Shown: in pieces, positions 1 to 64,000 of the stretch | Numbering within the stretch: the stretch's first letter is position 1 | How the letters are laid out: each line of letters opens with the position of its first letter | Origin: Candidatus Woesearchaeota archaeon | GTDB lineage: Archaea; Nanobdellota; Nanobdellia; Woesearchaeales; ARS49 | Assembly (NCBI GenBank): GCA_016203225.1 | Contig: JACQNC010000006.1 | Coordinates: 8,552-72,551, forward strand | Reading direction: 5' to 3' | DNA length: 64,000 nt | Position numbers and translations under genes: made by a program | The notes under the pieces: model-generated | Told to the model about the DNA's origin: nothing | Database searches by the model: none | The model's input: the letters and a program-made list of their open reading frames with translations, nothing else

Positions 1-108
1 CCGGCGGAATCCCGCAAGCTCTCCCACGCGGACGCCCACAACGCGTTCGTGCGCTGGATACTCCTCCTCATCGCCATCGCGTTCCTGCTGAACATCTTTG
101 TCAGATAG
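1..108 (+). CDS. 3' end of an upstream gene (partial), hydrophobic C-terminal tail
   Basis: Frame 1 is open from the window edge to TAG at 106-108. The tail FVRWILLLIAIAFLLNIFVR looks like a TM helix. No family recognised. Confidence 0.3.
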   Translation, partial: PAESRKLSHADAHNAFVRWILLLIAIAFLLNIFVR

Positions 109-126
109 TTGTTTCCGCGTGTCGAA

Positions 127-594
127 ATGCTTATGAAGCGGCAGGATCCCTCGCAGACCATGCCTACAGCGACACAGGATCCGGACCTTAAATTCTTGAA
201 GGCGCTTGACAAGAAAGTGCGACATTACGAGAAATGCACGTCCACCAGGCGAGGCTATCCTGAAGTGGTCGATGTCGAGGAATTCGACGACACAAAGCTC
301 ACCAAAAGCGAGCTGGAACGGCTGCTCAAGATAGTGCGGGAGCGCAAGCTCATCCTGACACCGATGAACTGCAACATGGGCTTCTCTGTCGGATTCGAGG
401 TGTTCCAGGGGATCGAAAACGCGCCAGGACTGCGAGATACTGAGAGCGTCTTGCGCTTCCGCGAAAAACAGCTGCCCGCCGGCTACACCTTCGCAACGCT
501 CGCCCGCACGTTCATGGCAGATGACAACCGCCAACGCGCGGACTACTTCGGATTGGAGACCATCCTGAACGACCGCGATCGCTACGACTACTAG
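127..594 (+). CDS. hypothetical protein
   Basis: ORF 109..594 begins with TTG; the first ATG is at 127. Non-repetitive protein-like sequence, no family recognised. Confidence 0.4.
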   Translation: MLMKRQDPSQTMPTATQDPDLKFLKALDKKVRHYEKCTSTRRGYPEVVDVEEFDDTKLTKSELERLLKIVRERKLILTPMNCNMGFSVGFEVFQGIENAPGLRDTESVLRFREKQLPAGYTFATLARTFMADDNRQRADYFGLETILNDRDRYDY

Positions 595-599
595 CAACG

Positions 600-607
600 T
601 TTAAATA
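600..607 (+). promoter_or_regulatory. TATA box (TTTAAATA) upstream of ppsA
   Basis: TTTAAATA lies about 34 nt upstream of the ATG at 638. It matches the TTTAWA pattern seen upstream of most genes in this window. Confidence 0.45.
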
Positions 608-637
608 TCCCCGGACGTCTTTCTCTACCTGAAAAAG

Positions 638-3043
638 ATGGTGTCCCGCGACAAACAGCTAGTTCTCTGGTTCGACGAACTCGGCATCGAGGACATACCG
701 TTGGTAGGAGGCAAGAACGCGTCCTTGGGCGAGATGTACCGCACCCTCACGAGCAAAGGCGTCCGCGTGCCGAACGGGTTCGCCATCACGGCGCACGCAT
801 ACCGGACGTTCCTCGCAGAAGCGGGCATCGAGGACGAGATGCGCGACGCGTTACGCGGACTGAACACGAGCAACATGCGCCAGCTCGCGGAAGCCGGCAG
901 AAAGGTGCGCGAGCTCCTCATCCACTCGGAATTCCCATCGGACCTACGGGACGCGATAATCGAGGCATACCACAAGTTGTGCAAAGAATACGGACCGAAC
1001 ACCGACGTCGCGGTACGCTCGTCAGCGACGGCCGAGGACCTGCCGGACGCGAGCTTCGCGGGCCAGCAGGAGACGTTCCTCAACATCAAAGGCCCGGACG
1101 ACCTCATGGAGGCATGCAGGAAGTGCTTCGCGTCGTTGTTCACTAACCGCGCGATATCTTACCGCGCAGAGAAGGGCTTCGATCACTTCAAGGTCTATCT
1201 CAGCATCGGCGTGCAGAAGATGGTCCGCTCTGACCTCGCGTGCTCTGGAGTCATGTTCACGCTCGACACCGAGACAGGGTTCCCTGACGCGTGCTTCATC
1301 ACGGGCTCATGGGGCTTGGGCGAGAACATCGTGCAAGGCGCGGTGAACCCGGACGAGTTCTTCGTGCACAAACCTACGCTCAAGCAAGGATTCCGGCCGA
1401 TAATCAACAAAGTGCTGGGCGAGAAGACGATCAAGATGGTCTACACCCAGGAAGGGACGCGCACGACCAAGAACGTAGACGTGGACGTCAAGGATAGGAG
1501 ACGATTCTGCCTCACAGACGACGAAGTCTTAGAGCTCGCGCGATGGGGGACGATAATCGAGGACCACTACACCGCGAAGAAGAAGCGATGGAGCCCGATG
1601 GACATCGAGTGGGCAAAGGACGGCAGGATGGACCAGCTATTCATCGTGCAGGCCCGCCCCGAGACGATACACAGCCAGAAGAACCGCAACATAATCGAGG
1701 ACTACATACTCCAACAGAAAGGGAAGGTCCTCGCGCAAGGCAAGAGCGTCGGCAACAAGATAGGCGCAGGCACCGCGCAGGTCATCCGCGACGTGAAAGA
1801 GATCGACCGCTTCAGGCCCGGTGACGTGCTCGTCACCGAGATGACCGACCCGGACTGGGTCCCGATAATGCGCGTCGCGAAAGCTATCGTCACGAACAAA
1901 GGGGGCAGGACTTGTCATGCTGCGATTATCTCGCGCGAGCTCGGCATCCCGTGCGTCGTGGGCACGAACGACGCGACAGAGCATATCCGTTCAGGAAAGA
2001 AAGTCACGGTCTCGTGCGCCGAAGGCGAGGAAGGGCGCGTGTACGAAGGCATCCTGAAGTTCGAGAAGCGCGTAATCAACGCGGCCAACCTGCCCCGACC
2101 GAAGACGAAGATAATGATGAACGTCGGCAACCCGGACGAGGCGTTCGACCTCTCGTTCATCCCGAACGACGGCGTCGGCCTCGCAAGAATGGAGTTCATC
2201 ATCACCAACAGCATCAAGGTCCACCCGATGGCGCTAATCCATTTCGACACCATCACCGAGCCGCGCCTGCGAGCCCAGATAGAGGAACTCACGCACGGCT
2301 ACAAGGAGAAGACCGACTTCTTCGTGGACAAGCTCAGCCAGGGCGTCGCCACGATCGCGGCGGCGTTCTATCCGAAGGACGTCATCGTTCGCATGAGCGA
2401 CTTCAAGAGCAACGAGTACGCCGGACTGGTGGGCGGCATGATGTTCGAGCCCAAAGAGGAGAACCCGATGATAGGCTGGCGCGGCGCCTCCCGATACTAC
2501 AAGAAAGGCTACCAGGAAGGGTTCGCGCTCGAATGCAAAGCCATGAAGAATGTCCGTGACGTCATGGGGCTCACGAACCTGAAACTCATGATCCCGTTCT
2601 GCCGCACCGTGACCGAAGGAAAGAAAGTTCTCGCAGAGATGGCCAAGCACGGATTGGTAAGGCACAAGAACGGATTGCAGGTCTATGTGATGTGCGAGAT
2701 CCCCGCGAACGTCGTGCTCGCGGAGCAGTTCGGCGAGATATTCGACGGGTTCAGCATCGGCTCGAACGACCTCACACAATTGACGCTCGGCGTCGACAGA
2801 GACAGCGCGCTCGTGGCCGACGTGTACGACGAGCGCAACGACGCCGTGAAATCGTTGATAGCGCACGTCATCACGGTGTGCAAGAAAATCAAGCGCAAGA
2901 TAGGCATCTGCGGACAAGCTCCGAGCGACTATCCGGATTTCGCGCAATTCCTTGTCAAGCACCACATAGACAGCATCTCTCTCAACCCGGACAGCGTCGT
3001 CAGGACGATACCGAAGATCCTCGCGATCGAACGAAGGCGATAA
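638..3043 (+). CDS. ppsA: phosphoenolpyruvate synthase (pyruvate, water dikinase)
   Basis: 801 aa. N-terminal ATP-grasp region, phosphohistidine swivel motif GGRTCHAAIISRELGIPCVVG, and a C-terminal PEP-utilising TIM-barrel region (MCEIPANV, GFSIGSNDLTQL). Confidence 0.93.
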   Translation: MVSRDKQLVLWFDELGIEDIPLVGGKNASLGEMYRTLTSKGVRVPNGFAITAHAYRTFLAEAGIEDEMRDALRGLNTSNMRQLAEAGRKVRELLIHSEFPSDLRDAIIEAYHKLCKEYGPNTDVAVRSSATAEDLPDASFAGQQETFLNIKGPDDLMEACRKCFASLFTNRAISYRAEKGFDHFKVYLSIGVQKMVRSDLACSGVMFTLDTETGFPDACFITGSWGLGENIVQGAVNPDEFFVHKPTLKQGFRPIINKVLGEKTIKMVYTQEGTRTTKNVDVDVKDRRRFCLTDDEVLELARWGTIIEDHYTAKKKRWSPMDIEWAKDGRMDQLFIVQARPETIHSQKNRNIIEDYILQQKGKVLAQGKSVGNKIGAGTAQVIRDVKEIDRFRPGDVLVTEMTDPDWVPIMRVAKAIVTNKGGRTCHAAIISRELGIPCVVGTNDATEHIRSGKKVTVSCAEGEEGRVYEGILKFEKRVINAANLPRPKTKIMMNVGNPDEAFDLSFIPNDGVGLARMEFIITNSIKVHPMALIHFDTITEPRLRAQIEELTHGYKEKTDFFVDKLSQGVATIAAAFYPKDVIVRMSDFKSNEYAGLVGGMMFEPKEENPMIGWRGASRYYKKGYQEGFALECKAMKNVRDVMGLTNLKLMIPFCRTVTEGKKVLAEMAKHGLVRHKNGLQVYVMCEIPANVVLAEQFGEIFDGFSIGSNDLTQLTLGVDRDSALVADVYDERNDAVKSLIAHVITVCKKIKRKIGICGQAPSDYPDFAQFLVKHHIDSISLNPDSVVRTIPKILAIERRR

Positions 3044-3044
3044 G

Positions 3045-3476
3045 ATGCCTAAGGAGATCGACAAATTGTTCGAGAAGGAGCAGGACGTCTCCAAGCACCT
3101 GAAGGACGTCGGCGTCATCCTTCTCGACCTCTCGGATTCTGTGCAGGAGAAGCTCACCGACAAGGACACGGGCGACGTGAAAGGCCTGCTCGCGACGTTC
3201 ACGATGAACTGCCAGGCCATGATAGAGGACATCACCGAATCAGAGGCGGTCCTGAAAGGCGTACGCGCCAAACAGGTCACGGTCAAAGACACCACAACGG
3301 ACACCGCCGAACTGAAGCTGCACCTGTCGGAAGTCAAGCAGTCGTTGAACAAGCTGCTCAAGAGCGCCAACGAATTCCTCTCAGCAAAGAACCGCGACCT
3401 CGTGTTCCAAGAGATGAACAAGGATTATTCTGATGTGTTAGGTTCGTTGACAGAATTGATGGCCGAGAGCGTCTGA
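3045..3476 (+). CDS. hypothetical coiled-coil protein, translationally coupled to ppsA
   Basis: The ATG is 1 nt after the ppsA TAA (TAAGATG). 143 aa, rich in K, E and L, helical-looking. No family recognised. Confidence 0.45.
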   Translation: MPKEIDKLFEKEQDVSKHLKDVGVILLDLSDSVQEKLTDKDTGDVKGLLATFTMNCQAMIEDITESEAVLKGVRAKQVTVKDTTTDTAELKLHLSEVKQSLNKLLKSANEFLSAKNRDLVFQEMNKDYSDVLGSLTELMAESV

Positions 3477-3520
3477 TAGCGAATCGCACCACATTCGTCC
3501 GAGAATCAATGCGATTTGCT

Positions 3521-4552
3521 CTAAGTCTTCTTCGTGAGCCTGAAGCTACCAGCGGATATCTGCGACGAACCGCCCTCGAAGGTGCCTATGCCGGAATAGC
3601 TGCCGGTCATCGTGTCGGTGGTGAGCGTAGCCGTGAACGGAAGTTCATAGCTCAAATCCGCATCCGATACCCGCATCGCGCCCGAGAGCGTGTCGCCCTC
3701 GATGGTGCCGGACACGGTCCCGGACAGGTGGTACGAGCCGCCTTCGCAGTACACGTCGCTGCTCGACTGGCTAGTCGCCGAAGAGACCCCTGAATCATCG
3801 ACGGTGCCGCTGAACGCGCCGTCCTTCTCGGTCAGCGCGAGCGTCAATGTCCCCTCATTGCTCGTGATGCAATACTCGGACGTCTCTGTCTCGCCGTACG
3901 CGCCAATCCACGTGCCTTCGAGCTGTATGCCTTCCTCGACGGTCACAACGACGTGACCGCATTGCTGGTAGCGCAACTTGTCAGTCACGCATACGCCCAT
4001 GGTGTATTCTCCTGCCCTGCTCGGCTTGCCCACTATGTGCCCGTTGATGTCGATGATCGTGCCGAACGGCGGAGCGCCTTCCCGGAACGTGTCGGATTGG
4101 AAGCCGTACGGAGGATTCCCGCCTGAAGCTGTCGCGATCTCCTCGTCGCACTGCTGGTCGAGGATGCATGTCGCTGGCACCGTGATGAGCTGCAACGTGT
4201 TCGCCGCGATAAGCCTGATGGTGAGCGATACCTGCGCCTGCGCCCCTGCGCTGTCCGTGACAGTGATCGTGAACGGAGGGGACTCGCTTTTCGACGTTCC
4301 TGGCGACAATCGTGCCATGCCACCGATCGTCCCGTCAGGGCCGAGGTTGAATCCGTCAGGCAGCGTTCCCGAGAAGGTGTAAGGCGGCACGCCGCCAACG
4401 ACGTCCAACTTGTAAGTCGCGGCTCCCGGCGCTTCCCATTGCGGAAGCTCGGTCGTCCGGATCTGCAACGCGCCGCCGGTCGCGCCCTGTCCGCCGCACG
4501 CCGCGATGAACACCAGCGCAGCGACGAGAACCACCAAAAGACCTCCTTTCAT
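3521..4552 (-). CDS. secreted or lipid-anchored protein with two putative Ig-like (He_PIG-type) domains
   Basis: N-terminal signal with a Cys (MKGGLLVVLVAALVFIAACGG). Repeated VVGGVPPYTF...LPDGFNLGPDGTIGG and ASGGNPPYGF...GTIIDINGHIVG motifs are typical of the putative Ig domain family. A TATA (TAATATAAAC on the - strand) lies about 25 nt upstream. Confidence 0.6.
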   Translation of the reverse strand: MKGGLLVVLVAALVFIAACGGQGATGGALQIRTTELPQWEAPGAATYKLDVVGGVPPYTFSGTLPDGFNLGPDGTIGGMARLSPGTSKSESPPFTITVTDSAGAQAQVSLTIRLIAANTLQLITVPATCILDQQCDEEIATASGGNPPYGFQSDTFREGAPPFGTIIDINGHIVGKPSRAGEYTMGVCVTDKLRYQQCGHVVVTVEEGIQLEGTWIGAYGETETSEYCITSNEGTLTLALTEKDGAFSGTVDDSGVSSATSQSSSDVYCEGGSYHLSGTVSGTIEGDTLSGAMRVSDADLSYELPFTATLTTDTMTGSYSGIGTFEGGSSQISAGSFRLTKKT

Positions 4553-4596
4553 GACAGGCTCTTTTGCGCGGACGTTTATATTAGTTGTGCTGAAGC

Positions 4597-5571
4597 TTAT
4601 GCCTCAACAACCGTCATCTTCCTCGTCAGCGTCTTGTGCAAGTAGTTCGTGAACTCGCCGAGCAGCTTAAGCTTCGCCTTCTTCAGCAACGCATGATGGT
4701 CGACGAAGTGCGGGAACACCACGACCGCGCGCGTCTTGAGGTTCCTCTTCAGCCGTTTGAGGAATGCTAGATAGAGTTTCGGCAACTCCTTGCCTTTCGT
4801 GTTCAAACCGTACGGCAGGTCAGTCACGACATAGTCGACTTTTGTTTTGAACTTCGTCGCGTCTGCAACCGAAAGTTTCGCTTTGAGCTTGAACGCTTTG
4901 AGGTTCTTCTTCGCCTTCTCGATCATAGTTGATTCGATGTCCGCACCAACTATCTTGAAACCCAACAGCCCGGCCTCCAGCAGGATCCCGCCTGCGCCGC
5001 AGAACGGGTCCACGATCGTGCCTTTCGTCGCACCGGTGAGGTTCACCAGCGCTCGCGCCAATCGCGGCTGCATGCCCGACGGGTGCAGCGCAGGCCTGAG
5101 ATGCGGCCGTCGCGCGAAGAACGGCGCCGGATCGATGGTGCCCGTGCGCTTGCCGCACACCACCAAATCGTCGAAGAAGAACAGCTCGAACCGCGTCACA
5201 GGATGAGTGAGGTCGACCTTCGGCTTCTTCAGATTCTCCCAGATGTGGCTCGCCAGCGCAGCGGTGTTCTGTTCAACGGCGTGGTGCAGATCGAGCTTGA
5301 AGCTCTTCCTGTAATGCTTCTGCCAGTCGAACGCGTCCATAGTCGGAGCAAGCTCCTCGGCAGGGCACGCGAACAAAAATTCATACGTCGCACGCGTCAG
5401 CGCGAGGCGCTTGTGCAAGTCCTTCGCGTCGGTATCTACTATCAACAAGTCCTTGATGCGCGTCGCCTGTGTCGGTTTCGACAACGCGATGACTTCAGCG
5501 CAGGCCAGAGAGAGGTTGTCCTGCAGCAAACGGAAGAATTGCCTCACGGCGAAAGCCTCGCGCTCCGGCAC
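4597..5571 (-). CDS. THUMP-domain RNA methyltransferase, Trm11/TrmG10-like (tRNA m2G10)
   Basis: 324 aa. SAM-binding motif DPFCGAGGILLEAGLLG and catalytic DLPYG, preceded by a THUMP-like N-terminal half. Confidence 0.7.
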   Translation of the reverse strand: MPEREAFAVRQFFRLLQDNLSLACAEVIALSKPTQATRIKDLLIVDTDAKDLHKRLALTRATYEFLFACPAEELAPTMDAFDWQKHYRKSFKLDLHHAVEQNTAALASHIWENLKKPKVDLTHPVTRFELFFFDDLVVCGKRTGTIDPAPFFARRPHLRPALHPSGMQPRLARALVNLTGATKGTIVDPFCGAGGILLEAGLLGFKIVGADIESTMIEKAKKNLKAFKLKAKLSVADATKFKTKVDYVVTDLPYGLNTKGKELPKLYLAFLKRLKRNLKTRAVVVFPHFVDHHALLKKAKLKLLGEFTNYLHKTLTRKMTVVEA

Positions 5572-5679
5572 GTTGCTCGACTGTCTGCACGCATCATTCT
5601 TTTACCCATCGTCGGTCGCAACGCGGTCCTGCTGGTCAACATCAGCCTCGCCTCCGCGCTCAGAAATTGGCTTTCGCCT

Positions 5680-6204
5680 TCACCGTTTCTTCTTCACGGC
5701 GCGCTTGGCCCATTTGTTGATGAACCACAGCACGACGAAGAACACGATGAGCATAAGCCCGAAGCCGATCTTGGTGCGCGCATATTCCCAGTAGCTCACT
5801 GTCGCTCCGAACGCGGTGACGACAGCGCCGAAGAAGATGCCCATACGAACGGCCTCCATCCACGGCACGAGCGCTGCGATGAGCAGGATGATGAGGTTGA
5901 ATCCAGTTATGGCCGCGTACTTCCAGCCGTTGTACTCGTTGCGCGCCTCATTCCAGACCTTCTCCTCCGCGCGCATGCGGGCGTTGCACTCATTCTCAGT
6001 CTTACGCTGCTCTTCCGAAATCTGTTGCTGCTCAACCGCGGTGAGCTTCTCGCTCGGAGGGTAAGAGCCATAACAGTTCTCGCTAGGTTGGAAGTAGCCT
6101 TCGGAACCCGTGTATTTCGGGAAGAAGACGTTTGCGCCCAGGAAAACCATGGGCACGTAGAGCAGTGCGATGACCAATACGTAGAGGAGTTTTGTCCAGT
6201 CCAT
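5680..6204 (-). CDS. hypothetical membrane protein
   Basis: Several hydrophobic helices around a charged coiled segment. The ATG at 6204 is 26 nt from a TATA-like CATAAATAG (- strand), so I prefer it to the TTG at 6216. Confidence 0.45.
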   Translation of the reverse strand: MDWTKLLYVLVIALLYVPMVFLGANVFFPKYTGSEGYFQPSENCYGSYPPSEKLTAVEQQQISEEQRKTENECNARMRAEEKVWNEARNEYNGWKYAAITGFNLIILLIAALVPWMEAVRMGIFFGAVVTAFGATVSYWEYARTKIGFGLMLIVFFVVLWFINKWAKRAVKKKR

Positions 6205-6306
6205 GCATGTCTTCAACGACGCCTGCTATTTATGCTTTGCTTAGCTCTGTTTTAGTAGTGAAAAAAAGTGGAAATACTTATATATTGAAAGAAATATGTT
6301 TTGCCC

Positions 6307-6621
6307 ATGCCCCGCGGCAGACCAATCAAGTCCCAGATCCGTCAGAACATAATCGAGATCCTCAACGTGATGGGTCGCGGATACGGGTACGAGATCCACA
6401 AGATCTACAAGGAGATCTTCCCCGAATGCACGCGCGAAGTCGTGTACTACCATCTCAAGAAAGGCGTGCAGCTCGGCGAGTTCGCCATCGATGAGGTCAA
6501 GCAGGAGCACGGCAACTACTCCTGGGGCGGGATCGTCGAGAAGACGTACTACAAACTCGGACAGAACGCCAAGCCGGCCGGCGACAGCAGAGTCAAGGAA
6601 TTCTTCGATCGCAGGAAATGA
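6307..6621 (+). CDS. small winged-helix DNA-binding protein (PadR-like fold suspected)
   Basis: 104 aa. RGRPIKSQIRQNIIEILNVMGRGYGYEIHKIY...VYYHLKKGVQLGE resembles a wHTH regulator. TATA CTTATATATTG lies about 25 nt upstream of the ATG at 6307. Confidence 0.5.
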   Translation: MPRGRPIKSQIRQNIIEILNVMGRGYGYEIHKIYKEIFPECTREVVYYHLKKGVQLGEFAIDEVKQEHGNYSWGGIVEKTYYKLGQNAKPAGDSRVKEFFDRRK

Positions 6622-7052
6622 AACTCGACATCATCTGCGTGGGAAAACTCAAGGAGAAGTTCACCCGCGAATGGATCGAAGAATACCTCAAACGCCTTAC
6701 GAAATACTGCCGCATCGACGTCAGCGAGATCAAGGAGAGCACTGAAGCCCGCGAGGGAGAGGAGCTCCTGAAGCGAGTCCGCGATGACGACTTCGTGGTC
6801 GTCCTGGACGCGCACGGCAAACAGTTCACCTCGGAACAATTCGCGAACCTGCTGAAAGAGAAGACGCTCGAAAGGCACGTCGTGTTCATCGTAGGCGGAC
6901 ACACCGGACTCGCGATGCCTGTCATCAAGCGCGCGAACACAATCCTGAGCTTCGGCGAGATGACCTTCACGCACCAGATCGCGCGACTCCTCCTCCTCGA
7001 ACAAGTCTACCGCGCGTTCACCATCATCAAGGGCGAGCCCTACCACAAATAG
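6618..7052 (+). CDS. rlmH: 23S rRNA (pseudouridine-N3)-methyltransferase RlmH (SPOUT)
   Basis: 144 aa. MKLDIICVGKLK...FIVGGHTGL...LSFGEMTFTHQIARLLLLEQVYRAFTIIKGEPYHK is the RlmH signature. ATGA overlap with the upstream gene. Confidence 0.85.
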   Translation: MKLDIICVGKLKEKFTREWIEEYLKRLTKYCRIDVSEIKESTEAREGEELLKRVRDDDFVVVLDAHGKQFTSEQFANLLKEKTLERHVVFIVGGHTGLAMPVIKRANTILSFGEMTFTHQIARLLLLEQVYRAFTIIKGEPYHK

Positions 7053-7619
7053 TCAGACCGCGATGCGCATCCGCGAACGGTATTGCTGCGCGTCCTCTGC
7101 GGTGTACGGAACGAACTTGGCTTGCGCCTGCCAGAAATAGAACGGGTCGATGATGCCCGGCGCGAGCCGCTGCCAGTCAAAGACCATATCTACGAGCGCC
7201 CTATCTCCTGAGATGAACGCCACCGGCTGGAGCCGCCCGAGCGTGAACGCGAGAGACGCGAGCTTCACGTCGGTCCTGCGCCCGCTCAGGTCCTTCGGGA
7301 TGATGCCGCGGCGCGCCGCCTCTTGCTCTAGCAGATTGTACCATTCACGGTACTCGTTCTGCACCGGCGTGATGTCATAACAGCTCGCCTCGACGTTGCG
7401 GATCAACTCGCGTGATTCCCTGTTCCAGAAATGGCGCTGCGCCTCTTCGAGCACAGGACGCACGGTCACGAATTCCTGGCGAGCCAGTTCGCGTCGGACA
7501 GTCCTCCGGTATGCGCGCTGGATATCAGGGGACGCGTGGGTTGCCTCTAGAATAGACGTGTCGAATACTATGCGGTCGTAACCTGCAGTCACGACCTCGC
7601 CAAGGGTGATTGACGGCAC
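7053..7619 (-). CDS. hypothetical protein, possible PIN-like nuclease fold
   Basis: IVFDTSIL near the N-terminus, later acidic positions (LEEA, TDVKLASLA, ISGDRAL) spaced as in PIN domains. Weak, by eye only. Confidence 0.4.
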   Translation of the reverse strand: MPSITLGEVVTAGYDRIVFDTSILEATHASPDIQRAYRRTVRRELARQEFVTVRPVLEEAQRHFWNRESRELIRNVEASCYDITPVQNEYREWYNLLEQEAARRGIIPKDLSGRRTDVKLASLAFTLGRLQPVAFISGDRALVDMVFDWQRLAPGIIDPFYFWQAQAKFVPYTAEDAQQYRSRMRIAV

Positions 7620-7678
7620 CTTGGGATAGACAGAAGGGATGACGCACTCTTAAACTTTCGTAATCACAATTCAGGGAC

Positions 7679-8374
7679 TCATTTCGGACCTTTCAGTACC
7701 TGCCTGAGGAATCCGAGCAACGCGTACGACTCACGCTTGCTCATGAACAGCTTGCCCACGATCCGCCTCCACAAGAGGCGCTGCGTCTCGCGCTTCGTGT
7801 CCGTGCGGAACGCATACCTCTCCAGTATCTCATCGATGTACTTCAGCGCGACGCGCCGCTCGGCAGGAGTGATGGGCTTGATGTCCTCCGCGACCTTGGT
7901 CTCGCCGTACGCGTCGAACAGCTCGTAAAGCACGATGGCGACGGCGTGGCTGATGTTCATCGAGTGGTACTTCTTGTGCGTCGGGATCGTGACGACGAAA
8001 TCGCACTTATCGATCTGCGCGTTCGTCAAACCAGGACCCTCGGGACCGAACACGAGCCCGATCCTCCCGTTCATCTTCCCTTCGAGCAGCGAGACCAACT
8101 CCTTCGGGCTCACGGGGCTGCGAGGGATGTTCGAGTCCGTGCCGAGCGCCGAGGTCGTCGCGATCAGATAATCCAGCTTCGGCAACGCATGCACGACCTT
8201 CGCCGCGCGGAGGATGTTCCGCGCATGCTTGCTCCTGCCCTGCGCCTCCTCGGAAAGATGGTCGCATTTCGGGCTGACGAGCACGAGCTCATCGAACCCG
8301 AAATTCGCCATCACGCGCGCGACGGCGCCGATGTTGCCCGGCACCGAAGGCTCGATGAGGATTACGGATATCAT
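7679..8374 (-). CDS. SpoU/TrmJ-type tRNA/rRNA 2'-O-methyltransferase
   Basis: MISVILIEPSVPGNIGAVARVMANFGFDELVLVSP plus a C-terminal SPOUT knot (VTIPT...SMNISHAVAIVLYEL). Start moved from 8416 to the ATG at 8374, which matches family N-termini and removes the overlap with the upstream gene. Confidence 0.75.
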   Translation of the reverse strand: MISVILIEPSVPGNIGAVARVMANFGFDELVLVSPKCDHLSEEAQGRSKHARNILRAAKVVHALPKLDYLIATTSALGTDSNIPRSPVSPKELVSLLEGKMNGRIGLVFGPEGPGLTNAQIDKCDFVVTIPTHKKYHSMNISHAVAIVLYELFDAYGETKVAEDIKPITPAERRVALKYIDEILERYAFRTDTKRETQRLLWRRIVGKLFMSKRESYALLGFLRQVLKGPK

Positions 8375-8405
8375 GGAAGAAACTGCCAAAAGGCCGCTTA
8401 AAAAC

Positions 8406-9638
8406 TTAGCGGACAAAACCCACGATGAGGTTCACGATGACCATTCCGAGGATGGCCATGCTCACTCCTTTCCAGATGCGCATGCCGCCGCTAGGACTTC
8501 CGGTGAGACGCTCCAACGCGAGCTTCAGCATCCTACCGCCGTCGATCGGGCCGAGCGGGATGAGGTTGAACAGGCCGATGCCGATGCTCAGGATGAACAC
8601 CCAGATGATAAGGCTGATGAAGAACAGGAGCGTCTGCACGCCGAGTTCACCGTACTTCGCGAGCGCGTCCTGCGCGTATTCCGTCGCGGTGCTGAACCCT
8701 ATGCCGAGATAGCCGCGCGTCGCGTCCTCGGGATGCTCTCCGAGCAGGATCTGCACATCGCGGTCGCCGATCGAAAGCGTCACCGCCTCGTTCGGCTTCA
8801 AGGACGTGATGCGCTCCAGGGTCCTGTCGCGCTCACTCACAGGGATGCCGTCCACGGCGGTGATCTTGTCACCGATCGCGAGCCCTGCGCGGAACGCGGG
8901 GCTGTTCGGCTCTATCTTGTTGACCTCGAAATGCGAGAACGTGATGAGCGATGTCCCGACCTCGGTGACGTCGAATATCGCCGTCCTGCTCGTGACGTCG
9001 TAAGGTATCAACGGAGAGGCGTCGATGCCGAACAGGAACACCATCGCGACGGCCATGAAGATGTTCGCGACCGGTCCCGCGGCAAAAACCGAAAGCTGCT
9101 GGCTCGCGGGGCGCTTCACCAATTGCTTCTCGTCAGGCTCCACGAAAGCCGCAGGGATTACCGGCACCAGCGCGGCCAGGAACGCGAAGCCCGAGCTCTT
9201 GACAGTGATGTTGTGCGCTCGCGCCAGCACGCCATGCGCGAACTCGTGGATGACCGCGATGACGAATATGCTGATTATCCAATAAGCGAAAGGCACGAAG
9301 AACACGCCCTTGGCCTCGAACGGCAGCACGGGCTGGATCCCCGGAGCGGCCTCGGGCGTGAGGAACAACATCAACGTGCTCTTGACCAACTGATAAGTGA
9401 TGAGCGCCATCCCGAGGAAGCCGATTACTATCGACGCGTACCCGAACCACTGCATCAGCCTCCGGAACCGCGAACCGAACCAGTCCATCAGCCCGATGCC
9501 CCAGGTCGTCCTGAGCATGACAAAATATAGTAACGGCCCTAGAAGCTTCTGGACGATTATCCTCTTGCGGAACACCCACAAGACGGCAGACATGATGACT
9601 ATGAATACTACCGCGAGCGCAGCGTGGATGCTCACCAT
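8406..9638 (-). CDS. site-2 protease (M50 family) with PDZ domain
   Basis: 410 aa polytopic membrane protein with HEFAHG (HExxH). A PDZ-like segment (NSPAFRAGLAIGDKITAVDGIPV) and a downstream LNLIPLGPIDGG motif. Confidence 0.75.
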   Translation of the reverse strand: MVSIHAALAVVFIVIMSAVLWVFRKRIIVQKLLGPLLYFVMLRTTWGIGLMDWFGSRFRRLMQWFGYASIVIGFLGMALITYQLVKSTLMLFLTPEAAPGIQPVLPFEAKGVFFVPFAYWIISIFVIAVIHEFAHGVLARAHNITVKSSGFAFLAALVPVIPAAFVEPDEKQLVKRPASQQLSVFAAGPVANIFMAVAMVFLFGIDASPLIPYDVTSRTAIFDVTEVGTSLITFSHFEVNKIEPNSPAFRAGLAIGDKITAVDGIPVSERDRTLERITSLKPNEAVTLSIGDRDVQILLGEHPEDATRGYLGIGFSTATEYAQDALAKYGELGVQTLLFFISLIIWVFILSIGIGLFNLIPLGPIDGGRMLKLALERLTGSPSGGMRIWKGVSMAILGMVIVNLIVGFVR

Positions 9639-9668
9639 CTTTTTCAGAAACCGTTACTCGTCCTTGCC

Positions 9669-9676
9669 TATTTAAG
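9669..9676. promoter_or_regulatory. TATA-like element (TATTTAAG / CTTAAATA), possibly bidirectional
   Basis: It lies about 34 nt upstream of the S2P ATG (9638, - strand). It lies about 33-36 nt upstream of the start of repeat copy A on the + strand. Confidence 0.4.
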
Positions 9677-9704
9677 CCTTACTCGCGTCGCCGTCCTTGC
9701 ATTT

Positions 9705-9800
9705 CTGCCCAAGCACGATTGACGTAACATTACGGCTATCGATTCGATTGCGATAAAGCCACTACAAACCTGCTTGGGGAGTTCACGCCTGGGACGAAAG
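9705..9800 (+). repeat. structured intergenic repeat family, copy A (candidate sRNA or PATE/MITE-like element)
   Basis: Contains CACGATTGACGT (9714-9725), ATCGATTCGA (9738-9747), GCCACTACAAACC (9758-9770) and CACGCCTGGGACGA (9784-9797). A perfect 8-bp closing stem CCCAAGCA (9708-9715) / TGCTTGGG (9771-9778). Internal hairpin GGC-TATCG...CGATA-GCC. Confidence 0.7.
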
Positions 9801-9838
9801 CTCACGCAAGATGTGATTGTCATGCTAAAAACGAAGAA

Positions 9839-10000
9839 CTAACGCTTCCGCTTCGGCTTGAAAGCGTGGCTCGCGCAGCTCCTGCACGTCACCTTTCCGG
9901 CCAAGACCTTCATGTTCGAGGTGCGCATCACGGCCTTGCATCTGCGGCAGACGAACCTGTTGCGGAACATCCGCGCCTCTGCTTCTGGGAACCGTGCCAT
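9839..10000 (-). CDS. rpl40e: 50S ribosomal protein L40e
   Basis: 53-aa ORF not in the track: MARFPEAEARMFRNRFVCRRCKAVMRTSNMKVLAGKVTCRSCASHAFKPKRKR. It has the L40e zinc-ribbon pattern. Its ATG overlaps the aIF5A stop (TAATG). Confidence 0.8.
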   Translation of the reverse strand: MARFPEAEARMFRNRFVCRRCKAVMRTSNMKVLAGKVTCRSCASHAFKPKRKR

Positions 10001-10407
10001 TATTCTTCAGCCTTCGATTTCAACTGCTTCATGACCTTCTCGCCGAGGATGTTCCAGTAGATTATCTGGGCACCCTCGACGACGCTCGCCTTGAGCTCTT
10101 CAGGGATCTTGAGGTCGAACGTCTCATAGTTCTCGGCGTCCATCACGTTCGCCGCGTCCCCGGAGACGCTCAGCACCTGGGCGGTCTTCTTGTCTATCAG
10201 CGGGACTTCGACGTTGTCGTGCGCAGGAAGCACGATCTCGCGCTTCTTCTCGTCCATCAATCCGATGGCGGTGATGCGCGCCTTCGCGTGCCCGTGCTTG
10301 CCCGACTTGGAAGTCTCCATCGAGACGACCTTGCACGCCACACCATCGACGATGATGTAGCTGCCTTCCTTCATCGAGCCAGCATTCACAACCTTTGTGG
10401 TCATCAC
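10000..10407 (-). CDS. eif5a: translation initiation factor 5A (aIF5A, hypusine-containing)
   Basis: 135 aa with the hypusination loop SKSGKHGHAKARITAIGL. TATA (ATTTAAAAA on the - strand) is upstream. Confidence 0.92.
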   Translation of the reverse strand: MMTTKVVNAGSMKEGSYIIVDGVACKVVSMETSKSGKHGHAKARITAIGLMDEKKREIVLPAHDNVEVPLIDKKTAQVLSVSGDAANVMDAENYETFDLKIPEELKASVVEGAQIIYWNILGEKVMKQLKSKAEE

Positions 10408-10559
10408 AACACCTGTGCTCGTGGGACAAGGGGGTGGTTTTTAAATGTTATGGTGAAGGCCCTCTCGACGGCAGGAAGGCGCTGAATCGGAAGCTATTTA
10501 AACAACCCGCTTGGCTTGCAAGACCCCGTCAATCGAAAATCATTTTGTGAGTGAAGACC

Positions 10560-10919
10560 ATGGAAACGATAACCTCAGACACCGCTCTCTCGATAGGCAA
10601 CGCACGCGTAACGTACAGGAACCAACCGTTAGTGCTACCTCCGCAACAACTGCAAGTACTGCGCGAAGCATACATGGAAGGCACGAGCCTTGAACGCTAT
10701 ATCCAGTTCACGGAAGGAGAACGGAACTTCTATAGAGCGCGCAACAAAAACACCACCGACGCGGACAACAAACTCCGCCGTATGCAAGCGATAATACGGC
10801 TCGACCAATGCGGCGGCGAAGTCAGGTACAACGCAGCGACCGATCAAGCATATCTCAGAATAGCCATCGTAGAACGCGAGGCAACCGAACCCGGCCCAGT
10901 CGCTGCTCAAGCCGACTAG
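10560..10919 (+). CDS. hypothetical protein
   Basis: Protein-like composition, no family recognised. Its 3' end overlaps the convergent gene by about 65 nt, so one of the two ends may be mis-set. Confidence 0.35.
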   Translation: METITSDTALSIGNARVTYRNQPLVLPPQQLQVLREAYMEGTSLERYIQFTEGERNFYRARNKNTTDADNKLRRMQAIIRLDQCGGEVRYNAATDQAYLRIAIVEREATEPGPVAAQAD

Positions 10920-11508
10920 CATCAGGATACTTCGCCTCGTCCTCGCGGAACGCGCGCGAATGATGGCACTGCCGGCCTGGCTTCGACGCGAACTTGTGCT
11001 TTTTGTGCAGCATCTCGTGGTACATCACGTATGCCAAAAGCTCGGGGTCGCGGGCGAGATGCTTCGAGATCAATATCGTGTCGGTGCCGTATTCGTACAA
11101 CCCAACGGTGCGCGTGCCGTCCATCCAGTCGAAGTTCGGCGTCTCCAACATGTCGTCGAAGAACTCCCTGTTCAAGCGCTCGAACGTCTCCGCCAGGAAC
11201 GGGTCTGTCTTCGTCTTCGGCACGGCGAGATGCACGTTCTTCATGAACGAGAGATACAGCCGGATGTTGGTCGTATCCCTCTTCTCCTTGAACAACCGCA
11301 CCAACAGGTCCTGGACCATGCCGAGCTGGATATCCTTCGAGATCTGACGCCACTGCTTCGCCAACGACACTGTCAACGTCGAACCGCGCATCTTGATGTT
11401 GGCGTTGAACCCCTTGAACTTGCCGGAATACCTCACCACTGGCGTGAAAGAGAACGGTCTATCAGGATACAGTTCGTTGAACGCTTCGACCAGCAAATCA
11501 GGACGCAT
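10855..11508 (-). CDS. SprT/YgjP-like zinc metalloprotease domain protein
   Basis: YVMYHEMLHKKHKF contains HExxH in a context resembling the SprT/DUF45 families. TATA-like CCTTTTATG (- strand) lies about 27 nt upstream. Confidence 0.5.
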   Translation of the reverse strand: MRPDLLVEAFNELYPDRPFSFTPVVRYSGKFKGFNANIKMRGSTLTVSLAKQWRQISKDIQLGMVQDLLVRLFKEKRDTTNIRLYLSFMKNVHLAVPKTKTDPFLAETFERLNREFFDDMLETPNFDWMDGTRTVGLYEYGTDTILISKHLARDPELLAYVMYHEMLHKKHKFASKPGRQCHHSRAFREDEAKYPDASRLEQRLGRVRLPRVLRWLF

Positions 11509-11661
11509 GAGACATGATTGACATCCCAGGCATAAAAGGATTACTGCGGGACTCAGTGGAAAGTCCCGCGCTCACATGCTTGCCCCGAGTCATGACCTAT
11601 CGCAAGCACCAACCGCCGGTTCAAGAACGGCGCCTCGTTCGCGCTGACAAAAGGCGACTTT

Positions 11662-12072
11662 CTACTGAGCCTGCGGTTTGCCGAGATACTTCTCGACAAG
11701 CGCGAGCAGGTTGCTCGGCGTGAACGGCTTCTGGATGATCGCGCAGGCGCCCGCCCTGATGGCGTCTACCCGCGTATAATCCCGGTCCCACGTGCCTGAC
11801 GCCGCGATGCAGGGCAGATCAGGATAATGCTCCTTTGCCTGGACGATCAGCGCGAGACCGTGCATGTGAGGCATGACACAGTCGGTGATCAGCAAGTCAG
11901 GCCTCGCGTCGGCCAACATCTCCAGGGCAGTCTTGCCGTCAGGCGCCGTCTGCACATCATAGTTCGCTTTGAGTATCGCTATGTACAATCCGCGAATGGC
12001 AGATTCATCCTCCGCGATTAGGATGCGCTTCTTGACAACAGGGATCGGTGTGGGATTGATATCGTCAGCCAT
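11662..12072 (-). CDS. stand-alone response regulator receiver domain (CheY-like)
   Basis: KRILIAEDE...DLLITDCVMPHMHGL...KPF pattern (phospho-acceptor Asp, conserved Lys). 136 aa with no output domain. Confidence 0.8.
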   Translation of the reverse strand: MADDINPTPIPVVKKRILIAEDESAIRGLYIAILKANYDVQTAPDGKTALEMLADARPDLLITDCVMPHMHGLALIVQAKEHYPDLPCIAASGTWDRDYTRVDAIRAGACAIIQKPFTPSNLLALVEKYLGKPQAQ

Positions 12073-12136
12073 GTTTTATACTGCTTTCTGAGCGTTTAAA
12101 AAGCTTTCCATTTTAACCATCAACAAGTGATGACAA

Positions 12137-13240
12137 TCACTCGATGTGCGCAGCATACCTGAGCATGCCAGCGAACTTACCGATGTCGCGCAGCTGCACG
12201 CCCTCGCGCGTCTCGGTCGAGATGATCTTGACCGTCGTCGAATAGTTCTTGGCTATCGATTCGAACTCGTCGATCTTCTCGTCAGACAAAGCCTCGGACA
12301 GCATCAACGTGTCGACGGCGCCCATCTCGAGCGCCTTGCGCGTCTGGTTCTCGCCGTAGACGACAAGCTCAGCCTTCGTGGACAACAGCTCGAAGAACCT
12401 GCTCATTACCTTCTTCTCATCGGCTATCTCCTCCTGAGCGAGCACGTCCTGCGAGCGGTCGACGAGCTCGCCGATACCGAACTCATCCGTGTAAGTCAGA
12501 TCCTTGACAGCGATTATCTTCTTCTTGACCTCGTTCGTGATGTAAGGACCATCCACCATCTCGTACTTCGTCGGACCGGGACCGCCGACAAGGATGCCTT
12601 TCAATCCTTCCATCATGAGGAACTGGTCCTTCATGTAGTCAGCCACCTTCTTGTAGTGCTGCTTCGCCGCCAATTCGCGGTTCTGCTGGAAGCGGTGCGC
12701 AGATTGCCCGCCGGCCTTCATCTTGCCTGGCACCTCCGAGTGCGTCTTGACCAGGATCTGGATGGACTTGCCTCGCAAAATCCCGATCGTGGCGTCGCGC
12801 GCGTCCATCACGACCAGCCCGTACGATTCCTTGGACTCGAGCATGTCGCGCAGGAGGTCGAGCTTGAAGTCCTTGTCGCAACGATAGAGCCGTTGGTTGA
12901 TCGGCACTGGCGGCTCGATGCTCCACACGCGCACATCGATACCGCCTTCCCGTTCGGAGACGTTGCCCGAGAACGCGAGCAACCCGTTCGGCGGCGTGCG
13001 GTTGACGACCTTCAAGTGCTGCACCATGCGCTCGAGCGCGTCCTGGACGTTGCGACGGGTCGTCGCAGACTTGATGTTCGACGCCGTGCCCTGCTCGTCC
13101 TGCAGTTGCTGGATGACCTTGACCAAGTCATAGCCTGCAGGGACCCAGACCGAGACGAGTTCCGTATGCCGGCCACGCTTGCCTTCGAGCTCCTTCAGGA
13201 ACTTCTTGATCTCGAAACGCTGGTGCGCGGAAAGAGACAT
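12137..13240 (-). CDS. prf1: peptide chain release factor aRF1
   Basis: NIKS motif (TASNIKSATTRRN) and GGQ motif (KAGGQSAHRF). The TATA centre at 13267 is 27 nt from the ATG. Confidence 0.92.
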   Translation of the reverse strand: MSLSAHQRFEIKKFLKELEGKRGRHTELVSVWVPAGYDLVKVIQQLQDEQGTASNIKSATTRRNVQDALERMVQHLKVVNRTPPNGLLAFSGNVSEREGGIDVRVWSIEPPVPINQRLYRCDKDFKLDLLRDMLESKESYGLVVMDARDATIGILRGKSIQILVKTHSEVPGKMKAGGQSAHRFQQNRELAAKQHYKKVADYMKDQFLMMEGLKGILVGGPGPTKYEMVDGPYITNEVKKKIIAVKDLTYTDEFGIGELVDRSQDVLAQEEIADEKKVMSRFFELLSTKAELVVYGENQTRKALEMGAVDTLMLSEALSDEKIDEFESIAKNYSTTVKIISTETREGVQLRDIGKFAGMLRYAAHIE

Positions 13241-13262
13241 GACACATTTTCCTCGGAAATGC

Positions 13263-13271
13263 TATTTAAAT
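13263..13271. promoter_or_regulatory. TATA box (TATTTAAAT) for aRF1, possibly shared with the divergent cupin gene
   Basis: Centre is 27 nt from the aRF1 ATG (13240). Confidence 0.5.
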
Positions 13272-13341
13272 GTTTGTCCGGACGTCTCGTACCTATCCCA
13301 CATTCACAATCCATAACTTACCGATAGCGCGCGACGACTGC

Positions 13342-13695
13342 ATGCAGCCAGCCATGATCCGTGTGCAGAAAGGATGGGGGCACGAGCTCTGGATCGTCAA
13401 CAAACCAGAATACTGCGGAAAACTCCTGTTCTTCGAGAAAGGCAAGCAGTTGAGCTGGCACTACCACCGCATCAAGGACGAGACTTTCTACGTACAGTCC
13501 GGAAAGGTCCTGCTGAAATATGCAGACCACGACGATATCTACAAGGCAGCTGAGCTTGTTTTGTCGCCCGGTCAACAGTTCCACGTCCGTCCAGGCCTAC
13601 GGCACCGCCTGATTGGGCTCGAGGAAAGCGAGGTGTTCGAGTTCTCGACCCAGCATTTTGACGAGGACTCAATCAGGATCCAGAAAGGCGATTGA
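13342..13695 (+). CDS. cupin-domain protein (sugar isomerase-like small cupin)
   Basis: KGWGHELWIVN...YCGKLL...SWHYH...ETFYVQSG...FEFSTQHF is a single cupin barrel. Start moved to the ATG at 13342 because the track start at 13270 lies inside the TATA box. Confidence 0.6.
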   Translation: MQPAMIRVQKGWGHELWIVNKPEYCGKLLFFEKGKQLSWHYHRIKDETFYVQSGKVLLKYADHDDIYKAAELVLSPGQQFHVRPGLRHRLIGLEESEVFEFSTQHFDEDSIRIQKGD

Positions 13696-13731
13696 GAAAC
13701 GTTTATATTGTTCTCCGCACCAGCCACACCT

Positions 13732-14592
13732 ATGAAAGCGGTGATGCCAACCCTCGTCGCGCTGCTGCTCGTGGCTTCTGTCGGCGCGGTCAGCATCAAG
13801 GAATCGGTCGAGTCGTTCTTCATCGACGAAACCCCTGATGTCGTCATCGGCGACCAGAAACACCTGGACGACCAGTACGCAGCGAACGGTTTCATGAACG
13901 AGTTCGGCCAGAAGGACTACGTCCTGGCGTCGAAAGCCGCGGTGAAAGCGCTCGTCGTCATCGGCGGCCCGTGCGCGAACCCTGTCTGGGCGGACTATTC
14001 CTCCGAGACGTGCGGCACCTGGGACCAGCCAGAAGGCAAGGCCGTGATCGTCTCTGCGCAGAAGGACGGCAAGAACGTGCTACTGATCGGCGGCACGTCG
14101 GGCAAGGACACGCGCGCGGCAGCGAAACACGCGCTCACCAAGTTCAGCGAGGCGATATTCAACAACGCCCGAGTCGTCCTCGACACGGAAGGCCTGCCAT
14201 TGGCGAGCGACCAACTAATAGTGTACACCACGACCAGCACGCTCGAGCCCGGCCAAAGCTCAGCAAAGGGCGCGGCGGTCATCCACATCCCAAAGGATCC
14301 CAGCGGAGGCACACAGGACCTCGCGGACGGGCTGCGCAAGTACCTCCTCGCATCGTATCCTTACGCGACAGTCGTCATCGAGGAATCAAACCAGCTCACG
14401 CTCACGGACATCGACGGCAAGGTCTACATCAAGATGAACGAGGCTCCCTTGATCTCGGTCGACGAGGACGCGCCTGCGGACCACGTCGTCATCGCATCGG
14501 CGGCAGCGTTCTGGCTCGCCGGCCAAGGCCTCGACATCCAAGCAGACACCACGCACAACCAGCTCATTCTCGATGACATGAAGTTCGGATAA
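13732..14592 (+). CDS. secreted or extracellular hypothetical protein
   Basis: N-terminal signal/anchor MKAVMPTLVALLLVASVGAVS. TATA GTTTATATT lies 27 nt upstream of the ATG at 13732. No family recognised. Confidence 0.5.
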   Translation: MKAVMPTLVALLLVASVGAVSIKESVESFFIDETPDVVIGDQKHLDDQYAANGFMNEFGQKDYVLASKAAVKALVVIGGPCANPVWADYSSETCGTWDQPEGKAVIVSAQKDGKNVLLIGGTSGKDTRAAAKHALTKFSEAIFNNARVVLDTEGLPLASDQLIVYTTTSTLEPGQSSAKGAAVIHIPKDPSGGTQDLADGLRKYLLASYPYATVVIEESNQLTLTDIDGKVYIKMNEAPLISVDEDAPADHVVIASAAAFWLAGQGLDIQADTTHNQLILDDMKFG

Positions 14593-14690
14593 ACCCCGGC
14601 GTGATGAATTTTGCCACGATTGTAGTGGTTCTATCGATTCTGGGAACGCAAGAACGTCAAACCTGCTTGGACAGAAAAGCAGGGGAAGAG
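14593..14690 (+). repeat. structured intergenic repeat family, copy B (divergent)
   Basis: CCACGATTGTAGTGG hairpin (14614-14628), ATCGATTC (14633-14640), CAAACCTGCTTGG (14658-14670). The 3' arm is instead locked in a local 7-bp hairpin CCTGCTT/AAGCAGG. The copy begins right after the stop codon at 14592. Confidence 0.5.
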
Positions 14691-14715
14691 CTGCGTAGGT
14701 GTCCATACCATAACC

Positions 14716-14723
14716 TTTTTAAA
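14716..14723 (+). promoter_or_regulatory. TATA box (TTTTTAAA) for tRNA-Pro(TGG)
   Basis: Centre is about 31 nt upstream of the tRNA 5' end. Confidence 0.5.
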
Positions 14724-14750
14724 CCCCCTTCTGGTTCTTCGACGTCACAA

Positions 14751-14824
14751 GGGGCTGTCTGCTAACTTGGTTAGGCTTCCTGGCTTGGGACCAGGTGATC
14801 CCGGTTCGAATCCGGGCAGCCCCA
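14751..14824 (+). tRNA. tRNA-Pro (anticodon TGG)
   Basis: Acceptor GGGGCTG/CAGCCCC plus discriminator A. Anticodon arm CCTGG-CTTGGGA-CCAGG. T arm CCCGG-TTCGAAT-CCGGG. No encoded CCA. Confidence 0.9.
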
Positions 14825-14865
14825 CATGCTGAAGGATACAAACAACAAGCTCATCGGTGATTCTA

Positions 14866-15195
14866 ATGCCAGAACAGAAAATCGGACTCAAAAGCGCCAA
14901 ACGCTTCGGACCGCGCTACGGAGCAACAAACAAGCTCAAGCTCGCCCTGATCGAGGAACAGCAACGCAAGCTCCAACCATGCCCGACGTGCGGCAAGACC
15001 AAAGCCAAGTGGCAGAGCGTCGGCGTGTTCGAATGCAGGAAGTGCGGCGCTAAGTTCACCGGCAAGGCCTACGCGGTCAAGCAGGCGATCATGTTCACCA
15101 AGGAGAAAACCAAGGAATTGACGCCGTCAGAGATCGCGGCGTTACGCAAGTCCGAGGACGACGCGCGCAAGGCAGAATCCGAGGAGGCTATCTGA
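14866..15195 (+). CDS. rpl37ae: 50S ribosomal protein L37Ae (eL43) with a C-terminal extension
   Basis: KSAKRFGPRYGA...CPTCGK...WECRKCGAKFTGKAY zinc ribbon. GGTGAT Shine-Dalgarno lies 4 nt upstream of the ATG at 14866. About 40 extra charged residues follow the conserved core. Confidence 0.88.
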   Translation: MPEQKIGLKSAKRFGPRYGATNKLKLALIEEQQRKLQPCPTCGKTKAKWQSVGVFECRKCGAKFTGKAYAVKQAIMFTKEKTKELTPSEIAALRKSEDDARKAESEEAI

Positions 15196-15332
15196 TGGTC
15201 AAATACGCATGCTTCATCTGCGGACGCAAGATATCCGAGGACCTCCTGGGCAAGCGCATCCGGTGCCCCTACTGCAGCAGCAAGATGCTGTACAAGCCGC
15301 GCACGACCACGACGAAAGTCAAGGCGGTCTGA
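15195..15332 (+). CDS. rpoP: DNA-directed RNA polymerase subunit P (Rpo12)
   Basis: 45-aa ORF not in the track: MVKYACFICGRKISEDLLGKRIRCPYCSSKMLYKPRTTTTKVKAV. It has the RpoP zinc-ribbon pattern. The ATG overlaps the L37Ae TGA. Confidence 0.8.
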   Translation: MVKYACFICGRKISEDLLGKRIRCPYCSSKMLYKPRTTTTKVKAV

Positions 15333-15338
15333 TTCTTC

Positions 15339-15671
15339 ATGACGGAGATGAGCACGGAAGCGAAGGAGCAGCTCCAACGCCTCCAGATGCTCGACCAGAA
15401 CGTCCAGCAATTGGCGATGCAGAAGCAGCAGTTCCAGACACAGCTCTTCGAGCTCGAGAACGCGCTGAAGGAAATCGAATCATCGCCGCAGGCGTACAGG
15501 ATCATCGGCAACATCATGGTCGCGACCGACAAGGCCACGCTCAAGAATGACCTCGAGGGCAAGAGAGAGCTCGTCGACCTCCGCGTCAAGGCGTTCGAGA
15601 AACAGGAGAAGCAGCTGCGCGACAAGGTCAAGCAACTGCAGGAAGACGTCCTGAAGAACATGAAGAAGTGA
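15339..15671 (+). CDS. pfdB: prefoldin beta subunit
   Basis: 110 aa with two coiled coils flanking a beta hairpin (AYRIIGNIMV). Sits in the L37Ae-RpoP-prefoldin context that I recall as a common archaeal arrangement. Confidence 0.85.
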   Translation: MTEMSTEAKEQLQRLQMLDQNVQQLAMQKQQFQTQLFELENALKEIESSPQAYRIIGNIMVATDKATLKNDLEGKRELVDLRVKAFEKQEKQLRDKVKQLQEDVLKNMKK

Positions 15672-15913
15672 TGACTATGGACTCATTGACTCAGGCACTG
15701 GCGTTGCTCAAGAACCTCGAGCAGGACAACTCGATCCCTAAGAACGCACGCATGAAACTCGCGAACACGCTCAGACTCCTCGAAGCCAACAACGGCAAGG
15801 TCGAAATCTCGAAGGCGCTCGGCGACCTCGAGAACCTCTCAGACGACGTCAACATGCCCGCGCATCTCAGGACGCAGTTGTTCTCGGTCGTGAGTCTGTT
15901 GGAGATAGTATAA
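15671..15913 (+). CDS. UPF0147-family small protein
   Basis: IPKNARMKLANTLRLL...LSDDVNMPAHLRTQLFSVVSLLE matches the UPF0147 pattern. I recall this family commonly lying next to prefoldin beta. Confidence 0.6.
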   Translation: MTMDSLTQALALLKNLEQDNSIPKNARMKLANTLRLLEANNGKVEISKALGDLENLSDDVNMPAHLRTQLFSVVSLLEIV

Positions 15914-15971
15914 TCAAAAATCAATTCTGTGCCCTCGAAATCTTCATAAATCACTGTACGAGTGTCAGGTT

Positions 15972-16445
15972 ATGCTCGAACAGATCTGCATCGCCAGACA
16001 CGGCAACTATGGCTCTGATGACCGCATCAGTGATGAAGGAAAGAACCAGATGCGCACACTTGCAAGTGCCCTCAAAGAATGTTGGGCCGGTCTAGCGCCA
16101 ATCACCCTCCTGACATCAACAGCGCCTCGCGCACAGGACAGCGCAGAGGTTCTCGGAAGCATTCTAGCTCCTGCAACCATTGCCTCATACGACTGCCTTT
16201 GGTCTGGCAACGATTCAAAGCACACGCCAAAATACGGAGACCTGCCTGCAGTGCATGCGCTCGTGGCCGAACATCGGACAAGCGCGAAAGGCATCATTCT
16301 CGTCACGCATCTGGAAGTGAGCGAGGACTATCCGAGCCACTTCTTCCAGACAGAACTCAAACGGGAACAACATTTCAAAGAAATCCGAAAAGGCTCAGCG
16401 TATCTCATAGATACCAAGACCGGTCAGACTAGACTCTTGCCGTAA
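15972..16445 (+). CDS. histidine phosphatase superfamily protein
   Basis: N-terminal IARHGNYG (RHG motif) and a later His (LVTHLEV). 157 aa. Confidence 0.55.
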   Translation: MLEQICIARHGNYGSDDRISDEGKNQMRTLASALKECWAGLAPITLLTSTAPRAQDSAEVLGSILAPATIASYDCLWSGNDSKHTPKYGDLPAVHALVAEHRTSAKGIILVTHLEVSEDYPSHFFQTELKREQHFKEIRKGSAYLIDTKTGQTRLLP

Positions 16446-17015
16446 TCACTTCAGCATCGTCTTCTTCCTACCGAACCTTAGCACTTCGTTCCTGACGAAC
16501 ATCGTGTTCGGGACGAACAGCAGGTCGCCTGACGACGTCTTGATGCGCGTCTCGAGGAGCTTGATATCGCGCACCTCGCCCTCGATGTCCCTGACGCGGA
16601 TGCGGTCGCCTTCCTTGACGAAGCCGCGGCGGTGGATACGGATCCCCGCGATGAAGTTCGGGATGAAGTCGCGCAACCCGAACACCATGCCCGTGATTAT
16701 TATCAGGATGACTACGATAGCGATCAACCCGACAAGGGCGCCCATCAGGTTGAGCTGGTTGAGGCTCACTATCACCGTGCTGACATAGATGAAGTACTTG
16801 ATCAATTGCGGGATGCTCTCCTCGAGCGGGAACCGGAACCCCGCCTTCTTCAGGATGCGGTTGAGCTCGAGTCCGTGGAGGATCCTGTGCAGCAAACGTT
16901 CGAGGACCTTCGCGACCAAGAAACCTATCACGAGGATGATCGCCGCGATGACGAGGTTCGACGCGAACAGGCTGAGAAGATCGATCAGCCATCCCCACGC
17001 GTTCGCGAGCGCCAT
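16446..17015 (-). CDS. small-conductance mechanosensitive channel (MscS-like)
   Basis: TM helices followed by GDRIRVRDIEGEVRDIKLLETRIKTSSGDLLFVPN. Start moved to the ATG at 17015 (MALANAWG), 27 nt from the TATA. The track start at 17171 would overlap the divergent gene. Confidence 0.75.
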   Translation of the reverse strand: MALANAWGWLIDLLSLFASNLVIAAIILVIGFLVAKVLERLLHRILHGLELNRILKKAGFRFPLEESIPQLIKYFIYVSTVIVSLNQLNLMGALVGLIAIVVILIIITGMVFGLRDFIPNFIAGIRIHRRGFVKEGDRIRVRDIEGEVRDIKLLETRIKTSSGDLLFVPNTMFVRNEVLRFGRKKTMLK

Positions 17016-17037
17016 GCCCAGATATTCCAACGCAGGG

Positions 17038-17046
17038 TTTAAAAAG
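17038..17046. promoter_or_regulatory. single shared TATA box (TTTAAAAAG) for divergent MscS and DRG genes
   Basis: Centre 17042 is 27 nt from the ATG at 17015 (-) and 27 nt from the ATG at 17069 (+). Confidence 0.55.
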
Positions 17047-17068
17047 CTATCCGGGCAGGACCGAGAGC

Positions 17069-18169
17069 ATGGCCGGAAAGATCCAGGACCGCATAAATGA
17101 GATCGAGACCGAACTGAGCACGGCCAAGTACAACAAGGCAACGCAGCACGCGTTCGGCGTGCTGAAGGCACAGCTTGCGCGCCTGAAGGACACTGTCGAG
17201 AAGCGCGCAGGCATCGGCAAGGGCGACTCGGGTTGGTTCGTCAAGAAATCCGGTGATGGGACCGTTGTGCTTTTGGGCTTCCCTTCGACAGGAAAATCCA
17301 CTCTCCTGAACAAGCTCACCGGAGCGAAATCCAAGGTCGCGGCATACGAGTTCACCACACTCACGGTCATCCCCGGCATCCTTGAGTACAACCGCGCCAA
17401 GATCCAGGTGCTCGACGTGCCCGGCATCGTGCAAGGCGCGGCAGCAGGTACCGGTCGTGGAAGGGAAGTCCTTGCCATGGTACGGAACTGCGACCTGATC
17501 CTCATCCTGATAGACGCGCTACACCCTGAGCACTACGAGGCCATCCTGTCGGAAGTCTACGACACCGGCGTGCGCATCAACCAACGCGCGCCAGACGTCA
17601 AGATCACGAAACGCTCGCGCGGCGGTTTGGACATCGGCGCAACTGTGAAGCTCACCAAGATCACGAAAGAGACCATCGCGGCAGTGTGCAAGGAGTTCCG
17701 GATAAACAACGCGGACGTCCTCATAAGGACGGACATCACTGTCGACCAACTCATCGACGTCATCGAGGGCAACCGAAAATACATCCCGAGCATCACCGTC
17801 GTGAACAAGATGGACCTAGCCACACCCGAACAGCTCCAGCACATGAAGGACACAATCAAGCCCGACGTGTTCGTCTCAGCCGAGCAGGGCAAGAACATGG
17901 AGAAGCTCAAGGAAGCCATATTCTCGGGGCTCAACTTCATCCGGCTCTATCTCAAGGAAGTGAACAAGAAACCCGACCTCGACGTGCCTCTCGTCCTCAC
18001 GAAGGGCGCGACTTTGCGCACCGTGTGCGACAAGCTCCACCGCGACTTCGTCACGAAGTTCAGGTTCGCGAAGATCTGGGGCAAGAGCGCGAAATTCCCA
18101 GGACAACAGTTCAGGAATTTGGACAAGCCGCTGGAAGACGGCGACATCGTAGAGATACACCTGCGCTAG
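17069..18169 (+). CDS. DRG-family (Obg-like) GTPase with TGS domain
   Basis: G1 GFPSTGKSTLLNKLT, G3 DVPGIV, NKMD, and a C-terminal TGS-like end (DGDIVEIHL). Confidence 0.88.
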   Translation: MAGKIQDRINEIETELSTAKYNKATQHAFGVLKAQLARLKDTVEKRAGIGKGDSGWFVKKSGDGTVVLLGFPSTGKSTLLNKLTGAKSKVAAYEFTTLTVIPGILEYNRAKIQVLDVPGIVQGAAAGTGRGREVLAMVRNCDLILILIDALHPEHYEAILSEVYDTGVRINQRAPDVKITKRSRGGLDIGATVKLTKITKETIAAVCKEFRINNADVLIRTDITVDQLIDVIEGNRKYIPSITVVNKMDLATPEQLQHMKDTIKPDVFVSAEQGKNMEKLKEAIFSGLNFIRLYLKEVNKKPDLDVPLVLTKGATLRTVCDKLHRDFVTKFRFAKIWGKSAKFPGQQFRNLDKPLEDGDIVEIHLR

Positions 18170-18897
18170 AATTCTGTCTTGCTCACCAGCTTCCCACTGA
18201 TGACCTTGCCGTTGTCCAACGTGCGTTCGCCCTCGACGATCTGGAACTTCTTGTTGTAGAACAGGTCGTCGAGCGGCCAAGTCTCCGGGAACTTCGGCTT
18301 GGCCTTGTACTCCCCGGGCGTCAGCCAGACGTGCTCAGCCTTATGCGTCTTCGCCTTCAATGTACCTTTGGGATCGTGCGTCTCGACCGCGATAAGGAAA
18401 TGGTGGAACAACAGCTTGCCGTTGTCGAAAGTCTTCACCTGCTCGATGCCTTTGATCGTATAAACATCCGCTTCCAGGTCGGTCTCCTCTTTGAGATCGC
18501 GCTTGGCGCACTCTATGATGTTCCAGCCGAAGTTCTGCTTGCCCGACACGAAACCCCACGTGCCGTAGAACGGCTCCTTCAAACGCTTCTGGCACAGCAG
18601 TTTGCCGTCGTGCCACACGAGTTGGAAGATCGTGAGCGTCGGGAAAGCGGCCTGGCCGCCGGTGTCGCCTTCGATGAACGCCGAGAGCTTACGCCCTTCG
18701 TCCGTGAGCCTATATTTACCGTCATCGATCTTCACGATCAATCCGACGGCCTCGAGCTTGTTGACGTGGTAGGCGAACTTGTTGCTCTCGCCCTGCTTGT
18801 CCCACAACTCGTTGAAGGACAGCGATGGATTATGGATGAGCTTCAGAATGATGCTTCGCTGGATATCGTGTTCCATATGCCCCGAGTGAGCGCACAC
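18166..18897 (-). CDS. wHTH - Nudix hydrolase fusion protein
   Basis: N-terminal winged-helix-like segment (SFNELWDK...FAYHVNKLEAVGLI) followed by a Nudix box GKQNFGWNIIECAKRDLKEETDL. Confidence 0.6.
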   Translation of the reverse strand: MCAHSGHMEHDIQRSIILKLIHNPSLSFNELWDKQGESNKFAYHVNKLEAVGLIVKIDDGKYRLTDEGRKLSAFIEGDTGGQAAFPTLTIFQLVWHDGKLLCQKRLKEPFYGTWGFVSGKQNFGWNIIECAKRDLKEETDLEADVYTIKGIEQVKTFDNGKLLFHHFLIAVETHDPKGTLKAKTHKAEHVWLTPGEYKAKPKFPETWPLDDLFYNKKFQIVEGERTLDNGKVISGKLVSKTEF

Positions 18898-18935
18898 AGA
18901 ACTGGTATTTATAGACGTATCTCAAATTGATTTGA

Positions 18936-19226
18936 CTATGCAGGCATCCAGCGCTCCTTCAACTCGCGATAGTTCTGCATGATCCGTTTCCAGAGATCCC
19001 AGCACGACGTTTCCTCGTGCAGATACTGCGCAAGCTCACGACACCTGAGATATATCCCGGAAAGAACGAACATCGCGCTCAAGGCATGACCATCTTGATT
19101 GTCGTTCGGGCCATACCCGATTTGGCTCTGGACGAATTCGTCGCCGAACTCCAATTCCTTCGCGTGCCTGGACAACTCACGCGATGCCTTCCGCACGGTC
19201 AACGCGCACACGTCATCAACAGTCAT
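18936..19226 (-). CDS. hypothetical protein
   Basis: Only the C-terminal 96 aa of track ORF 18936..19508 avoid the better-supported + strand DUF371 gene. No family recognised. Confidence 0.3.
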   Translation of the reverse strand: MTVDDVCALTVRKASRELSRHAKELEFGDEFVQSQIGYGPNDNQDGHALSAMFVLSGIYLRCRELAQYLHEETSCWDLWKRIMQNYRELKERWMPA

Positions 19227-19290
19227 CTTCCACCCACCGGCCGTCGGGAAGAGCGCAACCATTAAAAAAGCATCGGAAAAGGAATCAATC

Positions 19291-19677
19291 ATGTACACAT
19301 TCACCTGCCGCGGCCACGACCGAATAACTGCGCTGCACGTCAACCAGCTCTCGTTCATGAAAGGACCCATCCCTGCGCCGGACCACACGCTCGGCGTCAA
19401 GGCCACGTTCGAGCCGGACAAGATCCAGCTGTTGATGAAAGGCAAAACGACCGTGACCGTCACGGTGACCGTGAACGACATCACGGACAGCTTCTCCGCG
19501 ACCATCAATCACTCCTATCGCAACAGGGACGAGATGCACTTCCGCACCGGCGAGTTCACCTCGGACCGCGTGCTCGGCACCAAGGCGACGAAAGGCGCCA
19601 AGCAGTTGCAGCGAGAGCTCATCACGGCGCTCGCGGATTCCGAAACGGTCGTCACCGTCGGCCTGGACTTCTCATGA
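19291..19677 (+). CDS. DUF371-family protein
   Basis: MYTFTCRGHDRITALHVNQLSF... resembles the DUF371 N-terminus (GHpNIrAtH). ATGA overlap with ksgA. Confidence 0.55.
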   Translation: MYTFTCRGHDRITALHVNQLSFMKGPIPAPDHTLGVKATFEPDKIQLLMKGKTTVTVTVTVNDITDSFSATINHSYRNRDEMHFRTGEFTSDRVLGTKATKGAKQLQRELITALADSETVVTVGLDFS

Positions 19678-20405
19678 CCGACATCAAGGACCAACACTTC
19701 TTGGTCGACGAAAAGGTCATCCGCCGAATGATCCAGGAAGCGCACGTCAAGCCGACAGACATCGTGATGGACATCGGCGCAGGCACGGGAAACATCACGC
19801 GGCGTATCCCTCTTTGCCGGGGCATCATCGCGGTCGAGAGCGACTCGACGCTTGCGGACCAGCTCCGCGCAATCCCTACCGTAACCGTCCTCGAAGCCGA
19901 CGCGTTGCGGATCCCGCTGAACGCTGACAAGCTCATCAGCAACATCCCGTTCAGCATCGCGGAATCCATCATGTACCACCTGTTCCGCTCAAACTTCGAG
20001 ATCGCCGTGCTGCTCGTGCCGACGTCGTTCGCGGACAAGCTGCTCGCCGGCGACAGCATCCTCTCCTTGCTCGCCCAATCATTCTTCGTCATCGAGAAGA
20101 AGGACGACGTGGATCCCGCGGCGCTCAAGCCCGTGCCCGACACGACCCTCTGCATCCTTGTCCTCCGCAAGAAGCTGCCGGAATCCACCAAGGACTTCTT
20201 CGTTCGCGAGCTGTTCCTGCAACGCGACAAGAAGGTGAAGAACGCGCTGCGCGAGGCGTACGTGCGGTGGAAGAAGTCCACGAAGCGCGAAGGCGAGGCG
20301 TTCGCGGACAGCCTCGGGCTCTCGGACGCGTTGCTCGCGACAGAAGTCCCGCACTTGACGAAAGAGGATTACGAAGTCATCATCGCTGCGGTGGAGAAGG
20401 CATGA
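19674..20405 (+). CDS. ksgA: 16S rRNA dimethyladenosine transferase KsgA/Dim1
   Basis: DQHFLVD..., SAM motif DIGAGTGNITRRI, catalytic ISNIPFSI. Confidence 0.88.
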   Translation: MTDIKDQHFLVDEKVIRRMIQEAHVKPTDIVMDIGAGTGNITRRIPLCRGIIAVESDSTLADQLRAIPTVTVLEADALRIPLNADKLISNIPFSIAESIMYHLFRSNFEIAVLLVPTSFADKLLAGDSILSLLAQSFFVIEKKDDVDPAALKPVPDTTLCILVLRKKLPESTKDFFVRELFLQRDKKVKNALREAYVRWKKSTKREGEAFADSLGLSDALLATEVPHLTKEDYEVIIAAVEKA

Positions 20406-20842
20406 AGAAGCAGTTGAGCAAGCACGAGCGCGAGGAATTCCAGGAGCGCATCGCGCCGTTCCTCACGCTGGACAAGAAAGACAGCGTCGAGGACGCGGGC
20501 AAACGCTGGCTCGTCAACAACCAGTCTGCCTTCATCGAGATAGACGGGACACTGATCCCGCACCTGCGATTCCTCCTCACCAAGCCACTCCTCAAGCAGG
20601 TCGTCGTCGACATGGGCGCGGTCAAGTTCGTCACGTCAGGCGCGGACATCATGCGACCCGGCATCAAGGAATTCGCTGCAGGGATCATGAAAGATGAACT
20701 CGTCGTTGTCGTCGATCTGAACAACAAAAAGCCGCTCGCTGTTGGACGCATGCTCTTCTCCGGCGAAGAAGCGCAGGCGATGGACAAAGGAAAAGTCATC
20801 AAGAACCTGCACTGGGTCGGGGATGAGTTCTGGAACGCGTAA
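20402..20842 (+). CDS. PUA-domain RNA-binding protein (MCT-1/Tma20-like)
   Basis: C-terminal PUA pattern VVVDMGAVKFVTSGADIMRPGI...PLAVGRMLFSGEE...GKVIKNLHWVGDEFW. ATGA overlap with the ksgA stop. Confidence 0.75.
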   Translation: MKKQLSKHEREEFQERIAPFLTLDKKDSVEDAGKRWLVNNQSAFIEIDGTLIPHLRFLLTKPLLKQVVVDMGAVKFVTSGADIMRPGIKEFAAGIMKDELVVVVDLNNKKPLAVGRMLFSGEEAQAMDKGKVIKNLHWVGDEFWNA

Positions 20843-20974
20843 TCAAGGGAGCGAAAGGCGGAAATGCCGAAGAAAGAGAAGAGGTGAAACTTTGATAACG
20901 CACCGTGGCAATGGAACATCTAAATATTTAAGTATGAATTGACGCCACCCTGATAAGCAGCGGGGTGCATTCAT

Positions 20975-21778
20975 ATGCGTGAATATTATCGTGCGGTTCG
21001 TAATCAAAAAGAGTTTCACCATCATCATATGCAGAAACTTGGTGGGCGCGTCTACGCGCATGTCGGTCCTTTTGACAGAGGCATTACTGCATTACGCAAT
21101 GACGGGTTTGCTTTGAGTTCTGCCCGCGATATCGCCGAAGAGAAACTACTTGATCACCATCACCACCCTCTTATCACAGATTTCCAGATATTGGTGGCTG
21201 AAAACTTCAACTATTTCCCGAACGGCGATATCTTGATCGCTTCTCGTGCATACAACCCTTTGTTGAAGACGGGCGCTGCTGAAAAAGCGACAGACTGCCA
21301 TCGCAACGGCAATGAATTTTATCTTGATGAACAAGTTGCGAGAGATTTGTTCGAACGTGCGGAGTTAGACCCAGAAAAAGCATTGAGGAGCGGCGTCTTG
21401 GCCTTGCCAAGAACCGCGATCAAAGGAGACCTTCTGGAAATTCCGACCACAGCATTCAAAGAGGAACCAGTGACTTACTTCCTATTCCGCGATGTTGCTA
21501 AACCCTATGGCCGCTTCCTGAAAGATGCGGACGTCGACAAAATTCCCGTATTTGTTGTCGATGAGAATTACGCCAAAAAACAGGAGCGACCATTTAGTCG
21601 GGCATTTTTTCTCGACCCTCTGTGGCTCAAAGATGAAAGGAACGATCTTTACGAAGCAGCAGGTCTCACTGGCGACGACGATACACTTCACGAAGCATTA
21701 GCTGTGATTGGGATGCGCCCTGTGTCCACGGAGCGAACCAATCTTAGAACAATGCTCAATTCACCAACTTCCCCGTAA
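20975..21778 (+). CDS. hypothetical protein in an AT-richer island
   Basis: 267 aa with two His runs (HHHH). No family recognised. Codon choice is visibly AT-richer than neighbouring genes. Confidence 0.45.
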   Translation: MREYYRAVRNQKEFHHHHMQKLGGRVYAHVGPFDRGITALRNDGFALSSARDIAEEKLLDHHHHPLITDFQILVAENFNYFPNGDILIASRAYNPLLKTGAAEKATDCHRNGNEFYLDEQVARDLFERAELDPEKALRSGVLALPRTAIKGDLLEIPTTAFKEEPVTYFLFRDVAKPYGRFLKDADVDKIPVFVVDENYAKKQERPFSRAFFLDPLWLKDERNDLYEAAGLTGDDDTLHEALAVIGMRPVSTERTNLRTMLNSPTSP

Positions 21779-21889
21779 TCTCATCTATCCTTCGTGCGGC
21801 CCGTGGCCGTGCGCAATATCGTTCCGGGGTAGACGTGCGCGTGGCCTGCACCTGTGACAACCGCAACCGTCCTACCTTCTCTCCGGGCT

Positions 21890-22342
21890 TCACGCGTTCG
21901 CCGGCAACCGCCGTATCTTCGGCACGAAGTTCAACAACGCTCCATTCTTTATCGCTCCGCACCCGAGAAAATCATTTCCGTGCTTGATGATCAGGTACCC
22001 TTTCGTCGTCGCTTTCGTGGACAGCTCCTCGCCCTTGAGCCACCGCATCGCTTCATCAGCGCCCACGTCAAGCACGTTCTTCGTCGAGTGAGGTCCGACG
22101 AGCTGCGAGCCTTCGATGCTCAATCTCAACCCGTTCTTCAGCTCGCCGAAGTACAATCCTGCGGAGCTGATCCGTAGTTTCGTCCAGTCGATCTTCGCGA
22201 CGTCCCGAGAAATGATGTAGATATTGTCCTTCGCGCTCTGCAGGAACGCATACTCAAGCGAGCCAGAAAACCCCCACTGCTCTTGCAGCAAACGATGAAT
22301 CTGCTTGATCTCCTTCGAAGCAAGGATCTTCCAGGATTCCAT
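21890..22342 (-). CDS. PUA-like / Nip7-like RNA-binding protein (tentative)
   Basis: 150 aa. The C-terminal GYLIIKHGNDFLGCGAIKNGALLNFVPK resembles PUA-type ends in Nip7/NOL1-associated domains. Its ATG overlaps the aIF5B stop (TGATG). Confidence 0.4.
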   Translation of the reverse strand: MESWKILASKEIKQIHRLLQEQWGFSGSLEYAFLQSAKDNIYIISRDVAKIDWTKLRISSAGLYFGELKNGLRLSIEGSQLVGPHSTKNVLDVGADEAMRWLKGEELSTKATTKGYLIIKHGNDFLGCGAIKNGALLNFVPKIRRLPANA

Positions 22343-24084
22343 CAGACTCCCCAGACCGGGTTCTTCTCGCGCATCAGTGAAGCGATCTCCTTCAACAACT
22401 CCTTCTCTTCGTTCGTCAACAAGTCCTTGAACTCCTTGAACTGGCGGAACTCGTTCTCCGTGATCGAGCTATACAGGATGTCGCCTTCCTTCAATTGCCG
22501 ACCTATGACTACGTCAGGATACGAGACAGCGATGCGACGACCTTTCTTCGCCTCGGTGATGCTCTCCTGCTCGTCCTGCAAAGTCCGAGCCTCGGTCACC
22601 GGTTCGCCAGTAAGCCGCATCAACCGCGTGCCAGGACGCAACGTCCCAGCAAGCACCTCGGTGCCGACCACAGCAGGATTGCTCTGACGGAACACGTAAC
22701 CAGCAAGCAATTGTATCTTCGCCGGCTTCGTCAACTTATCCAGCTCGCCTTGCGCCTGGTTACGCGCCATTCCCGCCTTCCAGGCCTCGTAGTCCTCGAT
22801 CAGGCGGTAGATGATGGGGTTCGTGAACACCTTGATATTAGTCGATACATCCGGAGCAGGGATGTTGAATCCCAGAATCACCGCGAACAGCGGATCCTTC
22901 ACGATAAGCGCTTGCGCGTCGGAAAGGTCCTTCTTCGTGATGGGCCCGACGCTCGCTCGCGTGACAGGGATGTTCTTCTCCTGCAAGAGGAAGCTCAACG
23001 CTTCAAGCGAGCCCAACGTATCAGCCTTGATGATCACGCCTGTCTCGGCGGTCTGCAACGTCACGGCTTCGACGTCGCCCTGGATCTCCAATTTGGCCTT
23101 CTCTACATCATGGGCGACGATGAACGGCATGCCCGCCTGCACGTTATCGATATCCGGCGCGGACAGCTTCACGCCCATCGCGGCAGAAACCGTTTTGACG
23201 GTCTGGAATTTGGTCTTCTTCTCGCGCATCTCCGCCAAAGCAGCCGGAACAAGGATGGCCTTGACCTTGGTGACGAGAGGCTCCTCGGATGAACCGATCA
23301 CGATCGTGTCTCCTGCCTTCAGCACGCCCTCGTAGACGATGGCGTCCATCGTGACACCCAAGCCGGCGGTCTCCTTGACCTCCAAAACAGTCCCTTTCGC
23401 AGGGCCGTCGACGGCCTTCAACGAGCTCTCGAGGAACTTCTGCGCAAGCCCGGTCAACACCATCAATAACTCGGGAACGCCGTCGCCTGTCTTAGCTGAT
23501 GTGGGGACGAGCGCGATGGTTTTCGTGTAATCAGGGACGCGGTCGAACCGTTCGGCATTGATCCCGAGCTCGAACAATTTACCAACGATCTCGTACAGTT
23601 TCGTCTCGAAGAGCCTTTGCACCTGCTCCTGCTGTTCGGAAGCCTGCTTCAACAGCAAGCCCTTGCCGCGCTTCCAGCCATCGAGCGTGTCGATCTTGTT
23701 CAGCGCGACCACGAACGGAGTCTTATACTGCTTCAGGATCTGGATGCATTCAACTGTCTGCGGCTCAAGCCCTTTCGTGATGTCGATAACGAGAATGGCG
23801 ATGTCAGCCAGGTTTCCACCCCTCTTACGCAGATTGATGAATGCCGCGTGGCCAGGCGTGTCGATGAAGAGCAATCCGGGGATGGTGAGCTTCAGTTTCA
23901 AGGCGTCCAAAAGCGAACCGCAGGTCTTCCGGATGACCTCCAAAGGCACTATGCTCGCGCCGATGGCTTGCGTGATGCCTCCTGCTTCCTTCGCCGCGAC
24001 AGCGGAGCCCCGTATGTAGTCCAGAAGCGAGGTTTTGCCATGGTCCACGTGGCCCAGGATGGTGACTATCGGCTGTCGGAGCAT
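22342..24084 (-). CDS. infB: translation initiation factor aIF5B (IF-2)
   Basis: MLRQPIVTILGHVDHGKTSLLD, DTPGH, NKID. Start trimmed to the ATG at 24084, which lies 27 nt from a strong TATA. Confidence 0.92.
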   Translation of the reverse strand: MLRQPIVTILGHVDHGKTSLLDYIRGSAVAAKEAGGITQAIGASIVPLEVIRKTCGSLLDALKLKLTIPGLLFIDTPGHAAFINLRKRGGNLADIAILVIDITKGLEPQTVECIQILKQYKTPFVVALNKIDTLDGWKRGKGLLLKQASEQQEQVQRLFETKLYEIVGKLFELGINAERFDRVPDYTKTIALVPTSAKTGDGVPELLMVLTGLAQKFLESSLKAVDGPAKGTVLEVKETAGLGVTMDAIVYEGVLKAGDTIVIGSSEEPLVTKVKAILVPAALAEMREKKTKFQTVKTVSAAMGVKLSAPDIDNVQAGMPFIVAHDVEKAKLEIQGDVEAVTLQTAETGVIIKADTLGSLEALSFLLQEKNIPVTRASVGPITKKDLSDAQALIVKDPLFAVILGFNIPAPDVSTNIKVFTNPIIYRLIEDYEAWKAGMARNQAQGELDKLTKPAKIQLLAGYVFRQSNPAVVGTEVLAGTLRPGTRLMRLTGEPVTEARTLQDEQESITEAKKGRRIAVSYPDVVIGRQLKEGDILYSSITENEFRQFKEFKDLLTNEEKELLKEIASLMREKNPVWGV

Positions 24085-24106
24085 GGTTTGAACCCTTCCC
24101 GGCGCG

Positions 24107-24119
24107 TTTATATATATTT
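24107..24119 (-). promoter_or_regulatory. TATA box (AAATATATATAAA on the - strand) for aIF5B
   Basis: A/T-only 13-mer centred about 27 nt upstream of the ATG at 24084. Confidence 0.55.
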
Positions 24120-24275
24120 GCCTGGACTCCATCGTTGCCGTGAAGCGACCAAAAAAGATTGTCTTGTTGCTACTAGGTAGTGCTAATAAAAGCGAAAGGT
24201 TTAAATATGGGGTACTTCTTCCAGAGGAGTAACACCACATGTTGCTCCTAGAGCAAATGTGAGGGGGAATTTGCA

Positions 24276-25217
24276 ATGAAAGCGAACAAACTGTTTGGAA
24301 TCGTGTCCCTCATGCTTTTGGCAGTGTTGGCCGTCGCAGGCGCCGCAAGCGCTTTGCCGACGATCGACAAGGTCGAAGTTGACGGCACAACCGTGTTCGA
24401 GGACCAGGTCAACCGCCTGGACGTCGAAGCCGGAAATCAGATCGAAGTCGAGGTTTGGCTGACAAGCGCCGAATCCAACGACAACGTCCGTGTCACCGCG
24501 GAGATCGCGGGCTATGAGCACTCGGACGACAACGACATCTCGGACAAGACCGACAGCTTCAAGGTCGAATCCAACGCGACGTACAAGAAGACGTTGATGT
24601 TGAGCCTGCCCGAAGACGCCGATGACGACAGCTACAAGCTGCGCATCATCGTGGAAGACCGCAACAGCGACGAACTCGTCCAGAACTACAACCTGGTCCT
24701 GAACGTCCCTCGACACAAGCTCGCGATCGACGACGTCATCCTCTACCCTGAGGGAACAGTCACCGCGGGTCAAGCATTGCTCGTCACGGTCAACCTGGAG
24801 AACTACGGCCAGAAGGACCAGGACGACGTGCGCGTCCACGCGACCGTCCCGATGCTGGGCATCGGAGCCACGGACATAATCGACGAGATCGAGTCTGGCG
24901 ACAGCGAGACAAGCGAAGAGCTGTTCATGCGCATCCCCGCGGATGCCAAGGCCGGCGACTACACGCTGAAGATCGACGTCGACTACAACGACGGCCATGA
25001 TTCGGTCAGCAAGACCGTGACGTTCAACGTCGCGGCCGCACCTGCGCCGAAGACGGACGTCGTCGTCCAGCAAGCGCCTGTGACACCTGTCCAGGTGCAG
25101 CCTGAGAAGAGCATGTTGCGAAGCGTCCTCGAGGGAGTCCTCCTCGTCCTCGTGGGCCTCCTGGTGATCGTCGCGATCATCCTGGGCGTCAGCAAGCTCT
25201 CCAGCAAAGACGAATAA
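24276..25217 (+). CDS. cell-surface (S-layer-like) protein with CARDB-like repeats and a C-terminal TM anchor
   Basis: Signal MKANKLFGIVSLMLLAVLAVAGAASA. Two similar beta-rich modules (...VEVWLTSAE..., ...VTVNLENYGQKDQDDVRV...). C-terminal helix LLVLVGLLVIVAIILGV. GAGGGGG lies upstream of the ATG. Confidence 0.6.
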   Translation: MKANKLFGIVSLMLLAVLAVAGAASALPTIDKVEVDGTTVFEDQVNRLDVEAGNQIEVEVWLTSAESNDNVRVTAEIAGYEHSDDNDISDKTDSFKVESNATYKKTLMLSLPEDADDDSYKLRIIVEDRNSDELVQNYNLVLNVPRHKLAIDDVILYPEGTVTAGQALLVTVNLENYGQKDQDDVRVHATVPMLGIGATDIIDEIESGDSETSEELFMRIPADAKAGDYTLKIDVDYNDGHDSVSKTVTFNVAAAPAPKTDVVVQQAPVTPVQVQPEKSMLRSVLEGVLLVLVGLLVIVAIILGVSKLSSKDE

Positions 25218-25218
25218 A

Positions 25219-25260
25219 TCTCTTCTTTTTTCTTTTTCTTTTTTTTCTTTCCTTTTACCC
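25219..25260 (+). terminator. long pyrimidine/oligo-T tract terminator
   Basis: TCTCTTCTTTTTTCTTTTTCTTTTTTTTCTTTCCTTTTACCC immediately follows the stop codon of the surface-protein gene. Confidence 0.6.
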
Positions 25261-25343
25261 ACAACGATGACATCCTGATGCACGACTCATCTAGGTCATC
25301 CGCTTTATAAAGGCCTGAATTGTCCCATGGGTAGTGAGTGAAG

Positions 25344-25625
25344 ATGAAAAATAACCCGCATTACCCTCCTTTCGAAACCGTCGAGTTCCATGTACTGCGT
25401 CCGTACACTACGCAGAAAGACCTGACGCTGGCGAAGGATGGTCTCGACCTCGCATATGGCTTCCTAGAATTCTATGAAGCAGGAGGAAGCCTGCGGAAGG
25501 AATTCGATATGCTCATGCAAGAGAACCCGATCTGCATCGCTGCCACGCTGGCGACCCTAAAATTCCTCGGCCTAGAACAGGTCATAGACTCATTCAAGAA
25601 ACGCACACGCAGGGTGAAGCGGTGA
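25344..25625 (+). CDS. hypothetical small protein
   Basis: 93 aa. TATA CTTTATAAAGG lies 35-40 nt upstream. No family recognised. Confidence 0.35.
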   Translation: MKNNPHYPPFETVEFHVLRPYTTQKDLTLAKDGLDLAYGFLEFYEAGGSLRKEFDMLMQENPICIAATLATLKFLGLEQVIDSFKKRTRRVKR

Positions 25626-25891
25626 AGCCCTACCAAACGCTCGTGAATGAATCTGAAGAGTACTGGCCCTCCCTGGCCAGTCAAGTGCAGGCAAAGATGG
25701 GCATCGACATCGTGTACACAATCATCCTGCCTATGATGAAGAAGGCCGATGAGGATCGCGCTCGTGAATTCGTGGCGAAAAGCCTGAACAGCGCCCCTGG
25801 GCCGCGCAGGAAAGGTCTGCGCGACGCGCTCGAGAACCTCGGCTTCCGCGAACTTTATGATGACTGCATCGCATCCCGCATCTCTGCATAA
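25622..25891 (+). CDS. hypothetical small protein (GTG start, GTGA overlap)
   Basis: 89 aa, overlaps the previous ORF by 4 nt. No family recognised. Confidence 0.35.
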   Translation: MKPYQTLVNESEEYWPSLASQVQAKMGIDIVYTIILPMMKKADEDRAREFVAKSLNSAPGPRRKGLRDALENLGFRELYDDCIASRISA

Positions 25892-25927
25892 GATTTAAAA
25901 GCCCGCTTGTGACCTTCTTCAGTCGAG

Positions 25928-28453
25928 ATGTTGAGCGACAAAGAGGCAAAAACCCAGCTGAAAGCCCTGGCGTCCAAGAACCCTGACAAGCACTACGCCA
26001 CGGGCGTGCTGAAGGAAGAGGGCTTCAAGCGCCAGCAGTGCACCAAATGCCAGCGCTGGTTCTGGAGCGTCACGGCCTCGAAGGTCTGCGGCGACCCTTC
26101 ATGCTCAGGCGGGTTCAGGTTCATCGGCAACAGCCCCGCGAAATTCAAGCTCGACTACATCGAGACCTGGAAGAAGTTCTCGCAACTGTTCCAGAAGTGG
26201 GGATACACGCCGATCAAGCGATATCCTGTCGTGGCGCGTTGGAGACAAGACACGGACTTCGTGCAAGCGAGCATCTACGACTTCCAACCTTACGTTGTCA
26301 CAGGAGAAGTCGAGCCGCCCGCCAATCCGCTCGTCGTCCCGCAGTTCTGCCTCCGATTCAACGACATCGACAATGTCGGCATCACGGGCGCGCACTACAC
26401 CGGCTTCGTCATGATAGGCCAACACGCATTCCAGCCGCCGGACAAGTACGACCAGCCGAAATACTTCAAAGACATCCACAACTGGCTCAAGCTCGGCTTG
26501 GGGTTGAAGAACGAAGATCTCACGTTCCACGAGGACGCATGGGCAGGCGGAGGAAACTCAGGACCGAGCATGGAGTTCTTCTCAGGCGGACTAGAACTCG
26601 GCAACCAGGTCTACATGAGCTACCAGAACACGGACTCGGGCTTCAAGCCCTTGCCGTTGAAGGTGCTCGACATGGGAATGGGCCACGAGCGCAACGCATG
26701 GTTCTCGCAAGGACGCAGCACAAGTTACGAAACCACATTCCCTGAAGTGATGAAGCACCTGCGCAACGCCACCGGAGTCCAGATAGACGAGGACCTGATG
26801 GCGCGCTTCCTTCCCTTTGCGTCTTACCTGAATGTCGATGAGGTCGAGGACCTCGACAAGGCATGGCAGAGCGTGGCCGACGGGATCGGCGAAGACAAAG
26901 AAGAGCTCAAGAAGCGCGTGAACGAGCAGGCAGCGCTTTATTCTGTCGCAGAACACACTCGCTCACTCCTGTTCGCGCTCGCAGACGGAGCGCTGCCGTC
27001 GAACGTCGGCGGAATGTACAATCTCAGAGTCATCCTCAGACGCGCGTTGCAGTTCATCGACAAACACCAGTGGAATGTGCATCTCGCGAACGTGGCGGAA
27101 TGGCACGCGGACTACCTGAAACCGCTGTTCCCTGAATTGAAAGAGCATCTCGCAGAGGTCCACCAGATACTCGACGTGGAGAAGGCGAAATATGACAGCA
27201 CGAAACAGAAGATGTCCCAATTACTCTCTCGCGCGCTCGACAAAGAGTTGACGACGAACGATCTCGTCGACCTGTACGACAACCAAGGCATCAACCCCGA
27301 CCTCGTCAAGGACGAGGCGGCCAAGAAAGGCAAGAAGATCCACGTGCCCGACAACTTCTACGCCATCGTCGCAGAAAGACACGAGAAGAAAGAGCAGGAA
27401 CACGCGACCGTCCGCGAAGAGAAGCTCGATCTCGCGAACGTCCCCGAGACCAAAGCGCGGTACTACGAAGACTGGGCAAAGGTCGAGTTCAAAGCGAGGG
27501 TGGCCAAAGTCATCGAGAACAACATGCTGCTCGACGAGACGTTCTTCTACCCCACGTCAGGCGGCCAGTTGCACGACACAGGCGCCATCAATCAGTTCAA
27601 GGTAATCGACGTGTTCAAGCAAGGCCACCACATCGTGCACGTGCTCGCCGAGAAGCCGGACCTGAAACCCGGCGACAGCGTCATAGGCAAGATAGATTTC
27701 GAGCGCCGAAAGCAACTGGCGCAACACCACACGGCCACGCACATCATCAACGCCGCGGCCCGTCGCGTGCTCGGGAACCACATCAACCAGGCATCAGCCA
27801 AGAAGGACGTAGACAAGGCGCACATCGACATCACGCACTTCGAGCTATTGTCACAAGAACAGCTGGACAAGATCGAGAAGGAAGCTAACCGCATAGTGAA
27901 CGAAGAAATCCCGTCACGATTGAAGTTCATCCCCCGCACAGAAGCCGAACAGACGTACGGCATGGGCATCTACCAAGGAGGCGCAGTGCCGGGAAAGATG
28001 CTGCGCATAGTAGAGATCCCGGAGATCGATGTCGAAGCGTGCGGCGGCACGCACCTGCACAACACGAAGGAAGCGGGCAGGATCAGGCTATTGAAAGCTT
28101 CGAAGGTCAAGGATGGAGTAGTGCGCATCACGTTCGTGGCAGGAAACGCTGCCGACAGCCTCGAATCCGAGACGCAGAAGAAAATCGACGAGCTCGCGCA
28201 GTTCCTCGGCTGCCTCAAGGCAGGAATCGTGCCGCGCGTGCAGGAGATATTCGACAAGTGGAAGAAAGCCCGCAAGGCGGCCCAAGCAGGCAAACCGTTG
28301 GAACCTGACTGGTTCAGGTTCGTCTCCTCAGAGACATGGCAAGGCGACAGCTTGGCCAAATCAGCCGAGATCCTCCAGACCCAGCCCGAGAACATCATCA
28401 AGACATTGCAGCGCTTCATCAAGGAGTTGATGGAGTGGAAAGCACGGAAATAA
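25928..28453 (+). CDS. alaS: alanyl-tRNA synthetase (archaeal type)
   Basis: 841 aa. Class II core, editing domain HHTATHIINAAARRVLG...CGGTHL. TATA ATTTAAAAG lies about 30 nt upstream. Confidence 0.93.
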   Translation: MLSDKEAKTQLKALASKNPDKHYATGVLKEEGFKRQQCTKCQRWFWSVTASKVCGDPSCSGGFRFIGNSPAKFKLDYIETWKKFSQLFQKWGYTPIKRYPVVARWRQDTDFVQASIYDFQPYVVTGEVEPPANPLVVPQFCLRFNDIDNVGITGAHYTGFVMIGQHAFQPPDKYDQPKYFKDIHNWLKLGLGLKNEDLTFHEDAWAGGGNSGPSMEFFSGGLELGNQVYMSYQNTDSGFKPLPLKVLDMGMGHERNAWFSQGRSTSYETTFPEVMKHLRNATGVQIDEDLMARFLPFASYLNVDEVEDLDKAWQSVADGIGEDKEELKKRVNEQAALYSVAEHTRSLLFALADGALPSNVGGMYNLRVILRRALQFIDKHQWNVHLANVAEWHADYLKPLFPELKEHLAEVHQILDVEKAKYDSTKQKMSQLLSRALDKELTTNDLVDLYDNQGINPDLVKDEAAKKGKKIHVPDNFYAIVAERHEKKEQEHATVREEKLDLANVPETKARYYEDWAKVEFKARVAKVIENNMLLDETFFYPTSGGQLHDTGAINQFKVIDVFKQGHHIVHVLAEKPDLKPGDSVIGKIDFERRKQLAQHHTATHIINAAARRVLGNHINQASAKKDVDKAHIDITHFELLSQEQLDKIEKEANRIVNEEIPSRLKFIPRTEAEQTYGMGIYQGGAVPGKMLRIVEIPEIDVEACGGTHLHNTKEAGRIRLLKASKVKDGVVRITFVAGNAADSLESETQKKIDELAQFLGCLKAGIVPRVQEIFDKWKKARKAAQAGKPLEPDWFRFVSSETWQGDSLAKSAEILQTQPENIIKTLQRFIKELMEWKARK

Positions 28454-28540
28454 TCTTGTTCTGATACGTGGAAACACTATTGGAACACACCGTTAGGTAA
28501 GGCGAACGAAATAAATATAAACGGATTCAATAAGAGTTGG

Positions 28541-28942
28541 ATGGTTATGGGTAAAATATTGGCAACGGAAGTTAGAACTGACGACCTGAAATTTTTTGGC
28601 CAGGAACTCAAACAAACAGATCTTGTTTTAACAGAAGTTAAGCTGGATACATTTGGAGGAATGATAGCATCACTAATTACTAACTTCCCAAGTAACCTGA
28701 TATCTCTTACCGGTCCAATTGAAGGTTCGGATCTATTTCACATAGAAATTTCTTTTCCCGCGGATCCACGTGTCTTTCCAGAAGCATACTCAGCATTGAA
28801 TGACTTGCTTTCCAAAGAATTTGAACAAGTGTCTTTCTATTCAGATCCTGGTTATTTTCATTACTGTTTGCCAACAACAGATCATTTTGCATTTGCAGAG
28901 CTCTTGCACAGAAAAGCAGCAGCGATCTTATCAAGATTCTGA
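28541..28942 (+). CDS. hypothetical protein in an AT-rich island
   Basis: 133 aa, no family recognised. The surrounding 28455-28985 is visibly AT-richer than its flanks. Confidence 0.35.
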   Translation: MVMGKILATEVRTDDLKFFGQELKQTDLVLTEVKLDTFGGMIASLITNFPSNLISLTGPIEGSDLFHIEISFPADPRVFPEAYSALNDLLSKEFEQVSFYSDPGYFHYCLPTTDHFAFAELLHRKAAAILSRF

Positions 28943-28986
28943 CCATTTGCTGCGGAAACCCCTACCTTTTCGGACGGTCTTTTACC

Positions 28987-29502
28987 TCAAAACAACAGAC
29001 CCGCCATGATGATCGCGAGCATGATCACGGCGAGTTCGAGCTTGACGAAGATGCTCAAGACCTTACCGGCGAACGCGCCGATGCCTGCCTTGAACGCCTT
29101 GCCGAAGCTCCGATAATGGAGCAATTCAACCGCAAAAGCGCCGACGAAAGCACCGAGGAACATGCCGAGCAGCGAGCCGACGACGAACACCGGCACGCCC
29201 ACGATGCCGCCGATGATCGCCCCGACGATGGCGCCGACCGTGCCTATATTCGAACTCCCGAACCTGCGCGCGGCGATGCCACCGACGACGACATCGAACA
29301 GCTCTCCGAGCCCAGCAAGCACGAGCAGGATGAGCAGTGTCTGCCACGAGATCGCCATCGACCAGGAGATGAGATCGTACAGCGCGGCGCCGAACAATAT
29401 CACGAACGTTCCCGGCAGCCCGAAGAGCACGATCACGATGCCCGCGAGGGCGAACAGCACCAAGAACACCGCGGCGATGATCCCGTGGAACACTATGACC
29501 AC
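28987..29502 (-). CDS. DUF456-family membrane protein
   Basis: Gly-rich TM helices with GLPGTFVILFGAALYD near the N-terminus. Confidence 0.55.
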   Translation of the reverse strand: MVIVFHGIIAAVFLVLFALAGIVIVLFGLPGTFVILFGAALYDLISWSMAISWQTLLILLVLAGLGELFDVVVGGIAARRFGSSNIGTVGAIVGAIIGGIVGVPVFVVGSLLGMFLGAFVGAFAVELLHYRSFGKAFKAGIGAFAGKVLSIFVKLELAVIMLAIIMAGLLF

Positions 29503-30236
29503 AGCTTCCCAAGCACGTCCAGAGTGTACAACTGTATCGCCTGCGCCTGCTGTTTTGAAGGGTTGAACGGCTGCGCCTTCTTGTGCACGGAATGCACGCG
29601 CACCTGGTTTATCAAATGGATCTGGTTACCCAATGCAGGATCGATCGTTGCGCCGTGCTCCGCGATTTTCGCCACAAGATTTCCCAAGCCGGTTCCGGGA
29701 GCCTTCTCGAGCAGGTCGTTCCCGGTAATCTCGAAATACTTCCTGAACAAGGCGGTCTCGAGCATCCGCCCACAGAGAACGACCGCGGACCGGTACGCAC
29801 CGACCTTCATGCACTTCTGCAATTCCGCGTGATCCGCGACGATCTCACCCCGGATATCCGCAGGCAGCTTCGGCAGATCAGAAGCCGCCGCTTCATCTTT
29901 CGGCAATTCCGCGATGCGCTCGACGAGATCATCGACCAACATCTGCAGTTGCCCGATATCCTTTGTCTGACCCAAGAGCCCGACGATCTTCAGGATGCCC
30001 TCAACCATCCCTTTGTTCGCCTTGTCCGCGTCGATCAACGCGAACAGATGATGGCTCTTTATGTCGACGGTCGCGATGCCGGTCAATACAGCGGTACGCA
30101 TCGCTTCGCGATGCTTCGCCTTGAAATCATGCAGCTGCGCAGCGTCGGTATCAGTGAGAATTATGTCATTCTTCAACGCGTTCGCGACGGCAGAATGCAG
30201 ATCACGGACGCTGCGCACGAACTGCTGGATAGGCAT
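29493..30236 (-). CDS. hypothetical protein with a DUF4145-like C-terminal domain
   Basis: The C-terminal ...YRSAVVLCGRMLETAL...LGNLVAKIAEHG...INQVRVHSVHKK... resembles DUF4145. By eye only. Confidence 0.4.
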   Translation of the reverse strand: MPIQQFVRSVRDLHSAVANALKNDIILTDTDAAQLHDFKAKHREAMRTAVLTGIATVDIKSHHLFALIDADKANKGMVEGILKIVGLLGQTKDIGQLQMLVDDLVERIAELPKDEAAASDLPKLPADIRGEIVADHAELQKCMKVGAYRSAVVLCGRMLETALFRKYFEITGNDLLEKAPGTGLGNLVAKIAEHGATIDPALGNQIHLINQVRVHSVHKKAQPFNPSKQQAQAIQLYTLDVLGKLWS

Positions 30237-30288
30237 ACCGGAACAGGAATTCGCAAACTATTTAAGCCCTTTGCCGGGCCATCGCATC

Positions 30289-31080
30289 ATGCAAGTCAGC
30301 ATCATCGGGTTGGGGCAGGTGGGTGGCGAGACTTTCAAAGCCATCGAACTCGCACGCGTGCCTGGCGTCACGTGCGTAGGTATCGACATCGATGGCTTCA
30401 CCCGCAAAGCTTACCGCGAAGAAGGTTACGCAGTGACCGAGAAGGCTCCCGCGTCCGATGTCTATATCGTCGCTGTCTACACGACGCAACAGGTCTTTGA
30501 CGTCCTTCGGGCGCTGGACTTGGCGCGCAAACCGCTGGTGAGCCTCGAGAGCACGCTCGACCCGCAAGAGTTCCCTGCATTGCGCGCGTGGGCCAAAGAT
30601 ACAAGCACAGACCTTGTCACGTGCCCGCATAGGTTCAACCCGAATGATCCCCCGCACCACGTGTTCAACCTCGACCGAATAATCGGAGGCGTCACAGGGC
30701 AAGCGCTGGAGCGTGGCACGGAATTCTACGCAAAATATATGGCACACAAGAGCCTCCTGCATCCGTACTCATTCGAGGTGGCCGCATTGGCAAAAGTCGC
30801 GGAGAACGCATACAGGTTCATGGAAATCGCGCTCGCGCAGGAACTCAAGAGAATGAGCGACAGCGCAGGCATCGATTTCACAGAGCTCCGCGATGCGATG
30901 AACACCAAGTGGAACGTCAAGGTGCTCGAAGCCAGGAACGGCGTCGGAGGCAAATGCCTTCCGAAGGACATGACGCTACTAGCCGAGTTCGCGAAGAACA
31001 AGTCGCTGTTCGAGCTGTTCCTCTTCCTCAACGAGATGTACACCGCAGAGCAGAAAGAAGCGTCCGTTGCGAAACCTTAA
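30289..31080 (+). CDS. UDP-sugar (UDP-glucose/GDP-mannose family) dehydrogenase-like protein lacking the C-terminal domain
   Basis: Rossmann start MQVSIIGLGQVGG and catalytic-Cys motif GGKCLPKD. Only 263 aa. TATA TATTTAAG lies about 25 nt upstream. Confidence 0.6.
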   Translation: MQVSIIGLGQVGGETFKAIELARVPGVTCVGIDIDGFTRKAYREEGYAVTEKAPASDVYIVAVYTTQQVFDVLRALDLARKPLVSLESTLDPQEFPALRAWAKDTSTDLVTCPHRFNPNDPPHHVFNLDRIIGGVTGQALERGTEFYAKYMAHKSLLHPYSFEVAALAKVAENAYRFMEIALAQELKRMSDSAGIDFTELRDAMNTKWNVKVLEARNGVGGKCLPKDMTLLAEFAKNKSLFELFLFLNEMYTAEQKEASVAKP

Positions 31081-31244
31081 TCTCTCTCACGCAGCAGTCT
31101 CTGCACGTCCTCGACAGAGAAGAATGCCGGTTCGCTGACTTCCGAGGCGCGGTGCTGAGAGCAGGCACGCTTGCCCTCCCAGAAGAACCAGCACTTGTCC
31201 TTGAACACCTGGTACGATTGGCAGTCCTTACAGACGAGACTCAT
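31077..31244 (-). CDS. small Cys-rich protein
   Basis: MSLVCKDCQSYQVFKDKCWFFWEGKRACSQH... (55 aa). The ATG is 27 nt from the shared TATA. Confidence 0.4.
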   Translation of the reverse strand: MSLVCKDCQSYQVFKDKCWFFWEGKRACSQHRASEVSEPAFFSVEDVQRLLRERD

Positions 31245-31266
31245 GACCCGATCGGAGATACGAACA

Positions 31267-31275
31267 TTTAAAAAA
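31267..31275. promoter_or_regulatory. single shared TATA box (TTTAAAAAA) for divergent genes
   Basis: Centre 31271 is 27 nt from the ATG at 31244 (-) and 27 nt from the ATG at 31298 (+). Confidence 0.55.
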
Positions 31276-31297
31276 CTATTGCTGACGTGCAAGAGAT

Positions 31298-32344
31298 ATG
31301 CCTGAGATGCTCACGGACTCGGAAGTCATAAAGGTCAAGGACCACCTCGACAACTGCCAACGGCCGTTCATCTTCTTCCACGACGACCCGGACGGGCTGG
31401 CGAGCTTCCTATTGTTCTACCGATACAAGGGCGAAGGACGCGGCTATCCGCTCAAGGCATTCCCCCGCCTCACGGCGGAACACGCCGCGAAAGTGCACGA
31501 ATACGGAGCCGACAAGGTGTTCGTGCTCGACATCGCGCTGGCAGATCAGGAATTCTTCGACGCGCTCGGCGTCCCATGCATCTGGATCGACCACCACTCG
31601 CCGCAGGAACGCACCAAGGTCGAGTACTACAACCCACGCAAGCGCGACAACCTCAACATCCCGACGCCCAACGGCTGCTACCAGGTAGTGCAGCAGGACC
31701 TCTGGATAGCGACGCTCGGCAGCATCGGCGACTGGTACCTGCCCCCTCTCGCGAAGGAATTCCACGCGCACTACCCCGACCTGCTCGCAGAAGACGTCCC
31801 TAGCGTAGAAGAGGCGCTCTTCAACTCCCCCGTCTCGAAGCTCATCAAGCTCCTCTCGTTCGTGCTCAAAGGCCCCACGAACGAGGTGATGCAGGCGGTC
31901 AAGATCCTCACGCGCATCGAGAGCCCGTACGAGATCCTGCGCGAGGAGACCCCGCGCGCCAAATGGCTGATGAAGAAATACCACACAATCAACCAGATCT
32001 ACGAGAAACTGATGAAGAAGGCCGAGAAGAGCGTCACAAAAGACCCGTTGATCGTTTTCACGTACACCGACGACACGCTCTCATTGACGAAAGACCTCGC
32101 GAACGAACTCCTGTACAAGTACAACGACAAGATAATAGTCCTGGGCAGGGAGAAGTCAGGAGAGGTCCGGTGCAGCCTCAGATCGGGCAAGAACACCATC
32201 CTGTTGCCATTGGTGCAGCGCGCGCTCATCGGCGTGCAGGGCTACGGCGGCGGCCACGAACACGCTGTCGGAGCCGGCATCAAGAAAGAGGACTTCCAAC
32301 TGTTCTTGGACAATCTGCGCAGAGAGTTGCAAGCCCAGCGCTAA
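31298..32344 (+). CDS. DHH/DHHA1-family phosphoesterase (NrnA/RecJ-like)
   Basis: FFHDDPDGLAS (DHH motif region), DHH-type ...WIDHH..., and GGGHEHAVGAG (DHHA1). Confidence 0.7.
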   Translation: MPEMLTDSEVIKVKDHLDNCQRPFIFFHDDPDGLASFLLFYRYKGEGRGYPLKAFPRLTAEHAAKVHEYGADKVFVLDIALADQEFFDALGVPCIWIDHHSPQERTKVEYYNPRKRDNLNIPTPNGCYQVVQQDLWIATLGSIGDWYLPPLAKEFHAHYPDLLAEDVPSVEEALFNSPVSKLIKLLSFVLKGPTNEVMQAVKILTRIESPYEILREETPRAKWLMKKYHTINQIYEKLMKKAEKSVTKDPLIVFTYTDDTLSLTKDLANELLYKYNDKIIVLGREKSGEVRCSLRSGKNTILLPLVQRALIGVQGYGGGHEHAVGAGIKKEDFQLFLDNLRRELQAQR

Positions 32345-32345
32345 G

Positions 32346-32353
32346 TTTATAAA
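32346..32353 (+). promoter_or_regulatory. TATA box (palindromic GTTTATAAAC) for tRNA-Gly
   Basis: Centre is about 30 nt upstream of the tRNA 5' end. It starts 2 nt after the upstream gene's stop codon (TAA at 32342-32344). Confidence 0.5.
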
Positions 32354-32378
32354 CGCCTTTCCTGCATTTTCTCATCAA

Positions 32379-32449
32379 GCGCCTGTGGTCTAACGGTATG
32401 ACTCGAGTCTTCCAAACTCGAAGCACGGGTTCGACTCCCGTCGGGCGCA
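32379..32449 (+). tRNA. tRNA-Gly (anticodon TCC)
   Basis: Acceptor GCGCCTG/CGGGCGC (one G-U) plus discriminator A. Anticodon arm CGAGT-CTTCCAA-ACTCG. T arm ACGGG-TTCGACT-CCCGT. Confidence 0.88.
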
Positions 32450-32450
32450 T

Positions 32451-33098
32451 ATGGCAGAGACAATCCTGTTCCTGTGCGCCCACAACGATGACCAGATCAT
32501 CGGCGGCGGAGGCACGTTCGCGAAGTACGCGAATGAGGGCAAGCGCGTAAAGACCGTCGTGTTCTCGTACGGCCAACAGAGCCATCCATACCTGAAACCT
32601 GGCGCGATAGTGAAGACGCGCGTCAAGGAAGCGCTGAAGTCCGACAGGATCCTGGGCGGCAGCGGCATCACGTTCCTAGGGCTCGCGGAAGGCAAGTTCC
32701 TGAAAGGTTTCGCGGAGAAAGGCATCAAGGACAAAGTCACAGATGTAATCGATAAGGAGAAGCCGGACAAGATATTCACGCACAGCATCGACGACCCGCA
32801 CCCCGACCATAAAGCGGTGCACAAGCTCGTCACCGAGATCACGACCGAGAAGAGATTGACTAACATCTACACGTTCGACGTGTGGAACCCGCTGAACATC
32901 CGCAGGCGCGACCAGCCAAGGCTAGTAGTGGACGTCACGAAGACGTTCCAGGCGAAGCTCAAGGCCTACGACGCCCATGAAAGCCAAGTCTACCTGCCGT
33001 TGATGATCCCGATGCGGCTACGCATGATCGTTTACGCGCTGCTCGCCGGCTGGAACAACCAGTGCAGATACGCAGAAGTGTTCCGCAAACTAGCATGA
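32451..33098 (+). CDS. PIG-L/LmbE-family N-acetylglucosaminyl deacetylase
   Basis: ILFLCAHNDDQIIGGGGTFAKY and HPDH motifs. The ATG begins 1 nt after the tRNA-Gly discriminator. Confidence 0.8.
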   Translation: MAETILFLCAHNDDQIIGGGGTFAKYANEGKRVKTVVFSYGQQSHPYLKPGAIVKTRVKEALKSDRILGGSGITFLGLAEGKFLKGFAEKGIKDKVTDVIDKEKPDKIFTHSIDDPHPDHKAVHKLVTEITTEKRLTNIYTFDVWNPLNIRRRDQPRLVVDVTKTFQAKLKAYDAHESQVYLPLMIPMRLRMIVYALLAGWNNQCRYAEVFRKLA

Positions 33099-33763
33099 AA
33101 CAAACGCTAACCAGACTGCACCCCGTGGACATGGCCGTGCTACTGGCGCTCTTCGAGGGCGCGACGCTGTTCGTAATGGCTCTCGCCATGGAATTCCTGC
33201 GACCACGCGGAACTTTCCTGGGAGACGCGCTATTGGGCGCCATCATCGGCCTGCTAGGCACGCCCATCGCGCTCGGCATCTGGCACCTCGGCAGGCTACG
33301 CCTCAGGGGCACGCTGCACAACAAGCCGTTCACGCTCACGCACATAAACGTCATTCCGGCGAGCGCCGCCAATGCCGTCTTCCTGGTGGTGCTCTTCTGG
33401 ATCGAGGACCTCATCAGGGCCATAACCGACGTCCCGTTCGTCGGCATCGCGCTTCTAGGACTGGTCGCTACGACGCTCTCCATCCTGCTCCTGCTCTTCA
33501 TCTACAACCTGCAGCCATTGAAAATATGGGTCACTATCGGATACCCTGAACGGATCGCGCGCGCCGGCCCCCTCGCTGCGGTGTTCGCGGGCATCTTCGA
33601 AGCGGTCATCCTTCCCATCATGTCCTGGCTGATGACCTTGCCATTGCCGACCGTCGCGAGCTTCACGATAGCAGGCATGGTCTCCGGATTCATCGGCGGA
33701 TTAGTGGGCACGTGGATCCTGAACCTGTTCGCGCCGTGGCTGAAACCGTGGCTTGACCTATGA
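33095..33763 (+). CDS. hypothetical polytopic membrane protein
   Basis: ATGA overlap with the PIG-L stop and ATGA-type overlap with the downstream glycosyltransferase. About 6 hydrophobic helices. Confidence 0.5.
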   Translation: MKQTLTRLHPVDMAVLLALFEGATLFVMALAMEFLRPRGTFLGDALLGAIIGLLGTPIALGIWHLGRLRLRGTLHNKPFTLTHINVIPASAANAVFLVVLFWIEDLIRAITDVPFVGIALLGLVATTLSILLLLFIYNLQPLKIWVTIGYPERIARAGPLAAVFAGIFEAVILPIMSWLMTLPLPTVASFTIAGMVSGFIGGLVGTWILNLFAPWLKPWLDL

Positions 33764-34869
33764 AGAAACTCCTGATAACGACTGACACGTTCCTGCCACG
33801 CTGGGACGGGATCGCACGGTTCCTTTCCGAGATGATCCCGGGATTGCGCGATGCGTTCCAGATCACCATCGTCTGTCCTGCGTTCCCAGGCGTCGCGCCG
33901 CAAATCCCGGGAGTTAAGCTCGTGCGTTTCCCGCTCGTGAACATCAGGTTCGGCGACATCTTCTTCAGCAGCTTCAACCGCAAACGCGTCAAGGCACTGG
34001 TGCGTGAACACGATCTCGTCTTCAACAACAGCCTCGGTCCGATAGGCATGAGCGCAATCCTGGCGGCGAAGAAGCTCAAACGCCCGGTCGTCAGCTACGT
34101 GCACAACATCGAATGGGATCTCGTGAGCAAGAGCGTCAAACGCTTCAAAAGGCTGGCGTGGTTCTCGATGAAGCTCGTGGCGCGCTGGTTCTACAATAGA
34201 TGCACCTTGCTATTGGTCCCTTCGAAGGAGCTCGAGGAACTGCTCACCATCGAAGGGGTGCGCACGAAAAAGTTCGTCGTGCAGCTCGGCGTCGACACCG
34301 TGAAGTTCGTGCCGCCCGTGACGCGCACCGATGCCAAGAAGAACGTAGGCATCAACCCCGCATTGACCGTCATCGGCTACGTCGGCAGGCTCGCGCGCGA
34401 GAAGAACCTCGGCACGCTGTACAGCGCGTTCCAGAAGATAAAGAGGGAGTTCAAAGACGCGATCCTCCTGATCGTGGGCGCAGGGATCGACGAGATGACG
34501 AGACCCGATCCCCGAGTCATCTTCGTGGGCAACCAGGATGTCGTGGCGCCGTACTACCAGGCAATGGACGTCTATGTTCTGCCGTCGCTGACCGAGACGA
34601 CCTCGCTTTCGACGCTCGAAGCCATGGCGTCAGGATGCGCAGTGCTATCAACACCCGTAGGTTCTATCCGGGAATACATAGATGACGGCAAGAACGGCCT
34701 GATCTTCCCGCGAAGGGACGTCAACACGCTCGCGGAACTGCTACGATTCATGTTGACGCACGAGAAGACGCGTCAAGCGCTCGGCTCGGCCGCGCGCAAG
34801 ACCGTAGAAGAGACGCGCTCGTCCAAGAACGTCGTGATCCAGATACGGAACGCGTTATTGAGCGTTTGA
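33760..34869 (+). CDS. GT4-family glycosyltransferase (Glycos_transf_1)
   Basis: GRLAREKNLGTL..., LPSLTETTSLSTLEAMASGCAVLSTPVGSIREYIDDGKNGLIF (EX7E region). Confidence 0.85.
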   Translation: MKKLLITTDTFLPRWDGIARFLSEMIPGLRDAFQITIVCPAFPGVAPQIPGVKLVRFPLVNIRFGDIFFSSFNRKRVKALVREHDLVFNNSLGPIGMSAILAAKKLKRPVVSYVHNIEWDLVSKSVKRFKRLAWFSMKLVARWFYNRCTLLLVPSKELEELLTIEGVRTKKFVVQLGVDTVKFVPPVTRTDAKKNVGINPALTVIGYVGRLAREKNLGTLYSAFQKIKREFKDAILLIVGAGIDEMTRPDPRVIFVGNQDVVAPYYQAMDVYVLPSLTETTSLSTLEAMASGCAVLSTPVGSIREYIDDGKNGLIFPRRDVNTLAELLRFMLTHEKTRQALGSAARKTVEETRSSKNVVIQIRNALLSV

Positions 34870-34912
34870 AAAGAAAAAAAATGCCCGGGAAAGAGGGAAA
34901 CCCGGGGAGAAG

Positions 34913-35059
34913 TCAATAAGCGGAAAGATAACCTTGCATGAATCCTTCTTCTGCGCCCGAGAGTTCGTCGTCCTCGGAAAGATCAGCCAAACGATCCTCG
35001 AAGTATACGTCGGCGGTCTCGAGCTCGTCCTCGGTGATGAAGTCCTTCTTCGGCCTCAT
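34913..35059 (-). CDS. small acidic ORF (tentative)
   Basis: 48 aa MRPKKDFITEDELETADVYFEDRLADLSEDDELSGAEEGFMQGYLSAY. ATGA overlap with a 34-aa upstream ORF (35056-35160). Not in the track. Confidence 0.25.
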   Translation of the reverse strand: MRPKKDFITEDELETADVYFEDRLADLSEDDELSGAEEGFMQGYLSAY

Positions 35060-35306
35060 GCCGACCACCGCAGCCCGAGCTTCGGGGGCGTACTTTTCGT
35101 GAGCCTCATTACCTGTTCATTGAACAGGTGGCGAATGGTGTTTGTCTCCAAATCAACCATGGATATCACCTCTTTGTTTGAATGGGAAGGCAGCGCCTTG
35201 CGGCGGGCCCGTCCGTCGTGAAAGAACCTCAGATTCCAGTTCTTAAATCGGCTACGCTGATAGATGTCCAGTGCCTAGTGGGGCATGAAGAAAGTCAGGG
35301 ATGATG

Positions 35307-36386
35307 TCAGAACCTATCCAGCGTAGTCGGCTTCTCCTTCGTAGCGATGTCCACTATGGTGGTCGTGCCTTCTGCGCCGCCGATTATCTTATTGGCGGTC
35401 ACGAACCCCCCTCTTTCCAGCCTATCGATCTTGCGCTGGAAAGTCTTGTACGTGCCGAAACCGCCCACTTCCTTGTACAGCCGGAACAGGTCCCCTATCT
35501 TGGAGCCAGAATTCTTCTTGACCACATCGAGGATCTGCTTCGTGTCATCTCCGAGATCGTCCGGCTTGCGGATCACGAACTCCTTCGCCTTCGTGATGGC
35601 GACGTTCGCGTGCTCGAACAGGATGCGCTTGCTGTTCGCGTACTCGGACGCCAAGGCAGCCTCACGGAACAGGAACATTCCGACCCGTATGTCCTTGGCC
35701 TCGAACGCGTAGGATGTCATGGCGTTTAGCGCGTCATCGGTGAGCGCGCCCGGGATCAAAGCCAACTCGGCACGGTGCTTCAGGATGCCGCTCACTTCCT
35801 CTTTCGAATAACTCCTGAACTCGATGATCTCCGGAGTCATACGGGAACGGATACGCTCATCGATGTCCTCGAGCCATTCCTTGTAGTTCGTGACCAAAAA
35901 CACGGCTTTCTTGTACAACTCCTCCAGGATGGAGTACAGGAAGTCATGGTCCTCGACCTTGTCGACCTCATCGAAGACGAAAACGCCCGCCTTCTTGTTC
36001 ACTATGTTCTTGATGACCTCGAACAATTCCTCGGTGCGCTTGTTCTGCGTGAACTTGTAGCCCAGCTGCTGGCAGATCTCCTCGAAGATCTTGAACGTGG
36101 TGTTCTTCTGCCAGCAATTGATGTATACCATCTCGACGTCGTCCGTCGTGTCCTCGAGCTCGCGCAACACCCACTTGATGGCTGCGGTCTTGCCGACGCC
36201 CGGCGGCCCGTGAACGAGCGCGTTCCTACCAGGCCGGCCCTCGAGCAAAGGCCGGATGCACGCGGCGGCGCGCTTCTGCTGCAACTCTCTATAAGGAAGA
36301 AGCTTAGGGACGAACTCGAGGTCGAGCGCGTCCTCGTTCCTGAAGAGCGTCTCACCACCCTTTTGCGAAAACAACCCCATCACCAA
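35307..36386 (-). CDS. cdc6: Orc1/Cdc6 replication initiator
   Basis: Walker A LVHGPPGVGKTAAIKWV, Walker B VFVFDEVD, and a C-terminal winged helix. Confidence 0.9.
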   Translation of the reverse strand: MVMGLFSQKGGETLFRNEDALDLEFVPKLLPYRELQQKRAAACIRPLLEGRPGRNALVHGPPGVGKTAAIKWVLRELEDTTDDVEMVYINCWQKNTTFKIFEEICQQLGYKFTQNKRTEELFEVIKNIVNKKAGVFVFDEVDKVEDHDFLYSILEELYKKAVFLVTNYKEWLEDIDERIRSRMTPEIIEFRSYSKEEVSGILKHRAELALIPGALTDDALNAMTSYAFEAKDIRVGMFLFREAALASEYANSKRILFEHANVAITKAKEFVIRKPDDLGDDTKQILDVVKKNSGSKIGDLFRLYKEVGGFGTYKTFQRKIDRLERGGFVTANKIIGGAEGTTTIVDIATKEKPTTLDRF

Positions 36387-36428
36387 GAATAGCGACGGTG
36401 ATGTTATATAAAGTTTTGTGGGGTGCAG

Positions 36429-36716
36429 TCAACGCAACCGGCGCCCGCACTTCCAGCAGAAATTCGTGCCCGCGTGCACCTGCGCACGGCACTTGGGGCA
36501 CAGGAAGTACTTCGGCAGCTCGCGCGGGATGACCCTCTTCTCGAGCCTCGATTCCTTCTTGCGGAAGACGAACGACAGCAGGATCCTCGCGACGCCGATG
36601 CCGATGAAAACCAAGCCGAAGTAGAAGAAGAAGGTGAAGTTTCCACCGACGCGCAGCGAGAGATAGCTAACGCCCGCTCCGATGCCCAACCAAACGATAG
36701 CGGGGATTTTTGCCAT
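36429..36716 (-). CDS. membrane protein with a C-terminal zinc ribbon
   Basis: Two TM helices then CPKC...CWKCG. Its start directly abuts the serS stop. Confidence 0.55.
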   Translation of the reverse strand: MAKIPAIVWLGIGAGVSYLSLRVGGNFTFFFYFGLVFIGIGVARILLSFVFRKKESRLEKRVIPRELPKYFLCPKCRAQVHAGTNFCWKCGRRLR

Positions 36717-37994
36717 TCACTTCTTGATCTCGATGGTCTTGAACCCGCAATACTTCTGCAAGGGCTCTGGGATGTGGATCGTGCCGTCCTTGTCCTGGTT
36801 GTTCTCAAGTATCGCCACGATAGGACGCGTGTCCGTGATGAGCGTGGCGTTCAGCGTGTGCACGAACCCCCTCTCTCCTTTGTCCTGATACCTGATGTTC
36901 AAGCGGCGCGATTGGTAATCCGCCGCGTTCGATGACGAGCCCATCTCGCGCCAAGCGTTCTGGACAGGCATCCAGGCCTCGTAGTCATAGGTCTTCGACA
37001 TCGCGACGCCCGTGTCACCTGAACACAGCGTGACCTGCCTGAACGGGATGCCGAGAGTCTTCCAGAACTCGATTGCGTTGGCCGTGAGCTCCTCGTGCAG
37101 TTTCCACGAGTCCTCTGGCTTGCACACGATGATCTGCTCTATCTTGTTGAACTGGTGCACGCGGAAGATGCCCTTCTGGTCGCGGCCGTGCGCGCCTGCC
37201 TCCTTACGGTAACAGGGCGAGATGCCGAACAGCTTGATAGGAAAATCCTTCGCCTCCAAAGTCTCATCCATGAACTCGGAAACAAGCGGATGCTCTGACG
37301 TCGCGATGGCGTACAAGTCCTCCCCCTCCACCTTGTACAAAGCTTCCTCGAACGCGCCCATGTCTGTGACACCCTCGTAAGCCTTGCGATTGATGAAGTG
37401 CGGCGGCACGATCATGGTATGGCCCTTCTTGGTCATGAAGTCAACGCCGTACTCCATGATCGCGAGCTGCAGCCGCGCGAGCTTGCCCTTCAGGAAATAC
37501 CATCGCGCGCCGGATATCTTCGCCGCGCGGTCCAAGTCAGCCAGACCACCGAGCGTGACGAGATCTATGTGGCTCAACGGCTCGAAATCGTGCTTCGTCT
37601 GTTTGCCGAACACTTTGACGACCTTGCTCTCGGTCTCGTCCTTGCCGATAGGGACCGATTCGTGCAGAAGGTTCGGGATGCGCAGCATTATGTCGCGGAA
37701 CGATTGTTCAAGCTCGGCAAGTTTCGTCTCATTGTTCGCGATATGCGCGGGAATCTGTTTAGCTTCCTCTAGGAGCGTTTTTACGTCTTTCCCCGCCTTG
37801 CGCGCGACATTGATCTCCTCAGAAACCTTGTTGCGCCTCGCACGGAGCTCGTCAGTCTCGCCCTTCAGTTTCCGGACCTGCTCGTCCAGCTTAAGGACGT
37901 CGTCGACCATCTTGATGTATTCGGGCTTGTTCCTCTTCTTGAGGTTCGCCTTCACTTCGTCCGGCTTCTCACGGATGAGTTTGATGTCGAGCAT
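36717..37994 (-). CDS. serS: seryl-tRNA synthetase
   Basis: 425 aa. N-terminal coiled-coil arm and class II motifs (FRVHQFNKIE, GDTGVAMSKTYDYEAWMP, TLNATLI). Confidence 0.93.
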   Translation of the reverse strand: MLDIKLIREKPDEVKANLKKRNKPEYIKMVDDVLKLDEQVRKLKGETDELRARRNKVSEEINVARKAGKDVKTLLEEAKQIPAHIANNETKLAELEQSFRDIMLRIPNLLHESVPIGKDETESKVVKVFGKQTKHDFEPLSHIDLVTLGGLADLDRAAKISGARWYFLKGKLARLQLAIMEYGVDFMTKKGHTMIVPPHFINRKAYEGVTDMGAFEEALYKVEGEDLYAIATSEHPLVSEFMDETLEAKDFPIKLFGISPCYRKEAGAHGRDQKGIFRVHQFNKIEQIIVCKPEDSWKLHEELTANAIEFWKTLGIPFRQVTLCSGDTGVAMSKTYDYEAWMPVQNAWREMGSSSNAADYQSRRLNIRYQDKGERGFVHTLNATLITDTRPIVAILENNQDKDGTIHIPEPLQKYCGFKTIEIKK

Positions 37995-38051
37995 AGACTT
38001 GGTTCCCTCAACAGCCGATATAAATGTTTCTCAAAAAAAGAAAGAACAAAA

Positions 38052-38321
38052 TCAGATTCTCTTGCCGACCCAGTTCCAGATGCCTGCGAAGACTCCGCCC
38101 ACAATCGCGCCGCAGACGAACGCCAGGACGACGCCTACTACGGCGGTCCCGAGACTGAACTGAGCGATGCCCGCCGACATGATGACGAAATGGTACGCCA
38201 TCTTCCAATTCAACCACTGCTGCGCGAAGCCGACGGCGACCGCGACGCTCCACAACGCGTGGAACAACGCGAACGTCAGACCAAGCGATAACGCGGTCTG
38301 TTTTGCATTCAATGCTGCCAT
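38052..38321 (-). CDS. small hydrophobic membrane protein
   Basis: 89 aa, three predicted helices, no family recognised. Confidence 0.4.
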   Translation of the reverse strand: MAALNAKQTALSLGLTFALFHALWSVAVAVGFAQQWLNWKMAYHFVIMSAGIAQFSLGTAVVGVVLAFVCGAIVGGVFAGIWNWVGKRI

Positions 38322-38324
38322 AGT

Positions 38325-38693
38325 TCACCTCTTTCTTATATCAACGATCGCCTTGAACCCACCATAGGCCATGCGCTTCATATCGAACGGCATCTCCTTC
38401 TCCTTATGGGTGTCTGCGCTGAACTCCTTCATCACCTTCGCGGTCACCTTGTTGCGATGCGCCTTCGACTTGTACACGATGAACGAGAACACGACCGTCT
38501 CGCCCTTCTTGGCGCGGGCCATCTTGGCGAACTTCAGGGTGGACCACTTGGACTTCAGATCATCACCTGCGCACTCGAAGTACTCCAGCGCGCCGTGCCT
38601 TCGCCACGCCTTCCCCGCTGCTTGCGCCAGCTTGCGGTAGGCGTTCAGCTTCCTCTTCGGCACCGGCAGAACGAATCCGTCTACGTAGGTCAT
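38325..38693 (-). CDS. DUF1428-family protein
   Basis: MTYVDGFVLPVPKRKLNAYRK...GALEYFECAGDD...VVFSFIVYKSKAHRNKV...MPFDMKRMAYGGF. Start trimmed to the ATG at 38693. Confidence 0.65.
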   Translation of the reverse strand: MTYVDGFVLPVPKRKLNAYRKLAQAAGKAWRRHGALEYFECAGDDLKSKWSTLKFAKMARAKKGETVVFSFIVYKSKAHRNKVTAKVMKEFSADTHKEKEMPFDMKRMAYGGFKAIVDIRKR

Positions 38694-38730
38694 TGTCTCA
38701 TCCTCCTTCGTGCATGAAATCCATACTCCA

Positions 38731-38870
38731 CCGCCCGGACACAATCAGAACGGAACGTTCTGATGTGCACGAGAACGCTTGCGTTCTCGTAGCAACCTCG
38801 CACCCTTGGTGCTCGGAGCCCGGACGTTGCATCGACTACAAACCCGAGTTCTCACCCGGATTAACGAATC
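38731..38870 (+). repeat. structured intergenic repeat family, copy E (divergent, hairpin-rich)
   Basis: CCCGGACACAATCAG (38734-38748) parallels CCCGGCACGATTGACG. ACTACAAACC (38835-38844) and GAGTTCTCACCCGG (38846-38859) parallel copy A. Hairpins CAGAACG-gaa-CGTTCTG (38746-38762) and ACGAGAACG-cttg-CGTTCTCGT (38769-38790) resemble the insertion in copy D. Confidence 0.5.
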
Positions 38871-38872
38871 AA

Positions 38873-38956
38873 CGCCACCGCCCGGATTTGAACCGGGAAA
38901 TCCGTGAGGAAAGTGGATTAGCAATCCACCGCAATACCAGGTTATGCGACGGTGGC
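38873..38956 (-). tRNA. tRNA-Ser (anticodon GCT)
   Basis: Acceptor GCCACCG/CGGTGGC plus discriminator G. Anticodon arm GTGGA-TTGCTAA-TCCAC. Long variable arm. T arm CCCGG-TTCAAAT-CCGGG. Confidence 0.88.
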
Positions 38957-39023
38957 ATGAATGATGCCATACCTTCCTTTCTGAGGCTCTCTTTTAAAGG
39001 TTTCTTCGTGACACGCACAAACA

Positions 39024-39032
39024 TTTATAAAA
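39024..39032 (+). promoter_or_regulatory. TATA box (TTTATAAAA) for initiator tRNA
   Basis: Centre is about 32 nt upstream of the tRNA 5' end. Confidence 0.5.
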
Positions 39033-39059
39033 GCCCCAGAACCGCTTCAACACATCCTC

Positions 39060-39134
39060 AGCGGGGTGGGGAAGCTTGGAGTTCCCGGCGGGCTCATAAC
39101 CCGCAGCTCGCACGTTCAAATCGTGCCCCCGCTA
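39060..39134 (+). tRNA. initiator tRNA-Met (anticodon CAT)
   Basis: A1:U72 acceptor end (AGCGGGG/CCCCGCT). Three consecutive G-C pairs closing the anticodon loop (GCGGG-CTCATAA-CCCGC). T arm GCACG-TTCAAAT-CGTGC. Followed by TTTTTT. Confidence 0.88.
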
Positions 39135-39140
39135 TTTTTT
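39135..39140 (+). terminator. oligo-T terminator after tRNA-iMet
   Basis: TTTTTT immediately follows the discriminator base. Confidence 0.5.
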
Positions 39141-39143
39141 CGC

Positions 39144-39524
39144 CTACTGATACGGCTTCGGTCGCGTCACGTCGGTCCGCAACCGGTGCTGTATCTGAGA
39201 AAGGATCTCCTCAAAGCTTTTGTGCACGGCGCGCGGCAATTCGTAATCGTCGTTCTTGGAGCTCTCGAAAACGAATCCCGGAGAGACGGCCCGCACGTGC
39301 AGCGTGTAGCGTCGGCGTTTCTCCTTCCCTTCAAGCTTTCCGCCGGTCGTGACATGCACGACTACGTTGGTGACGTTGTGCATCTCGCGCTTGATCTTCT
39401 CGAAGTATTCCGTCGAAAGGGACTGAACCGTGTCCTGCTCGCCGGGCTCGAGCTCGCGCACGCCCGCGAACTGGATGACTTCTGTCGCGCCGTACTTTGG
39501 GACTTCTTTTTTCATCAACACCAC
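39144..39524 (-). CDS. hypothetical protein (possible RaiA/HPF-like fold)
   Basis: 126 aa. ...YTLHVRAVSPGFVFESSKNDDYELPRAVHKSFEEILSQIQHRL loosely resembles ribosome hibernation factors. Weak. Confidence 0.35.
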   Translation of the reverse strand: MVLMKKEVPKYGATEVIQFAGVRELEPGEQDTVQSLSTEYFEKIKREMHNVTNVVVHVTTGGKLEGKEKRRRYTLHVRAVSPGFVFESSKNDDYELPRAVHKSFEEILSQIQHRLRTDVTRPKPYQ

Positions 39525-39527
39525 CCT

Positions 39528-40175
39528 TTAGTCATACTTCCCTAACGATTGTTGCGAGGCGTTCTTAAATGTTTTCCAACTGTGACGGAAAATCTCGGGA
39601 AACTTGTCCCAGTAGCTCTCGACAAACGCTTTTGTCTTCGGGTCCGAGATGTAGCCTGACCCGAAATCGACACCGAGTTTCTTGCGCAGTTCCGCGATCT
39701 CGCGGTCGCGCTCGACCTTCGCCAGGATGCTCGCCGCTCCGACTACGACGTAATCCGTGTCTGCGTGGTGCGCGCACGTGAGCGCGGTCTTGTGCACCAG
39801 TTTTTTCTCTATGAATTGCGAGTAGGCCTTGAGGTTTGGGCTGGGACAGTCGAGGATCGTAGAATCAGGCTTCAGCGCATCGATGAGCTCGACCGCCTTG
39901 TTCGCCTCCAGCCAGTTAAGGTTGAGGCCGTCCTTGGACTGCACGGCATCATCAATCTCGTCCGGAGGGATGCGGATGACCTTGTGCGCCTTGACCAGCT
40001 TCTTGACCTGGTCGTACAATTGCTCGCGCTTCTTGGGAGTCAAAAGCTTCGAGTCCTTGACGCCGAGCGCCTTGAGCGCGCCCTCCTGGCCTGCCTCGAT
40101 GACGACGCCGCAGATGTGCAAGGAACCGATTATGGGACCTCTACCGGCCTCGTCGATGCCGCAAACAGTAGGCAT
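39528..40175 (-). CDS. rnhB: ribonuclease HII
   Basis: MPTVCGIDEAGRGPIIGSL... and later DSKLL, HHADTDYVVVGAASILAK. Start trimmed to the ATG at 40175. Confidence 0.88.
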   Translation of the reverse strand: MPTVCGIDEAGRGPIIGSLHICGVVIEAGQEGALKALGVKDSKLLTPKKREQLYDQVKKLVKAHKVIRIPPDEIDDAVQSKDGLNLNWLEANKAVELIDALKPDSTILDCPSPNLKAYSQFIEKKLVHKTALTCAHHADTDYVVVGAASILAKVERDREIAELRKKLGVDFGSGYISDPKTKAFVESYWDKFPEIFRHSWKTFKNASQQSLGKYD

Positions 40176-40256
40176 ACGTCCTTCGGGAGAGGATTGGCTT
40201 TTATACCTTTGCCTATTATATTTCAATATAGAAATCAATAAATTGATAAGCAAAGA

Positions 40257-40265
40257 TTTTATATA
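40257..40265 (+). promoter_or_regulatory. TATA box (TTTTATATA) for smc
   Basis: It sits in the AT-rich divergent spacer between rnhB and smc, about 33 nt upstream of the ATG at 40294. A GGAGG lies between them. Confidence 0.45.
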
Positions 40266-40293
40266 GCAACAAAGGAGGTTTTCGTAGTGCGTC

Positions 40294-43200
40294 ATGTCTG
40301 AAGAGCAGCTTCCAAAAGGAGGGGATGGAACACCAGCCGTCCCAGAACCGGTTTCTCAAGTACTTGAAACACCGAAAGACACGCTCCCTGGCGCGAGCTC
40401 CCCCGGCACTGTTGAGGCACAACCAACGCCGAGCCAGTCAACCACTGGTCTCACGAAGATCAACAAGCTCATCATGGAGGGCTTCAAGAGTTTCGGCAAA
40501 CGCACCGAACTCCTGTTCGACAAGGACTTCAACGTCATCATCGGACCCAACGGCTCGGGAAAATCCAACGTGCTCGACGCTTTATGCTTCGTACTCGGAA
40601 AGACGAGCGCGAAATCGATGCGCGCAGAGAAGACCAGCAACCTGATCTACAACGGCGGCAAGACAAAGAACCCCGCCAAGCAGGCCGAAGTCAGCATCGT
40701 GTTCGACAACAGCAAGAGCATCTTCCCCACGCCGGAAGCGGAGGTCAAGGTCACGCGTCTTGTCCGCGCGGACGGCCAGAGCAAGTACAAGATCAACGGC
40801 AAGACAAGGACGCGACAGGAGATCCTAGACCTGATGAGCTTCGCCAAGATCGAGCCGAACGGATACAACATCATCCTGCAAGGCGACATCGTACACTTCT
40901 GCGAGATGCCCTCCGTCGAACGCAGGCAGACTGTCGAGGAGATCGCGGGCATCGGCGTGTACGAAGAGAAGAAACAGCACGCGCTCAACGACCTCCAGAA
41001 AGTCGAGGCAAACCTCGGCCAGGTCGGCATCATCCTCAAGGAACGCGAAAGCTACCTCAAGGACCTGAAGAAGGACCGCGACCAGGCAGTGAAGTTCAAG
41101 GAGCTCAACGACAGGCTCAGACAGAACAAGGCCACGATCGTCAAGCGCCAACTCGACGGCAAAGACGCAGACACCAAAAAGGTCGAGGACAAGGTAGGCA
41201 GCTACCGCGAGAAGTTCGACAAACTCCAGGGCCAGGTCAAGGCCGTGCGAGAGAATATCCAGTCCAAACGCGCAGAGATCTCGCGGATCGACCAGGAAGT
41301 CCAGCAGAAAGGCGAACAGGAACAGGTCGCGATGCAGAAAGACGTCGAGACATTGCGCGTCGACATCGCCACGCAAAGGACGCGTTTGAGTTCCGTCCAC
41401 ACCGAGCTCGGCAGGATAGCGCAGCGCAAAGACCAACTCTCAAAGTCGCTCGAAGAGCTCGGCCAGAAGCTCACCGACACGAAGCAACAGAAGCAGGACC
41501 TCGAATCGCGCAAAACTAACCTCCAGCGAGAGCTCACGGCGCACGAGAAGAAGCTCGCAGACTTCAAGAAGAAGCACCAGCTCGGCGAAGACAACGACTT
41601 CGACAAGCAGATAATGGACTCCGACAAGGACGCCGAGGAGAAGCAGAAAGCGCTCTCGCAACTGCGAGAAGAACAACAGAATCTCCTGCGCGAGAAGGAC
41701 AAGATCGAGTTCCAGCTGCAGACCATCGACCAACAGATCGAGAAGATGCACGACCTCGAGAAGGAGCACACGACCGAGATCAAGGCTTTGAAACAGCGCA
41801 AGGACGAGTTCAAGAAAGCCGTGCTCGAGCTCAACCAATACCTCAACAAGGACTCCGAGATGGCCGCGCAACTCGCACAGTCCAAGCAGAAGCTCCTCAA
41901 GCATTCCGAAGAACTGGCCCGCCTGGAAGTCCGAAACGCGAGCGCACAGGAAGCGATCGCAGGCAACCTCGCGGTCAAGAAAGTCATCGAGAACCGACAG
42001 CAACTCGGCGACATCTTCGGCACCGTGGCCGAGCTCGGTAACACGGACAAGAAGCACAGCTTCGCGCTCGAGGTCGCGGCCGCGAACAGGATCCACAGCG
42101 TCGTCGTCGAGGACGACAAGGTCGCCGCCAAATGCATCAAGTTCCTCAAGGAGAACAAGTTCGGTACGGCGACCTTCCTGCCGCTGAACAAGATCAAAGG
42201 GAACGCAGTCAAGTCCGAGCACAAGGATTTTCTCAAGCAGAAGGGCGTGATCGGTTTCGCGATAGACCTCATAAAGTTCGAGCCGCGATTCAAGGACGTG
42301 TTCTCGTACGTGTTCGGCAACACGCTCGTCGTCGACAGCATCGATACGGCGCGCAGGATCGGCGTGGGTACGATCAAGATGGTCACGCTAGACGGCGACC
42401 TATGCGAGGTCTCCGGCGCCATGGTCGGCGGCTACCACGCGAAGAAACAAGGAGCGTTCAAGGAACAGGAATTGTCGGGAAGCATCGACACTATCCGAGA
42501 AGACATCAACAGCCTCCAAGCGTTCGTCTCGAAACTCCAGACAGACAAGACAGCGAACGAGGATGCCATCCAACGATTGCGCGAATTCAAGGCAAACCTG
42601 GAAGGCGAGATCATCAAGACAGAGAAGTCCCTGCATCTCGACACGTCCGACCTCGACGCGAGCAAGGGCTACAAGGACGAACTCAAGAAATCCCTCGCAG
42701 AAGTGAGCAAGAAGCTCGACAGCATCACTGACACGATCACGGACGCGACGCAGGCATTGGCGCAGATCAAGACGAAGAAGCAGCAGTTGCATGACAAGAT
42801 CGCCGAATTGAGGCGCCCGACGGTCATCGCCGAACTCAACGCGTACGAGGAGCACCGCAAGAAGCTCTCGGACGAGAGCATCCTAATCACGGCAGACCTG
42901 AAGAACGTCGAAGCGCAACTGACAGACGTGCTCGGACGCGACCACGAGAACACGCTCAAGATCCTCAAGGACCTCGAAAAGGAAGCCGAGACGTTCAAGG
43001 CCGAGAGCAAGGAGCTCGACGCCAGGACGAAGGAACAGGAGAGGTCCCTGAAGCAGAAGGAGAAAGCGCAAGCGGAGTTCCAGAGCAAGTTCAAGGACCT
43101 CTTCACCAAGCGCAACAAGTTGTCTGACGAGATAACCGTGCTCGAGAACAAGGCGTTCACGGTCGAAGAGAACTCGCGCAAGGAAGAGCTCCAGATGAAC

Positions 43201-43938
43201 ACGCTCAGCATCGAGGAAGCGCGCCTGAAGGCCGAGCGCTCGGCGCTCACGGCCGAGTTCGAGCAGTACGCGGGCGTCGAGCTGTCCGAGAAGCCCGACG
43301 ACGTGCTCAAGAAGGAGATCGGCGAGTGCGAGAAGATGCGCGAGAACATCGGTTCGGTGAACCTGCGCGCGCTAGAGATCTACGACACGGTCGAGAACGA
43401 GTACAATGGTTTGCTGCAGAAGAAGGAGACGCTCGCCAAGGAGAAAGAGGATGTCGTCGGGCTCATGAACGAGATCGAGGGCAAGAAGCGTGAACTATTC
43501 CTCCAAACGCTCGCGGTCGTCAAGCAGAACTTCCAGACCATCTTCTCGGCGTTGTCGACGAAAGGCGAAGCCGACCTGGAACTCGAGACGCCGGAGAACC
43601 CATTCGAAGGCGGCCTCAACGTCAAGGTGCGCCTGGTGGGCAACAAGTTCCTCGACATCAGGTCATTATCAGGCGGCGAGAAGACCATGACAGCGCTCGC
43701 GTTCATCTTCGCCATCCAGGAACACGCTCCGGCGAGCTTCTACGTCCTCGATGAGGTCGACGCCGCGCTCGACAAGCACAACTCGGACAAACTAGCGAAG
43801 CTCATCAAGAAGTACTGCGACCGGGCGCAATACATCGTCATCTCGCACAACGACAACGTCATCGGCGAAGCCTCCACGTTGTACGGTGTCAGCCTCGCCG
43901 ACCACGGCGTCAGCAACGTCGTCGGCATCAAGGTATGA
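40294..43938 (+). CDS. smc: SMC chromosome segregation ATPase
   Basis: 1214 aa. Walker A GPNGSGKSNVLDAL, long coiled coils, hinge, signature LSGGEKTMTALAFIFAIQ, Walker B FYVLDEVDAALD. Confidence 0.93.
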   Translation: MSEEQLPKGGDGTPAVPEPVSQVLETPKDTLPGASSPGTVEAQPTPSQSTTGLTKINKLIMEGFKSFGKRTELLFDKDFNVIIGPNGSGKSNVLDALCFVLGKTSAKSMRAEKTSNLIYNGGKTKNPAKQAEVSIVFDNSKSIFPTPEAEVKVTRLVRADGQSKYKINGKTRTRQEILDLMSFAKIEPNGYNIILQGDIVHFCEMPSVERRQTVEEIAGIGVYEEKKQHALNDLQKVEANLGQVGIILKERESYLKDLKKDRDQAVKFKELNDRLRQNKATIVKRQLDGKDADTKKVEDKVGSYREKFDKLQGQVKAVRENIQSKRAEISRIDQEVQQKGEQEQVAMQKDVETLRVDIATQRTRLSSVHTELGRIAQRKDQLSKSLEELGQKLTDTKQQKQDLESRKTNLQRELTAHEKKLADFKKKHQLGEDNDFDKQIMDSDKDAEEKQKALSQLREEQQNLLREKDKIEFQLQTIDQQIEKMHDLEKEHTTEIKALKQRKDEFKKAVLELNQYLNKDSEMAAQLAQSKQKLLKHSEELARLEVRNASAQEAIAGNLAVKKVIENRQQLGDIFGTVAELGNTDKKHSFALEVAAANRIHSVVVEDDKVAAKCIKFLKENKFGTATFLPLNKIKGNAVKSEHKDFLKQKGVIGFAIDLIKFEPRFKDVFSYVFGNTLVVDSIDTARRIGVGTIKMVTLDGDLCEVSGAMVGGYHAKKQGAFKEQELSGSIDTIREDINSLQAFVSKLQTDKTANEDAIQRLREFKANLEGEIIKTEKSLHLDTSDLDASKGYKDELKKSLAEVSKKLDSITDTITDATQALAQIKTKKQQLHDKIAELRRPTVIAELNAYEEHRKKLSDESILITADLKNVEAQLTDVLGRDHENTLKILKDLEKEAETFKAESKELDARTKEQERSLKQKEKAQAEFQSKFKDLFTKRNKLSDEITVLENKAFTVEENSRKEELQMNTLSIEEARLKAERSALTAEFEQYAGVELSEKPDDVLKKEIGECEKMRENIGSVNLRALEIYDTVENEYNGLLQKKETLAKEKEDVVGLMNEIEGKKRELFLQTLAVVKQNFQTIFSALSTKGEADLELETPENPFEGGLNVKVRLVGNKFLDIRSLSGGEKTMTALAFIFAIQEHAPASFYVLDEVDAALDKHNSDKLAKLIKKYCDRAQYIVISHNDNVIGEASTLYGVSLADHGVSNVVGIKV

Positions 43939-44552
43939 AACGCGTCATTCTCATCGGGGGCTCGCCCACCGCCGGCAAAAGCCACACGGCGAGAAAACTC
44001 GCAGAAGCGCTCAAGTTGCCTTGGATCTCCACCGACACCATTCGAGAACAAATGAGAAATATCGTGAGTAAAAAGGACTTTCCTCAACTGTTTCATCATG
44101 CCAAAGCCACACCAAATAGGGCAGTCGAGTTCTTAACACACAATACTGCTGAAGAGATTGTAAGACACCAGAACGAAGAAAGTGTCGATGTCTGGAAAGG
44201 AGTCATAGCGCTTGTCGAGACCGATTATGTCTGGGAATCGTTCGTTGTTGAGGGTGTGGCTGTTTTGCCACGCTTGGTTGCTAAATTGCGTAAGAACCGC
44301 AAGGACATCAAAGCGGTTTTCCTCATTGATGAGAACAAGGCGCGCGTGAGAAAGACCATCTTCACGCGCGGATTATGGGACGACGCATGGAAATACCCCG
44401 ATAGCATCAAAGAAAAGGAAGTCGAGTGGGTCCTTGCGTTCAACAAGTACATCAAAAAGGAAGCGAAGAAATATCGCTTGCCTGTCGTCAGCATCGACAC
44501 CCGCAAGAACAATCTTAAGCGAATGAAGAAACTCCTCAGAGTGAATGCATGA
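43935..44552 (+). CDS. P-loop kinase-like protein (2-phosphoglycerate kinase-like N-terminus)
   Basis: ILIGGSPTAGKSHTARKLAEALKLPWISTDTIREQMR. ATGA overlap with the smc stop. Confidence 0.5.
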   Translation: MKRVILIGGSPTAGKSHTARKLAEALKLPWISTDTIREQMRNIVSKKDFPQLFHHAKATPNRAVEFLTHNTAEEIVRHQNEESVDVWKGVIALVETDYVWESFVVEGVAVLPRLVAKLRKNRKDIKAVFLIDENKARVRKTIFTRGLWDDAWKYPDSIKEKEVEWVLAFNKYIKKEAKKYRLPVVSIDTRKNNLKRMKKLLRVNA

Positions 44553-45103
44553 AACGCGTCTTCATCGTGCACGGCTGGGAATTCTCGCCAGAACAGCACT
44601 GGTATCAGTGGCTCAAGAAAGAGCTGGAGAAGAAGGGATTCAAAGTCATCGTACCTTCGATGCCTAACACCGCTGCACCGAAAATAGAATCATGGGTGAA
44701 GACCCTCTCCAACACCGTCGGGACGCCTGACAAAGACACAGTGTTGGTCGGTCACAGCATCGGCTGCCAAGCCATCCTCCGTTACCTGCAGAAAAACGGT
44801 CCTGTCTGCGGCTGCGTTCTCGTCGCGCCATGGTTCACCTTGACCCCTGCAGCGCTTCCCGACGACGACTACCAAGCAATCGCAAAACCCTGGCTCGAGA
44901 CCCCAATCACGTTCACCAAAGTCAAGACGATCGCAATCTTCTCTGACGACGACCCATACGTTCCCCAGGAGAATATCACTCTGATGGAACAACGTGCCGG
45001 GGCGAAGATCGTGCTGGACAAAGAGAAAGGGCATTTCACTAGCGACGAGGGCGCAACGACGCTCCCAAGCGCGTTGAAAGCCGTCCTCGAGCTCGCGAAA
45101 TGA
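44549..45103 (+). CDS. alpha/beta serine hydrolase (YdeN/RBBP9-like)
   Basis: VFIVHGWEFSPEQHWYQWL..., nucleophile elbow GHSIGC. ATGA overlap with the upstream gene. Confidence 0.6.
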   Translation: MKRVFIVHGWEFSPEQHWYQWLKKELEKKGFKVIVPSMPNTAAPKIESWVKTLSNTVGTPDKDTVLVGHSIGCQAILRYLQKNGPVCGCVLVAPWFTLTPAALPDDDYQAIAKPWLETPITFTKVKTIAIFSDDDPYVPQENITLMEQRAGAKIVLDKEKGHFTSDEGATTLPSALKAVLELAK

Positions 45104-45159
45104 TTTTCTATATTTTATAATCACAAACATTATAAGTCCAGAAAACACCATTTTCCCGC

Positions 45160-45726
45160 ATGGACGTCATCACGAAAGACGACTTCGTGCAGAACCTGAG
45201 CAGATACTACAAGCAAATAAAGGAAGGCAAACTCTTCATACACCCCACTGACACGATCTACGGAATCGGGTGCGACGCGACGAACTCCAAGGCCGTGCTG
45301 CACGCCCGCGACGCAAAGAACCGCCACACGAAGGCGTTCAGCGTCATCGCGCCCGGCAAGGATTGGATCCGCGAAAACTGCACGGTCACGAAAGAAGGCG
45401 AGAAGTGGCTCGAGAAGCTCCCGGGACCGTACACGCTCATCTTCCACCTCAAGAAGAAATACGCCATCGCGCCGGAAGTGAACCCTGCACAGGACACGCT
45501 CGCGGTGAGGATCCCGTCGCACTGGTTCAGCAAAGCCGCGCAGGAGCTCAACATCCCGATCATCACGACGGCAGCCAACAAGGTCGGACAGCTCTTCATG
45601 ACGACGCTCGACGACCTCGACCCCGACATCGCCAAACACGTCGATTTCACGATCTACGAAGGCGAGAAGAAGGCTAAGCACAGCACCGTGATCGACGTCA
45701 CGCAAGGCGGGAAGATAGTTTACTGA
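45160..45726 (+). CDS. L-threonylcarbamoyladenylate synthase (YrdC/Sua5 family, short form)
   Basis: LFIHPTDTIYGIGCDATNSKAV...KNRHTKAFSVI..., 188 aa. Confidence 0.8.
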   Translation: MDVITKDDFVQNLSRYYKQIKEGKLFIHPTDTIYGIGCDATNSKAVLHARDAKNRHTKAFSVIAPGKDWIRENCTVTKEGEKWLEKLPGPYTLIFHLKKKYAIAPEVNPAQDTLAVRIPSHWFSKAAQELNIPIITTAANKVGQLFMTTLDDLDPDIAKHVDFTIYEGEKKAKHSTVIDVTQGGKIVY

Positions 45727-45838
45727 CGCTCCCCGCTCGTTCTCCCCCGGCACGATTGACGTAGCTTTATCGGTATTTATCAGATAGCCAAACACCACCA
45801 CCAACCTGCTTGGGGCAGCAATGCCTGGGACGGGGGCG
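45727..45838 (+). repeat. structured intergenic repeat family, copy C
   Basis: CACGATTGACGT (45751-45762), CACCACCACCAACC then TGCTTGGGG (45807-45815), GCCTGGGACG (45823-45832). The inner stem CCCCGGCA/TGCTTGGGG is pairable with one G-U and one bulge. Outer pairing CGCTCCCCG (45727-45735) / CGGGGGCG (45831-45838). The copy starts right after the stop codon at 45726. Confidence 0.6.
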
Positions 45839-45907
45839 ACACCGACGTTTTGCCAAACATTTATAAAGCTCCCGTCGGTAAACGGGTTAGGGTGTTCTGA
45901 GAATAAT

Positions 45908-46522
45908 ATGACCGCAGACAAGCTAAAGATACTCGCCGTAGGAGACGTGCATGGCGACAAGGCCTTCATCAAGAGCCTTGCCGACACCGCAGCGAAGGAG
46001 AACGTCGATTTGGTGGTCCTCGCGGGCGACCTCACGTACGCGGACCAGAGCACGGACGGCATCATCGGACCGTTCCTCGCGAAAGGAAAGAAAGTCCTGT
46101 TGGTGCACGGCAACCACGAGACACCCGCGACAGCCGACTTTCTGGCGCAACTCTACAACGCGACGAACCTCCACGGATACGGAATCGAATTGAAAGGCAT
46201 CGGAATCTTCGGCGCAGGCGGCGCCGCCATAGGACCCAACCCGACGAGCGCAACAGACATCTACGAAAACCTGAAGCACGCGCACGACAAGGTCAAGCAC
46301 CTTGCGCGCAAACTAATGGTCGTCCACGAGCACCCGAGCGATTCCAAGATGGAGATCGGCGGCATGTTCCCGGGCAGCTGGGCCGTGCGAAAGGCCGCGG
46401 AGACGTTCAAACCCGACATCGTCGTCTGCGGTCACATCCACGAGGCAGGCGGCATCGAAGAGAAGATCGGCAAGACACGCGTAATCAACGTGGCACGCAC
46501 GCCGAAAATCATCGAACTCTAG
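45908..46522 (+). CDS. calcineurin-like metallophosphoesterase
   Basis: KILAVGDVHGD, LAGDLT, HGNHE, GHIHEAGG. Start trimmed to the ATG at 45908. Confidence 0.75.
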   Translation: MTADKLKILAVGDVHGDKAFIKSLADTAAKENVDLVVLAGDLTYADQSTDGIIGPFLAKGKKVLLVHGNHETPATADFLAQLYNATNLHGYGIELKGIGIFGAGGAAIGPNPTSATDIYENLKHAHDKVKHLARKLMVVHEHPSDSKMEIGGMFPGSWAVRKAAETFKPDIVVCGHIHEAGGIEEKIGKTRVINVARTPKIIEL

Positions 46523-47465
46523 TTCTGGCGAATTTCAATGCGCCGAGCAAACCCAATTCATCATTCAGCACGAGATGCACGGGAATGAGCTCCAACAGGC
46601 GCCGCATGCGGCGATTGTCATGATAGTGCTTGGCGAACGCAGACGTGCGGATGAACGGCACGAGGTGACGCACGACGCCACCAGCGAGATACACACCGCC
46701 GAGCGCCTTGCCGGTCAGCGCGACGCGCTGCGTCTCGTGCATCAACGCATGCGTGAACAACTCGATTGCGCCCTTGCACAACGGATCGTTCCTGTATGCG
46801 CCTTCCGTGATCGCCCGCGCGCCTTGAGTCCTGAGCGCCTCCCGCATCTGAGGATCCTGTCGGGCGAACTGGCGATGCTTGAGAAAGTCATAGATGTTCC
46901 GCAAGCCAGGACCTGACAAGACCGCTTCCGTGCCCGCGTACCCTAGAGTCTTCCGCAGATGCGTCTTCAACTCCCACTCGAGCGCAGTCCTCGGCGCGAA
47001 GTCGGCGTGGCCGCCCTCGCTCGCGATGACATCGTGATGCGTGCCGGTCCAATGCAAAAACGCCATTCCGAGGCCTGTGCCTGGCGCGAGCAACGCCTTC
47101 GTCGCGTTACCGGTGTGACGCTTGCCGACGGCCAATGCGGCGTCATGAGGGAGCAGCTGCGGCAACCCGAACGCCATCGCTTCCACATCGTTGATCAATC
47201 CCACCGGGCAGCCGAGAGTCCTGGCAAGCTTGCGAGCGTCAAGCGTCCAGCGCAGGTTCGTCGTTTTTACCACGCCGTTGATGACCGGGCCTGGCGCGCC
47301 GAAGCACGCACTCGTGACATCATGCTTGCCGATGAATTCTTTCAGCAACTCATCGAACGAAGGATAATCCTTGCTCGCGAAGCGCCTCTTGGCCTGCAAT
47401 CCGTGCTCGTCATGGATGGCGAGGATGGTCTTGGTCGCGCCGATGTCACCAGCAAGGATCGACAT
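46509..47465 (-). CDS. glk: glucokinase (Glk family)
   Basis: MSILAGDIGATKTILAI... and GGVYLAGGV. Start trimmed to the ATG at 47465. Confidence 0.75.
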   Translation of the reverse strand: MSILAGDIGATKTILAIHDEHGLQAKRRFASKDYPSFDELLKEFIGKHDVTSACFGAPGPVINGVVKTTNLRWTLDARKLARTLGCPVGLINDVEAMAFGLPQLLPHDAALAVGKRHTGNATKALLAPGTGLGMAFLHWTGTHHDVIASEGGHADFAPRTALEWELKTHLRKTLGYAGTEAVLSGPGLRNIYDFLKHRQFARQDPQMREALRTQGARAITEGAYRNDPLCKGAIELFTHALMHETQRVALTGKALGGVYLAGGVVRHLVPFIRTSAFAKHYHDNRRMRRLLELIPVHLVLNDELGLLGALKFARTRVR

Positions 47466-47467
47466 AT

Positions 47468-47944
47468 TCAGTACTGCTGCAGCAGATCCTCGATGCTCGC
47501 GCCTATACAGCACGGCAATCCCAACGCGACAACCATATTGCGCAGATGCTCAGGACCCACAAGAAGGAAATTTATCCCGTAGAGATAGATGAGGAACCAA
47601 GACACCACGAAACCGATCACCAAATAGGAAGCGAGGCGTTTCACCCAGAACTGGCCGAACCTGCGTTGCGACTTGTTGCGCACACGCGCATAGCCTATGT
47701 AATAGATCTCACTCGACAGTATGACTATTGTGGTGGCGATGATGAACCAGATGTGCGTGTCCGTGAGCTTCTGGGTCACATCGATGAACAGCCCTTTAGG
47801 GACGAAAGTGAGACCGAAGATGAGCGCCCCGAACGCGGCGCCCACCACGCGCTTCATGTTGAAATGGTGCGGTACGCGCTCCACCATCTCCTCACGGATG
47901 AATCTCACGTCTTCTGCGACCTGTTTCAACGCGGGTTTGGCCAT
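47468..47944 (-). CDS. integral membrane protein (DUF2391-like, tentative)
   Basis: 158 aa, four hydrophobic helices. Its stop is 3 nt from the glk start. Confidence 0.45.
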   Translation of the reverse strand: MAKPALKQVAEDVRFIREEMVERVPHHFNMKRVVGAAFGALIFGLTFVPKGLFIDVTQKLTDTHIWFIIATTIVILSSEIYYIGYARVRNKSQRRFGQFWVKRLASYLVIGFVVSWFLIYLYGINFLLVGPEHLRNMVVALGLPCCIGASIEDLLQQY

Positions 47945-47945
47945 G

Positions 47946-48272
47946 CTAGTAGACTTCTACCGGGAATTCTTTATCGTCTTCTTTCTTCGGATTGCCCCAC
48001 AGGTCCACCTTCTGCGGTTCTTGGGGCGCATTGAGTTCCTTTAGGACTTCGACAGATGGAGCGGGCGCGGGAGATTCAGGCGGGCTTGTCGGAGCCGGCG
48101 ACGAGTCGAAGAAGTTCGACAAGGCACTGCCGCCTGATGGAGCAGGACTGTCGAAGATGTTGGATGGTTGCGCGACCTCCTGGACGGACTCGCCGACTAT
48201 GCCCTTGAGCAATGCGATTATCCTGCGGATGTGGTCGTGAGAATCCGACGCCGTGTCTATCGTGATCTTCAT
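47946..48272 (-). CDS. hypothetical protein with a Pro/Ser-rich low-complexity middle
   Basis: MKITIDTASDSHDHIRRIIALLKGIV... then SPAPSGG...SPAPTSPPESPAPAPS. No family recognised. Confidence 0.35.
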   Translation of the reverse strand: MKITIDTASDSHDHIRRIIALLKGIVGESVQEVAQPSNIFDSPAPSGGSALSNFFDSSPAPTSPPESPAPAPSVEVLKELNAPQEPQKVDLWGNPKKEDDKEFPVEVY

Positions 48273-48376
48273 GTCGCCTCTTTCGTGGAAAACACATATG
48301 TCCTGGTTTAAAAATGTTTGCCGCACTGGACATCCGTGCGTGAAATATAAAAACAGATCAATCCGTTTCCATCATC

Positions 48377-49061
48377 GTGATTTCTTCCACACCCGCATTT
48401 GCTGAATTGTGTGGCATCCATGCAGGTGACGGTTGGATATCTTCGTACAATTATGAGATTGGTTACGGAACGGCAACGTACGAAGCTCCGTATTTCCTGT
48501 ATGTCATGAATCTGTATCAAGAATGCTTACCATTGAAAGAAAATATCAGGATCTTATGGCGAAGAGCGATTGAATTGAGAATACAATCCAAGGAATGCCA
48601 GCAGATTCTTCAGGAAGCGGGGTTTCCGCGGGGCAGCAAGCTCGACCATCTACGGATTCCTGCATTTGTTTGGTCGAAACCTGAATATTTACGCAGATTT
48701 CTGCGAGGCGTGATGGATACTGATGGCCACGTGCATTGGAGGAAAAGTGTCAACCGCAAGTACTTGGTTCTGACTTGGACGACTGCATCAGACGCATTTG
48801 CTAGCGACATCGTTCGTGCGCTGCACGTGCTGGATCTGTGCGCCCATGAGCAAACGTTCATTCCGCGATACAAAGACCGCATAAGAAGGCGTCGGGTACA
48901 CTGCATCTCCATCAGTAGAAAGAGCGATGTCGTATTCTACTTGAGACATATAGGATTCAAAAATCCGCGAAGATGGGAACAAGTTTTACGAAACAAAGAG
49001 GAATTGCTCAGATACAACACCGCAAACCTTTTTAAGCAAACCCCGGAATTCTCGACGTTAC

Positions 49062-49084
<23 letters not shown>
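48377..49084 (+). CDS. free-standing double-motif LAGLIDADG homing-endonuclease-like protein
   Basis: Two LAGLIDADG-type motifs, LCGIHAGDGW and FLRGVMDTDGHV. GTG start with TATA AAATATAAAAAC about 29 nt upstream. AT-richer than the flanks. The last 23 nt run into tRNA-Val. Confidence 0.65.
49029..49036 (+). promoter_or_regulatory. TATA box (TTTTTAAG) for tRNA-Val, inside the LAGLIDADG ORF
   Basis: Centre is about 30 nt upstream of the tRNA 5' end. Confidence 0.5.
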
Positions 49085-49133
<49 letters not shown>

Positions 49134-49136
49134 TCG

Positions 49137-49739
49137 ATGTTCAAGAACCGCGCCGATGCAGGCAGGAAACTCGCGAAACAGCTGAAGGCTGGAAAGAGGA
49201 CCGTCGTTCTTGGCCTGCCTCGCGGCGGCGTCGTAACCGCAGCAGAGGTCGCGAAGGCGCTAAAGGTGCCGCTTGACATCATCGTGACCAAGAAACTCGG
49301 CTACCCGCGCGATCCCGAATATGGCATCGGCGCAGTAGGGCTGAAAACCGACGTCATCGACCGTGCGGGCGTCGATCCTGCGTACATCAAAAGAGAAATC
49401 GCACAACTCCGCAAGCAGGTAAAGGAACGTTACCAGAACCTGCGCGGCAAAAGGAAGATGCCTGCGCTAGCCGGAAAGATGGTCATCATAGTCGATGACG
49501 GCATGGCGACCGGCGCGAGCATGGAAGCCGCGGTCAAGGAAGTAGCGACACAAAAACCTGCAAAGGTGATCGTGGCGGTGCCTGTAGCGCATCCCGACGC
49601 GGTACGCCGCATCGAACGCATCGCGGAAGTCATCTGCCTCGAACAGCCATGGAGATTCCTCGCGGTCGGCGAGTTCTACGAGGACTTCCGTGAAGTCACT
49701 GAAGAGGATGTGAAGAAGTTCTTGAAGAAACCTTTATAA
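49137..49739 (+). CDS. phosphoribosyltransferase-domain protein
   Basis: PRPP-binding loop MVIIVDDGMATGASM. The ATG starts 3 nt after the tRNA-Val discriminator. Confidence 0.75.
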   Translation: MFKNRADAGRKLAKQLKAGKRTVVLGLPRGGVVTAAEVAKALKVPLDIIVTKKLGYPRDPEYGIGAVGLKTDVIDRAGVDPAYIKREIAQLRKQVKERYQNLRGKRKMPALAGKMVIIVDDGMATGASMEAAVKEVATQKPAKVIVAVPVAHPDAVRRIERIAEVICLEQPWRFLAVGEFYEDFREVTEEDVKKFLKKPL

Positions 49740-49740
49740 G
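49733..49740 (+). promoter_or_regulatory. TATA box (TTTATAAG) upstream of the tRNA-like minihelix and tRNA-Pro(CGG)
   Basis: It overlaps the PRTase stop codon. Its centre is about 35 nt upstream of 49772. No other TATA-like element lies before tRNA-Pro(CGG). Confidence 0.45.
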
Positions 49741-49771
49741 CAGCCAAACGACCATTTCGATCGCCATATTC

Positions 49772-49820
49772 GGGGCTGTGGTCCACGGCAGAGATGCGCT
49801 CTGCCTAGACCAGCAACCCC
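49772..49820 (+). ncRNA. tRNA-like minihelix / structured leader preceding tRNA-Pro(CGG)
   Basis: GGGGCTGTGGTC (49772-49783) is identical to nt 1-12 of the downstream tRNA. It can pair with GACCAGCAACCCC (49808-49820) around a perfect hairpin GGCAGAG-atgcg-CTCTGCC (49787-49805). Confidence 0.4.
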
Positions 49821-49845
49821 TCGTATCGACTGAAAACCAAAACTC

Positions 49846-49919
49846 GGGGCTGTGGTCTAACTTGGTTATGACTGAAGGTTCGGGACCTTCAAATCCCGGT
49901 TCAAATCCGGGCAGCCTCA
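49846..49919 (+). tRNA. tRNA-Pro (anticodon CGG)
   Basis: Acceptor GGGGCTG/CAGCCTC (one G-U) plus discriminator A. Anticodon arm GAAGG-TTCGGGA-CCTTC. T arm CCCGG-TTCAAAT-CCGGG. Confidence 0.88.
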
Positions 49920-49934
49920 TGCACCGCCGGGGTT

Positions 49935-49963
49935 TCAGGGGCGCGGCGCTAGAGCGCCCCTGA
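49935..49963 (+). other. GC-rich 10-bp hairpin between tRNA-Pro(CGG) and the hydroxylase gene
   Basis: TCAGGGGCGC-ggcgctaga-GCGCCCCTGA. Confidence 0.5.
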
Positions 49964-49981
49964 GCACCTGCGTTTCCGAAC

Positions 49982-50611
49982 ATGATCAATCCGCGCTATC
50001 TCCAAACGACAGTCCTCGCACGCCTGCGGAAACGGTACGCTGCGAACAAACCCTTTCCCCATGCGCAGCTCAAGGACTTCTTCGATGTGAAACAACTCCG
50101 CAAAGTCAAACACGCTCTGCTGAACGAGCGATTCGTCGAAGCGGAAGCGGACCTTTTCTCATTCCAGCAGTGCGATGATCTGAAGCACAGCAAGAACCGG
50201 ACACTGCGAGAATTCCGTTCATTCCTGCGTTCGCCGCGATTCCTATCATTGCTCTCCTACATCACCGGCGAGAACCTCTCGGCCACGATCGACATCTCAG
50301 GCTTCATCTACGACGACACCGACCACCTGCTTCCGCATGACGACAAGCTCGAAGGCAGGAAGCTCGCATTCGTGCTCAATCTTTCAACCATGACCGCAAA
50401 AGATGGCGGGCAACTTGACTTGTTCAAAGGAAACAATGTCGCGAAATCCTATCTGCCCGCGTTCAACTCTCTCGTCGTCTTCACGGTCAAGCCCGGAACG
50501 ACGATGCACCAGGTGCGCGAGGTGCTGACAGACGAGAAACGCATCACGCTTGCGGGGTGGATACACGGGAACGAACGTTCCCGGGTGCATGAGAACCGGA
50601 GGTCTGAGTAG
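49982..50611 (+). CDS. 2OG-Fe(II) oxygenase, OGFOD1/Tpa1/Ofd1-type prolyl hydroxylase catalytic domain
   Basis: DHLLPHDDKLEGRKLAFVLNL (HxD), GGQLDLF, NSLVVFTVKPGTTMHQVREVLTDEKRITLAGWIHG. As I recall the family signature, this closely parallels the OGFOD1 N-terminal domain. Confidence 0.7.
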   Translation: MINPRYLQTTVLARLRKRYAANKPFPHAQLKDFFDVKQLRKVKHALLNERFVEAEADLFSFQQCDDLKHSKNRTLREFRSFLRSPRFLSLLSYITGENLSATIDISGFIYDDTDHLLPHDDKLEGRKLAFVLNLSTMTAKDGGQLDLFKGNNVAKSYLPAFNSLVVFTVKPGTTMHQVREVLTDEKRITLAGWIHGNERSRVHENRRSE

Positions 50612-50614
50612 CAC

Positions 50615-51178
50615 ATGGTTAATCTCTCGGACTGGATAAACCAGACATACCTCGACAAAGGCGTCGTCGAGGAGATGCGCGCGGTCTTCGCGAAGAACAG
50701 GCAATTATTGCTTCCCGACTTCCTGTGCAAGGACTCCTACAAGCATGCGATGCGACTCGCCCGATCCGCGGCGTTCAAACGCGCGTATGTCCCTGACCAG
50801 ATGTCGTGCGCGTTCGCGATGCGGCAAGACGCGTTCCTGCGCTTCCTCGCTTCAGAGCGATTCGCGTCATATGTTCAACTAATCACAGGCACGAAATCTG
50901 GAAAACGAGCGTTCTACACCGAATTGCGCGCAAGGGACTACACAGTCATCAAGGACCTCCCCCAGACATGGAAACTCCTCACGCACCTCTTCCTGTCCCC
51001 CTGGAACGCCCACTGGGGCGGACGCATGATCTTCCGCGACGCCGAAGGCAACCACACGCACAGTCCGCCGGCGCAAAACACGTTGCTGTTGACCGGGAAC
51101 AGAAAGGGGTTGCACGGATACGTCGAATACGTCAACCATCACGCTGGAAAGAGAACGACCATCACCGCGAACGTTTAG
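50615..51178 (+). CDS. OGFOD1/Tpa1 C-terminal (non-catalytic DSBH) domain-like protein
   Basis: Begins LSDWINQTYLDKGVVEEMRAVF...LLLPDFL, resembling the WINPxYL start of the Ofd1 C-terminal domain. No HxD triad is seen. It starts 3 nt after the upstream stop. Confidence 0.55.
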   Translation: MVNLSDWINQTYLDKGVVEEMRAVFAKNRQLLLPDFLCKDSYKHAMRLARSAAFKRAYVPDQMSCAFAMRQDAFLRFLASERFASYVQLITGTKSGKRAFYTELRARDYTVIKDLPQTWKLLTHLFLSPWNAHWGGRMIFRDAEGNHTHSPPAQNTLLLTGNRKGLHGYVEYVNHHAGKRTTITANV

Positions 51179-51969
51179 CCGAACAGGCGCTGATAGTTCA
51201 GCCAGACATTGTTCGCGACTTCCTCGACCGCGAATTTCTTGACGCCTGCGATGAACTTGACGCTCTCGAGCACGTTCTTGGGCTCGTTGCGCTCGCCAGC
51301 GACCGGCCCGAGCCACGGCGAATCCGTCTCGGTGAGCAGTTGATTGATGTTGAAGACATCGCAGATCATCCTATAATGCTCCAGACGCACGCACACCGGA
51401 GGTACGCTCGCGTAAAACCCGAGATCCGCTGCTTTGCGAGCGACGCTTTTCCTGGCGCCGAAGCTGTGCAAGTCCACTTTTTTCACATTGCTGGACTCCA
51501 GCATCTCGACAGTCTCCTTCTCCGCGTTGCGGGTGTGCACGATCAAAGGCTTCTTTATCTTCTCCGCGAGATCGATGACTTTCTGGAAGTTCTGCCGCAT
51601 CACGAGTTGCAGATGCGGCTCCTTGACGAACTTGAAGTCCAGACCCACTTCACCTATGCCTATTATCCTGTCCCTCTGCGACTTGATGAATTCGAGCTCC
51701 TTGTCGAGATCGATCTTGTGCACCGGACGCGTCAATCCCGAATCGCCTTCGAGATCGAGCCCTAGCGCGTCGATCGGGTACGCTCCGAGCGCGGGTTTGA
51801 GGATTGGATCCATCTCGCAGAGCTTCAGCACCTCGCGGTTGGTCGGCTCGTTCACGCCGTTCACGATGATGGATCTCACGCCCGCGGCTTTCGCCCTCTC
51901 GACCACCTCTTTCAAGTCAGTCTTGAACAGCTCGTGCTGCAGGTGCGCGTGGACATCGACGAGGAACAT
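51175..51969 (-). CDS. tatD: TatD-family metal-dependent hydrolase
   Basis: MFLVDVHAHL..., GEVGLDF, VHTRNA, typical C-terminal TDSPWL. Confidence 0.85.
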   Translation of the reverse strand: MFLVDVHAHLQHELFKTDLKEVVERAKAAGVRSIIVNGVNEPTNREVLKLCEMDPILKPALGAYPIDALGLDLEGDSGLTRPVHKIDLDKELEFIKSQRDRIIGIGEVGLDFKFVKEPHLQLVMRQNFQKVIDLAEKIKKPLIVHTRNAEKETVEMLESSNVKKVDLHSFGARKSVARKAADLGFYASVPPVCVRLEHYRMICDVFNINQLLTETDSPWLGPVAGERNEPKNVLESVKFIAGVKKFAVEEVANNVWLNYQRLFG

Positions 51970-51992
51970 GCCTTGCAGGTGACCTCAATAGC

Positions 51993-52000
51993 TTTAAAAG
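51993..52000. promoter_or_regulatory. shared near-palindromic TATA (GCTTTAAAAGC) for tatD and tRNA-Arg
   Basis: Centre is about 27 nt from the tatD ATG (51969, -) and about 31 nt from the tRNA-Arg 5' end (52027, +). Confidence 0.5.
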
Positions 52001-52026
52001 CGTATGCCCGTTCCCCCGACGATAGT

Positions 52027-52100
52027 GCCCTCGTAGTATAACTTGGATAGTACGCGGCCCTCCGAAGGCTGCAGTCGGGGTTCAAATCCCCGCGGGGGCG
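52027..52100 (+). tRNA. tRNA-Arg (anticodon CCG)
   Basis: Acceptor GCCCTCG/CGGGGGC (one G-U) plus discriminator G. Anticodon arm CGGCC-CTCCGAA-GGCTG. T arm CGGGG-TTCAAAT-CCCCG. Confidence 0.85.
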
Positions 52101-52101
52101 T

Positions 52102-53343
52102 TCAATGCACTTCTTCCGTGCGTTCCTCTTTCACGAACAGGAACACGATGAAGGACAGCACGAAGAACACTAGCAAGGACAGCACCGCGAGGCGCTGGTT
52201 GCCGGTCGCGGCGGATACGCCGCCGAACACCAGCGGACCGAGCGTCGCGGACAGCTTCGACGCGAGCGCATTGAAACCGAACAGTTCGGTCGATTTCCCC
52301 AAGGGCACGATCAGGCTCAGCAACGAGCGTCCGACGGCTTGGCTGGACCCGACGACGGCGCCGGTGAGCACGGCAAGCGCGTAGAACATCGCGGGCGTCT
52401 CTACGACAGACATCCACACGGTCACCACTACCCATCCCGCGACCGCACAGAGCAGGACACGCTTGCTCCCGAAACGGTCCGCCACCTTTCCCGCGAGCGG
52501 CGTCACGATGAACCCGACCGCTTGGACGATCAGGAACAGCACGAACACCGCAGACAGCGGCAGACCGAGCGTCGTCGTCGCGAAGATTCCGGTGAAGCTG
52601 AAGATCGTCACGAGACCGTCGTTCAACAGATAGAACGCCAAGAAAAAGAGGAACACGTTCTTGTATTCATGGACATGGGAAAGCGTGTGCATAACCCGCC
52701 GAAATCCGTGCCGAACGAACGCGCCGGCCTGCGCGACGCCTCGATCGCGGACCCAGAGAAACGCGGGCAGCGCGAACACGAGGAAGAACAGCGCGATCAG
52801 TGGAAACGCGAACCTGACTGTAGGCGCATCGATTCCCGCTCTGTACAACGGCAGGAGGAGTATCGCAGCGAGCGCGCCGCCGAGATAACCGAGCCCCCAC
52901 GCGAACCCTGACACGGTGCCAGCGTGCTGCGGTTTCGCGATCACGGTGAGGAAACTGTCGTACAGCACGATGGCGTTCTCGAACGCGTAATTCGTGATGA
53001 TGAACAGGATGCTCGCGAGCACAACGGTCCCGGGGCCGGTGAAGTACAGCGACGCTGTCCCGAAAACGGCGACAAGCACGAAGAAGACGAACACCGGCTT
53101 GCGTCGCGCGGCAGCATCCGCGCTCGCACCGATGAACGGCGCGCTCAACCCACCCAACAGGATACTCACCGACACGATGATGCCCCACCACAGGTCCGCG
53201 TTCGGTCCGCCGCCCACGATGACGTCGCGGAAATAGACCGAGAACAGAAGCGAGATGATGAGCAAAGAATATGACGAGTTCGCGAAGTCGAAGAACGCCC
53301 AACTCACGACCTCTTTCTTGTTCGGGATGCCCTTTAGGAACAC
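52102..53343 (-). CDS. MFS transporter (UMF1/Atg22-like family)
   Basis: SWAFFDFANSSY near the N-terminus and about 12 TM helices. GTG start 26 nt from the TATA centre. Confidence 0.75.
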   Translation of the reverse strand: MFLKGIPNKKEVVSWAFFDFANSSYSLLIISLLFSVYFRDVIVGGGPNADLWWGIIVSVSILLGGLSAPFIGASADAAARRKPVFVFFVLVAVFGTASLYFTGPGTVVLASILFIITNYAFENAIVLYDSFLTVIAKPQHAGTVSGFAWGLGYLGGALAAILLLPLYRAGIDAPTVRFAFPLIALFFLVFALPAFLWVRDRGVAQAGAFVRHGFRRVMHTLSHVHEYKNVFLFFLAFYLLNDGLVTIFSFTGIFATTTLGLPLSAVFVLFLIVQAVGFIVTPLAGKVADRFGSKRVLLCAVAGWVVVTVWMSVVETPAMFYALAVLTGAVVGSSQAVGRSLLSLIVPLGKSTELFGFNALASKLSATLGPLVFGGVSAATGNQRLAVLSLLVFFVLSFIVFLFVKEERTEEVH

Positions 53344-53365
53344 AGCTTATGGGAAGACGTGCGCG

Positions 53366-53372
53366 TTATAAA
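53366..53372. promoter_or_regulatory. TATA (TTATAAA) for the MFS gene, also correctly placed for + strand transcription of repeat copy D
   Basis: Centre 53369 is 26 nt from the GTG at 53343 (-) and about 33 nt from CCACGATTG at 53402 (+). Confidence 0.45.
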
Positions 53373-53383
53373 CCTTGCTTTGC

Positions 53384-53540
53384 GCCCCGGCTCTGCTGTT
53401 GCCACGATTGACGTGGTTTTACGGGCAGAACGTAGCGTTCTGCTGTACAGCCGAGACCTTCGGGCTCGGCATGTATCGCAATCGATTCGAAAGCAGAAAT
53501 GCCACCACAAACTTGCTGGGAAACTCACGCCTGAGACGAC
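53384..53540 (+). repeat. structured intergenic repeat family, copy D (expanded by about 60 nt)
   Basis: CCACG-attga-CGTGG hairpin (53402-53416), TTACGG, ATCGATTCGA (53481-53490), GCCACCACAAAC (53501-53512), CACGCCTGAGACGA (53526-53539). Stem CCCGGC (53386-53391) / GCTGGG (53515-53520). Two extra hairpins relative to copy A: GCAGAAC-gtagc-GTTCTGC and GCCGAG...ttcg...CTCGGC. Confidence 0.7.
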
Positions 53541-54548
53541 TCACTGACCCTGGAACGCCGCCGCGACGATCAGCGGGAACAGTATGGTGGCATCGCCGAA
53601 CACCTTCACGTGATCGGCGTCGGCCGCGATCTTGCCCCAAGAGACGGCCTCTTCTGGCTCTGCGCCCGAGTCAGAACCGTCGTATTCGACCGCGGTGTTG
53701 ACGTACACCGCGTATTTCGCGCCCTCGCGGAACATGTTGGCGTTGCAGATCATGTGCTTCACGAGCCCTGCGCCGAGCACGATGATTCCGGTCGAAGGCG
53801 CGTTGATCGCGAGGTCGTTGAGCTTCGACGCGTCCTGCGCGATCTCGAGCCTAAGCTCCGGATGGTTGACGCGGAAGAAGTACATTATGTCGCCGATGCT
53901 GCCGTCAGTGATGGCGTGGCAGAACACGGGGATCTTGTGCTTGGCAGCCCAGTAATAGATGCTCTCGGGATTATCGATGCGCTCGCCCATAAGCCAGATG
54001 AGCTCGCTCGGCGTGATGAGATGCCCTGTCTTCTTCTGTTCCGCGAGAACGTCGTTCAGGATCGGGGTCAGGAAGTCCTCGAATGCGCAGTACCTGTCAT
54101 TCGGCACGAAGATGTTGCCCGTGCGGTTGATGCCTTGCTCGCGCAACGCTGCGCCCTTAGCGCGGAAGTCGCCCAGCACGAAAGGCTTCATGCACTTGAT
54201 GAAGTCCTCCTCGATGCCGCCCGCGGTCGTCACGAGCACGTCCACCATGTTGTGCTTGACCAAGTGCAGGATGGCCTCGCGCACGCCTGACGAGACCATG
54301 TTGCTCGTGTAGCCGAGGAATAGCCGCAGCCCGTCCTTGCGGTCAGCACGCATGTGCTTGATGATGGCGACAGATTTCGCGAGATGCGTCGCCTGGAATC
54401 CTGTGGATCCTGAGGCCTTGATGAAAGAATCTATATCGAACGGCTTGGAGAAATCCATGCCTTTGATGAAGGTTTCAGCCTGCGGCTCTGTCGACCGCTT
54501 CCATATCGCTTGCTTCGCCTTCTCGAGCTTGTCTTTAGGGACCCCCAT
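53541..54548 (-). CDS. dys: deoxyhypusine synthase
   Basis: 335 aa with ...VLVTTAGGIEEDFIK..., ...NTAVEYDGSDSGAEPEEAVSWGKI.... Start set to the ATG at 54548, 27 nt from the palindromic TATA GTTTATAAAC. Confidence 0.9.
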   Translation of the reverse strand: MGVPKDKLEKAKQAIWKRSTEPQAETFIKGMDFSKPFDIDSFIKASGSTGFQATHLAKSVAIIKHMRADRKDGLRLFLGYTSNMVSSGVREAILHLVKHNMVDVLVTTAGGIEEDFIKCMKPFVLGDFRAKGAALREQGINRTGNIFVPNDRYCAFEDFLTPILNDVLAEQKKTGHLITPSELIWLMGERIDNPESIYYWAAKHKIPVFCHAITDGSIGDIMYFFRVNHPELRLEIAQDASKLNDLAINAPSTGIIVLGAGLVKHMICNANMFREGAKYAVYVNTAVEYDGSDSGAEPEEAVSWGKIAADADHVKVFGDATILFPLIVAAAFQGQ

Positions 54549-54571
54549 ACAATCGGCAGGCACGAAGGCCG

Positions 54572-54579
54572 TTTATAAA
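54572..54579 (-). promoter_or_regulatory. TATA box (palindromic GTTTATAAAC) for dys
   Basis: Centre is 27 nt upstream of the ATG at 54548. Confidence 0.5.
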
Positions 54580-54605
54580 CATTATGTTCTGGAGAATATA
54601 TGTCG

Positions 54606-55559
54606 TCAGGACACGAGTTTAGCTATCTCGATAGCCAAGAAAACAGCGTACAACCCTATCAAGAGAGCACCATGCTTCCAGGTCATAGTCCTGCGCTGCA
54701 CAAAGAAGATCACCAAGGTCAACGCGACCGCGAGGAACACGACCGCGTTGATGATCTGGCCCGCATCGATCGCGAGCGGATTCAACAGCCCGATGAGACC
54801 GAAGAAAAACAAGAACTCGAGCGCGACACTACCGAGCACGTCACCGACGCCCACGTCCTGGTGGCCACGCATGATGCTCCTGAGCCCAACCGCGAAGTCA
54901 GGCAGGGCGCCTCCGAGCGCGAGCACCGTCAGCGCGATGAAGTACGCAGGTATGCCCGCGAGCGCCGCGAGATTGATCGAGCCGAACACAAGCCATCTGC
55001 CCGCGAGAAGGATCGCGACGAGACTGAGCACGAAGATGAGCGCATCACGCCAGATAGTCCTAAGCAAGACCCGCTTCTTGAGATGACCTGAGGATTCCTC
55101 GCGGTGCCAGAGCCAGCCGAGATACATCACATAGAGCGCGATAAGTATGACACCATCGACACGGCCTAGCTCGTTGTCCCATAGCATCAATGCGAACGGC
55201 GCCAGCAACGCGAGCCACAACACCCATATCGACGGACCGAGGAACTCGGATTCAAGCCTGATCCTCTTGCCCACGAGCGCGAGGACCCCCAACACCAACG
55301 CGAGATGCACCAGATTCGTGCCAAGTATCGTGCCGAACAGCACCTCCTCGCGCCCGATCATCAGGCCGGTAAGGGAACTGATGATCTCAGGCATGCTCGC
55401 CGCCAACGCCACCACCACAAGCCCGATCAGGATGTCGGAAAGCCCGAGTTTGCGCGCGTATCGCGAGATACCGTAAACGACAAGATCGGCCGCCTTGAAG
55501 ATGATGAGCAGACTCGCCAAGACGACGAAGACGTTGAAGAGCACCGGGTCGAGCGCCAC
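54606..55559 (-). CDS. Ca2+/cation antiporter (CaCA/YrbG family)
   Basis: Two internally repeated membrane halves with alpha-repeat-like motifs (GTILGTNLVHLALVLG, GDVLGSVALEFLFFFG). Confidence 0.7.
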   Translation of the reverse strand: MALDPVLFNVFVVLASLLIIFKAADLVVYGISRYARKLGLSDILIGLVVVALAASMPEIISSLTGLMIGREEVLFGTILGTNLVHLALVLGVLALVGKRIRLESEFLGPSIWVLWLALLAPFALMLWDNELGRVDGVILIALYVMYLGWLWHREESSGHLKKRVLLRTIWRDALIFVLSLVAILLAGRWLVFGSINLAALAGIPAYFIALTVLALGGALPDFAVGLRSIMRGHQDVGVGDVLGSVALEFLFFFGLIGLLNPLAIDAGQIINAVVFLAVALTLVIFFVQRRTMTWKHGALLIGLYAVFLAIEIAKLVS

Positions 55560-55674
55560 GCAGTGACGCTCGACGGGAGACTTTTAAGCCTTGATGACTA
55601 CCCGCGAGTGATGGAAAGATTTAAATATGGTTTCGAACCCGAACGAAGCAGAAACCAAGGGGTAGGTGAACGAC

Positions 55675-56079
55675 ATGCCAGTCATTTCATTCAACTTCAC
55701 GAAGATCAGCGCCGAACGTTCAGAAGCGCGTCCGGGCAGCACCAACATCAAGAACTCGGTCGTGATGAACGACGTCGTGAAGACATCCCTCAAGTTGGGA
55801 CCCCAGAACCAGGACGTGCTCCGCGTGCTATTCGAGTTCACCAGCACTTACGAACCAGACCGCGGCAAGATAAAGCTGTTCGGGGAAGTCCTCTACCTTG
55901 AAAAGCCCGAGAAGCTCGACACGCTCGTCAAGGCCTGGCAGAAGGACAAGAAGCTGCCCAAGGACGAGGCGCGTAGCATCGTCAACCACTTGCTAAGTAA
56001 GTGCAACGTGGAAGCGATCCTGCTCAGCAGGGAACTCAACCTGCCAAGCCCGATCGAGCTCCCCCGGCTCACCAAGTGA
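55675..56079 (+). CDS. hypothetical protein, possible SecB-like chaperone fold
   Basis: ISFNFTKISAERSE...DVLRVLFEFTSTYE...GKIKLFGEVLYL...ILLSRELNLPSPIELP loosely follows the SecB pattern. GGTGA Shine-Dalgarno lies 5 nt upstream of the ATG. Confidence 0.35.
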   Translation: MPVISFNFTKISAERSEARPGSTNIKNSVVMNDVVKTSLKLGPQNQDVLRVLFEFTSTYEPDRGKIKLFGEVLYLEKPEKLDTLVKAWQKDKKLPKDEARSIVNHLLSKCNVEAILLSRELNLPSPIELPRLTK

Positions 56080-58401
<2,322 letters not shown>

Positions 58402-58405
58402 ACCT

Positions 58406-59941
58406 TTGCAACGACAACAGATACTTGACGAGATAAAGAGATTCGAGGTCGAGATGGGGCGCGAAGGCCTCGCGCACTCGGTCGGCCTGAAGGACACCAT
58501 CAACACCAGCGCCATATTCTCGAAATACGAGCACGTGTTCACGCCAATGAACGTCAAGCTCCTGAAAGCGTTGCTCAACGCGAGCACGCTCGAGAGCACG
58601 CGCAGGAAGAACCTCCTGCTCTACGACTACCTGGTCTCGTGCCACATCGGAAACCAGTTGAAGGAATTGAGCGATAAGGCCAACAATTACGAGACATCAG
58701 CGACGATCAAGGTCGGCGGCAAGAGCGTCCCGTACCGACAGGCGGCCGTGCTCGTCATGAACCAGCCTGACCGGAAGAAACGCCAGCAGATCACCGAACT
58801 CGTCAAGAAACCCAAAGCTACGCTGACCAAGCTCAACGAAGAAGCTTTGGAACAGGAATACGCTCTGCTCAAGCAGCTAACGGGAAAGGACTACGTCGGC
58901 TATTACGAGTTCGTCAAGGGCATGAAGTACGACAGGTTCGCCGACGACCTCAGAAAATTCCTAATCGACACGCAAGGCATCTACACCGGACGCCTGAACG
59001 AGATCCTCGCCGAGATGAAGATACCTATCGACGACGCGCGCAAGCATGACCTAGGCTACTACAACCGCGCGCACAAGTTCGACAGGTACTTCCCTAAGAA
59101 CAAGCTGCTGCTCACGCTCAAGAAGACGCTCGCAGGCATGGGATTCAACCTCGACCGGCAGAAGAACATCCATGTCGACGCCTCCGAACGCCCGAACAAG
59201 GTGCCCCGCGCGTTCTGCTCCACACTCATAGTGCCGCAGGAGATCCACCTCGTGCTCAAGCCTCACGGGGGCCAGGAGGACTACCAGACAATCCTACACG
59301 AAGCCGGACACAGCGAGCACTTCGCCAACACCCGGGATGATATGGATTACGAGTTCAAGCACATGGGCGCGCACAGCGTGAGCGAAAGCTACGCATTCCT
59401 TTTCGAGTACCTCCTGTTGGACCCGAACTGGCTGCAAACGTACATCAATATGCCTGCCAAGGCCGAACGTGAATTCCTGCAATTCCTGTGGACAAACAAG
59501 CTCTTCTTCCTGCGAAGGTACGCGGGCAAGATAGTCTACGAGGTCAAGCTGCACCGGAACGACCTCCGCAAGCTCGACGAGGACTGGAAACCGATGCGCG
59601 AGAAGTACGCGAGCGCGGCAGACATGTACGCGGACATCTTCTCCCGCGCCATCTGCGTGAAATGCGAAGGCGTAGATTACCTGATCGATGTCGACTCCGG
59701 GTTCTACAGCGCGGACTATCTCAAGGCGTGGATGTTCGAGGTCCAGATCCGCAAGGTCCTGAAGGAACGCTTCGGACCGACGTGGTTCACGAACAAGAAG
59801 GCGGGCGCGTTCCTCAAGGACCTCTGGCAGTTCGGCAGCTCAGGCATGACGCAGGACGAACTGGCACAGCGCATCGGCTACGACAAGGTCGACAAACGCT
59901 ACCTGATAGAGGAACTGCTCGAGGCATTCGAGGCGCATTAA
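58406..59941 (+). CDS. M3-family (PepF-like) oligoendopeptidase
   Basis: TILHEAGHSEH (HExxH) followed by SESYAFLFE. About 510 aa. The start is uncertain (TTG at 58406, first ATG at 58454). Confidence 0.55.
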   Translation: MQRQQILDEIKRFEVEMGREGLAHSVGLKDTINTSAIFSKYEHVFTPMNVKLLKALLNASTLESTRRKNLLLYDYLVSCHIGNQLKELSDKANNYETSATIKVGGKSVPYRQAAVLVMNQPDRKKRQQITELVKKPKATLTKLNEEALEQEYALLKQLTGKDYVGYYEFVKGMKYDRFADDLRKFLIDTQGIYTGRLNEILAEMKIPIDDARKHDLGYYNRAHKFDRYFPKNKLLLTLKKTLAGMGFNLDRQKNIHVDASERPNKVPRAFCSTLIVPQEIHLVLKPHGGQEDYQTILHEAGHSEHFANTRDDMDYEFKHMGAHSVSESYAFLFEYLLLDPNWLQTYINMPAKAEREFLQFLWTNKLFFLRRYAGKIVYEVKLHRNDLRKLDEDWKPMREKYASAADMYADIFSRAICVKCEGVDYLIDVDSGFYSADYLKAWMFEVQIRKVLKERFGPTWFTNKKAGAFLKDLWQFGSSGMTQDELAQRIGYDKVDKRYLIEELLEAFEAH

Positions 59942-59945
59942 TGTG

Positions 59946-60038
59946 TCAGAGACTTCGCAGGAATAGCAAAGTTGGCAAAGTCTCTGAGCACACTCAGAGA
60001 CCGCCGCGTCATAAACGTGCGACAAGAGGCGGTCTCTG
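59946..60038 (+). promoter_or_regulatory. two tandem inverted repeats sharing CAGAGAC/GTCTCTG half-sites around the parvulin promoter
   Basis: IR1 is TCAGAGACTT (59946-59955) / AAGTCTCTGA (59978-59987). IR2 is CAGAGACCGCC (59995-60005) / GGCGGTCTCTG (60028-60038). A TATA-like CATAAAC (60010-60016) lies in the IR2 loop. The ATG follows at 60039. Confidence 0.5.
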
Positions 60039-60320
60039 ATGGCCAAGAAGATCCGCGCCTCGCACATCCTAGTCAAGACAGAACAGGAAGCGAACAGCAT
60101 CCTCTTCGACCTCAAGCGCGGCGCGTCGTTCGAGGACGCAGCAAAGAAATTCTCGCTCTGCCCCTCGAAGAGCAAAGGCGGCGACCTTGGCTGGTTCGGC
60201 CGCAACATGATGGTAAAGGAATTCGAGGACACAGCCTTCTCGCTGCCGGTCGGCGAACTCTCCAAACCGGTCAAGACGCGGTTCGGGTATCACATAATCA
60301 AGGTCACCGAGACACAGTAG
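60039..60320 (+). CDS. parvulin-type peptidyl-prolyl cis-trans isomerase
   Basis: 93 aa. ASHILVK...GGDLGWF...MVKEFEDTAF...GYHIIKV. Confidence 0.88.
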   Translation: MAKKIRASHILVKTEQEANSILFDLKRGASFEDAAKKFSLCPSKSKGGDLGWFGRNMMVKEFEDTAFSLPVGELSKPVKTRFGYHIIKVTETQ

Positions 60321-60369
60321 ACGCGTTCCGGCACAACCTTAATAAACTCCTTGACCGACGATTTCTCAC

Positions 60370-61656
60370 ATGCACAAGGCAGGTGACCGGGTCAGGATCG
60401 TCACGAACGATGAGAGCATCGAAGGCATCCTGCTGCCGGACGAATCGCACTACCACGTCGTCAAGCTCGATTCCGGCTACAACATCGGCGTGGACAAGAA
60501 GCGCGTGAAGGACGTGAAGGTCCTCGAAGCGCACAAGGAGAAGAGGGAGAAGGAACACGTTGTCGCGGCCAAGAAAGGGCTTCCCAGCATAACCATCCTG
60601 CACACCGGCGGCACCATCGCGAGCAAGGTCGACTACGAGACCGGTGCGGTCACTTCCCGGTTCACGCCGGACGAGATCCTCGCGCTCTTCCCCGAACTCA
60701 GGGACATCGCCAACATCGATTCGCGGCTGGTGCGCAACATGGCCTCGGACGACATGCGGTTCGCCCACTACAACATCCTCGCGAAAGAGGTTGAAAAGGA
60801 AGTCGCGAAAGGCGTCAAAGGCGTCATCATCACGCACGGCACAGACACGCTGCACTACACGGGCGCGGCACTCTCGTTCGCGCTGAGAAACCTCCCCATC
60901 CCCGTCATCCTTGTCGGTTCGCAACGCTCCTCTGACCGAGGCAGCTCCGACGCTGGCGTCAACCTCATCTCGGCAGCGACGTTCATCGCGGCCACGGACT
61001 TCGCGGGCGTAGGAGTGTGCATGCACGAGACAACGAACGACACGACATGCGTCATCCTGCCAGGCGTGAAGTGCAGGAAGATGCACTCGTCACGGCGCGA
61101 CGCGTTCAGGGCAATCAACACGACGCCATGGGCGCGCGTCGACCACAAGACGAAGAACATCACCTTCCTGCGCACGGACTATCCGCGACCGAACGGCACG
61201 TTCAACGTAAAACCGTTCAAGGAAACGCTCAAGGTCGGACTCGCGTTCGTCCACACCAACATGTACGCAGAGGAATTCGCGTGCTTCAAAGGTTGGGACG
61301 GCCTCGTCATCGCGGGCACAGGACTAGGGCACGCGCCCATAAGCGAGATCGATGCAGAGACGAAGGAGCACCCGAAGATATTCAACGCGATCAAGCAATT
61401 GATCACAGCAGGCACAATCGTGGCGATGACCACCCAAACCATCTACGGCCAGGTCGACATGAACGTGTACGCGCCCGGCAGGAAGCTCCTTGACCTCGGC
61501 GTGCTCGGGAACCTCGCGGATATGCACCCCGAGACAGCGTTCATCAAGCTAGCCTGGCTGCTCAGCAACTATCCTGCAGCCGAAGCGACACGATTGTACG
61601 GTGTGAACATCGCAGGCGAGCTTTCAGAACGCCTCGAGCCCGGCACATTCCCGTGA
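60370..61656 (+). CDS. gatD: Glu-tRNA(Gln) amidotransferase subunit D
   Basis: N-terminal AD1 domain plus an asparaginase-like domain (ILHTGGTIAS, ITHGTDT). Confidence 0.92.
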   Translation: MHKAGDRVRIVTNDESIEGILLPDESHYHVVKLDSGYNIGVDKKRVKDVKVLEAHKEKREKEHVVAAKKGLPSITILHTGGTIASKVDYETGAVTSRFTPDEILALFPELRDIANIDSRLVRNMASDDMRFAHYNILAKEVEKEVAKGVKGVIITHGTDTLHYTGAALSFALRNLPIPVILVGSQRSSDRGSSDAGVNLISAATFIAATDFAGVGVCMHETTNDTTCVILPGVKCRKMHSSRRDAFRAINTTPWARVDHKTKNITFLRTDYPRPNGTFNVKPFKETLKVGLAFVHTNMYAEEFACFKGWDGLVIAGTGLGHAPISEIDAETKEHPKIFNAIKQLITAGTIVAMTTQTIYGQVDMNVYAPGRKLLDLGVLGNLADMHPETAFIKLAWLLSNYPAAEATRLYGVNIAGELSERLEPGTFP

Positions 61657-61913
61657 CCTACATCAAGGACCTCCTCAACAAGATCAAGTGGGACAAACAA
61701 GAGGATCCCGCAGATTACACGTTCGGTTATGAGGACCGCGTCCTGCGGCAGGTCATCGAGAGGAAGTACACCGACATAAAACGGATCGAGACCGGCTTCG
61801 TCGTGCTCGACATGGCCGGTGAAGAGGTCGCGATCCCGCTCACGCGCATCAAGGTCGTCAAGAACAAAGGAACAATCATATGGCAGCGCTCGACTGGAAA
61901 GCCCTCGGACTGA
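61653..61913 (+). CDS. DUF504 (UPF0248) family small protein
   Basis: IKDLLNKIKWD...YTFGYEDR...IPLTRIKVVKNKGTIIWQR. GTG start overlaps the gatD stop. The 3' end overlaps gatE by 34 nt. Confidence 0.6.
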   Translation: MTYIKDLLNKIKWDKQEDPADYTFGYEDRVLRQVIERKYTDIKRIETGFVVLDMAGEEVAIPLTRIKVVKNKGTIIWQRSTGKPSD

Positions 61914-63715
61914 AGTGCGGACTCGAGATCCACCAGCAACTCGAAGGCGGCAAGCTCTTCTGCGACTGCCCGACCGCGATCCGCGATGACCCTCCGCACT
62001 TCACGATCCAGCGAAGGCTCCGTGCTGTCGCGGGAGAGGCAGGCGACGTCGACGTGGCCGCGCTGCACGAGGTCCAGAAAGGCAAGACATTCGTGTATGA
62101 AGGCTACGAGGACACAACCTGCCACGTCGAACTCGATGAGACGCCGCCGAACGACCTCAACCACGAAGCGTTCACCGTCGGATTGCAGGCCGCGCTCCTG
62201 CTGAAGGCCAAACCTGTCGACCAGGTCCATGTAATGCGCAAGACAGTCGTGGACGGCAGCAACACGTCAGGATTCCAGCGCACGGCCCTGATCGCGCGCG
62301 ACGGAACGCTCACTACGCCGCACGGCACGGTCACTATCCCCACGATCTCGCTTGAAGAGGACGCGTGCAGGATCATCAAGCACACCAACGACGAGACCGT
62401 GTACCGCCTGGACAGGCTCGGCATACCCCTCATCGAGATCGCGACAGGTCCCGAGATCAAGGATCCCGACCATTGCAAGGAGGCCGCGGAAGCGCTCGGA
62501 TTACTGCTGCGGAGCACGGGCAAGGCCAAGCGCGGACTCGGCACCATCAGACAGGACGTCAACGTCAGCATCGTCGGCGGAACGCGCATCGAGATAAAGG
62601 GCGCGCAGGACCTGAAACTCCTCCCGACGCTGGTCGCGTACGAGGCGTTGCGGCAGAAGACCCTGCTCGAGATCAAAGATGAGCTCATCAAACGCGGTGT
62701 CAAGGACATCACGACAACATCGCAGGACGTCACGAAGCACTTCGCGAAAAGCGAGAGCGCAGTCATCAAGGGCGCGCTGGCGAAACAAGGCGTCGTGCTC
62801 GGCATCAAACTTGCAGGATTCGCGGGCCTAATCGGAAAAGAGGTCCAGCCCGGCAGACGGCTCGGCACCGAGCTATCTGACCGCGCGAAAGCGAGCGCGG
62901 GCGTCGGCGGTTTGTTCCACTCGGACGAGTTGCCGAAGTATGGGATGACGCAAGCGGACGTCGATGCGATGAAGAGGACTCTGGACTGCAAAGCGCATGA
63001 CGCTTTCGTGCTCGTCGCCGACACGAACGACAAGGCGACAAACGCGATTCACGCCATCATCGAGCGCGCCCGCGAAACCCTCAAAGGCGTGCCGAAAGAA
63101 GTCCGCAAAGCCAACGAAGACGGAACCACGACGTTCTTGCGCCCCATGCCCGGCGCTGCGCGGCTGTACCCCGAGACCGACGCGCGCCCCATCACGATCA
63201 CGAAGGCGTTGCTGGACAGCATCCCGATCCCCGAGCTCATCGAAGCGAAGATCCAAAGATACGAGACATGGGGGATCGGCCACGACCTGGCAGAACTCGC
63301 AGCGCGTTCAGAGAAAGCGGCGACATTCGAAGGGTTCGTGAAGCGCCATCCAGGACTGAAGCCAGCCTACATCGCAGAGACATTCCTCACGTCGGCACGC
63401 ACGATCCAACGCCAGTTCAAGATAGACATCAATCCATCTGATCACGATTTCGAGGAGCTATTCAAGGCGCTCAACGACGGACTCATCTCGAAAGAGAGCG
63501 TGCTCGATATCCTAAAGCACAACAAGCCGGTCAAGCACGTCCTTTCAGAGTACGCTTTGCTCTCGGACAAAGAGCTCGAGCAAGCCTTGAAGAGGATCAT
63601 AGAGGAGAACAAAGGACTACCGTTCAATGCTTTAATTGGAAAGGCCATGGCGTCCCTGCGCGGAAAGGCGCCGGGACAGAGGATCGCCGAACTCCTGAAG
63701 AGATCCGTTGGATGA
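61880..63715 (+). CDS. gatE: Glu-tRNA(Gln) amidotransferase subunit E
   Basis: LGLKCGLEIHQQL..., 611 aa, GatB/E core plus an insertion and a C-terminal YqeY-like tail. Confidence 0.92.
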   Translation: MAALDWKALGLKCGLEIHQQLEGGKLFCDCPTAIRDDPPHFTIQRRLRAVAGEAGDVDVAALHEVQKGKTFVYEGYEDTTCHVELDETPPNDLNHEAFTVGLQAALLLKAKPVDQVHVMRKTVVDGSNTSGFQRTALIARDGTLTTPHGTVTIPTISLEEDACRIIKHTNDETVYRLDRLGIPLIEIATGPEIKDPDHCKEAAEALGLLLRSTGKAKRGLGTIRQDVNVSIVGGTRIEIKGAQDLKLLPTLVAYEALRQKTLLEIKDELIKRGVKDITTTSQDVTKHFAKSESAVIKGALAKQGVVLGIKLAGFAGLIGKEVQPGRRLGTELSDRAKASAGVGGLFHSDELPKYGMTQADVDAMKRTLDCKAHDAFVLVADTNDKATNAIHAIIERARETLKGVPKEVRKANEDGTTTFLRPMPGAARLYPETDARPITITKALLDSIPIPELIEAKIQRYETWGIGHDLAELAARSEKAATFEGFVKRHPGLKPAYIAETFLTSARTIQRQFKIDINPSDHDFEELFKALNDGLISKESVLDILKHNKPVKHVLSEYALLSDKELEQALKRIIEENKGLPFNALIGKAMASLRGKAPGQRIAELLKRSVG

Positions 63716-64000
63716 ACCGCTCTATTATCCCTGCCGCCACTTCAGCGCCGGCCAGCTCTGTCGACTCCTCGCTAAAACGCCTCTTGAGACCGTCCAGATG
63801 CGCGAGGAACGATGCGACCGTCGCCACGTCGATCTTCGCAGCCATCCGGCCATAGCCCTCCTTCTCGAGCAGCAACGCGTTCAAGGTCTGCTCGAACTGC
63901 TTTGCCACCGGCTCCGCAAGAACGGGCTTGCCGAGCGTGACCGCCTCGCTGATGAGCGAATAGCCGCCGTTAGTGATGACCGCCTTGCAGGAGGCGATGT
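63624..64000 (-). CDS. glycosyltransferase, GT-B C-terminal domain (MurG/MGT-like), 5'-truncated by the window edge
   Basis: The reverse frame reads ...CKAVITNGGYSLISEAVTLGKPVLAEPVAKQFEQTLNALLLEKEGYG..., typical of GT28/GT1 donor-binding ends. The 3' tail overlaps gatE by about 90 nt. Confidence 0.55.
   Translation of the reverse strand, partial: IASCKAVITNGGYSLISEAVTLGKPVLAEPVAKQFEQTLNALLLEKEGYGRMAAKIDVATVASFLAHLDGLKRRFSEESTELAGAEVAAGIIERFIQRISSGVRRSSVPAPFRAGTPWPFQLKH

Follow-up and report, generated by a model that had tools for sequence, protein, structure and literature searches.

Short imperfectly palindromic repeats, probably mobile, in the genome of a DPANN archaeon (Candidatus Woesearchaeota)

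Introduction

The ERIC/IRU elements are imperfect palindromes of about 127 bp that lie in transcribed intergenic DNA, with a central inverted repeat as their best conserved part. Some copies carry internal insertions, the presence of copies varies between related genomes, and the enzyme that mobilises them is unknown. In bacteria, REP and ERIC elements have been suggested to act as hairpins at the 3' ends of genes. The IS200/IS605 family is common in archaea; to our knowledge, REP/RAYT systems are lacking in archaea altogether, and no REPIN-RAYT-like system has been described in them.

In PMC3733652, REPs tagged with GTAG or CGTC are described from bacterial phyla only. A census made with MITE-Tracker includes a Woesearchaeal genome with 105 MITEs/Mb (PMC11602168), so that such elements are already known in the clade. 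Mobile DNA in reduced DPANN genomes has been little studied. The repeats described here were found in the genome of a DPANN archaeon, Candidatus Woesearchaeota, in a window of 64 kb (the whole stretch of DNA that was analysed). Proteins encoded beside the repeats assign this DNA to a Candidatus Woesearchaeota MAG (protein MBI4144859.1).

Results

Four copies in the window

The preliminary description of this DNA had placed an element at 9705-9800 and counted five copies of it. A repeat is present there, and it is a member of a real family that had been uncatalogued until now, although as a kind of element it is ordinary; the extent proposed was too short, as the palindrome spans about 9683-9810. 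Profile HMM and covariance-model (CM) searches found four copies in the window, of about 100-175 nt, all on the plus strand as judged from the asymmetry of their arms:

9683..9810, + strand, copy A: a complete, if imperfect, palindrome; core arms 9705-9742 and 9744-9781, centre TCGA-T-TCGA
14593..14690, + strand, copy B: divergent copy, CM score 67 bits
45727..45851, + strand, copy C: between the Sua5/YrdC stop codon (45724-45726) and the TATA box of the metallophosphoesterase gene (about 45860)
53376..53550, + strand, copy D: between the deoxyhypusine synthase (DHS) and MFS transporter genes
53419..53472, + strand, internal insertion specific to copy D: about 55 nt, unique in the window

The homology is far above chance in both kinds of search (nhmmer E = 1e-31 to 1e-5; CM E = 1e-17 to 1e-25), and the count had to be lowered. 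An nhmmer profile made from the three obvious copies gave a fourth match at 14611-14688 and no others in the window, and a fifth copy was detected there neither by a richer nhmmer profile at E<=200 nor by the covariance model. Perfect matches to the 12-mer CACGATTGACGT lie at three places (9714-9725, 45751-45762 and 53403-53414); by our own arithmetic, about 0.008 exact matches to a 12-mer of random sequence are expected on the two strands together (128 kb). The verbatim blocks reported as common to A and D (CACGATTGACGT, GCCACYACAAAC, CACGCCTGRGACGA, ATCGATTCGA, TTACGG and CTCAC) were all recovered, and the 8-bp enclosing stem of copy A, CCCAAGCA at 9708-9715 with TGCTTGGG at 9771-9778, is real. 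The four copies share no conserved ORF, and their density is 4 per 64 kb, or about 60/Mb.

Position between neighbouring genes

In the sample of about 11 copies from all genomes, 10/11 occupy, in one orientation or the other, the space that separates a stop codon from the TATA box of the following co-directional gene; only a diverged member (L027, see below) does not. The gaps occupied by copies A to D are those between the genes for L40e and M50 protease, S-layer-like protein and tRNA-Pro, Sua5 and metallophosphoesterase, and DHS and MFS transporter, respectively. Copy A is flanked by the L40e stop codon (9839, minus strand) and, on its other side, by the M50 protease TATA box, and copies B and C begin directly at the upstream stop codon, which for B is that of the S-layer-like gene (14590-14592); B ends before the TATA box of tRNA-Pro (14751). 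Three features that adjoin copies A and D are the following:

9669..9676, - strand, TATA box of the M50 (site-2) protease gene: TATTTAAG, about 30 nt upstream of the ATG at 9638
53365..53372, - strand, TATA box of the MFS transporter gene, whose start is at 53343
9839..10000, - strand, presumed ribosomal protein L40e gene: 53-codon ORF MARFPEAEARMFRNRFVCRRCKAVMRTSNMKVLAGKVTCRSCASHAFKPKRKR

None of the copies has a promoter of its own. The TATA-like TATTTAAG had been put forward as a signal for plus-strand transcription of copy A, but it serves the M50 protease gene on the minus strand, because the spacing from TATA box to ATG is the same in a relative of 67% identity that lacks the element. 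Both boxes adjoining A and D lie about 26-30 nt upstream of minus-strand start codons, and the one at 53365-53372 belongs to the MFS gene and is not a promoter of copy D.

The 53-codon ORF beside copy A is taken for ribosomal protein L40e on the evidence of its sequence, Pfam giving no more than a weak zinc-ribbon match; its presence explains why the DNA on that side of the element is about 97% identical to that of the close relative. The gene lies directly downstream of aIF5A (10000-10407, minus strand) and is easily overlooked in length-filtered ORF lists. A conserved T5 tract (9826-9830, minus strand) separates its stop codon from copy A. Copies A and D stand just 3' of aIF5A/L40e and of the gene for the aIF5A-modifying enzyme deoxyhypusine synthase (53541-54563, minus strand), respectively. 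This pairing was judged a coincidence because the close relative lacks D; the other copies flank unrelated genes.

Some copies extend into the final codons of a gene and provide its stop. In three independent cases, D and both copies of the metagenome locus L024, the upstream gene terminates at the TGA within the terminal TGAGT(G/C) motif of the element; in copy D this TGA lies inside the terminal CTCAC/GTGAG block:

53541..53543 of the window, - strand, DHS stop codon TGA supplied by copy D
36..38 of L024, - strand, stop codon supplied by the element
4447..4449 of L024, + strand, stop codon supplied by the element

At the other end of a gap, the public gene call for the metallophosphoesterase uses an ATG inside copy C (45821-45907) and gives 233 aa, and in a repeat-free relative (L004, 6950) the gene starts at the equivalent of window position 45908 and encodes 203 aa. 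Copy C has probably caused the start call to be over-extended.

Elsewhere in the window, an Orc1/Cdc6 gene (35307-36386, minus strand) indicates that a replication origin may be near. A free-standing protein of 235 aa with a LAGLIDADG_3 domain is encoded at 48377-49084 (plus strand), the called 3' end of which overlaps the start of tRNA-Val (49062-49133).

Occupied and empty sites in related genomes

The close relative, present in Logan run SRR32573209, is about 94-95% identical to the genome of the window in protein and about 85% in DNA, and holds three copies. Sites A and B are occupied in both genomes (its copies are called A' and B'). Copy D is wholly missing from the 95% relative (L030), in which only 27 nt separate the stop codon of DHS from the ATG of the MFS gene. 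The window has about 175 nt in between, and there the native gene end CAAAAGTAA has become CAGGGTCAGTGA and the C-terminus of the protein reads ..FQGQ* instead of ..FQK*. An insertion would fit this difference far better than a deletion that chanced to restore both a stop codon and a promoter.

Site C also differs, as 104 nt (45748-45851) are missing from the 94% relative (L006) with conserved flanks. About 20 nt that resemble the 5' outer arm of the element (TCCCGCTCGTTCTGCCC) stay behind there, and because of this remnant the polymorphism at C may be a deletion rather than an empty target. At site B of the relative (L008, 6050-6095, minus strand, upstream of B') 21 extra nt, ATTTCTGCCCACGCTCTCACT, were observed, which look like a fragment of a 5' arm joined to the 3'-terminal CTCAC block. 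They resemble the remnant at C, and the two may be the footprint of a recurrent internal deletion.

Other syntenic DNA was free of the element. Over the 22.5 kb syntenic with window positions 15.6-38.3 kb, copies were found in neither the window genome nor the close relative. Site A is empty in the 67% relative (L025), in which 12 nt separate the L40e stop codon from the TATA box, and no canonical copies were found in the 17-21 kb syntenic loci of three relatives with 63-67% identity (M50 protease). Copies have been gained or lost within the divergence that separates genomes about 85% identical in DNA.

At their shared site A and A' differ by about 25-30%, like the adjacent non-coding spacer, and B and B' differ more. 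The 5' arm reads CACGATTG in 4/4 window copies and CAGGTTTG in two of the three copies of the relative, with a degenerate CAGGTGG in A'; the 3' arm reads TGCTTGG in window copies A-C and TGCTGGG in D, against TGCCTGG in all three copies of the relative. These genome-specific variants hold even at the shared sites A/A' and B/B', a pattern that speaks for turnover or gene conversion inside each genome rather than for a functional RNA conserved by vertical descent.

Occurrence in other genomes and metagenomes

A strict three-block pattern was scanned against 185,579 GTDB genomes and gave three chance actinobacterial matches only. Among 12 matches in a scan of JGI metagenomes, family members were confined to L020 and L024, both from Ga0307473 (soil-type), with three to four copies: two in L020, and in L024 one that is complete and one cut by the contig end. 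No family members were found in a scan of viral contigs, or by blastn against phage, plasmid and E. coli collections.

A diverged member was found in a relative of 63% identity (L027, 13047-13157, GCA_964550175.1), between convergent genes. It keeps the inner block CGATTGGACGTAGCGTTACGGCAATC, with 24/29 nt in common with copy A, and its enclosing stem is perfect over 12-13 bp (CTTTTTACCGCC/GGCGGTAAAAAG) and unrelated to that of the family. Selection acting on a folded molecule could likewise produce this.

Contigs were seen to end at or in copies of the repeat in Logan contig L011 of this organism (positions 1-47, copy B) and in L024 (positions 1-40), which suggests that the family breaks short-read assemblies. 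In a further relative, of 58% identity, an RtcB RNA ligase gene with an intein was observed (L007, 14511-17441, minus strand), with the Archease gene adjoining.

Palindromic architecture and folding

The core arm CCCAAGCA[C/G]G[A/T]TTG[A/T][C/A]GT pairs with AC[T/C]ACAAAC(C)TGC[T/C]TGGG, an outer arm such as (T)CCCCGGC.. pairs with ..GCYGGGGA, and the centre lies around TATCGATTCGAT, which is itself nearly palindromic. The 5' block of the close relative, CCCAAGCAGGTTTGACGT, matches base for base the reverse complement of ACGTCAAACCTGCTTGGG, the 3' block of window copy B, and because the one mirrors the other the element is one long imperfect palindrome. What had been described as conserved blocks within an enclosing stem are the two arms of that single palindrome.

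The core arms of copy A form the longest inverted repeat in the window. When each copy was aligned with its own reverse complement, z was 4.8 for A, 3.4 for A', 2.8 for E' and 5.3 for F1, and five copies (B, B', C, D and G) were not above shuffles. In a ten-copy alignment 66% of the arm cells paired, compared with 34-51% for slid partners. A dyad-symmetric core of at least 14 bp is kept in three genomes, GCYKGGG-like motifs recur along the arms, and conservation peaks at the inner hairpin, away from the termini.

Most copies, folded as RNA, give one long hairpin with bulges that is only modestly more stable than shuffles, with z-scores from +1.35 (copy C) to -4.05 (copy A, minus strand, -54.8 kcal/mol) and -0.5 for F2. 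The hairpin can form on either strand, and no bias of stability towards the sense strand was detected: four copies were more stable on that strand, three equal and three less. RNAalifold, run with three and with eight copies, retained a 7-bp core stem only. The insertion of copy D forms two hairpins, at 53424-53443 (near-perfect) and 53450-53470. Covariation was looked for in the ten-copy alignment, and compensatory changes were not in excess: 4 pairs had double changes, fewer than the 7.9 +/- 1.6 of column shuffles, and 500/500 shuffles were at or above the observed value.

The small hairpin with an AUUGA loop, previously taken as conserved, was seen in the window copies only (disrupted in B), apart from a weak 2-bp version in L027. 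The copies of the close relative and of the metagenome read CAGGTTTGACGT/CAGGTTTGTCGT at this position and pair there with the 3' arm instead.

No known RNA family was matched by the copies: only tRNAs reached Rfam gathering scores across the window, and nothing better than E of about 3 was obtained around A, C and D with Rfam 15 at E<=10. A tRNA or tRNA-half was rejected, ARAGORN finding just seven ordinary tRNAs; one call, tRNA-Met (CAT) at 39060-39134 (plus strand), was not reported by the Rfam tRNA model at its gathering threshold. By eye, the element fitted neither H/ACA RNAs, which have an ACA box following the lower stem, nor C/D boxes nor a K-turn, and the opposing arm residues are A·A and C·U, not the tandem G·A of a K-turn.

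Discussion

The family is repeated, palindromic, present or absent at given sites in near relatives, patchily distributed and confined to dispensable spacer, and it lacks the hallmarks of RNA genes. Its copies lie in gene-free gaps after stop codons, the only dispensable DNA in a compact genome. They are non-coding, shorter than 500 bp and multicopy, with inverted arms and insertion polymorphism at D (L030), C (L006) and A (L025). These lineage-restricted, short, imperfect palindromes are probably selfish, non-autonomous repeats of the kind represented by MITEs, REPINs and ERIC elements.

Such repeats would be spread by a trans-acting enzyme encoded elsewhere in the genome, which might be a Y1/HUH-type transposase that recognises the folded single-strand hairpin, as in REP/RAYT or IS200/IS605. 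With low confidence, this is favoured over DDE cut-and-paste because no clear target duplication was seen and the inner hairpin is the conserved part. Filled and empty sites at D and C showed no clear direct repeat, the flanks having diverged and the termini being approximate. Neither the window, where about half of the ORFs were scanned against Pfam and the others covered by locus gene tables, yielded a transposase gene, nor was one found in the gene tables of about 140 kb of related Woesearchaeal loci, no Y1_Tnp match was obtained in the 64-kb window and short Logan contigs, and solo arms possibly flanking an IS were not found. Any effect on the host, for example as a 3'-UTR hairpin, is probably incidental.

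The preliminary description had offered two readings. Its protein-recognised mobile element comes close to the evidence, given the presence and absence of copies in near-identical genomes, the palindromic architecture and the patchy phyletic spread, whereas its functional structured RNA is left unsupported by elements with no promoter of their own, mixed orientation, modest fold z-scores and neither strand bias nor an excess of covariation. In its main version, the latter reading takes the copies for genes of structured small RNAs, each transcribed on its own, in which single-stranded blocks are conserved and stems vary. Blocks are indeed kept across copies, the inner one even in the 63% relative, the hairpin can fold, with -4.05 as the lowest z, and stem-loop insertions are tolerated, as in copy D. 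We nonetheless consider small RNA genes very unlikely. The TATA boxes by A and D are spaced correctly for the M50 and MFS genes and conserved without the element, and B and C start straight at a stop codon and lack promoters. Orientation is mixed with respect to neighbouring transcription, same-site copies diverge about as fast as neutral spacer DNA, 2/4 window copies are missing from the 94-95% relative, and no Rfam match was obtained. The generic marks of a structured RNA gene (compensatory changes, own promoter, fixed strand) were not found.

Host-selected cis-acting hairpins, that is, read-through 3'-end structures that stabilise the mRNA, aid termination or insulate the next promoter, would account for copies that all follow a stop codon and, save for the L027 member, all stand just before the next TATA box, that fold on either strand and that are kept at A and B in two genomes; the perfect stem of L027, built from a different sequence, also agrees with it. 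This explanation is compatible with mobile repeats and does not exclude them, but as the reason why the palindromes, whatever their origin, are kept it is unlikely. Two copies (C and F2) fold no better than, or hardly better than, shuffles, the transcribed strand is not consistently the more stable one, covariation is not in excess, and the 94-95% relative dispenses with D and C. At A the T5 tract precedes the element, so termination probably occurs before it. The location itself is equally where purifying selection in a compact genome would leave room for a selfish element. Immobile palindromes that recur as protein-binding sites and serve the chromosome, in nucleoid organisation, segregation or replication, might explain the dyad-symmetric core kept in three genomes, the single strand of all four window copies and the GCYKGGG-like motifs along the arms. 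Their sites, however, are unconserved in near relatives and absent from the syntenic DNA of distant ones, the arms decay independently, and no origin-centred polarity is visible because copies in the same orientation lie on both sides of Orc1/Cdc6 (35.3-36.4 kb); this role is very improbable.

A more specific form of the mobile-repeat reading would make the family an archaeal counterpart of REPIN-RAYT, in which a domesticated Y1/HUH transposase, encoded by one gene of the DPANN genome, propagates the repeats as folded single strands. Such an enzyme would recognise the inner block CGATTGACGT..TTACGG..ATCGAT, and stems might be re-created or homogenised by fold-back copying, which would account for both the perfect, unrelated stem of L027 and the genome-specific arm variants. 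We regard this form as quite improbable.

On the reading as non-autonomous mobile repeats, the filled and empty sites document palindromic elements that are or recently were active in a reduced (~1 Mb class) DPANN genome. Repeats of this kind can rewrite gene ends, as the element that supplies the deoxyhypusine synthase stop codon does; they explain assembly breaks and could mislead gene callers and ncRNA screens. A dedicated Y1/HUH enzyme, if found, would raise their importance, since REPIN-like systems are not known from archaea.

Comparison with described repeats

The palindrome-associated transposable elements (PATEs) derived from IS200/IS605 resemble the family in that no clear target duplication is seen and a hairpin-forming sequence is the conserved feature. 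They differ in having distinct left-end and right-end subterminal hairpins, where a single global palindrome is found here, and neither a TnpA/TnpB gene nor a conserved target tetranucleotide was seen in our case. With classical MITEs (Correia elements of Neisseria, Sulfolobus SM1-SM4) the family shares short, non-coding, multicopy and intergenic copies, inverted arms and insertion polymorphism, and its density is of the same order as in the Woesearchaeal genome of the MITE-Tracker census. However, target duplication, sharp terminal inverted repeats and a parent IS with matching ends were not found, and conservation is internal and not terminal.

In most copies the core arms carry GTAG or GACG (complement of CGTC) at their inner end, which may recall the unpaired tags of REP units. 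REP units, of 20-40 nt, have their own stem-loop, whereas the arms here pair with each other and do not fold by themselves.

In architecture and genomic behaviour the family most closely resembles ERIC/IRU elements and REPINs. Like the REPINs of REPIN/RAYT systems, it consists of inverted doublets that fold into one long hairpin, extragenic, about 100 nt in length and placed after genes, with conserved stem imperfections, genome-specific variants and no visible target duplication. It differs from them in its DPANN host and its apparently modest copy number, and the DNA that could be inspected showed neither a RAYT gene nor an IS200-like one. From ERIC it differs in the host, which belongs to another domain of life, and blastn against 5,426 complete E. 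coli genomes gave no match to the sequence; the likeness is one of build, and the 55-nt internal insertion of copy D parallels the insertions of ERIC elements.

Follow-up and report, generated by a model that had tools for sequence, protein, structure and literature searches.

Small palindromic non-coding repeats at gene 3' ends in a Woesearchaeota-like archaeon, probably decaying copies of a mobile element

The window analyzed here, a stretch of 64,000 nucleotides from an uncultured Woesearchaeota-like archaeon, contains five non-coding segments of ~100-170 bp, designated copies A to E. Each lies wholly within the spacer between neighbouring genes. In all five cases the spacer is short, the flanking genes have the same direction, and the segment is found at the 3' end of the upstream gene. 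A preliminary description of this DNA had placed copies A, D, and E between - strand genes and copies B and C between + strand genes, each touching a gene 3' end; the gene assignments agree with this placement, and the contact with a 3' end is true for all five.

Copy A (9694..9804, + strand) separates a gene for an M50 peptidase from a 53-aa L40e-like ORF. The M50 promoter (TATTTAAG at 9672), which serves the - strand gene, is on one side, and the stop of the L40e-like ORF (9839) is on the other, ~35 nt from the end of the copy. Copy B (14594..14694, + strand) is located between an S-layer-like gene and tRNA-Pro, starting 2 nt past the stop of the former and ending ~25 nt short of the TATA box of the latter. 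Copy C (45732..45852, + strand; nhmmer and CM match to 45832) is flanked by the stop codon of a Sua5 gene (45726), 6 nt before its start, and by the TATA box of a metallophosphoesterase gene (45859), and it ends in a T4 run. Copy D (53373..53540, + strand; nhmmer and CM match 53372-53544) is flanked by the TATA box of an MFS gene (TTATAAA, 53366-53372) and by the stop codon (53541) of dys, the gene for deoxyhypusine synthase. Copy E (38725..38871, + strand) is located between the start of a DUF1428 gene and the 3' end of tRNA-Ser (38872). Two short-read contigs from Logan stop within copies: one, identical to the window, stops in copy B, at 14639, and one from the same organism stops in copy D, at ~53467.

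Copies A-D form a repeat family at the places where one had been claimed. They were matched by nhmmer on the + strand with 89.8, 57.6, 80.2, and 70.6 bits, respectively (51.2, 9.5, 26.4, and 15.7 bits on the - strand), and a CM search of the window returned family matches at E 1e-18 to 1e-25. Leave-one-out nhmmer searches, in which the ortholog of the tested copy was left out as well, recovered each of the four at 19-57 bits, including copies A (57.5 bits on + versus 45.2 on -), B (19.3 versus 10.8), and C (51.4 versus 24.6). Across the window and one relative, six clear copies were recovered in this way, also at 19-57 bits; copy B is the most degenerate among the four clear copies of the window. 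Pairwise identity among copies is 50-74%, and no near-identical pair was seen, the maximum being 74%. Copies A, C, and D have exactly the same 12-mer, CACGATTGACGT, despite their overall identity of 64-73%, which hints that this block may be subject to constraint or gene conversion. No Rfam 15 family covers the copies, neither at gathering score nor at E<=10, and genome and metagenome pattern scans gave chance matches only.

The claim of a five-member family stands for A-D and is weaker for copy E, which is a marginal or degenerate member. Copy E was matched by neither the family CM nor the family HMM in the window, leave-one-out searches included, and its likeness to D is partial. The two share a hairpin module, CAGAACGnnnCGTTCTG...TGTnCA, with a local score of 31, compared to a maximum of 26 in 500 shuffles and 24 on the reverse strand, and they also have the ACTACAAACC block in common. 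In copy D, an extra ~49 nt in the 5' arm near the apex forms two hairpins (CAGAACGTAGCGTTCTG at 53426-53442 and GCCGAGACCTTCGGGCTCGGC at ~53450-53470), and a 12-nt insert is present behind the first arm. Copy E carries the D-type double hairpin (CAGAACGGAACGTTCTG at 38746-38762, plus a second hairpin), a module that is confined to these two copies. Copy E contains the block CGACTACAAACC...TTCTCACCCGG and lacks the CACGATTGACGT block.

Each copy is one long imperfect inverted repeat over nearly its whole length. Reverse complementation of the right half (...ACTACAAACCTGCTTGGGcACGCAATGCCgGGG) gives the left half (CCTTGCATTgcGCCCAAGCAgGTTTGACGT...), and the apex ATCGATTCGAT lies between the two. 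In copy A, this palindrome consists of the outer arm GTCCTTGCATTTCTG, the inner arm CCCAAGCACGATTGACGT, and the apex, followed by the 3' arm GCCACTACAAACCTGCTTGGGG and the tail AGTTCACGCCTGGGACG. An inverted repeat (I2) joins the 5' half of A with the 3' half of D. At the outermost bases of D inverted repetition is not obvious, and element ends are not definable to a single base. In the hairpin register 75.8% of cells pair, compared to 35-45% with the register slid. The z-scores of individual folds are scattered and not consistently better than shuffles, ranging from -4.0 for the best-preserved copy (8930-9045 of locus L037 in a relative; -46 kcal/mol) through -3.4 for E (-49.8 kcal/mol) and -2.4 for the long hairpin of A (-34.9 kcal/mol) to +0.1 for the copy at locus L033 and +0.7 for C. 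With only six sequences, covariation was 0.143 versus 0.110 in column shuffles (17/500) and the paired fraction 75.8% versus 73.9% (44/500); covariation is no better than inheritance explains.

A long hairpin next to a gene end might act as RNA, the copies being independently transcribed sRNA genes or cis-acting 3' UTR hairpins, although this seems unlikely. Such a function would be consistent with TATA-like boxes that precede A and D on the + strand by 20-35 nt, with the T4 run of C, with changes on both sides at five base pairs, and with G-U pairs in the basal helix of three window copies, which on the other strand are C-A mismatches. However, the boxes near A and D precede the start codons of M50 and MFS, the - strand genes that they serve, by ~25-35 nt, and both boxes are also found in relatives without the element, those lacking D having a homologous TATA box. 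The boxes are thus no evidence of promoters belonging to the elements themselves. Copies B and C lack a comparable box at a consistent distance, and both L037 copies have A-C mismatches in the basal helix on the present strand. Moreover, covariation and paired fraction barely exceed the column shuffles, the fold z-scores of C and of the L033 copy are not significant, the copies do not agree in orientation with respect to their flanking genes (3 versus 2), and no Rfam family matches. The distribution and divergence of the copies among relatives bear on this reading as well.

Empty sites in relatives, which the preliminary description had advised seeking, were found for C and D. A relative with ~95-97% protein identity has copies at sites A and B and none at C or D; the two empty loci are from sample SRR32573209, an organism with 93-98% protein identity to the window. 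At site C (locus L054 of this sample), the spacer is 73 nt versus 182 nt in the window, and alignment of the filled with the empty site gives a single clean gap with no duplicated flank; the missing segment corresponds to ~45750-45852 (CGGCACGATTGACG...GACGTTTT). The empty site keeps CGCTCGTTCTGCCC, which resembles the left outer arm of the element, so the absence of C may be a deletion rather than a never-occupied site. Long palindromes are prone to deletion. At site D, dys and MFS are separated by 197 nt in the window, by 27 nt in the same sample (L056, whose dys is 95% identical), and by 31 nt in the outgroup L125. Because D is empty in both the close relative and the next outgroup, it was gained in the lineage of the window, and, as no near-identical copies were seen, the case for recent activity rests on this single polarised gain.

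Occupied sites in relatives indicate how copies age. The ortholog of copy A (L037 12805-12913) is 74% identical, and site B of the same locus (8937-9039) is occupied by a well-preserved copy with an identity of only 50%. Compared to 64.7% identity at 1102 fourfold-degenerate sites, the divergence of these orthologs is close to neutral. Sites A and B are both empty in L035, with an A spacer of 52 nt. In L033, site A gave a weak site-specific match (E 7e-4, in a search restricted to 3.8 kb). The recognisable remnant at site A in a relative with 84% eRF1 identity is of an age that neutral decay would not readily permit, a point against decaying mobile copies. Occupation of site A in relatives with as little as 84% eRF1 identity favors the RNA interpretation. 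By contrast, the absence of C and D from a relative with ~95% protein identity and the neutral divergence of the orthologs, which gives no sign of purifying selection, argue against it. Close relatives differ by gains and losses of copies, and copies then decay approximately neutrally.

It is probable, therefore, from presence and absence at sites A to D, from the short-read contigs that stop within copies B and D, and from this decay, that the five segments are decaying copies of a small palindromic non-coding mobile repeat of a DPANN archaeon. The general idea of the preliminary description, a non-autonomous mobile element rather than chance similarity or conserved sRNA genes, is thereby supported, and a MITE-like or "small mobile repeat"-like element is the best reading.

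The position of the copies could instead reflect selection by the host, with the hairpins serving as bidirectional terminators or insulators between tandem genes, or as sites for a chromosome-organising protein, and spreading by duplication. Each of the five copies is placed precisely between the 3' end of the first gene and the promoter of the second in a same-direction pair, a palindrome would be functional in both orientations, and D parts dys from MFS, two genes that in relatives have only 27-31 nt between them. Such a role is nevertheless quite improbable. The stop codon of the L40e-like ORF is followed, before copy A is reached, by a T5 run that is probably its terminator, placing A outside that transcript. 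Archaeal termination uses oligo-T tracts, not hairpins. The same gene pairs work in relatives without the element, the copies decay neutrally, and five of five copies in tandem spacers is unremarkable for an operon-rich genome.

Within the preferred interpretation of a mobile repeat, the junctions are informative about the manner of insertion. No target-site duplication was found at the two mapped junctions (C versus L054; D versus L056 and L125). A possible imperfect repeat at C (CGTTCTCCC/CGTTTTGCC) would call for a further indel of 5 nt and is not matched by anything at D. The same two junctions have no common left-flank target, as D follows TTATAAA and C follows TTCTCCCC. The motif CCTTGCWTT...GCCC is missing from the empty D sites, indicating that at D it belongs to the element and not to the target. 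Ahead of both A and C is a TTCTGCCC-like sequence, which the empty C site in L054 has kept.

The preliminary description had also claimed a uniform orientation of the copies. Copies A-D do score better on the + strand, but their orientation is weakly defined. Because each copy is one long imperfect palindrome, the family model matches both strands (on the - strand, for example, A scores 51 bits and C scores 26), and the margin of + over - in leave-one-out searches is only 9-27 bits. The A ortholog in a close relative scores better flipped (47 versus 37 bits). The two-sided probability of finding all copies on one strand by chance is 1/16 for five of five and 1/8 for four of four. GC skew is negative throughout the window with no switch, and it is plausible that the window lies within one replichore; uniform orientation therefore fits the idea of single-strand insertion, yet is uninformative about it. 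The shared orientation is too weakly defined, and the copies are too few, to show IS200/IS605-type single-strand transposition. Most simply, the common + orientation is due to chance; a strand preference of some kind at insertion is conceivable.

The specific identity proposed earlier was that of IS200/IS605-derived PATEs, for which the HUH transposase TnpA moves single strands into the lagging-strand template, resulting in uniform orientation per replichore. There is only a slim chance that this is correct. The missing target duplication at C and D, the better score of every clear copy on one strand, and GC skew of one sign are all compatible with PATEs. So are the TTCTGCCC-like sequence ahead of A and C and the ability of the left block to form a small hairpin, ACG-ATTGA-CGT, with 5 bp in D. 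However, PATEs and IS605-type elements have no inverted terminal repeats; on one strand they bear two similar near-terminal palindromes, and PATEs have a 4-6 nt target at the left end (PMC3119063). The window elements are single 110-170 nt palindromes, contrary to the PATE definition, and show no common target at the two mapped junctions: the left flanks of C and D differ, and CCTTGCWTT...GCCC is not a target at D. Similar near-terminal palindromes on one strand are not found; the right block CACGCCTGGGACG forms no hairpin comparable to that of the left block and pairs with the left outer arm instead. Rfam gave no match over the copies at E<=10, and the orientation bias is weak (four to five copies, p at least 1/16, with the A ortholog better flipped).

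The search for a transposase likewise gave no indication of an IS200/IS605 mechanism. The window had been described as lacking tnpA and tnpB, and none of 30 window ORFs searched against Pfam has a transposase domain. The gene tables of ~150 kb of syntenic relatives list no transposase domains, Y1_Tnp and OrfB_IS605 included. With no TnpA or TnpB in the ORFs and tables searched, no common target at the two mapped junctions, and a weak orientation, the proposed single-strand mechanism is not supported.

Absence of target duplication, hairpin-forming DNA, placement after genes, and a possible strand bias are likenesses that the window elements share with PATEs, with IS200/IS605 ends, and with the REP/RAYT system. 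REPs are 20-40 nt, whereas the window elements are 110-170 nt, and no RAYT gene is present in the sequence within reach. It is conceivable, at long odds, that the copies represent DPANN-specific palindromic mobile repeats without target duplication that insert as a folded single strand, in one orientation relative to replication, by means of a transposase of the HUH type or of another type not yet linked to such elements. If so, the + orientation over 44 kb would be a real strand bias and not chance.

Like MITEs, the window repeats are short, non-coding, and multi-copy, with inverted arms and presence or absence at orthologous sites. Classical MITEs have target-site duplications and terminal repeats that match a resident IS. 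The window family differs in having no target duplication at C or D and no known parent IS; no IS was found in the sequence within reach. Correia/CREE, ERIC/IRU, RUP, BOX, and MITE repeats are short non-coding multi-copy intergenic repeats near gene ends that fold into long hairpins. Such bacterial repeats are present at an orthologous site in one relative and absent in another, and they include modular variants with additional hairpins, of which BOX and BIME are examples. Set against this general background, the window family is similar in its intergenic location, long hairpin, and modular extra hairpins.

The closest archaeal parallel may be the small mobile repeats of Haloquadratum walsbyi, SMR-A and SMR-B (HqIRS42, 43, 55, and others), which are ~80-110 bp, non-coding, and have prominent inverted repeats (Dyall-Smith et al. 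2011, PMC3119063). Haloquadratum SMRs have strain-specific insertions, no target duplication, and no known transposase; their ends resemble those of no known transposon, and the means of their mobilisation is unknown (PMC3119063). The window elements are likewise archaeal, small, and non-coding, with inverted repeats, presence/absence insertions, and no target duplication. They fit the SMR description, which is a descriptive class only and implies no sequence homology. SMR-A inserts preferentially into palindromes of PATEs and IS605 elements, and SMR copies are usually >95% identical (PMC3119063). In contrast, the window copies are found in ordinary spacers after genes, are 50-74% identical, and belong to a DPANN archaeon instead of a haloarchaeon.

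An autonomous partner element was not found in 64 kb of this genome and ~150 kb of relatives. We propose that the copies are moved in trans by an enzyme, a transposase or recombinase, whose gene lies in another part of the genome, and that the conserved inner arms could be the recognition target of that enzyme. Copies may persist only where a compact genome tolerates them, namely in the spacer between the 3' end of one gene and the promoter of the next, and tolerance limited to such spacers would explain why each copy abuts a 3' end. Such repeats would be an ordinary kind of selfish DNA. Finally, the extra two-hairpin module near the apex was possibly picked up by D and E.

The stretch is archaeal, encoding eRF1, SMC and deoxyhypusine synthase proteins whose nearest named relatives are in Candidatus Woesearchaeota (DPANN) MAGs; its dys protein matches NCBI MBI4144918.1 exactly, and its G+C content is 57%. 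The results presented here support the conclusion that its intergenic repeats, copies A to E, are a family of non-autonomous mobile repeats, a further case of an already-known kind of element. The two conserved blocks by which the family was recognized co-occur at 9714/9784, 45751/45820 and 53403/53526, and in a fourth, degenerate copy, B, at 14615/14652. A covariance model based on sequence only and an nhmmer profile place four clear copies on the plus strand: A at 9694-9804, between an M50 peptidase gene and a 53-aa L40e-like ORF (both minus); B at 14594-14694, between an S-layer-like gene and tRNA-Pro (both plus); C at 45732-45832, between Sua5 and a metallophosphoesterase gene (both plus); and D at 53372-53544, between an MFS transporter gene and dys (both minus). 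Each of the four was regained at 19-57 bits when the copy and its ortholog were left out of training, indicating that the family is more than a chance resemblance. The fifth candidate, E (38725-38871, plus strand, between a DUF1428 gene and tRNA-Ser, both minus), is matched by neither model and is marginal. It resembles D, with a local alignment score of 31 that exceeds all 500 shuffles, a common double-hairpin module (in order, CAGAACGnnnCGTTCTG, TGTnCA and a second hairpin) and the common block ACTACAAACC. The family and its positions were thus correctly described, including the location of A, D and E between minus strand genes and of B and C between plus strand genes, each at a 3' end. All five lie in the spacer of a same-direction gene pair, flush with the 3' end of the upstream gene, and the TATA box that serves the downstream gene is 10-30 nt away. 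Orientation relative to local transcription is thus mixed, three against two.

The copies are palindromes. The family model also matches the reverse strand of each copy (51 bits for A, 26 bits for C), an inverted repeat, I2, matches the 5' half of A to the 3' half of D as complements, and the family arms consist of CCTTGCATTGCGCCCAAGCAGGTTTGACGT and its complement. Together with their flanks, the copies are predicted to fold into a single extended hairpin, in which CCTTGCATTgcG pairs with CGCAATGCCgGGG in the outer arm and CCCAAGCAgGTTTGACGT with ACTACAAACCTGCTTGGG in the inner arm, with ATCGATTCGAT at the apex. The second conserved block, CACGCCTGGGACG, therefore pairs with the left outer arm instead of forming a right-end hairpin of its own. 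In a six-copy alignment this register pairs 75.8% of cells, compared to 35-45% when the register is slid. D carries additional hairpins of ~49 nt and a 12-nt insert, and B a 14-nt insert of its own. The insert in B includes a C-box-like GTGATGA (14601-14607); neither a D box to go with it nor a guide arrangement was evident, and Rfam gave no C/D match.

Syntenic loci of relatives, obtained through eRF1, SMC and dys homologs, reveal both occupied and empty sites, as the preliminary description had suggested might be sought. In sample SRR32573209, whose proteins are 93-98% identical to those of the window with 64.7% identity at 1102 fourfold sites, sites A and B are occupied (locus L037). Site C is empty, with a spacer of 73 nt compared to 182 nt in the window (L054), as is site D, with a spacer of 27 nt compared to 197 nt (L056). 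In the next outgroup (eRF1 89% identical), A and B are empty (L035), as is D, with a 31-nt spacer (L125). A more distant relative, L033 (eRF1 84%), has a weak, site-specific match in the same orientation at site A (E 7e-4, in a search restricted to 3.8 kb) and none at site B, and its gene order differs at C and D. No further copies were found in the ~100 kb searched from more distant relatives. By parsimony, D is a gain in the lineage of the window, after its split from the closest sampled relative. The change at site C is unpolarised, because its gene order is shared by no outgroup. The empty C site of the relative retains CGCTCGTTCTGCCC, a sequence similar to the left outer arm in other copies; the absence of C may therefore instead reflect a deletion that left this remnant.

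The two mapped junctions, at C and D, each consist of one clean gap with no duplication of the flank. D is bounded by TTATAAA and the dys stop codon, whereas TTCTCCCC precedes C, which indicates no target common to both sites. Target-site duplications and a common target, looked for at the C, D and L037 B-site junctions, were rejected, as the candidate repeats CGTTCTCCC/CGTTTTGCC at C and ACGCTCTCAC/ACGCTCAC at the B site of L037 are inconsistent between sites. At the D junction (53541-53552) the dys protein ends in ...AFQGQ* in the window, ...AFQK* in L056 and ...SLK* in L125; the final dys codons, with the stop codon, may have been reshaped by the insertion. At the B site of L037, a fragment, CATTTCTGCCCACG (9040-9065, minus strand), similar to an older copy's left end, lies upstream of a well-preserved full copy, which has the imperfect direct repeat ACGCTCTCAC/ACGCTCAC on its two sides. 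This site may represent a nested or replacement insertion, which, if so, would account for an identity of only 50% between the B-site copies of the two genomes. In L033, two unrelated G+C-rich hairpins, CACCGAGGCCGCTCGGTG and TTTCGAGTGCCTGCTCGAAA, occupy the place of copy B (8220-8430), such that the same spacer holds different hairpin-forming inserts in different lineages.

The alternative that the copies are independently transcribed sRNA genes is not supported by how they have changed. Identity between orthologs is 74% for A and 50% for B, and between paralogs 52-73%, the neutral yardstick being the 64.7% identity at fourfold sites. Fold z-scores range from -4.0 (the L037 B-site copy) to +0.7 (C), with +0.1 for L033. 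Covariation in the hairpin is barely higher than in column shuffles (0.143 versus 0.110; 17/500), and changes on both sides occur in only five pairs. In the basal helix, read on the plus strand, the window copies have G-U pairs where the L037 copies have A-C mismatches, making the RNA-strand signal inconsistent. Judged from these comparisons, the pattern is that of the decay of a once near-perfect palindrome, unlike that of a structured RNA under selection. The sequence CACGATTGACGT is invariant across A, C and D, an identity that fits either gene conversion or descent from active source copies whose inner arm is bound by a protein. TATA-like elements upstream of the copies had been offered in favor of sRNA genes. 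Those at A and D precede the start codons of the minus strand M50 and MFS genes by ~25-35 nt. The MFS-side box is kept in relatives without D (TATTAA in L056, TTTAAAA in L125), and the A-site box is also found in L035, L033 and L031. From their position and their presence in relatives without D, the boxes are the promoters of the neighbouring genes. No TATA box is located at a consistent distance from B and C. Rfam searches of the window and of copy A, at the gathering score and at E<=10, returned only tRNAs and chance matches, with no C/D, H/ACA or other family over the copies. Inspection by eye also led to rejection of C/D-box and H/ACA RNAs: proper C/D boxes are lacking, and the ACA is part of the 3' arm instead of following a basal stem.

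Three classes have been defined by Dyall-Smith et al. (PMC3119063). In PATEs there are no inverted terminal repeats; palindromes similar to those of IS605-type elements lie near the ends, and the target, of 4-6 nt, is not duplicated. The inverted repeats of MITEs are akin to those of a known transposon, and their targets are often duplicated. Small mobile repeats (SMRs) measure ~80-110 bp; their inverted repeats are prominent but bear no relation to any transposon, their targets are not duplicated, and their movement is unexplained (PMC3119063). The family departs from PATEs in the first of these features, the absence of inverted terminal repeats, and from MITEs in having no target duplication. 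It matches the description of SMRs, a class drawn up by description and not by homology. In placement and modularity, it is also like ERIC, Correia and BOX, the whole-length palindromic repeats of bacteria. The mobile, non-autonomous nature proposed in the preliminary description is supported, but the IS200/IS605 PATE mechanism is not. No transposase domain was detected with Pfam in the 30 window ORFs scanned, and none is listed among the genes tabulated for the relatives. Integron attC sites, DGRs and tRNA-linked integrase att sites were likewise rejected from the context, as the surrounding genes are housekeeping genes of mixed orientation and neither an integrase nor a reverse transcriptase is close by.

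The uniform strand of the copies is a softer observation than was claimed. In a palindrome, orientation rests only on small asymmetries. With leave-one-out models the plus strand outscores the minus by 12 bits (A), 9 bits (B), 27 bits (C) and ~16 bits (D); the ortholog of A in the relative scores higher in the flipped orientation, 47 versus 37 bits. The chance probability of a single strand is 1/16 for five of five copies and 1/8 for four of four, which does not reach statistical significance. GC skew is negative, with constant sign, over the entire 64 kb. An orc1/cdc6-type gene (35307-36386, minus strand; NCBIfam E 1e-57, below equivalog cut-offs) has no AT-rich or repeat-bearing spacer or GC-skew switch beside it, and no origin is evident in the window. 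The constant skew and the lack of an origin-like spacer at this gene indicate that the window is probably one replichore, in which uniform orientation is compatible with a strand-biased mechanism but tests nothing. If a genome-wide strand bias were true, the family would help to trace replication direction and to approach an unknown DPANN transposition system.

A pattern scan of 185,579 species-representative genomes gave 28 matches, all bacterial and approximately the chance expectation, which places the genome of the window outside this set. Of 16 matches in JGI metagenomes, none was confirmed by the covariance model; three viral-contig scans gave chance matches or none, and nhmmer found nothing on those loci. 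Repeats break short-read assemblies, and two Logan contigs identical to the window terminate within B and within D; the family accounts for such contig breaks of this organism at the copies. The practical value is modest, the interest being mainly in cataloguing DPANN mobile DNA and in correct annotation. The family documents a non-autonomous mobile repeat in Woesearchaeota, for which few descriptions of mobile DNA exist, and includes a dated gain, D, that separated two genes elsewhere 27-31 nt apart. Copies should be flagged as repeats, not sRNA genes, and the adjoining TATA boxes assigned to the neighbouring genes.

Two other features of the window merit mention. A tRNA-Met (CAT) called by ARAGORN at 39060-39134 (plus strand), where the Rfam tRNA model is silent even at E<=10, could be a miscalled tRNA or one of atypical form. 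At 48377-49084 (plus strand), a LAGLIDADG_3 domain (E 3e-8) is encoded by a free-standing ORF that overlaps the start of tRNA-Val (49062-49133). The gene table of the syntenic relative L055 lists no equivalent of this ORF, which may be another mobile or homing-endonuclease gene.

Follow-up and report, generated by a model that had tools for sequence, protein, structure and literature searches.

A structured duplicated-end leader upstream of tRNA-Pro(CGG) in related groundwater archaea: a candidate recombination footprint

In the 64,000-nucleotide stretch of Woesearchaeota DNA analysed here (the window), the gene for tRNA-Pro(CGG) is preceded by a compact element built from the 5' end of the tRNA itself: a direct copy and an inverted copy stand, in this order, ahead of the true 5' end. 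The window derives from a groundwater metagenome, its genes and promoters are of archaeal type, and the closest named homologues belong to Woesearchaeota or Nanoarchaeia, so that the source is probably a DPANN-type archaeon. The same architecture is found in five alleles from four related groundwater archaeal lineages, and because the whole arrangement recurs in the four alleles outside the window, all from related genomes, the element is more than a product of chance. As the best explanation we tentatively favour a recombination footprint, that is, a partial duplication of the tRNA, which may now act as a self-sequestering, transcribed 5' leader removed by RNase P. The structured leader with its duplicated ends is real and unusual, and the function proposed for it is a candidate function. 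New here are the recurrence in five alleles, the inverted copy, the covarying hairpin, the absence of the element from sister lineages, a mirror image of it at 3' ends, and polymorphism between strains; partial duplication of a tRNA is in itself known.

Anatomy and promoter of the element

An exact 14-nt direct repeat, TCGGGGCTGTGGTC, occurs twice at the locus, with its copies 74 nt apart (Table 1). The pair is the longest close direct repeat in the window, where six direct repeats of 12 nt or longer recur at distances of up to 150 nt; shuffles give 0.72. The earlier note, made from the sequence of the window, had placed both copies and had recognised the second as the start of tRNA-Pro(CGG), with all coordinates correct. 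It had also proposed GACCAGCAACCCC as the pairing partner of the first copy, with a 7-bp hairpin enclosed between them, and this minihelix indeed folds at -29 kcal/mol (z = -4.0 to -4.3), with 0 of 200 shuffles folding as well. What it missed was the nature of the 3' arm, the polymorphism of the element, and the other tRNA-end duplications at the locus. The reverse complement of GACCAGCAACCCC is GGGGTTGCTGGTC, which departs from tRNA nt 1-12 by a single substitution and one inserted nucleotide; judged by its sequence, the 3' arm of the minihelix is an inverted duplicate of nt 1-12 of tRNA-Pro(CGG). A descriptor scan of both strands found no second instance of the element in the window or in any of the loci, each of which has one. 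A tandem duplication of a 74-nt unit was rejected, as the 74 nt before copy 1 are unlike the 74 nt after it, and so was a degenerate full copy of the tRNA, as the interior is unlike a D loop, an anticodon arm, or a T arm.

Table 1. Features of the element and related features of the window (position 1 is the first letter of the window)
Feature	Position	Strand	Remarks
tRNA-Pro(UGG)	14751-14825		Also in the window
Promoter of tRNA-Val(CAC), AAACCTTTTTAAGCA	49024-49038		
Phosphoribosyltransferase ORF, upstream	49137-49739		Stop codon falls inside the promoter AAACCTTTATAAGCA
Archaeal-type promoter (BRE/TATA-like AAACCTTTATAAGCA)	49728-49742	+	Resemblance to the tRNA-Val promoter
TATA-like TTTATAAG	49733-49740		Inside AAACCTTTATAAGCA
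Predicted transcription start region	49760-49766	+	About 30 nt after the first T of TATA; predicted from spacing
Copy 1 (TCGGGGCTGTGGTC)	49770-49783	+	tRNA-Pro(CGG) positions -2 to +12; 5' strand of the lower stem
Internal loop (CAC / TA) and apical 7-bp hairpin	49784-49807	+	Folding
Apical hairpin GGCAGAG-ATGCG-CTCTGCC	49787-49805	+	Perfect 7 bp; folding
Inverted copy (GACCAGCAACCCC)	49808-49820	+	3' strand of the lower stem; pairs with copy 1
A-rich linker	49821-49843	+	Unstructured; conserved TC at start; ends just before the TC preceding the tRNA
Copy 2 (TCGGGGCTGTGGTC)	49844-49857		First 12 nt of tRNA-Pro(CGG) and the 2 preceding nt
tRNA-Pro(CGG)	49846-49919	+	Intact, no intron, no encoded CCA; ARAGORN; Rfam tRNA model, 57.1 bits

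The promoter belongs to copy 1 by its position. Its 15-mer AAACCTTTATAAGCA is identical at 14 of 15 positions to the tRNA-Val(CAC) promoter. From the first T of the TATA-like box it is 39 nt to G1 of copy 1 and 113 nt to the real tRNA-Pro(CGG), and at the six other tRNAs of the window the distance from the first T to tRNA +1, counted on the sequences, is 33-42 nt. Because the spacing to copy 1 is like that to +1 at the other tRNAs, copy 1 looks like the original start of the gene. Across the alleles, a CCTTTATAA or TTTATAA box stands 33-46 nt before copy 1 in all five, and the window sequence, read by eye, has no comparable A/T-rich box between the minihelix and the tRNA. This bears out the earlier proposal that the only TATA-like element is placed for initiation before the minihelix.

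Given the usual archaeal distance from TATA box to start and the spacing at the six other tRNAs, transcription is predicted to begin just upstream of copy 1 (Table 1). With the element inside the transcription unit, tRNA-Pro(CGG) would be made from the upstream promoter with a structured leader of about 80-110 nt, which RNase P would remove. The long structured leader had been put forward from the window, and the five alleles agree with it in that promoter, copy 1, hairpin, linker, and tRNA are kept in all of them. Leaderless transcription of tRNAs, which needs no RNase P, as in Nanoarchaeum, was also considered and rejected. Since the distance from TATA box to tRNA varies between 33 and 42 nt in the window, short leaders, and hence an RNase P-type activity, would be expected. 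For annotation, the warning is that the promoter of tRNA-Pro(CGG) lies more than 100 nt upstream of the gene.

Five alleles and their covariation

Orthologous loci were reached through flanking proteins, contig look-ups, and pattern scans of metagenomes and genomes. Besides the window, the alleles are L001, which is syntenic and has a flanking phosphoribosyltransferase 85% identical to that of the window; L007, also seen as L005 and L008 (assembly GCA_964362535.1); L019, also seen as L020, on a 969-kb contig of GCA_964550175.1; and L024, also seen as L023, from a strain of the L007 species. Two further variants occur in run X1 as partial sequence. Conservation at orthologous tRNA-Pro loci, on which the earlier note had staked its proposal, was thus found, and the order of parts is common to all five alleles: promoter, copy 1, apical hairpin, inverted copy, linker, and tRNA. 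All five fold alike, at -24 to -39 kcal/mol (z of -2.9 to -7.1). The copies lie 62-98 nt apart from start to start, with 48-84 nt between them, and the linker, including its final TC, is 13-48 nt long.

The window locus was in none of the RNA runs searched. Low-depth contigs from two runs, whose label as RNA is a guess, represent an L007-like allele and join part of the minihelix to the linker, the tRNA, and its 3' flank; these could be DNA, through carry-over, or single reads, and are given little weight here. One contig from such a run carries yet another allele, ending ...CAACCCCTCA. A true metatranscriptome contig begins 6 nt before the tRNA, and it too is possibly DNA carry-over or a single read.

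Conservation is concentrated in the two copies. The direct repeat is 13-15 nt long in the window, L001, L007, and L019. Copy 1 is identical to the tRNA over all 12 positions in four alleles; in L024, where G1 and G2 are missing, 10 of 12 agree. The 3' arms, read as reverse complements, all correspond to tRNA nt 1-12 (GGGGCTGTGGTC), from which they differ by an indel or by a few substitutions: GGGGTTGCTGGTC is shared by the window and L019, L024 has GGGGCTGCTGGTC (12 of 12 with one inserted base), L007 has GGGGCTTGGTC, and L001 has GGGGTTGGGGTC. Mean pairwise identity is 0.93 for copy 1, 0.84 for the inverted copy, and 0.94 for the tRNA. It is 0.54 for the bases from the TATA box to copy 1, 0.56 for the inter-copy segment (internal loop and apical hairpin), and 0.47 for the linker, and random sequences give 0.49. 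By these comparisons, the direct and inverted copies are either constrained or homogenised, and apart from the need to pair the remainder varies freely.

This need is most visible in the apical hairpin, whose sequence differs in each allele and whose pairing is always kept. The five stems are unrelated in sequence: GGCAGAG/CTCTGCC, GCCGAACG/CGTTCGGC, GC..GAACC/GGTTC..GC, GGACG/CGTCC, and TGCCGAAT/ATTCGGCA. Both sides have changed at seven of the nine pairs in the alignment (n = 5), 94.7% of the cells are paired against 19-46% when the partners are slid, and the covariation score is reached by 0 of 500 shuffles. With five sequences, the covariation is suggestive and falls short of statistical proof. 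These observations bear directly on a neutral reading, in which the element would be a recent duplication scar that has not decayed so far and whose fold is incidental. Under wobble decoding, tRNA-Pro(CGG) may be dispensable given the tRNA-Pro(UGG) of the window, which would ease such a reading. Partial tRNA duplications are, in addition, common by-products of recombination (PMC9897764). However, the leader, linker, and hairpin have diverged to the random level and the two copies have not, and the pairing of the hairpin survives complete turnover of its sequence. We therefore consider a neutral relic very unlikely.

Other parts of the fold hint at more than pairing. The unpaired CAC, TA, and AGCAA are identical in the window and L019, two genomes whose flanking proteins are only about 65% identical, which suggests a sequence-specific constraint beyond pairing. 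This invariance of the lower stem, unpaired bases included, speaks for a dedicated functional RNA, in which the lower stem would be a sequence-specific mimic of the acceptor/D-stem end of tRNA-Pro, bound by a tRNA-binding protein or by RNase P, either as a platform in cis or as a released RNA of about 50-110 nt. The earlier note had named a decoy or processing platform for RNase P or other tRNA-binding enzymes, and an independent small RNA, as options, and either may apply given the conserved unpaired bases. A variable, covarying apical hairpin on a conserved base is typical of protein-binding RNA motifs, and a TC stands before both copies in most alleles and after CCCC in all, which also fit this possibility. 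Against it, the alleles are not alike in the middle of the lower stem (a 1x1 mismatch with a bulge, a 4x4 loop, or a 2x1 loop), the L024 copy has lost G1 and G2, the sister lineages manage without the element, and the element has no second copy in the window or the loci. The element also lacks a T arm, the part on which RNase P and most enzymes acting on tRNA rely. Rfam has no match for the minihelix at gathering thresholds or at E values up to 10, the sole hit being meaningless at 5.8 bits. On balance, we regard a dedicated functional RNA as unlikely, if the least unlikely of the alternatives considered here.

Membership in known RNA classes was examined separately. The minihelix scores nothing in Rfam, tRNA model RF00005 included, so that a known family or a tRNA-like RNA was rejected. 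Guide RNAs of the C/D or H/ACA type were also set aside: by reading, RUGAUGA is found in no allele and CUGA or ACA only sporadically, the boxes are not conserved, and Rfam gives no hit. No K-turn motif is conserved among the five alleles.

The alleles also fall into types. The CAC...TA internal loop is common to the window, L019, and L007, and a GCCGAA...TTCGGC hairpin is common to L001 and L024, so that the allele types cut across the species tree. This incongruence fits horizontal exchange better than simple vertical decay.

Rearrangement at the locus and readings of the element

The tRNA-Val/tRNA-Pro locus is demonstrably prone to rearrangement. In L018 and L010, which lack the element, tRNA-Val is followed after 3-4 nt by a tRNA-Pro(CGG) with an intron at about position 37-39. 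In L021 and L022, also without it, a single nucleotide separates tRNA-Val from an intron-less tRNA-Pro(CGG) that has no leader and differs from that of L007 by one base. The Woesearchaeota genome L006 shares the 27-nt start of the tRNA and lacks a copy upstream of it. In the carriers, a gene lies between tRNA-Val and tRNA-Pro, and it is lineage-specific: a phosphoribosyltransferase, a 138-aa ORF, or a 208-aa ORF.

Duplications of tRNA ends at this locus extend to 3' ends. In L021 and L022, 27 nt of the tRNA-Pro 3' end are repeated directly 64 nt downstream, and the outer repeat forms a helix with an inverted copy (ATTTGAACAGGG), enclosing an 8-bp hairpin; the structure is a mirror image of the 5' element, with a T-run terminator after the outer copy. 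L023 carries an 18-nt repeat of the tRNA-Val 3' end, the outer copy of which is drawn into a long-range helix, and its close relative L007 has none. At the strain level, L007 and L024 are about 99% identical in both flanks, yet a leader stretch of 87 nt in one corresponds to 113 nt in the other, and the two do not align. The second of these leader alleles was found in four runs from at least three studies.

A further reading is at the DNA level, in which the element would be a recombination site or a miniature mobile cassette of 62-98 bp that targets tRNA ends and is served by a recombinase in trans. It may act as folded single-stranded DNA, perhaps like an integron attC or the attP of CTX phage, and repeated recombination would keep the copies identical. 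The swap of a whole leader between nearly identical flanks, the incongruence of allele types with the species tree, the mirror-image architecture at the 3' ends of tRNA-Pro (L021) and tRNA-Val (L023), the different adjoining cargo gene in each lineage, and the identity of copy 1 to the tRNA in four of the five alleles are all in keeping with it. On the other hand, the neighbouring ORFs and gene lists contain no recombinase, integron R''/R' boxes are absent, the inter-repeat segment has no inverted repeats at its ends, repeat lengths vary (13-15, 18, and 27 nt), no related sequence was found in IMG/VR viral contigs, and the variable genes are located beyond the repeat pair instead of between its copies. 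We consider a DNA-level element distinctly unlikely. Its more elaborate form is more doubtful still: the element and its 3'-end mirror images would together form a new kind of small cassette for insertion, or of folded site for recombination, about 60-110 bp long, in DPANN-type archaea. With the ends of tRNA genes as its target, it would deliver a substitute tRNA end along with an inverted copy whose stem mimics the target, and a recombinase acting in trans would pass it horizontally between lineages.

Searches for mobile elements cover several classes. The neighbouring ORFs tested contain no integrase domain, the genes called within a few kb to each side include no integrase, and the 48-84 nt between the repeats contain no mobile element. 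In IMG/VR, patterns for copy-hairpin-inverted-copy and for the tRNA 5' end gave only chance matches in unrelated coding sequence, and a viral or plasmid origin was rejected on this basis. Transposons, MITEs, and a casposon-type target duplication were rejected as well: by reading, CACGGCAGAG... is unmatched to the reverse complement of ...AAACCAAAAC, leaving no terminal inverted repeats, and the repeat lengths vary. The attC consensus boxes are R'' RYYYAAC and R' GTTRRRY. Reading of the five alleles gave CAGCAAC, CCCAACC, CAAGCCC, and CAGCAGC, which are off this consensus, and an integron attC was rejected. Nor was there an attC-like array, with one site per locus and no integron integrase within a few kb to each side.

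In the recombination footprint that we favour, a short DNA segment would have recombined into the gene at about nt 12/13, much as partial tRNA duplicates arise from integrative elements and from other recombination directed at tRNAs. The original promoter and the original 5' end (copy 1) would have been left upstream, and the incoming segment would have supplied a replacement 5' end (copy 2). Transcription would then begin a few bases before copy 1, and copy 1 and the inverted copy would pair as soon as they are made. This pairing would stop copy 1, as a decoy 5' strand, from competing for the acceptor and D stems, and would stop the inverted copy, as an antisense strand, from blocking the real 5' end. 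The cloverleaf would fold next, and RNase P would cut at +1, so that the leader is discarded. Either copy alone would be harmful, and this mutual dependence would keep both while the rest of the leader drifts, which would explain why both copies are conserved and the remainder is not.

In models of folding, sequestration has equivocal support. With copy 1 destroyed, the probability of the correct acceptor stem is 0.002-0.024 in four of the five alleles, and with the inverted copy destroyed, copy 1 takes the acceptor strand in the window and L001. In a swapped fold, copy 1 forms the acceptor strand. For the window, L001, and L007, this fold differs in energy by no more than about 2 kcal/mol, and L019 favours it by 10 kcal/mol; for wild-type L007 and L019, misfolding is predicted at equilibrium. 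The modelled thermodynamics are supportive in three alleles and contradictory in two. Since the swapped fold is competitive, the argument for sequestration depends on co-transcriptional folding.

The swapped fold is also relevant to splicing. The earlier note had raised the possibility that the element is a relic, either of a non-canonical intron or of a duplication within the D-arm. Of all the options in that note, the duplication comes closest to the comparative data; the intron fails, with no bulge-helix-bulge (BHB) motif in any allele, no intron model from ARAGORN, and an intact contiguous tRNA. As an intron or an alternative 5' exon, copy 1 would be the true 5' end and 74 nt (49784 to 49857) would be spliced out by the archaeal splicing endonuclease. 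Removal of this segment does regenerate the same tRNA, the promoter is correctly placed for copy 1, the swapped fold is energetically competitive, and tRNA introns do occur in the lineage, as in the tRNA-Pro(CGG) of L010 and L018. However, a template check of every equivalent splice-site pair in the five alleles found no BHB or relaxed motif, with a positive control on the intron-bearing L010 and L018 that was only partly clean. At pairs with a 4/4 central helix, the flanking helices have at most 1 bp and mostly 0, so that no allele combines a 4-bp central helix with a flanking helix of at least 2 bp. The central helix would, moreover, pair a sequence with its own copy. The spacing, here 63-98 nt, comes with no conserved junction structure, and with introns allowed, ARAGORN reports the contiguous tRNA only and no alternative model. 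The complete 74-nt tRNA downstream needs no splicing. An intron or a split tRNA was rejected on these grounds, and we hold splicing of this kind to be extremely improbable.

Returning to the recombination footprint, several observations count for it: conservation stays within the two copies, compensatory changes preserve the apical stem, relatives lack the element, the locus is recombination-prone, and the promoter is placed for copy 1. Partial tRNA genes are also known from archaeal integration (PMC3293823, PMC9897764). Counting against it are the lack of anything mobile between the repeats and of an integrase in the flanks examined, and an interval of 48-84 nt as against the documented 1.8-23 kb with repeats of about 44 bp. 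A scar would be expected to decay, or to drift by covariation from the tRNA sequence, yet copy 1 is perfect in four alleles. The equivocal thermodynamics and the incongruence of allele types with the species tree count against it too. A perfect copy 1 and identical unpaired bases exceed what the model needs, which leaves room for a sequence-specific RNA function or for ongoing recombination of the DNA.

Partial tRNA genes are usually treated as dead footprints of integrated elements. Here, compact direct and inverted copies of a 5' end are kept in a transcription unit, with a covarying fold, amid randomised intergenic sequence. If the favoured reading is true, nature would here offer a clear example of a recombination scar that is kept in place because its two copies depend on each other, and it would mean that the folding of a pre-tRNA can constrain the sequence of its leader. 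If one of the rivals is true, the element would be a novel RNA that mimics tRNA or a novel small module for recombination at the ends of archaeal tRNAs, with a bearing on how archaeal tRNA genes become disrupted, split, or intron-bearing.

Comparison with known systems

Compared with archaeal BHB introns and split or permuted tRNAs, the element is alike in that the gene sequence is interrupted, removal of the insert restores the tRNA, and relatives in the clade have introns. It differs in having no BHB or relaxed motif, a complete downstream tRNA, and an insert that includes a second copy of the exon. The tRNA-like t-elements of Haloferax are processed by RNase P and tRNase Z. As in these, a tRNA-derived structure lies inside a longer precursor; unlike them, the minihelix has no T arm or anticodon arm and no Rfam tRNA score.

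Folded hairpins also serve as recombination sites, for example the attP of CTX phage. The element resembles attC and attP hairpins in its imperfect inverted repeat, conserved base, variable apex, and variable adjoining genes, and one of its arms copies the target. Here, by contrast, the attC boxes are absent, no integron-type integrase was seen, and the variable genes are not bounded by the repeats. Integron attC sites have been reported in Archaea too (PMC9668308). A casposon is known from the 3' end of tRNA-Pro, where its insertion duplicates 15 bp of the target site (PMC5137440). Like it, the element has a repeat of about 14-15 bp that overlaps the end of an archaeal tRNA-Pro gene. In our case, however, the 5' end is concerned, there are no terminal inverted repeats and no casposase, and the 3'-end repeats of relatives, at 18 and 27 nt, show no fixed stagger.

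The att-type partial tRNAs are of particular interest in this context. Archaeal integration into tRNA genes leaves a partial copy beside the reconstituted gene (PMC3293823, PMC9897764): in Caldiarchaeum, a 5' fragment of tRNA-Thr lies upstream of the reconstituted gene as a product of integration (PMC3293823), and in Thermococcaceae, 44-bp repeats flank elements of 9-23 kb in tRNA genes (PMC9897764). Unlike these, the element described here has a repeat of 13-15 nt, no element gene between its copies, and an inverted third copy, the copies are 62-98 nt apart, and the segment is internal to the transcribed unit with a fold that covaries across lineages. Of the features that mark att repeats, a mobile element between the copies is missing. 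A direct repeat of a tRNA end with one copy in an intact gene is present in the window, L001, L007, and L019, and so is variation among close relatives, both as presence or absence (L021, L022, L018, and L010 are without the element) and as heterogeneity (the leaders of L007 and L024 differ). As in att-type partial tRNAs, the repeat is a tRNA end with one copy inside the intact gene and one outside (PMC3293823, PMC9897764), the outer copy retains the original flanking signal, close strains are heterogeneous, and the locus is rearranged among relatives. It is because the element looks like a miniature version of this integration logic, at a rearranged locus, that we read it, tentatively, as a recombination footprint.

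Genes flanking tRNA-Val(CAC) and tRNA-Pro(CGG)

tRNA-Val(CAC) and the start of the phosphoribosyltransferase ORF that follows it lie within the region 49062-49139, and because the 3-nt gap between the tRNA end (49133) and the ATG (49137) holds no promoter, the arrangement suggests a tRNA-mRNA co-transcript. On the other side, a LAGLIDADG-type ORF overlaps the tRNA, and this overlap suggests a homing-endonuclease-like gene lodged against tRNA-Val.

Downstream of tRNA-Pro(CGG), a spacer of ~60 nt holds a perfect inverted repeat. The spacer is missing in L001, a related archaeal locus that carries the leader element, and there the next ORF begins 1-2 nt past the tRNA. A hydroxylase is encoded immediately past tRNA-Pro, apparently divided between two neighbouring ORFs, one for the catalytic part and one for the C-terminal Ofd1_CTDD part; this pairing is kept in all relatives.

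Features in the window and in related loci
Feature	Position	Context
LAGLIDADG-type ORF	48377-49084	3' end overlaps tRNA-Val promoter and first 23 nt of tRNA-Val
Phosphoribosyltransferase ORF start	ATG at 49137	3 nt past tRNA-Val(CAC) end (49133)
Perfect 10-bp inverted repeat TCAGGGGCGC...GCGCCCCTGA	49935-49963	16 nt past tRNA-Pro(CGG)
Tpa1/Ofd1-like 2OG-Fe(II) prolyl hydroxylase	49982-51178	genes immediately 3' of tRNA-Pro
12-nt direct repeat of tRNA-Ser(GCT) 3' end	38728-38739 and 38875-38886	tRNA on minus strand
Two perfect hairpins, 9 and 10 bp	38744-38764 and 38769-38790	between tRNA-Ser(GCT) repeat copies
GAAC[G/C]-N1-6-[G/C]GTTC example sites	38748, 38773, 50569, 53428	
Intron-bearing tRNA regions of relatives	L010 3877-4107; L018 1036-1234; L021 4724-4842	

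Repeats at tRNA-Ser(GCT) and GAAC/GTTC palindromes

The direct repeat at tRNA-Ser(GCT) may be a further tRNA-end duplication, of the same kind as the tRNA-Pro(CGG) leader element. Read on the tRNA strand, the repeated sequence is TCCGGGCGGTGG, and its outer copy lies ~130 nt downstream.

Palindromes of the form GAAC[G/C]-N1-6-[G/C]GTTC occur 12 times in the window, against 1.6 expected (at most 7 in 200 shuffles), and 4 of the 12 are enclosed by extended perfect hairpins. The same motif is found inside the apical hairpins of the leader in L001 (688) and in L007 (5272), another leader-bearing locus; it may represent a protein-binding or terminator-like motif.

Strain mosaicism and introns among relatives

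Between L023, from a strain of the L007 species (1534-1720), and L007 itself (4688-4760), the tRNA-Val anticodon stems differ while the next gene is ~99% identical. The LAGLIDADG ORF is missing from L023, which also differs from L007 by an insertion of 110 nt with an 18-nt repeat of the tRNA-Val 3' end at its boundaries. These differences are those of a mosaic recombination pattern around the tRNAs.

In L006, a Woesearchaeota genome, tRNA-Pro(CGG) abuts tRNA-Pro(GGG) without a spacer (7428-7580). Relatives have introns in tRNA-Pro(CGG), tRNA-Val or tRNA-Leu (as called by ARAGORN) and tRNA-Arg(CCG), and the window lineage's tRNA-Pro(CGG), tRNA-Val and tRNA-Arg are all intron-free, which argues that intron gain or loss is active within this clade.

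Follow-up and report, generated by a model that had tools for sequence, protein, structure and literature searches.

The genome of a Candidatus Woesearchaeota archaeon (assembly GCA_016203225.1; 1.0 Mb, 15 contigs, 96.5% complete) carries, in a conserved archaeal form with two genes, the OGFOD1/Tpa1-type prolyl hydroxylase known from eukaryotes. The two genes were found in a stretch of 64,000 nucleotides (contig JACQNC010000006.1, positions 8,552 to 72,551 of the forward strand), which is analysed here as a whole and referred to as the window. The window adds an unusual junction, in which both genes lie in one reading frame.

Hydroxylases of the OGFOD1 subfamily have been described as found only in eukaryotes (Horita et al. 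2015, PMC4396695), and protein hydroxylation by 2OG oxygenases as probably widespread in eukaryotes and in many prokaryotes, with the exception of archaea (Markolovic et al. 2015, PMC4543633). The original prediction, made from the DNA of the window, that such enzymes are unexpected in archaea agrees with both papers, and a literature search for archaeal OGFOD1, Tpa1 and ribosomal oxygenases returned no paper on archaeal homologues. The distribution restricted to eukaryotes does not hold for the relatives found here, which belong to Woesearchaeota/Nanoarchaeia and to Poseidoniia/Marine Group III. A conserved archaeal version would overturn the statements of both papers.

The features of the locus, with positions counted from the first letter of the window, are as follows:

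49846..49919, plus strand: tRNA-Pro(CGG), directly upstream of the pair
49982..50611, plus strand: catalytic subunit gene, 209 aa, predicted OGFOD1/Tpa1-type N-terminal 2OG/Fe(II) double-stranded beta-helix, with its TAG stop at 50609-50611
50336..50344, plus strand: putative HxD iron ligands His119 (50336-50338) and Asp121 (50342-50344), by residue alignment to 4nhx
50507..50542, plus strand: putative distal iron ligand His176 (50507-50509) and putative binder of the 2OG C-5 carboxylate Arg187 in an RxT motif (50540-50542), by alignment to 4nhx
50567..50614, plus strand: lineage-specific junction insert of about 50 nt, by DNA alignment with relatives
50615..51178, plus strand: partner subunit gene, 187 aa, predicted Ofd1_CTDD-type double-stranded beta-helix without catalytic function, paralogous to the catalytic domain

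Identity and distribution of the two genes

Both open reading frames were present as originally predicted, and the motifs reported for them, LLPHDDKLEGRKLAFVLNL, GGQLDLF, TMHQVREV...ITLAGWIHG and DWINQTYL, were all recovered in the translations. The proposed assignment of the first frame to the catalytic half of OGFOD1/Tpa1, and of the second to the C-terminal double-stranded beta-helix domain of the same proteins, was upheld by a Pfam search that matched both domains far beyond chance.

The first frame matched PF13661 (2OG-FeII_Oxy_4) with an E-value of 8.4e-22. Its nearest relative among all solved structures is human OGFOD1 (4nhx, E 1.6e-28, residues 23-201 aligned), while the PDB sequence search gave E 7.7e-14 for yeast Tpa1 and just 0.21 for Pseudomonas PPHD. 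Alignment to 4nhx places His119, Asp121, His176 and Arg187 of the archaeal protein on His155, Asp157, His218 and Arg230 of OGFOD1, of which the first three form the metal triad and the last is the 2OG C-5 binder (PMC4396695). These four residues are invariant in 26 homologues, and the arginine motif of the archaeal protein reads RIT. Tyr169 of OGFOD1, a second 2OG contact (PMC4396695), corresponds to Asn133. About 85 stand-alone catalytic homologues were found, each of about 200 aa, and some of them already carry the label 'Rps23 Pro-64 3,4-dihydroxylase Tpa1-like' from the JGI automatic annotation. These comparisons confirm the catalytic frame as a predicted OGFOD1/Tpa1-type 2OG/Fe(II) double-stranded beta-helix with intact iron and 2OG ligands.

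The partner frame scored 39.4 bits against PF10637 (Ofd1_CTDD; cut-off 27), a family that was also matched by 55 of 58 partner homologues with a best E-value of 1e-24. A plain sequence search of the partner against OGFOD1 gave a weak match (E 0.027). The AF2 model of the partner alone, built on an alignment of 58 sequences, reached a pLDDT of 93 and a pTM of 0.88, and its best Foldseek matches were OGFOD1 (TMq 0.85), the C-terminal domain of S. pombe Ofd1 (6e0t, 0.78) and Tpa1. The search of 1.84 billion representatives with the archaeal partner profile revealed 2308 relatives. Among the best 150 of these, 145 are stand-alone proteins of 166-217 aa and five are single-chain OGFOD1 proteins of the eukaryotic type; the latter score 168-197 bits on the archaeal profile, so the archaeal and eukaryotic second domains clearly belong to one family. 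The partner frame is confirmed by profile and modelled fold as a predicted Ofd1_CTDD domain, the counterpart of the C-terminal domains of OGFOD1 and Ofd1.

The two halves are also similar to each other. The partner and catalytic families are of equal size and were aligned by hhalign with 97% probability, and in joint MAFFT alignments the partner proteins were placed on top of the catalytic half, a result that itself shows the two to be paralogues. The HxD motif is absent from the partner frame of the window, where a Lys occupies the position of the first iron-ligand His. This His is retained in some other partner proteins as LLHD or LLHE, for example in the loci numbered L047, L055, L060, L064 and L070 in the survey below; a full HxD...H in register was seen in none of the partner proteins looked at.

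Similar to human OGFOD1 (PDB 4nhx/4nhy), the trans-3-prolyl hydroxylase of Pro62 in uS12/RPS23, the archaeal catalytic subunit keeps the HxD...H triad and the arginine of the RxS/T motif, and the catalytic domain comes first, followed by a non-catalytic beta-helix that opens with a DWINP-YL motif. Unlike OGFOD1, which is one chain of 542 aa, the archaeal form consists of two polypeptides of 209 and 187 aa without a covalent linker, and the archaeal partner has the size of the catalytic domain and no acidic insert. It further differs in the Asn at the position of Tyr169 and in its archaeal host, and it is known here from sequence and models. The OGFOD1 subfamily is characterised by both domains in one polypeptide, packed via minor beta-sheets; neither the window nor the 77 evaluable relatives have them in one polypeptide.

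S. cerevisiae Tpa1 and S. pombe Ofd1 (3kt1/3kt4/4nhk; 6e0t) are uS12 prolyl 3,4-dihydroxylases of the same two-domain family. In contrast to the archaeal pair, these fungal enzymes are single chains with long linkers, and their C-terminal domains bind Ett1 and Nro1 (PMC8153317, PMC5690285), eukaryotic proteins with no known archaeal counterpart. Pseudomonas PPHD (4iw3/4j25), a bacterial single-domain prolyl 4-hydroxylase of EF-Tu with about 200 aa, is likewise prokaryotic and similar in fold, with TMt 0.7-0.8 to one half of a modelled fused chain. It differs from the archaeal enzyme in its marginal sequence similarity, in having another substrate and in the lack of a partner gene of the Ofd1_CTDD type.

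To survey the locus, one genome per prokaryotic species was scanned with the pattern [TG]D[YHF]LLPHDD, which yielded 80 loci, all of them in Woesearchaeota/Nanoarchaeia or in Marine Group III/Poseidoniales; this pattern is narrow and may have missed other lineages. Three of the 80 loci are cut by a contig end and were not evaluable. Both genes were detected with a broad partner profile as separate frames in all 77 evaluable loci, and they are adjacent in 76. In the woesearchaeotal locus L038 (3083-3853) the two genes do not overlap; the partner follows the catalytic gene at a distance of 768 nt, and the catalytic gene ends in GWFNN and a stop, with AAC codons and no embedded ATG.

Among 301 genomes of the phylum, 64 possess the catalytic domain, with the second gene immediately 3' in most of them (narrow partner profile). 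A fused frame was found in none of the 301, where every open frame encodes 170-350 aa, and in none of 201 genomes of the class Poseidoniia, 41 of which contain the partner gene, in each case with a frame that encodes about 190 aa. The split is a real, old and universal state of the archaeal homologues found, and not an assembly error. It had originally been considered noteworthy for this genome; the split itself is real, but it is not peculiar to this genome, and the unusual part is the form of the junction. The distribution of the pair is patchy, with presence in about 20% of genomes and in 11 of the 24 genomes of the family to which the window belongs; the gene pair is therefore dispensable and forms an accessory system.

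Proposed substrate and mechanism

We lean towards reading the pair as a two-subunit, coupled uS12 prolyl hydroxylase, for which we infer a heterodimer, uS12 as the substrate and an effect on translation. The first gene would encode an active catalytic subunit dependent on Fe(II), 2-oxoglutarate and O2, and the second a catalytically dead paralogue that takes the place of the C-terminal domain in the single chain of eukaryotes. Co-transcription and translational coupling would ensure that both chains are made in equal amounts. The coupling would rely in most relatives on a partner ATG lying within the final codons of the catalytic gene, and in the window on a stop followed after 3 nt by an ATG, which has a Shine-Dalgarno (SD)-like GGAGGT 11 nt upstream. 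Paired in a heterodimer, the two chains would match the two-domain protein of eukaryotes, and this heterodimer may hydroxylate the conserved proline in the EAKQPNSA loop of uS12 at the decoding centre. A property of the ribosome would thereby become dependent on the supply of oxygen, iron and 2-oxoglutarate. By this reading, some very small archaea may adjust or mark their ribosomes in response to the supply of oxygen, iron or 2-oxoglutarate. Many DPANN archaea are thought to be anaerobic, which fits oddly with an O2-dependent enzyme.

The loop EAKQPNSA, and with it the target proline whose conservation had been named as a point to check, is present in the genome's own uS12. We take this loop to be nearly identical to the one around Pro62 of human RPS23. 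The proline is conserved in all life, so its presence is a weak, non-discriminating test of the substrate. An AF2 model of an artificial read-through chain, in which the two products are fused, folded both domains well (pLDDT 89.7), with a pTM of 0.54 from a shallower alignment. Its top matches were OGFOD1 and Tpa1, with E-values of about 1e-30 across both domains and an rmsd of about 14 A (4nhy, 3kt4). At this pTM and rmsd the eukaryotic packing is not reproduced, and the model neither supports nor refutes the heterodimer.

It is also conceivable, if rather unlikely, that the pair belongs to the same family and has the two-subunit form, but acts on another substrate than uS12, such as a small molecule or a different protein of the translation apparatus (aEF1A, aIF5A or aRF1, for example). 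Substrate changes have occurred repeatedly among the prolyl hydroxylases of this superfamily, and Foldseek also gave good TM scores to PPHD (EF-Tu) and PHD2 (HIF); nonetheless, in sequence the catalytic half is nearer to OGFOD1 than to all other solved hydroxylases, with a difference in E-value of 14 to 27 orders of magnitude. The loss of Tyr169 from the 2OG pocket of OGFOD1 would fit a changed substrate, whereas the retention of the family-specific C-terminal domain in all evaluable loci and a uS12 loop almost identical to the eukaryotic substrate argue for uS12. A gene for deoxyhypusine synthase is located two genes from the pair in the window and in L002-L005, but this link is local synteny, present in close relatives only.

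The archaeal pair would also provide a natural experiment on the role of the non-catalytic second domain, which is here a separate minimal protein of 187 aa that could be removed, titrated or swapped.

Anatomy of the gene junction

Both frames of the window lie in one reading frame, and the junction consists of TAG (50609-50611), CAC and ATG (50615-50617), which corresponds to the 3-nt gap between TAG and ATG given in the original prediction. The usual junction, found in about 68 of 76 loci, is an overlap of 8 or 11 nt. In its canonical form, the partner ATG is made of the last two bases of a CAT, TAT or AAT codon (His, Tyr or Asn) and the G of the next codon. This embedded ATG is located in the final GW[FY]HG motif of the catalytic protein, and the Gly-Gly/Ala-Trp codons (GGnGGnTGG) form an SD-like purine run upstream of it. 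In the window, L003, L008, L009 and L038 the codon is CAC or AAC, and the partner start lies elsewhere in all five. The start is thus displaced wherever the codon cannot supply the ATG, which indicates that the choice of NAT is kept for the sake of the ATG.

The second frame is in +1 relative to the first in about 72 of 76 loci, in 0 in the window and in -1 in L008, L009 and L055. The NAT rule and the varied frame relations argue for separate initiation with translational coupling and against a conserved product of frameshifting or read-through. A programmed frameshift or read-through was considered as a conserved mechanism and rejected on the junction geometry and the NAT-codon rule. TAG terminates 128 of 546 long ORFs in the genome, and no tRNA with a CUA anticodon was found in the genome; TAG is an ordinary stop here, and the TAG of the junction should act as one. 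Recoding of TAG and pyrrolysine were rejected on the same two observations.

Very improbable, against this background, is a true product in the form of a single fused OGFOD1-like chain, made by TAG read-through in the window and by +1 frameshifting in relatives. The window has just TAG-CAC between two ORFs in one frame and about 72 of 76 relatives have the second ORF in +1, but the frame relation varies between 0, +1 and -1, and the genes of L038 are 768 nt apart. Every partner ORF has its own ATG at the exact domain start, and in the overlaps this ATG is kept by NAT, never CAC, which would be needless for a frameshift mechanism. The yeast enzyme itself influences stop-codon read-through (PMC8153317), whereas the archaeal loci have no common slippery motif, and TAG is a normal stop without a suppressor tRNA. 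It is scarcely credible that the split in the window is an artefact, or that a fused gene recently became a pseudogene through a nonsense mutation. One wrong base could produce the in-frame stop, but each of the 77 evaluable relatives has the split form, and their junctions show several geometries. No fused archaeal frame was found in about 500 genomes. In L003 and L009 the homologous tails likewise terminate at this position, and the second ORF has its own ATG and SD-like site. Both ORFs are full length with conserved residues.

The insert in the window follows the GWIHG codons and extends the catalytic protein by the tail NERSRVHENRRSE. A small hairpin (50567-50582), the SD-like GGAGGT (50598-50603), the TAG stop and the spacer CAC all lie within it, the GGAGGT at a distance of 11 nt from the ATG. 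DNA alignment revealed a homologous insert in L003-L005 and L009 and its absence from the equally close L001, L002 and L008. By these alignments, the junction of the window is a rare derived form.

The insert (50567-50614 in the window, 55-112 in L003, 3078-3140 in L009) is common to three lineages and has two stem-loops. In the first stem, the letters of the window and L003 differ at the same place; the second stem encloses the SD-like CGGAGGU. The z-scores of the fold are -3.9 in L003, -3.0 in L009 and -0.6 in the window. The insert might modulate the coupling, as far as the few sequences go. A copy of a genomic repeat was rejected as its origin, as pattern and blastn-short searches of the genome gave no second copy.

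Origin of the pair and genomic neighbourhood

A joint tree divides the catalytic from the partner family with full support. In either family the eukaryotes form a monophyletic group, as do the Poseidoniia, and the two halves give matching subclades. By this tree, the duplication predates the divergence of the archaeal and eukaryotic forms, and the two genes travel together. A quick tree placed the eukaryotes among DPANN lineages. Trees constrained to archaeal monophyly were not rejected in AU tests (p 0.81 and 0.65) and in fact scored better. After these tests the position of eukaryotes within DPANN was dropped as an argument for direction, as the tree cannot tell fusion in eukaryotes from fission in archaea.

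A split-first order is favoured, since a tandem duplication would be expected to leave equally sized paralogues side by side; this is an argument of parsimony and not a result. It opens a testable route to the eukaryotic tandem-domain enzyme, from tandem duplication via the loss of catalysis in one copy to fusion. A more comprehensive reading, which we offer tentatively and as a possibility rather than an expectation, is that the prolyl hydroxylation of uS12 is not a eukaryotic invention and that the coupled paralogue heterodimer of DPANN and Poseidoniia is the pre-fusion form of OGFOD1/Tpa1/Ofd1. Leaky termination at the in-frame TAG of this genome would then produce a trace of fused chain and so link the architecture of the enzyme to the fidelity of termination, on which its eukaryotic relatives act.

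No AT-rich promoter-like stretch was found between the tRNA-Pro(CGG) and the ATG at 49982, so the tRNA and the pair may be co-transcribed. The tRNA-Pro(CGG) adjoins the gene pair in the window, L001, L002, L008-L015 and L024, that is, in every checked relative with at least about 47% identity, and is absent from this position in distant loci. At the pairs of relatives it is at times located on the opposite strand, and tRNA-Val(CAC) is its usual neighbour. The adjacency of a tRNA-Pro and a prolyl hydroxylase is probably mere local synteny, though a curious pairing.

Close relatives share a neighbourhood consisting of a phosphoribosyltransferase, tRNA-Pro(CGG), the pair, a convergent TatD-like gene and deoxyhypusine synthase, and their junctions are unlike that of the window. 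The 3' end of the partner gene overlaps the convergent TatD-like gene (51175-51969, minus strand) by 4 nt (51175-51178), and the same tail-to-tail arrangement occurs in L001 and L002. Many related metagenome-assembled genomes (L008, L009, L011, L013-L016 and others) are titled 'uncultured Methanosarcinales archaeon' in their records, one is titled 'Candidatus Binatia bacterium' and one 'bacterium'. These genomes of about 1 Mb have a Woesearchaeota-like gene content and synteny, and their titles look like automatic mislabels.
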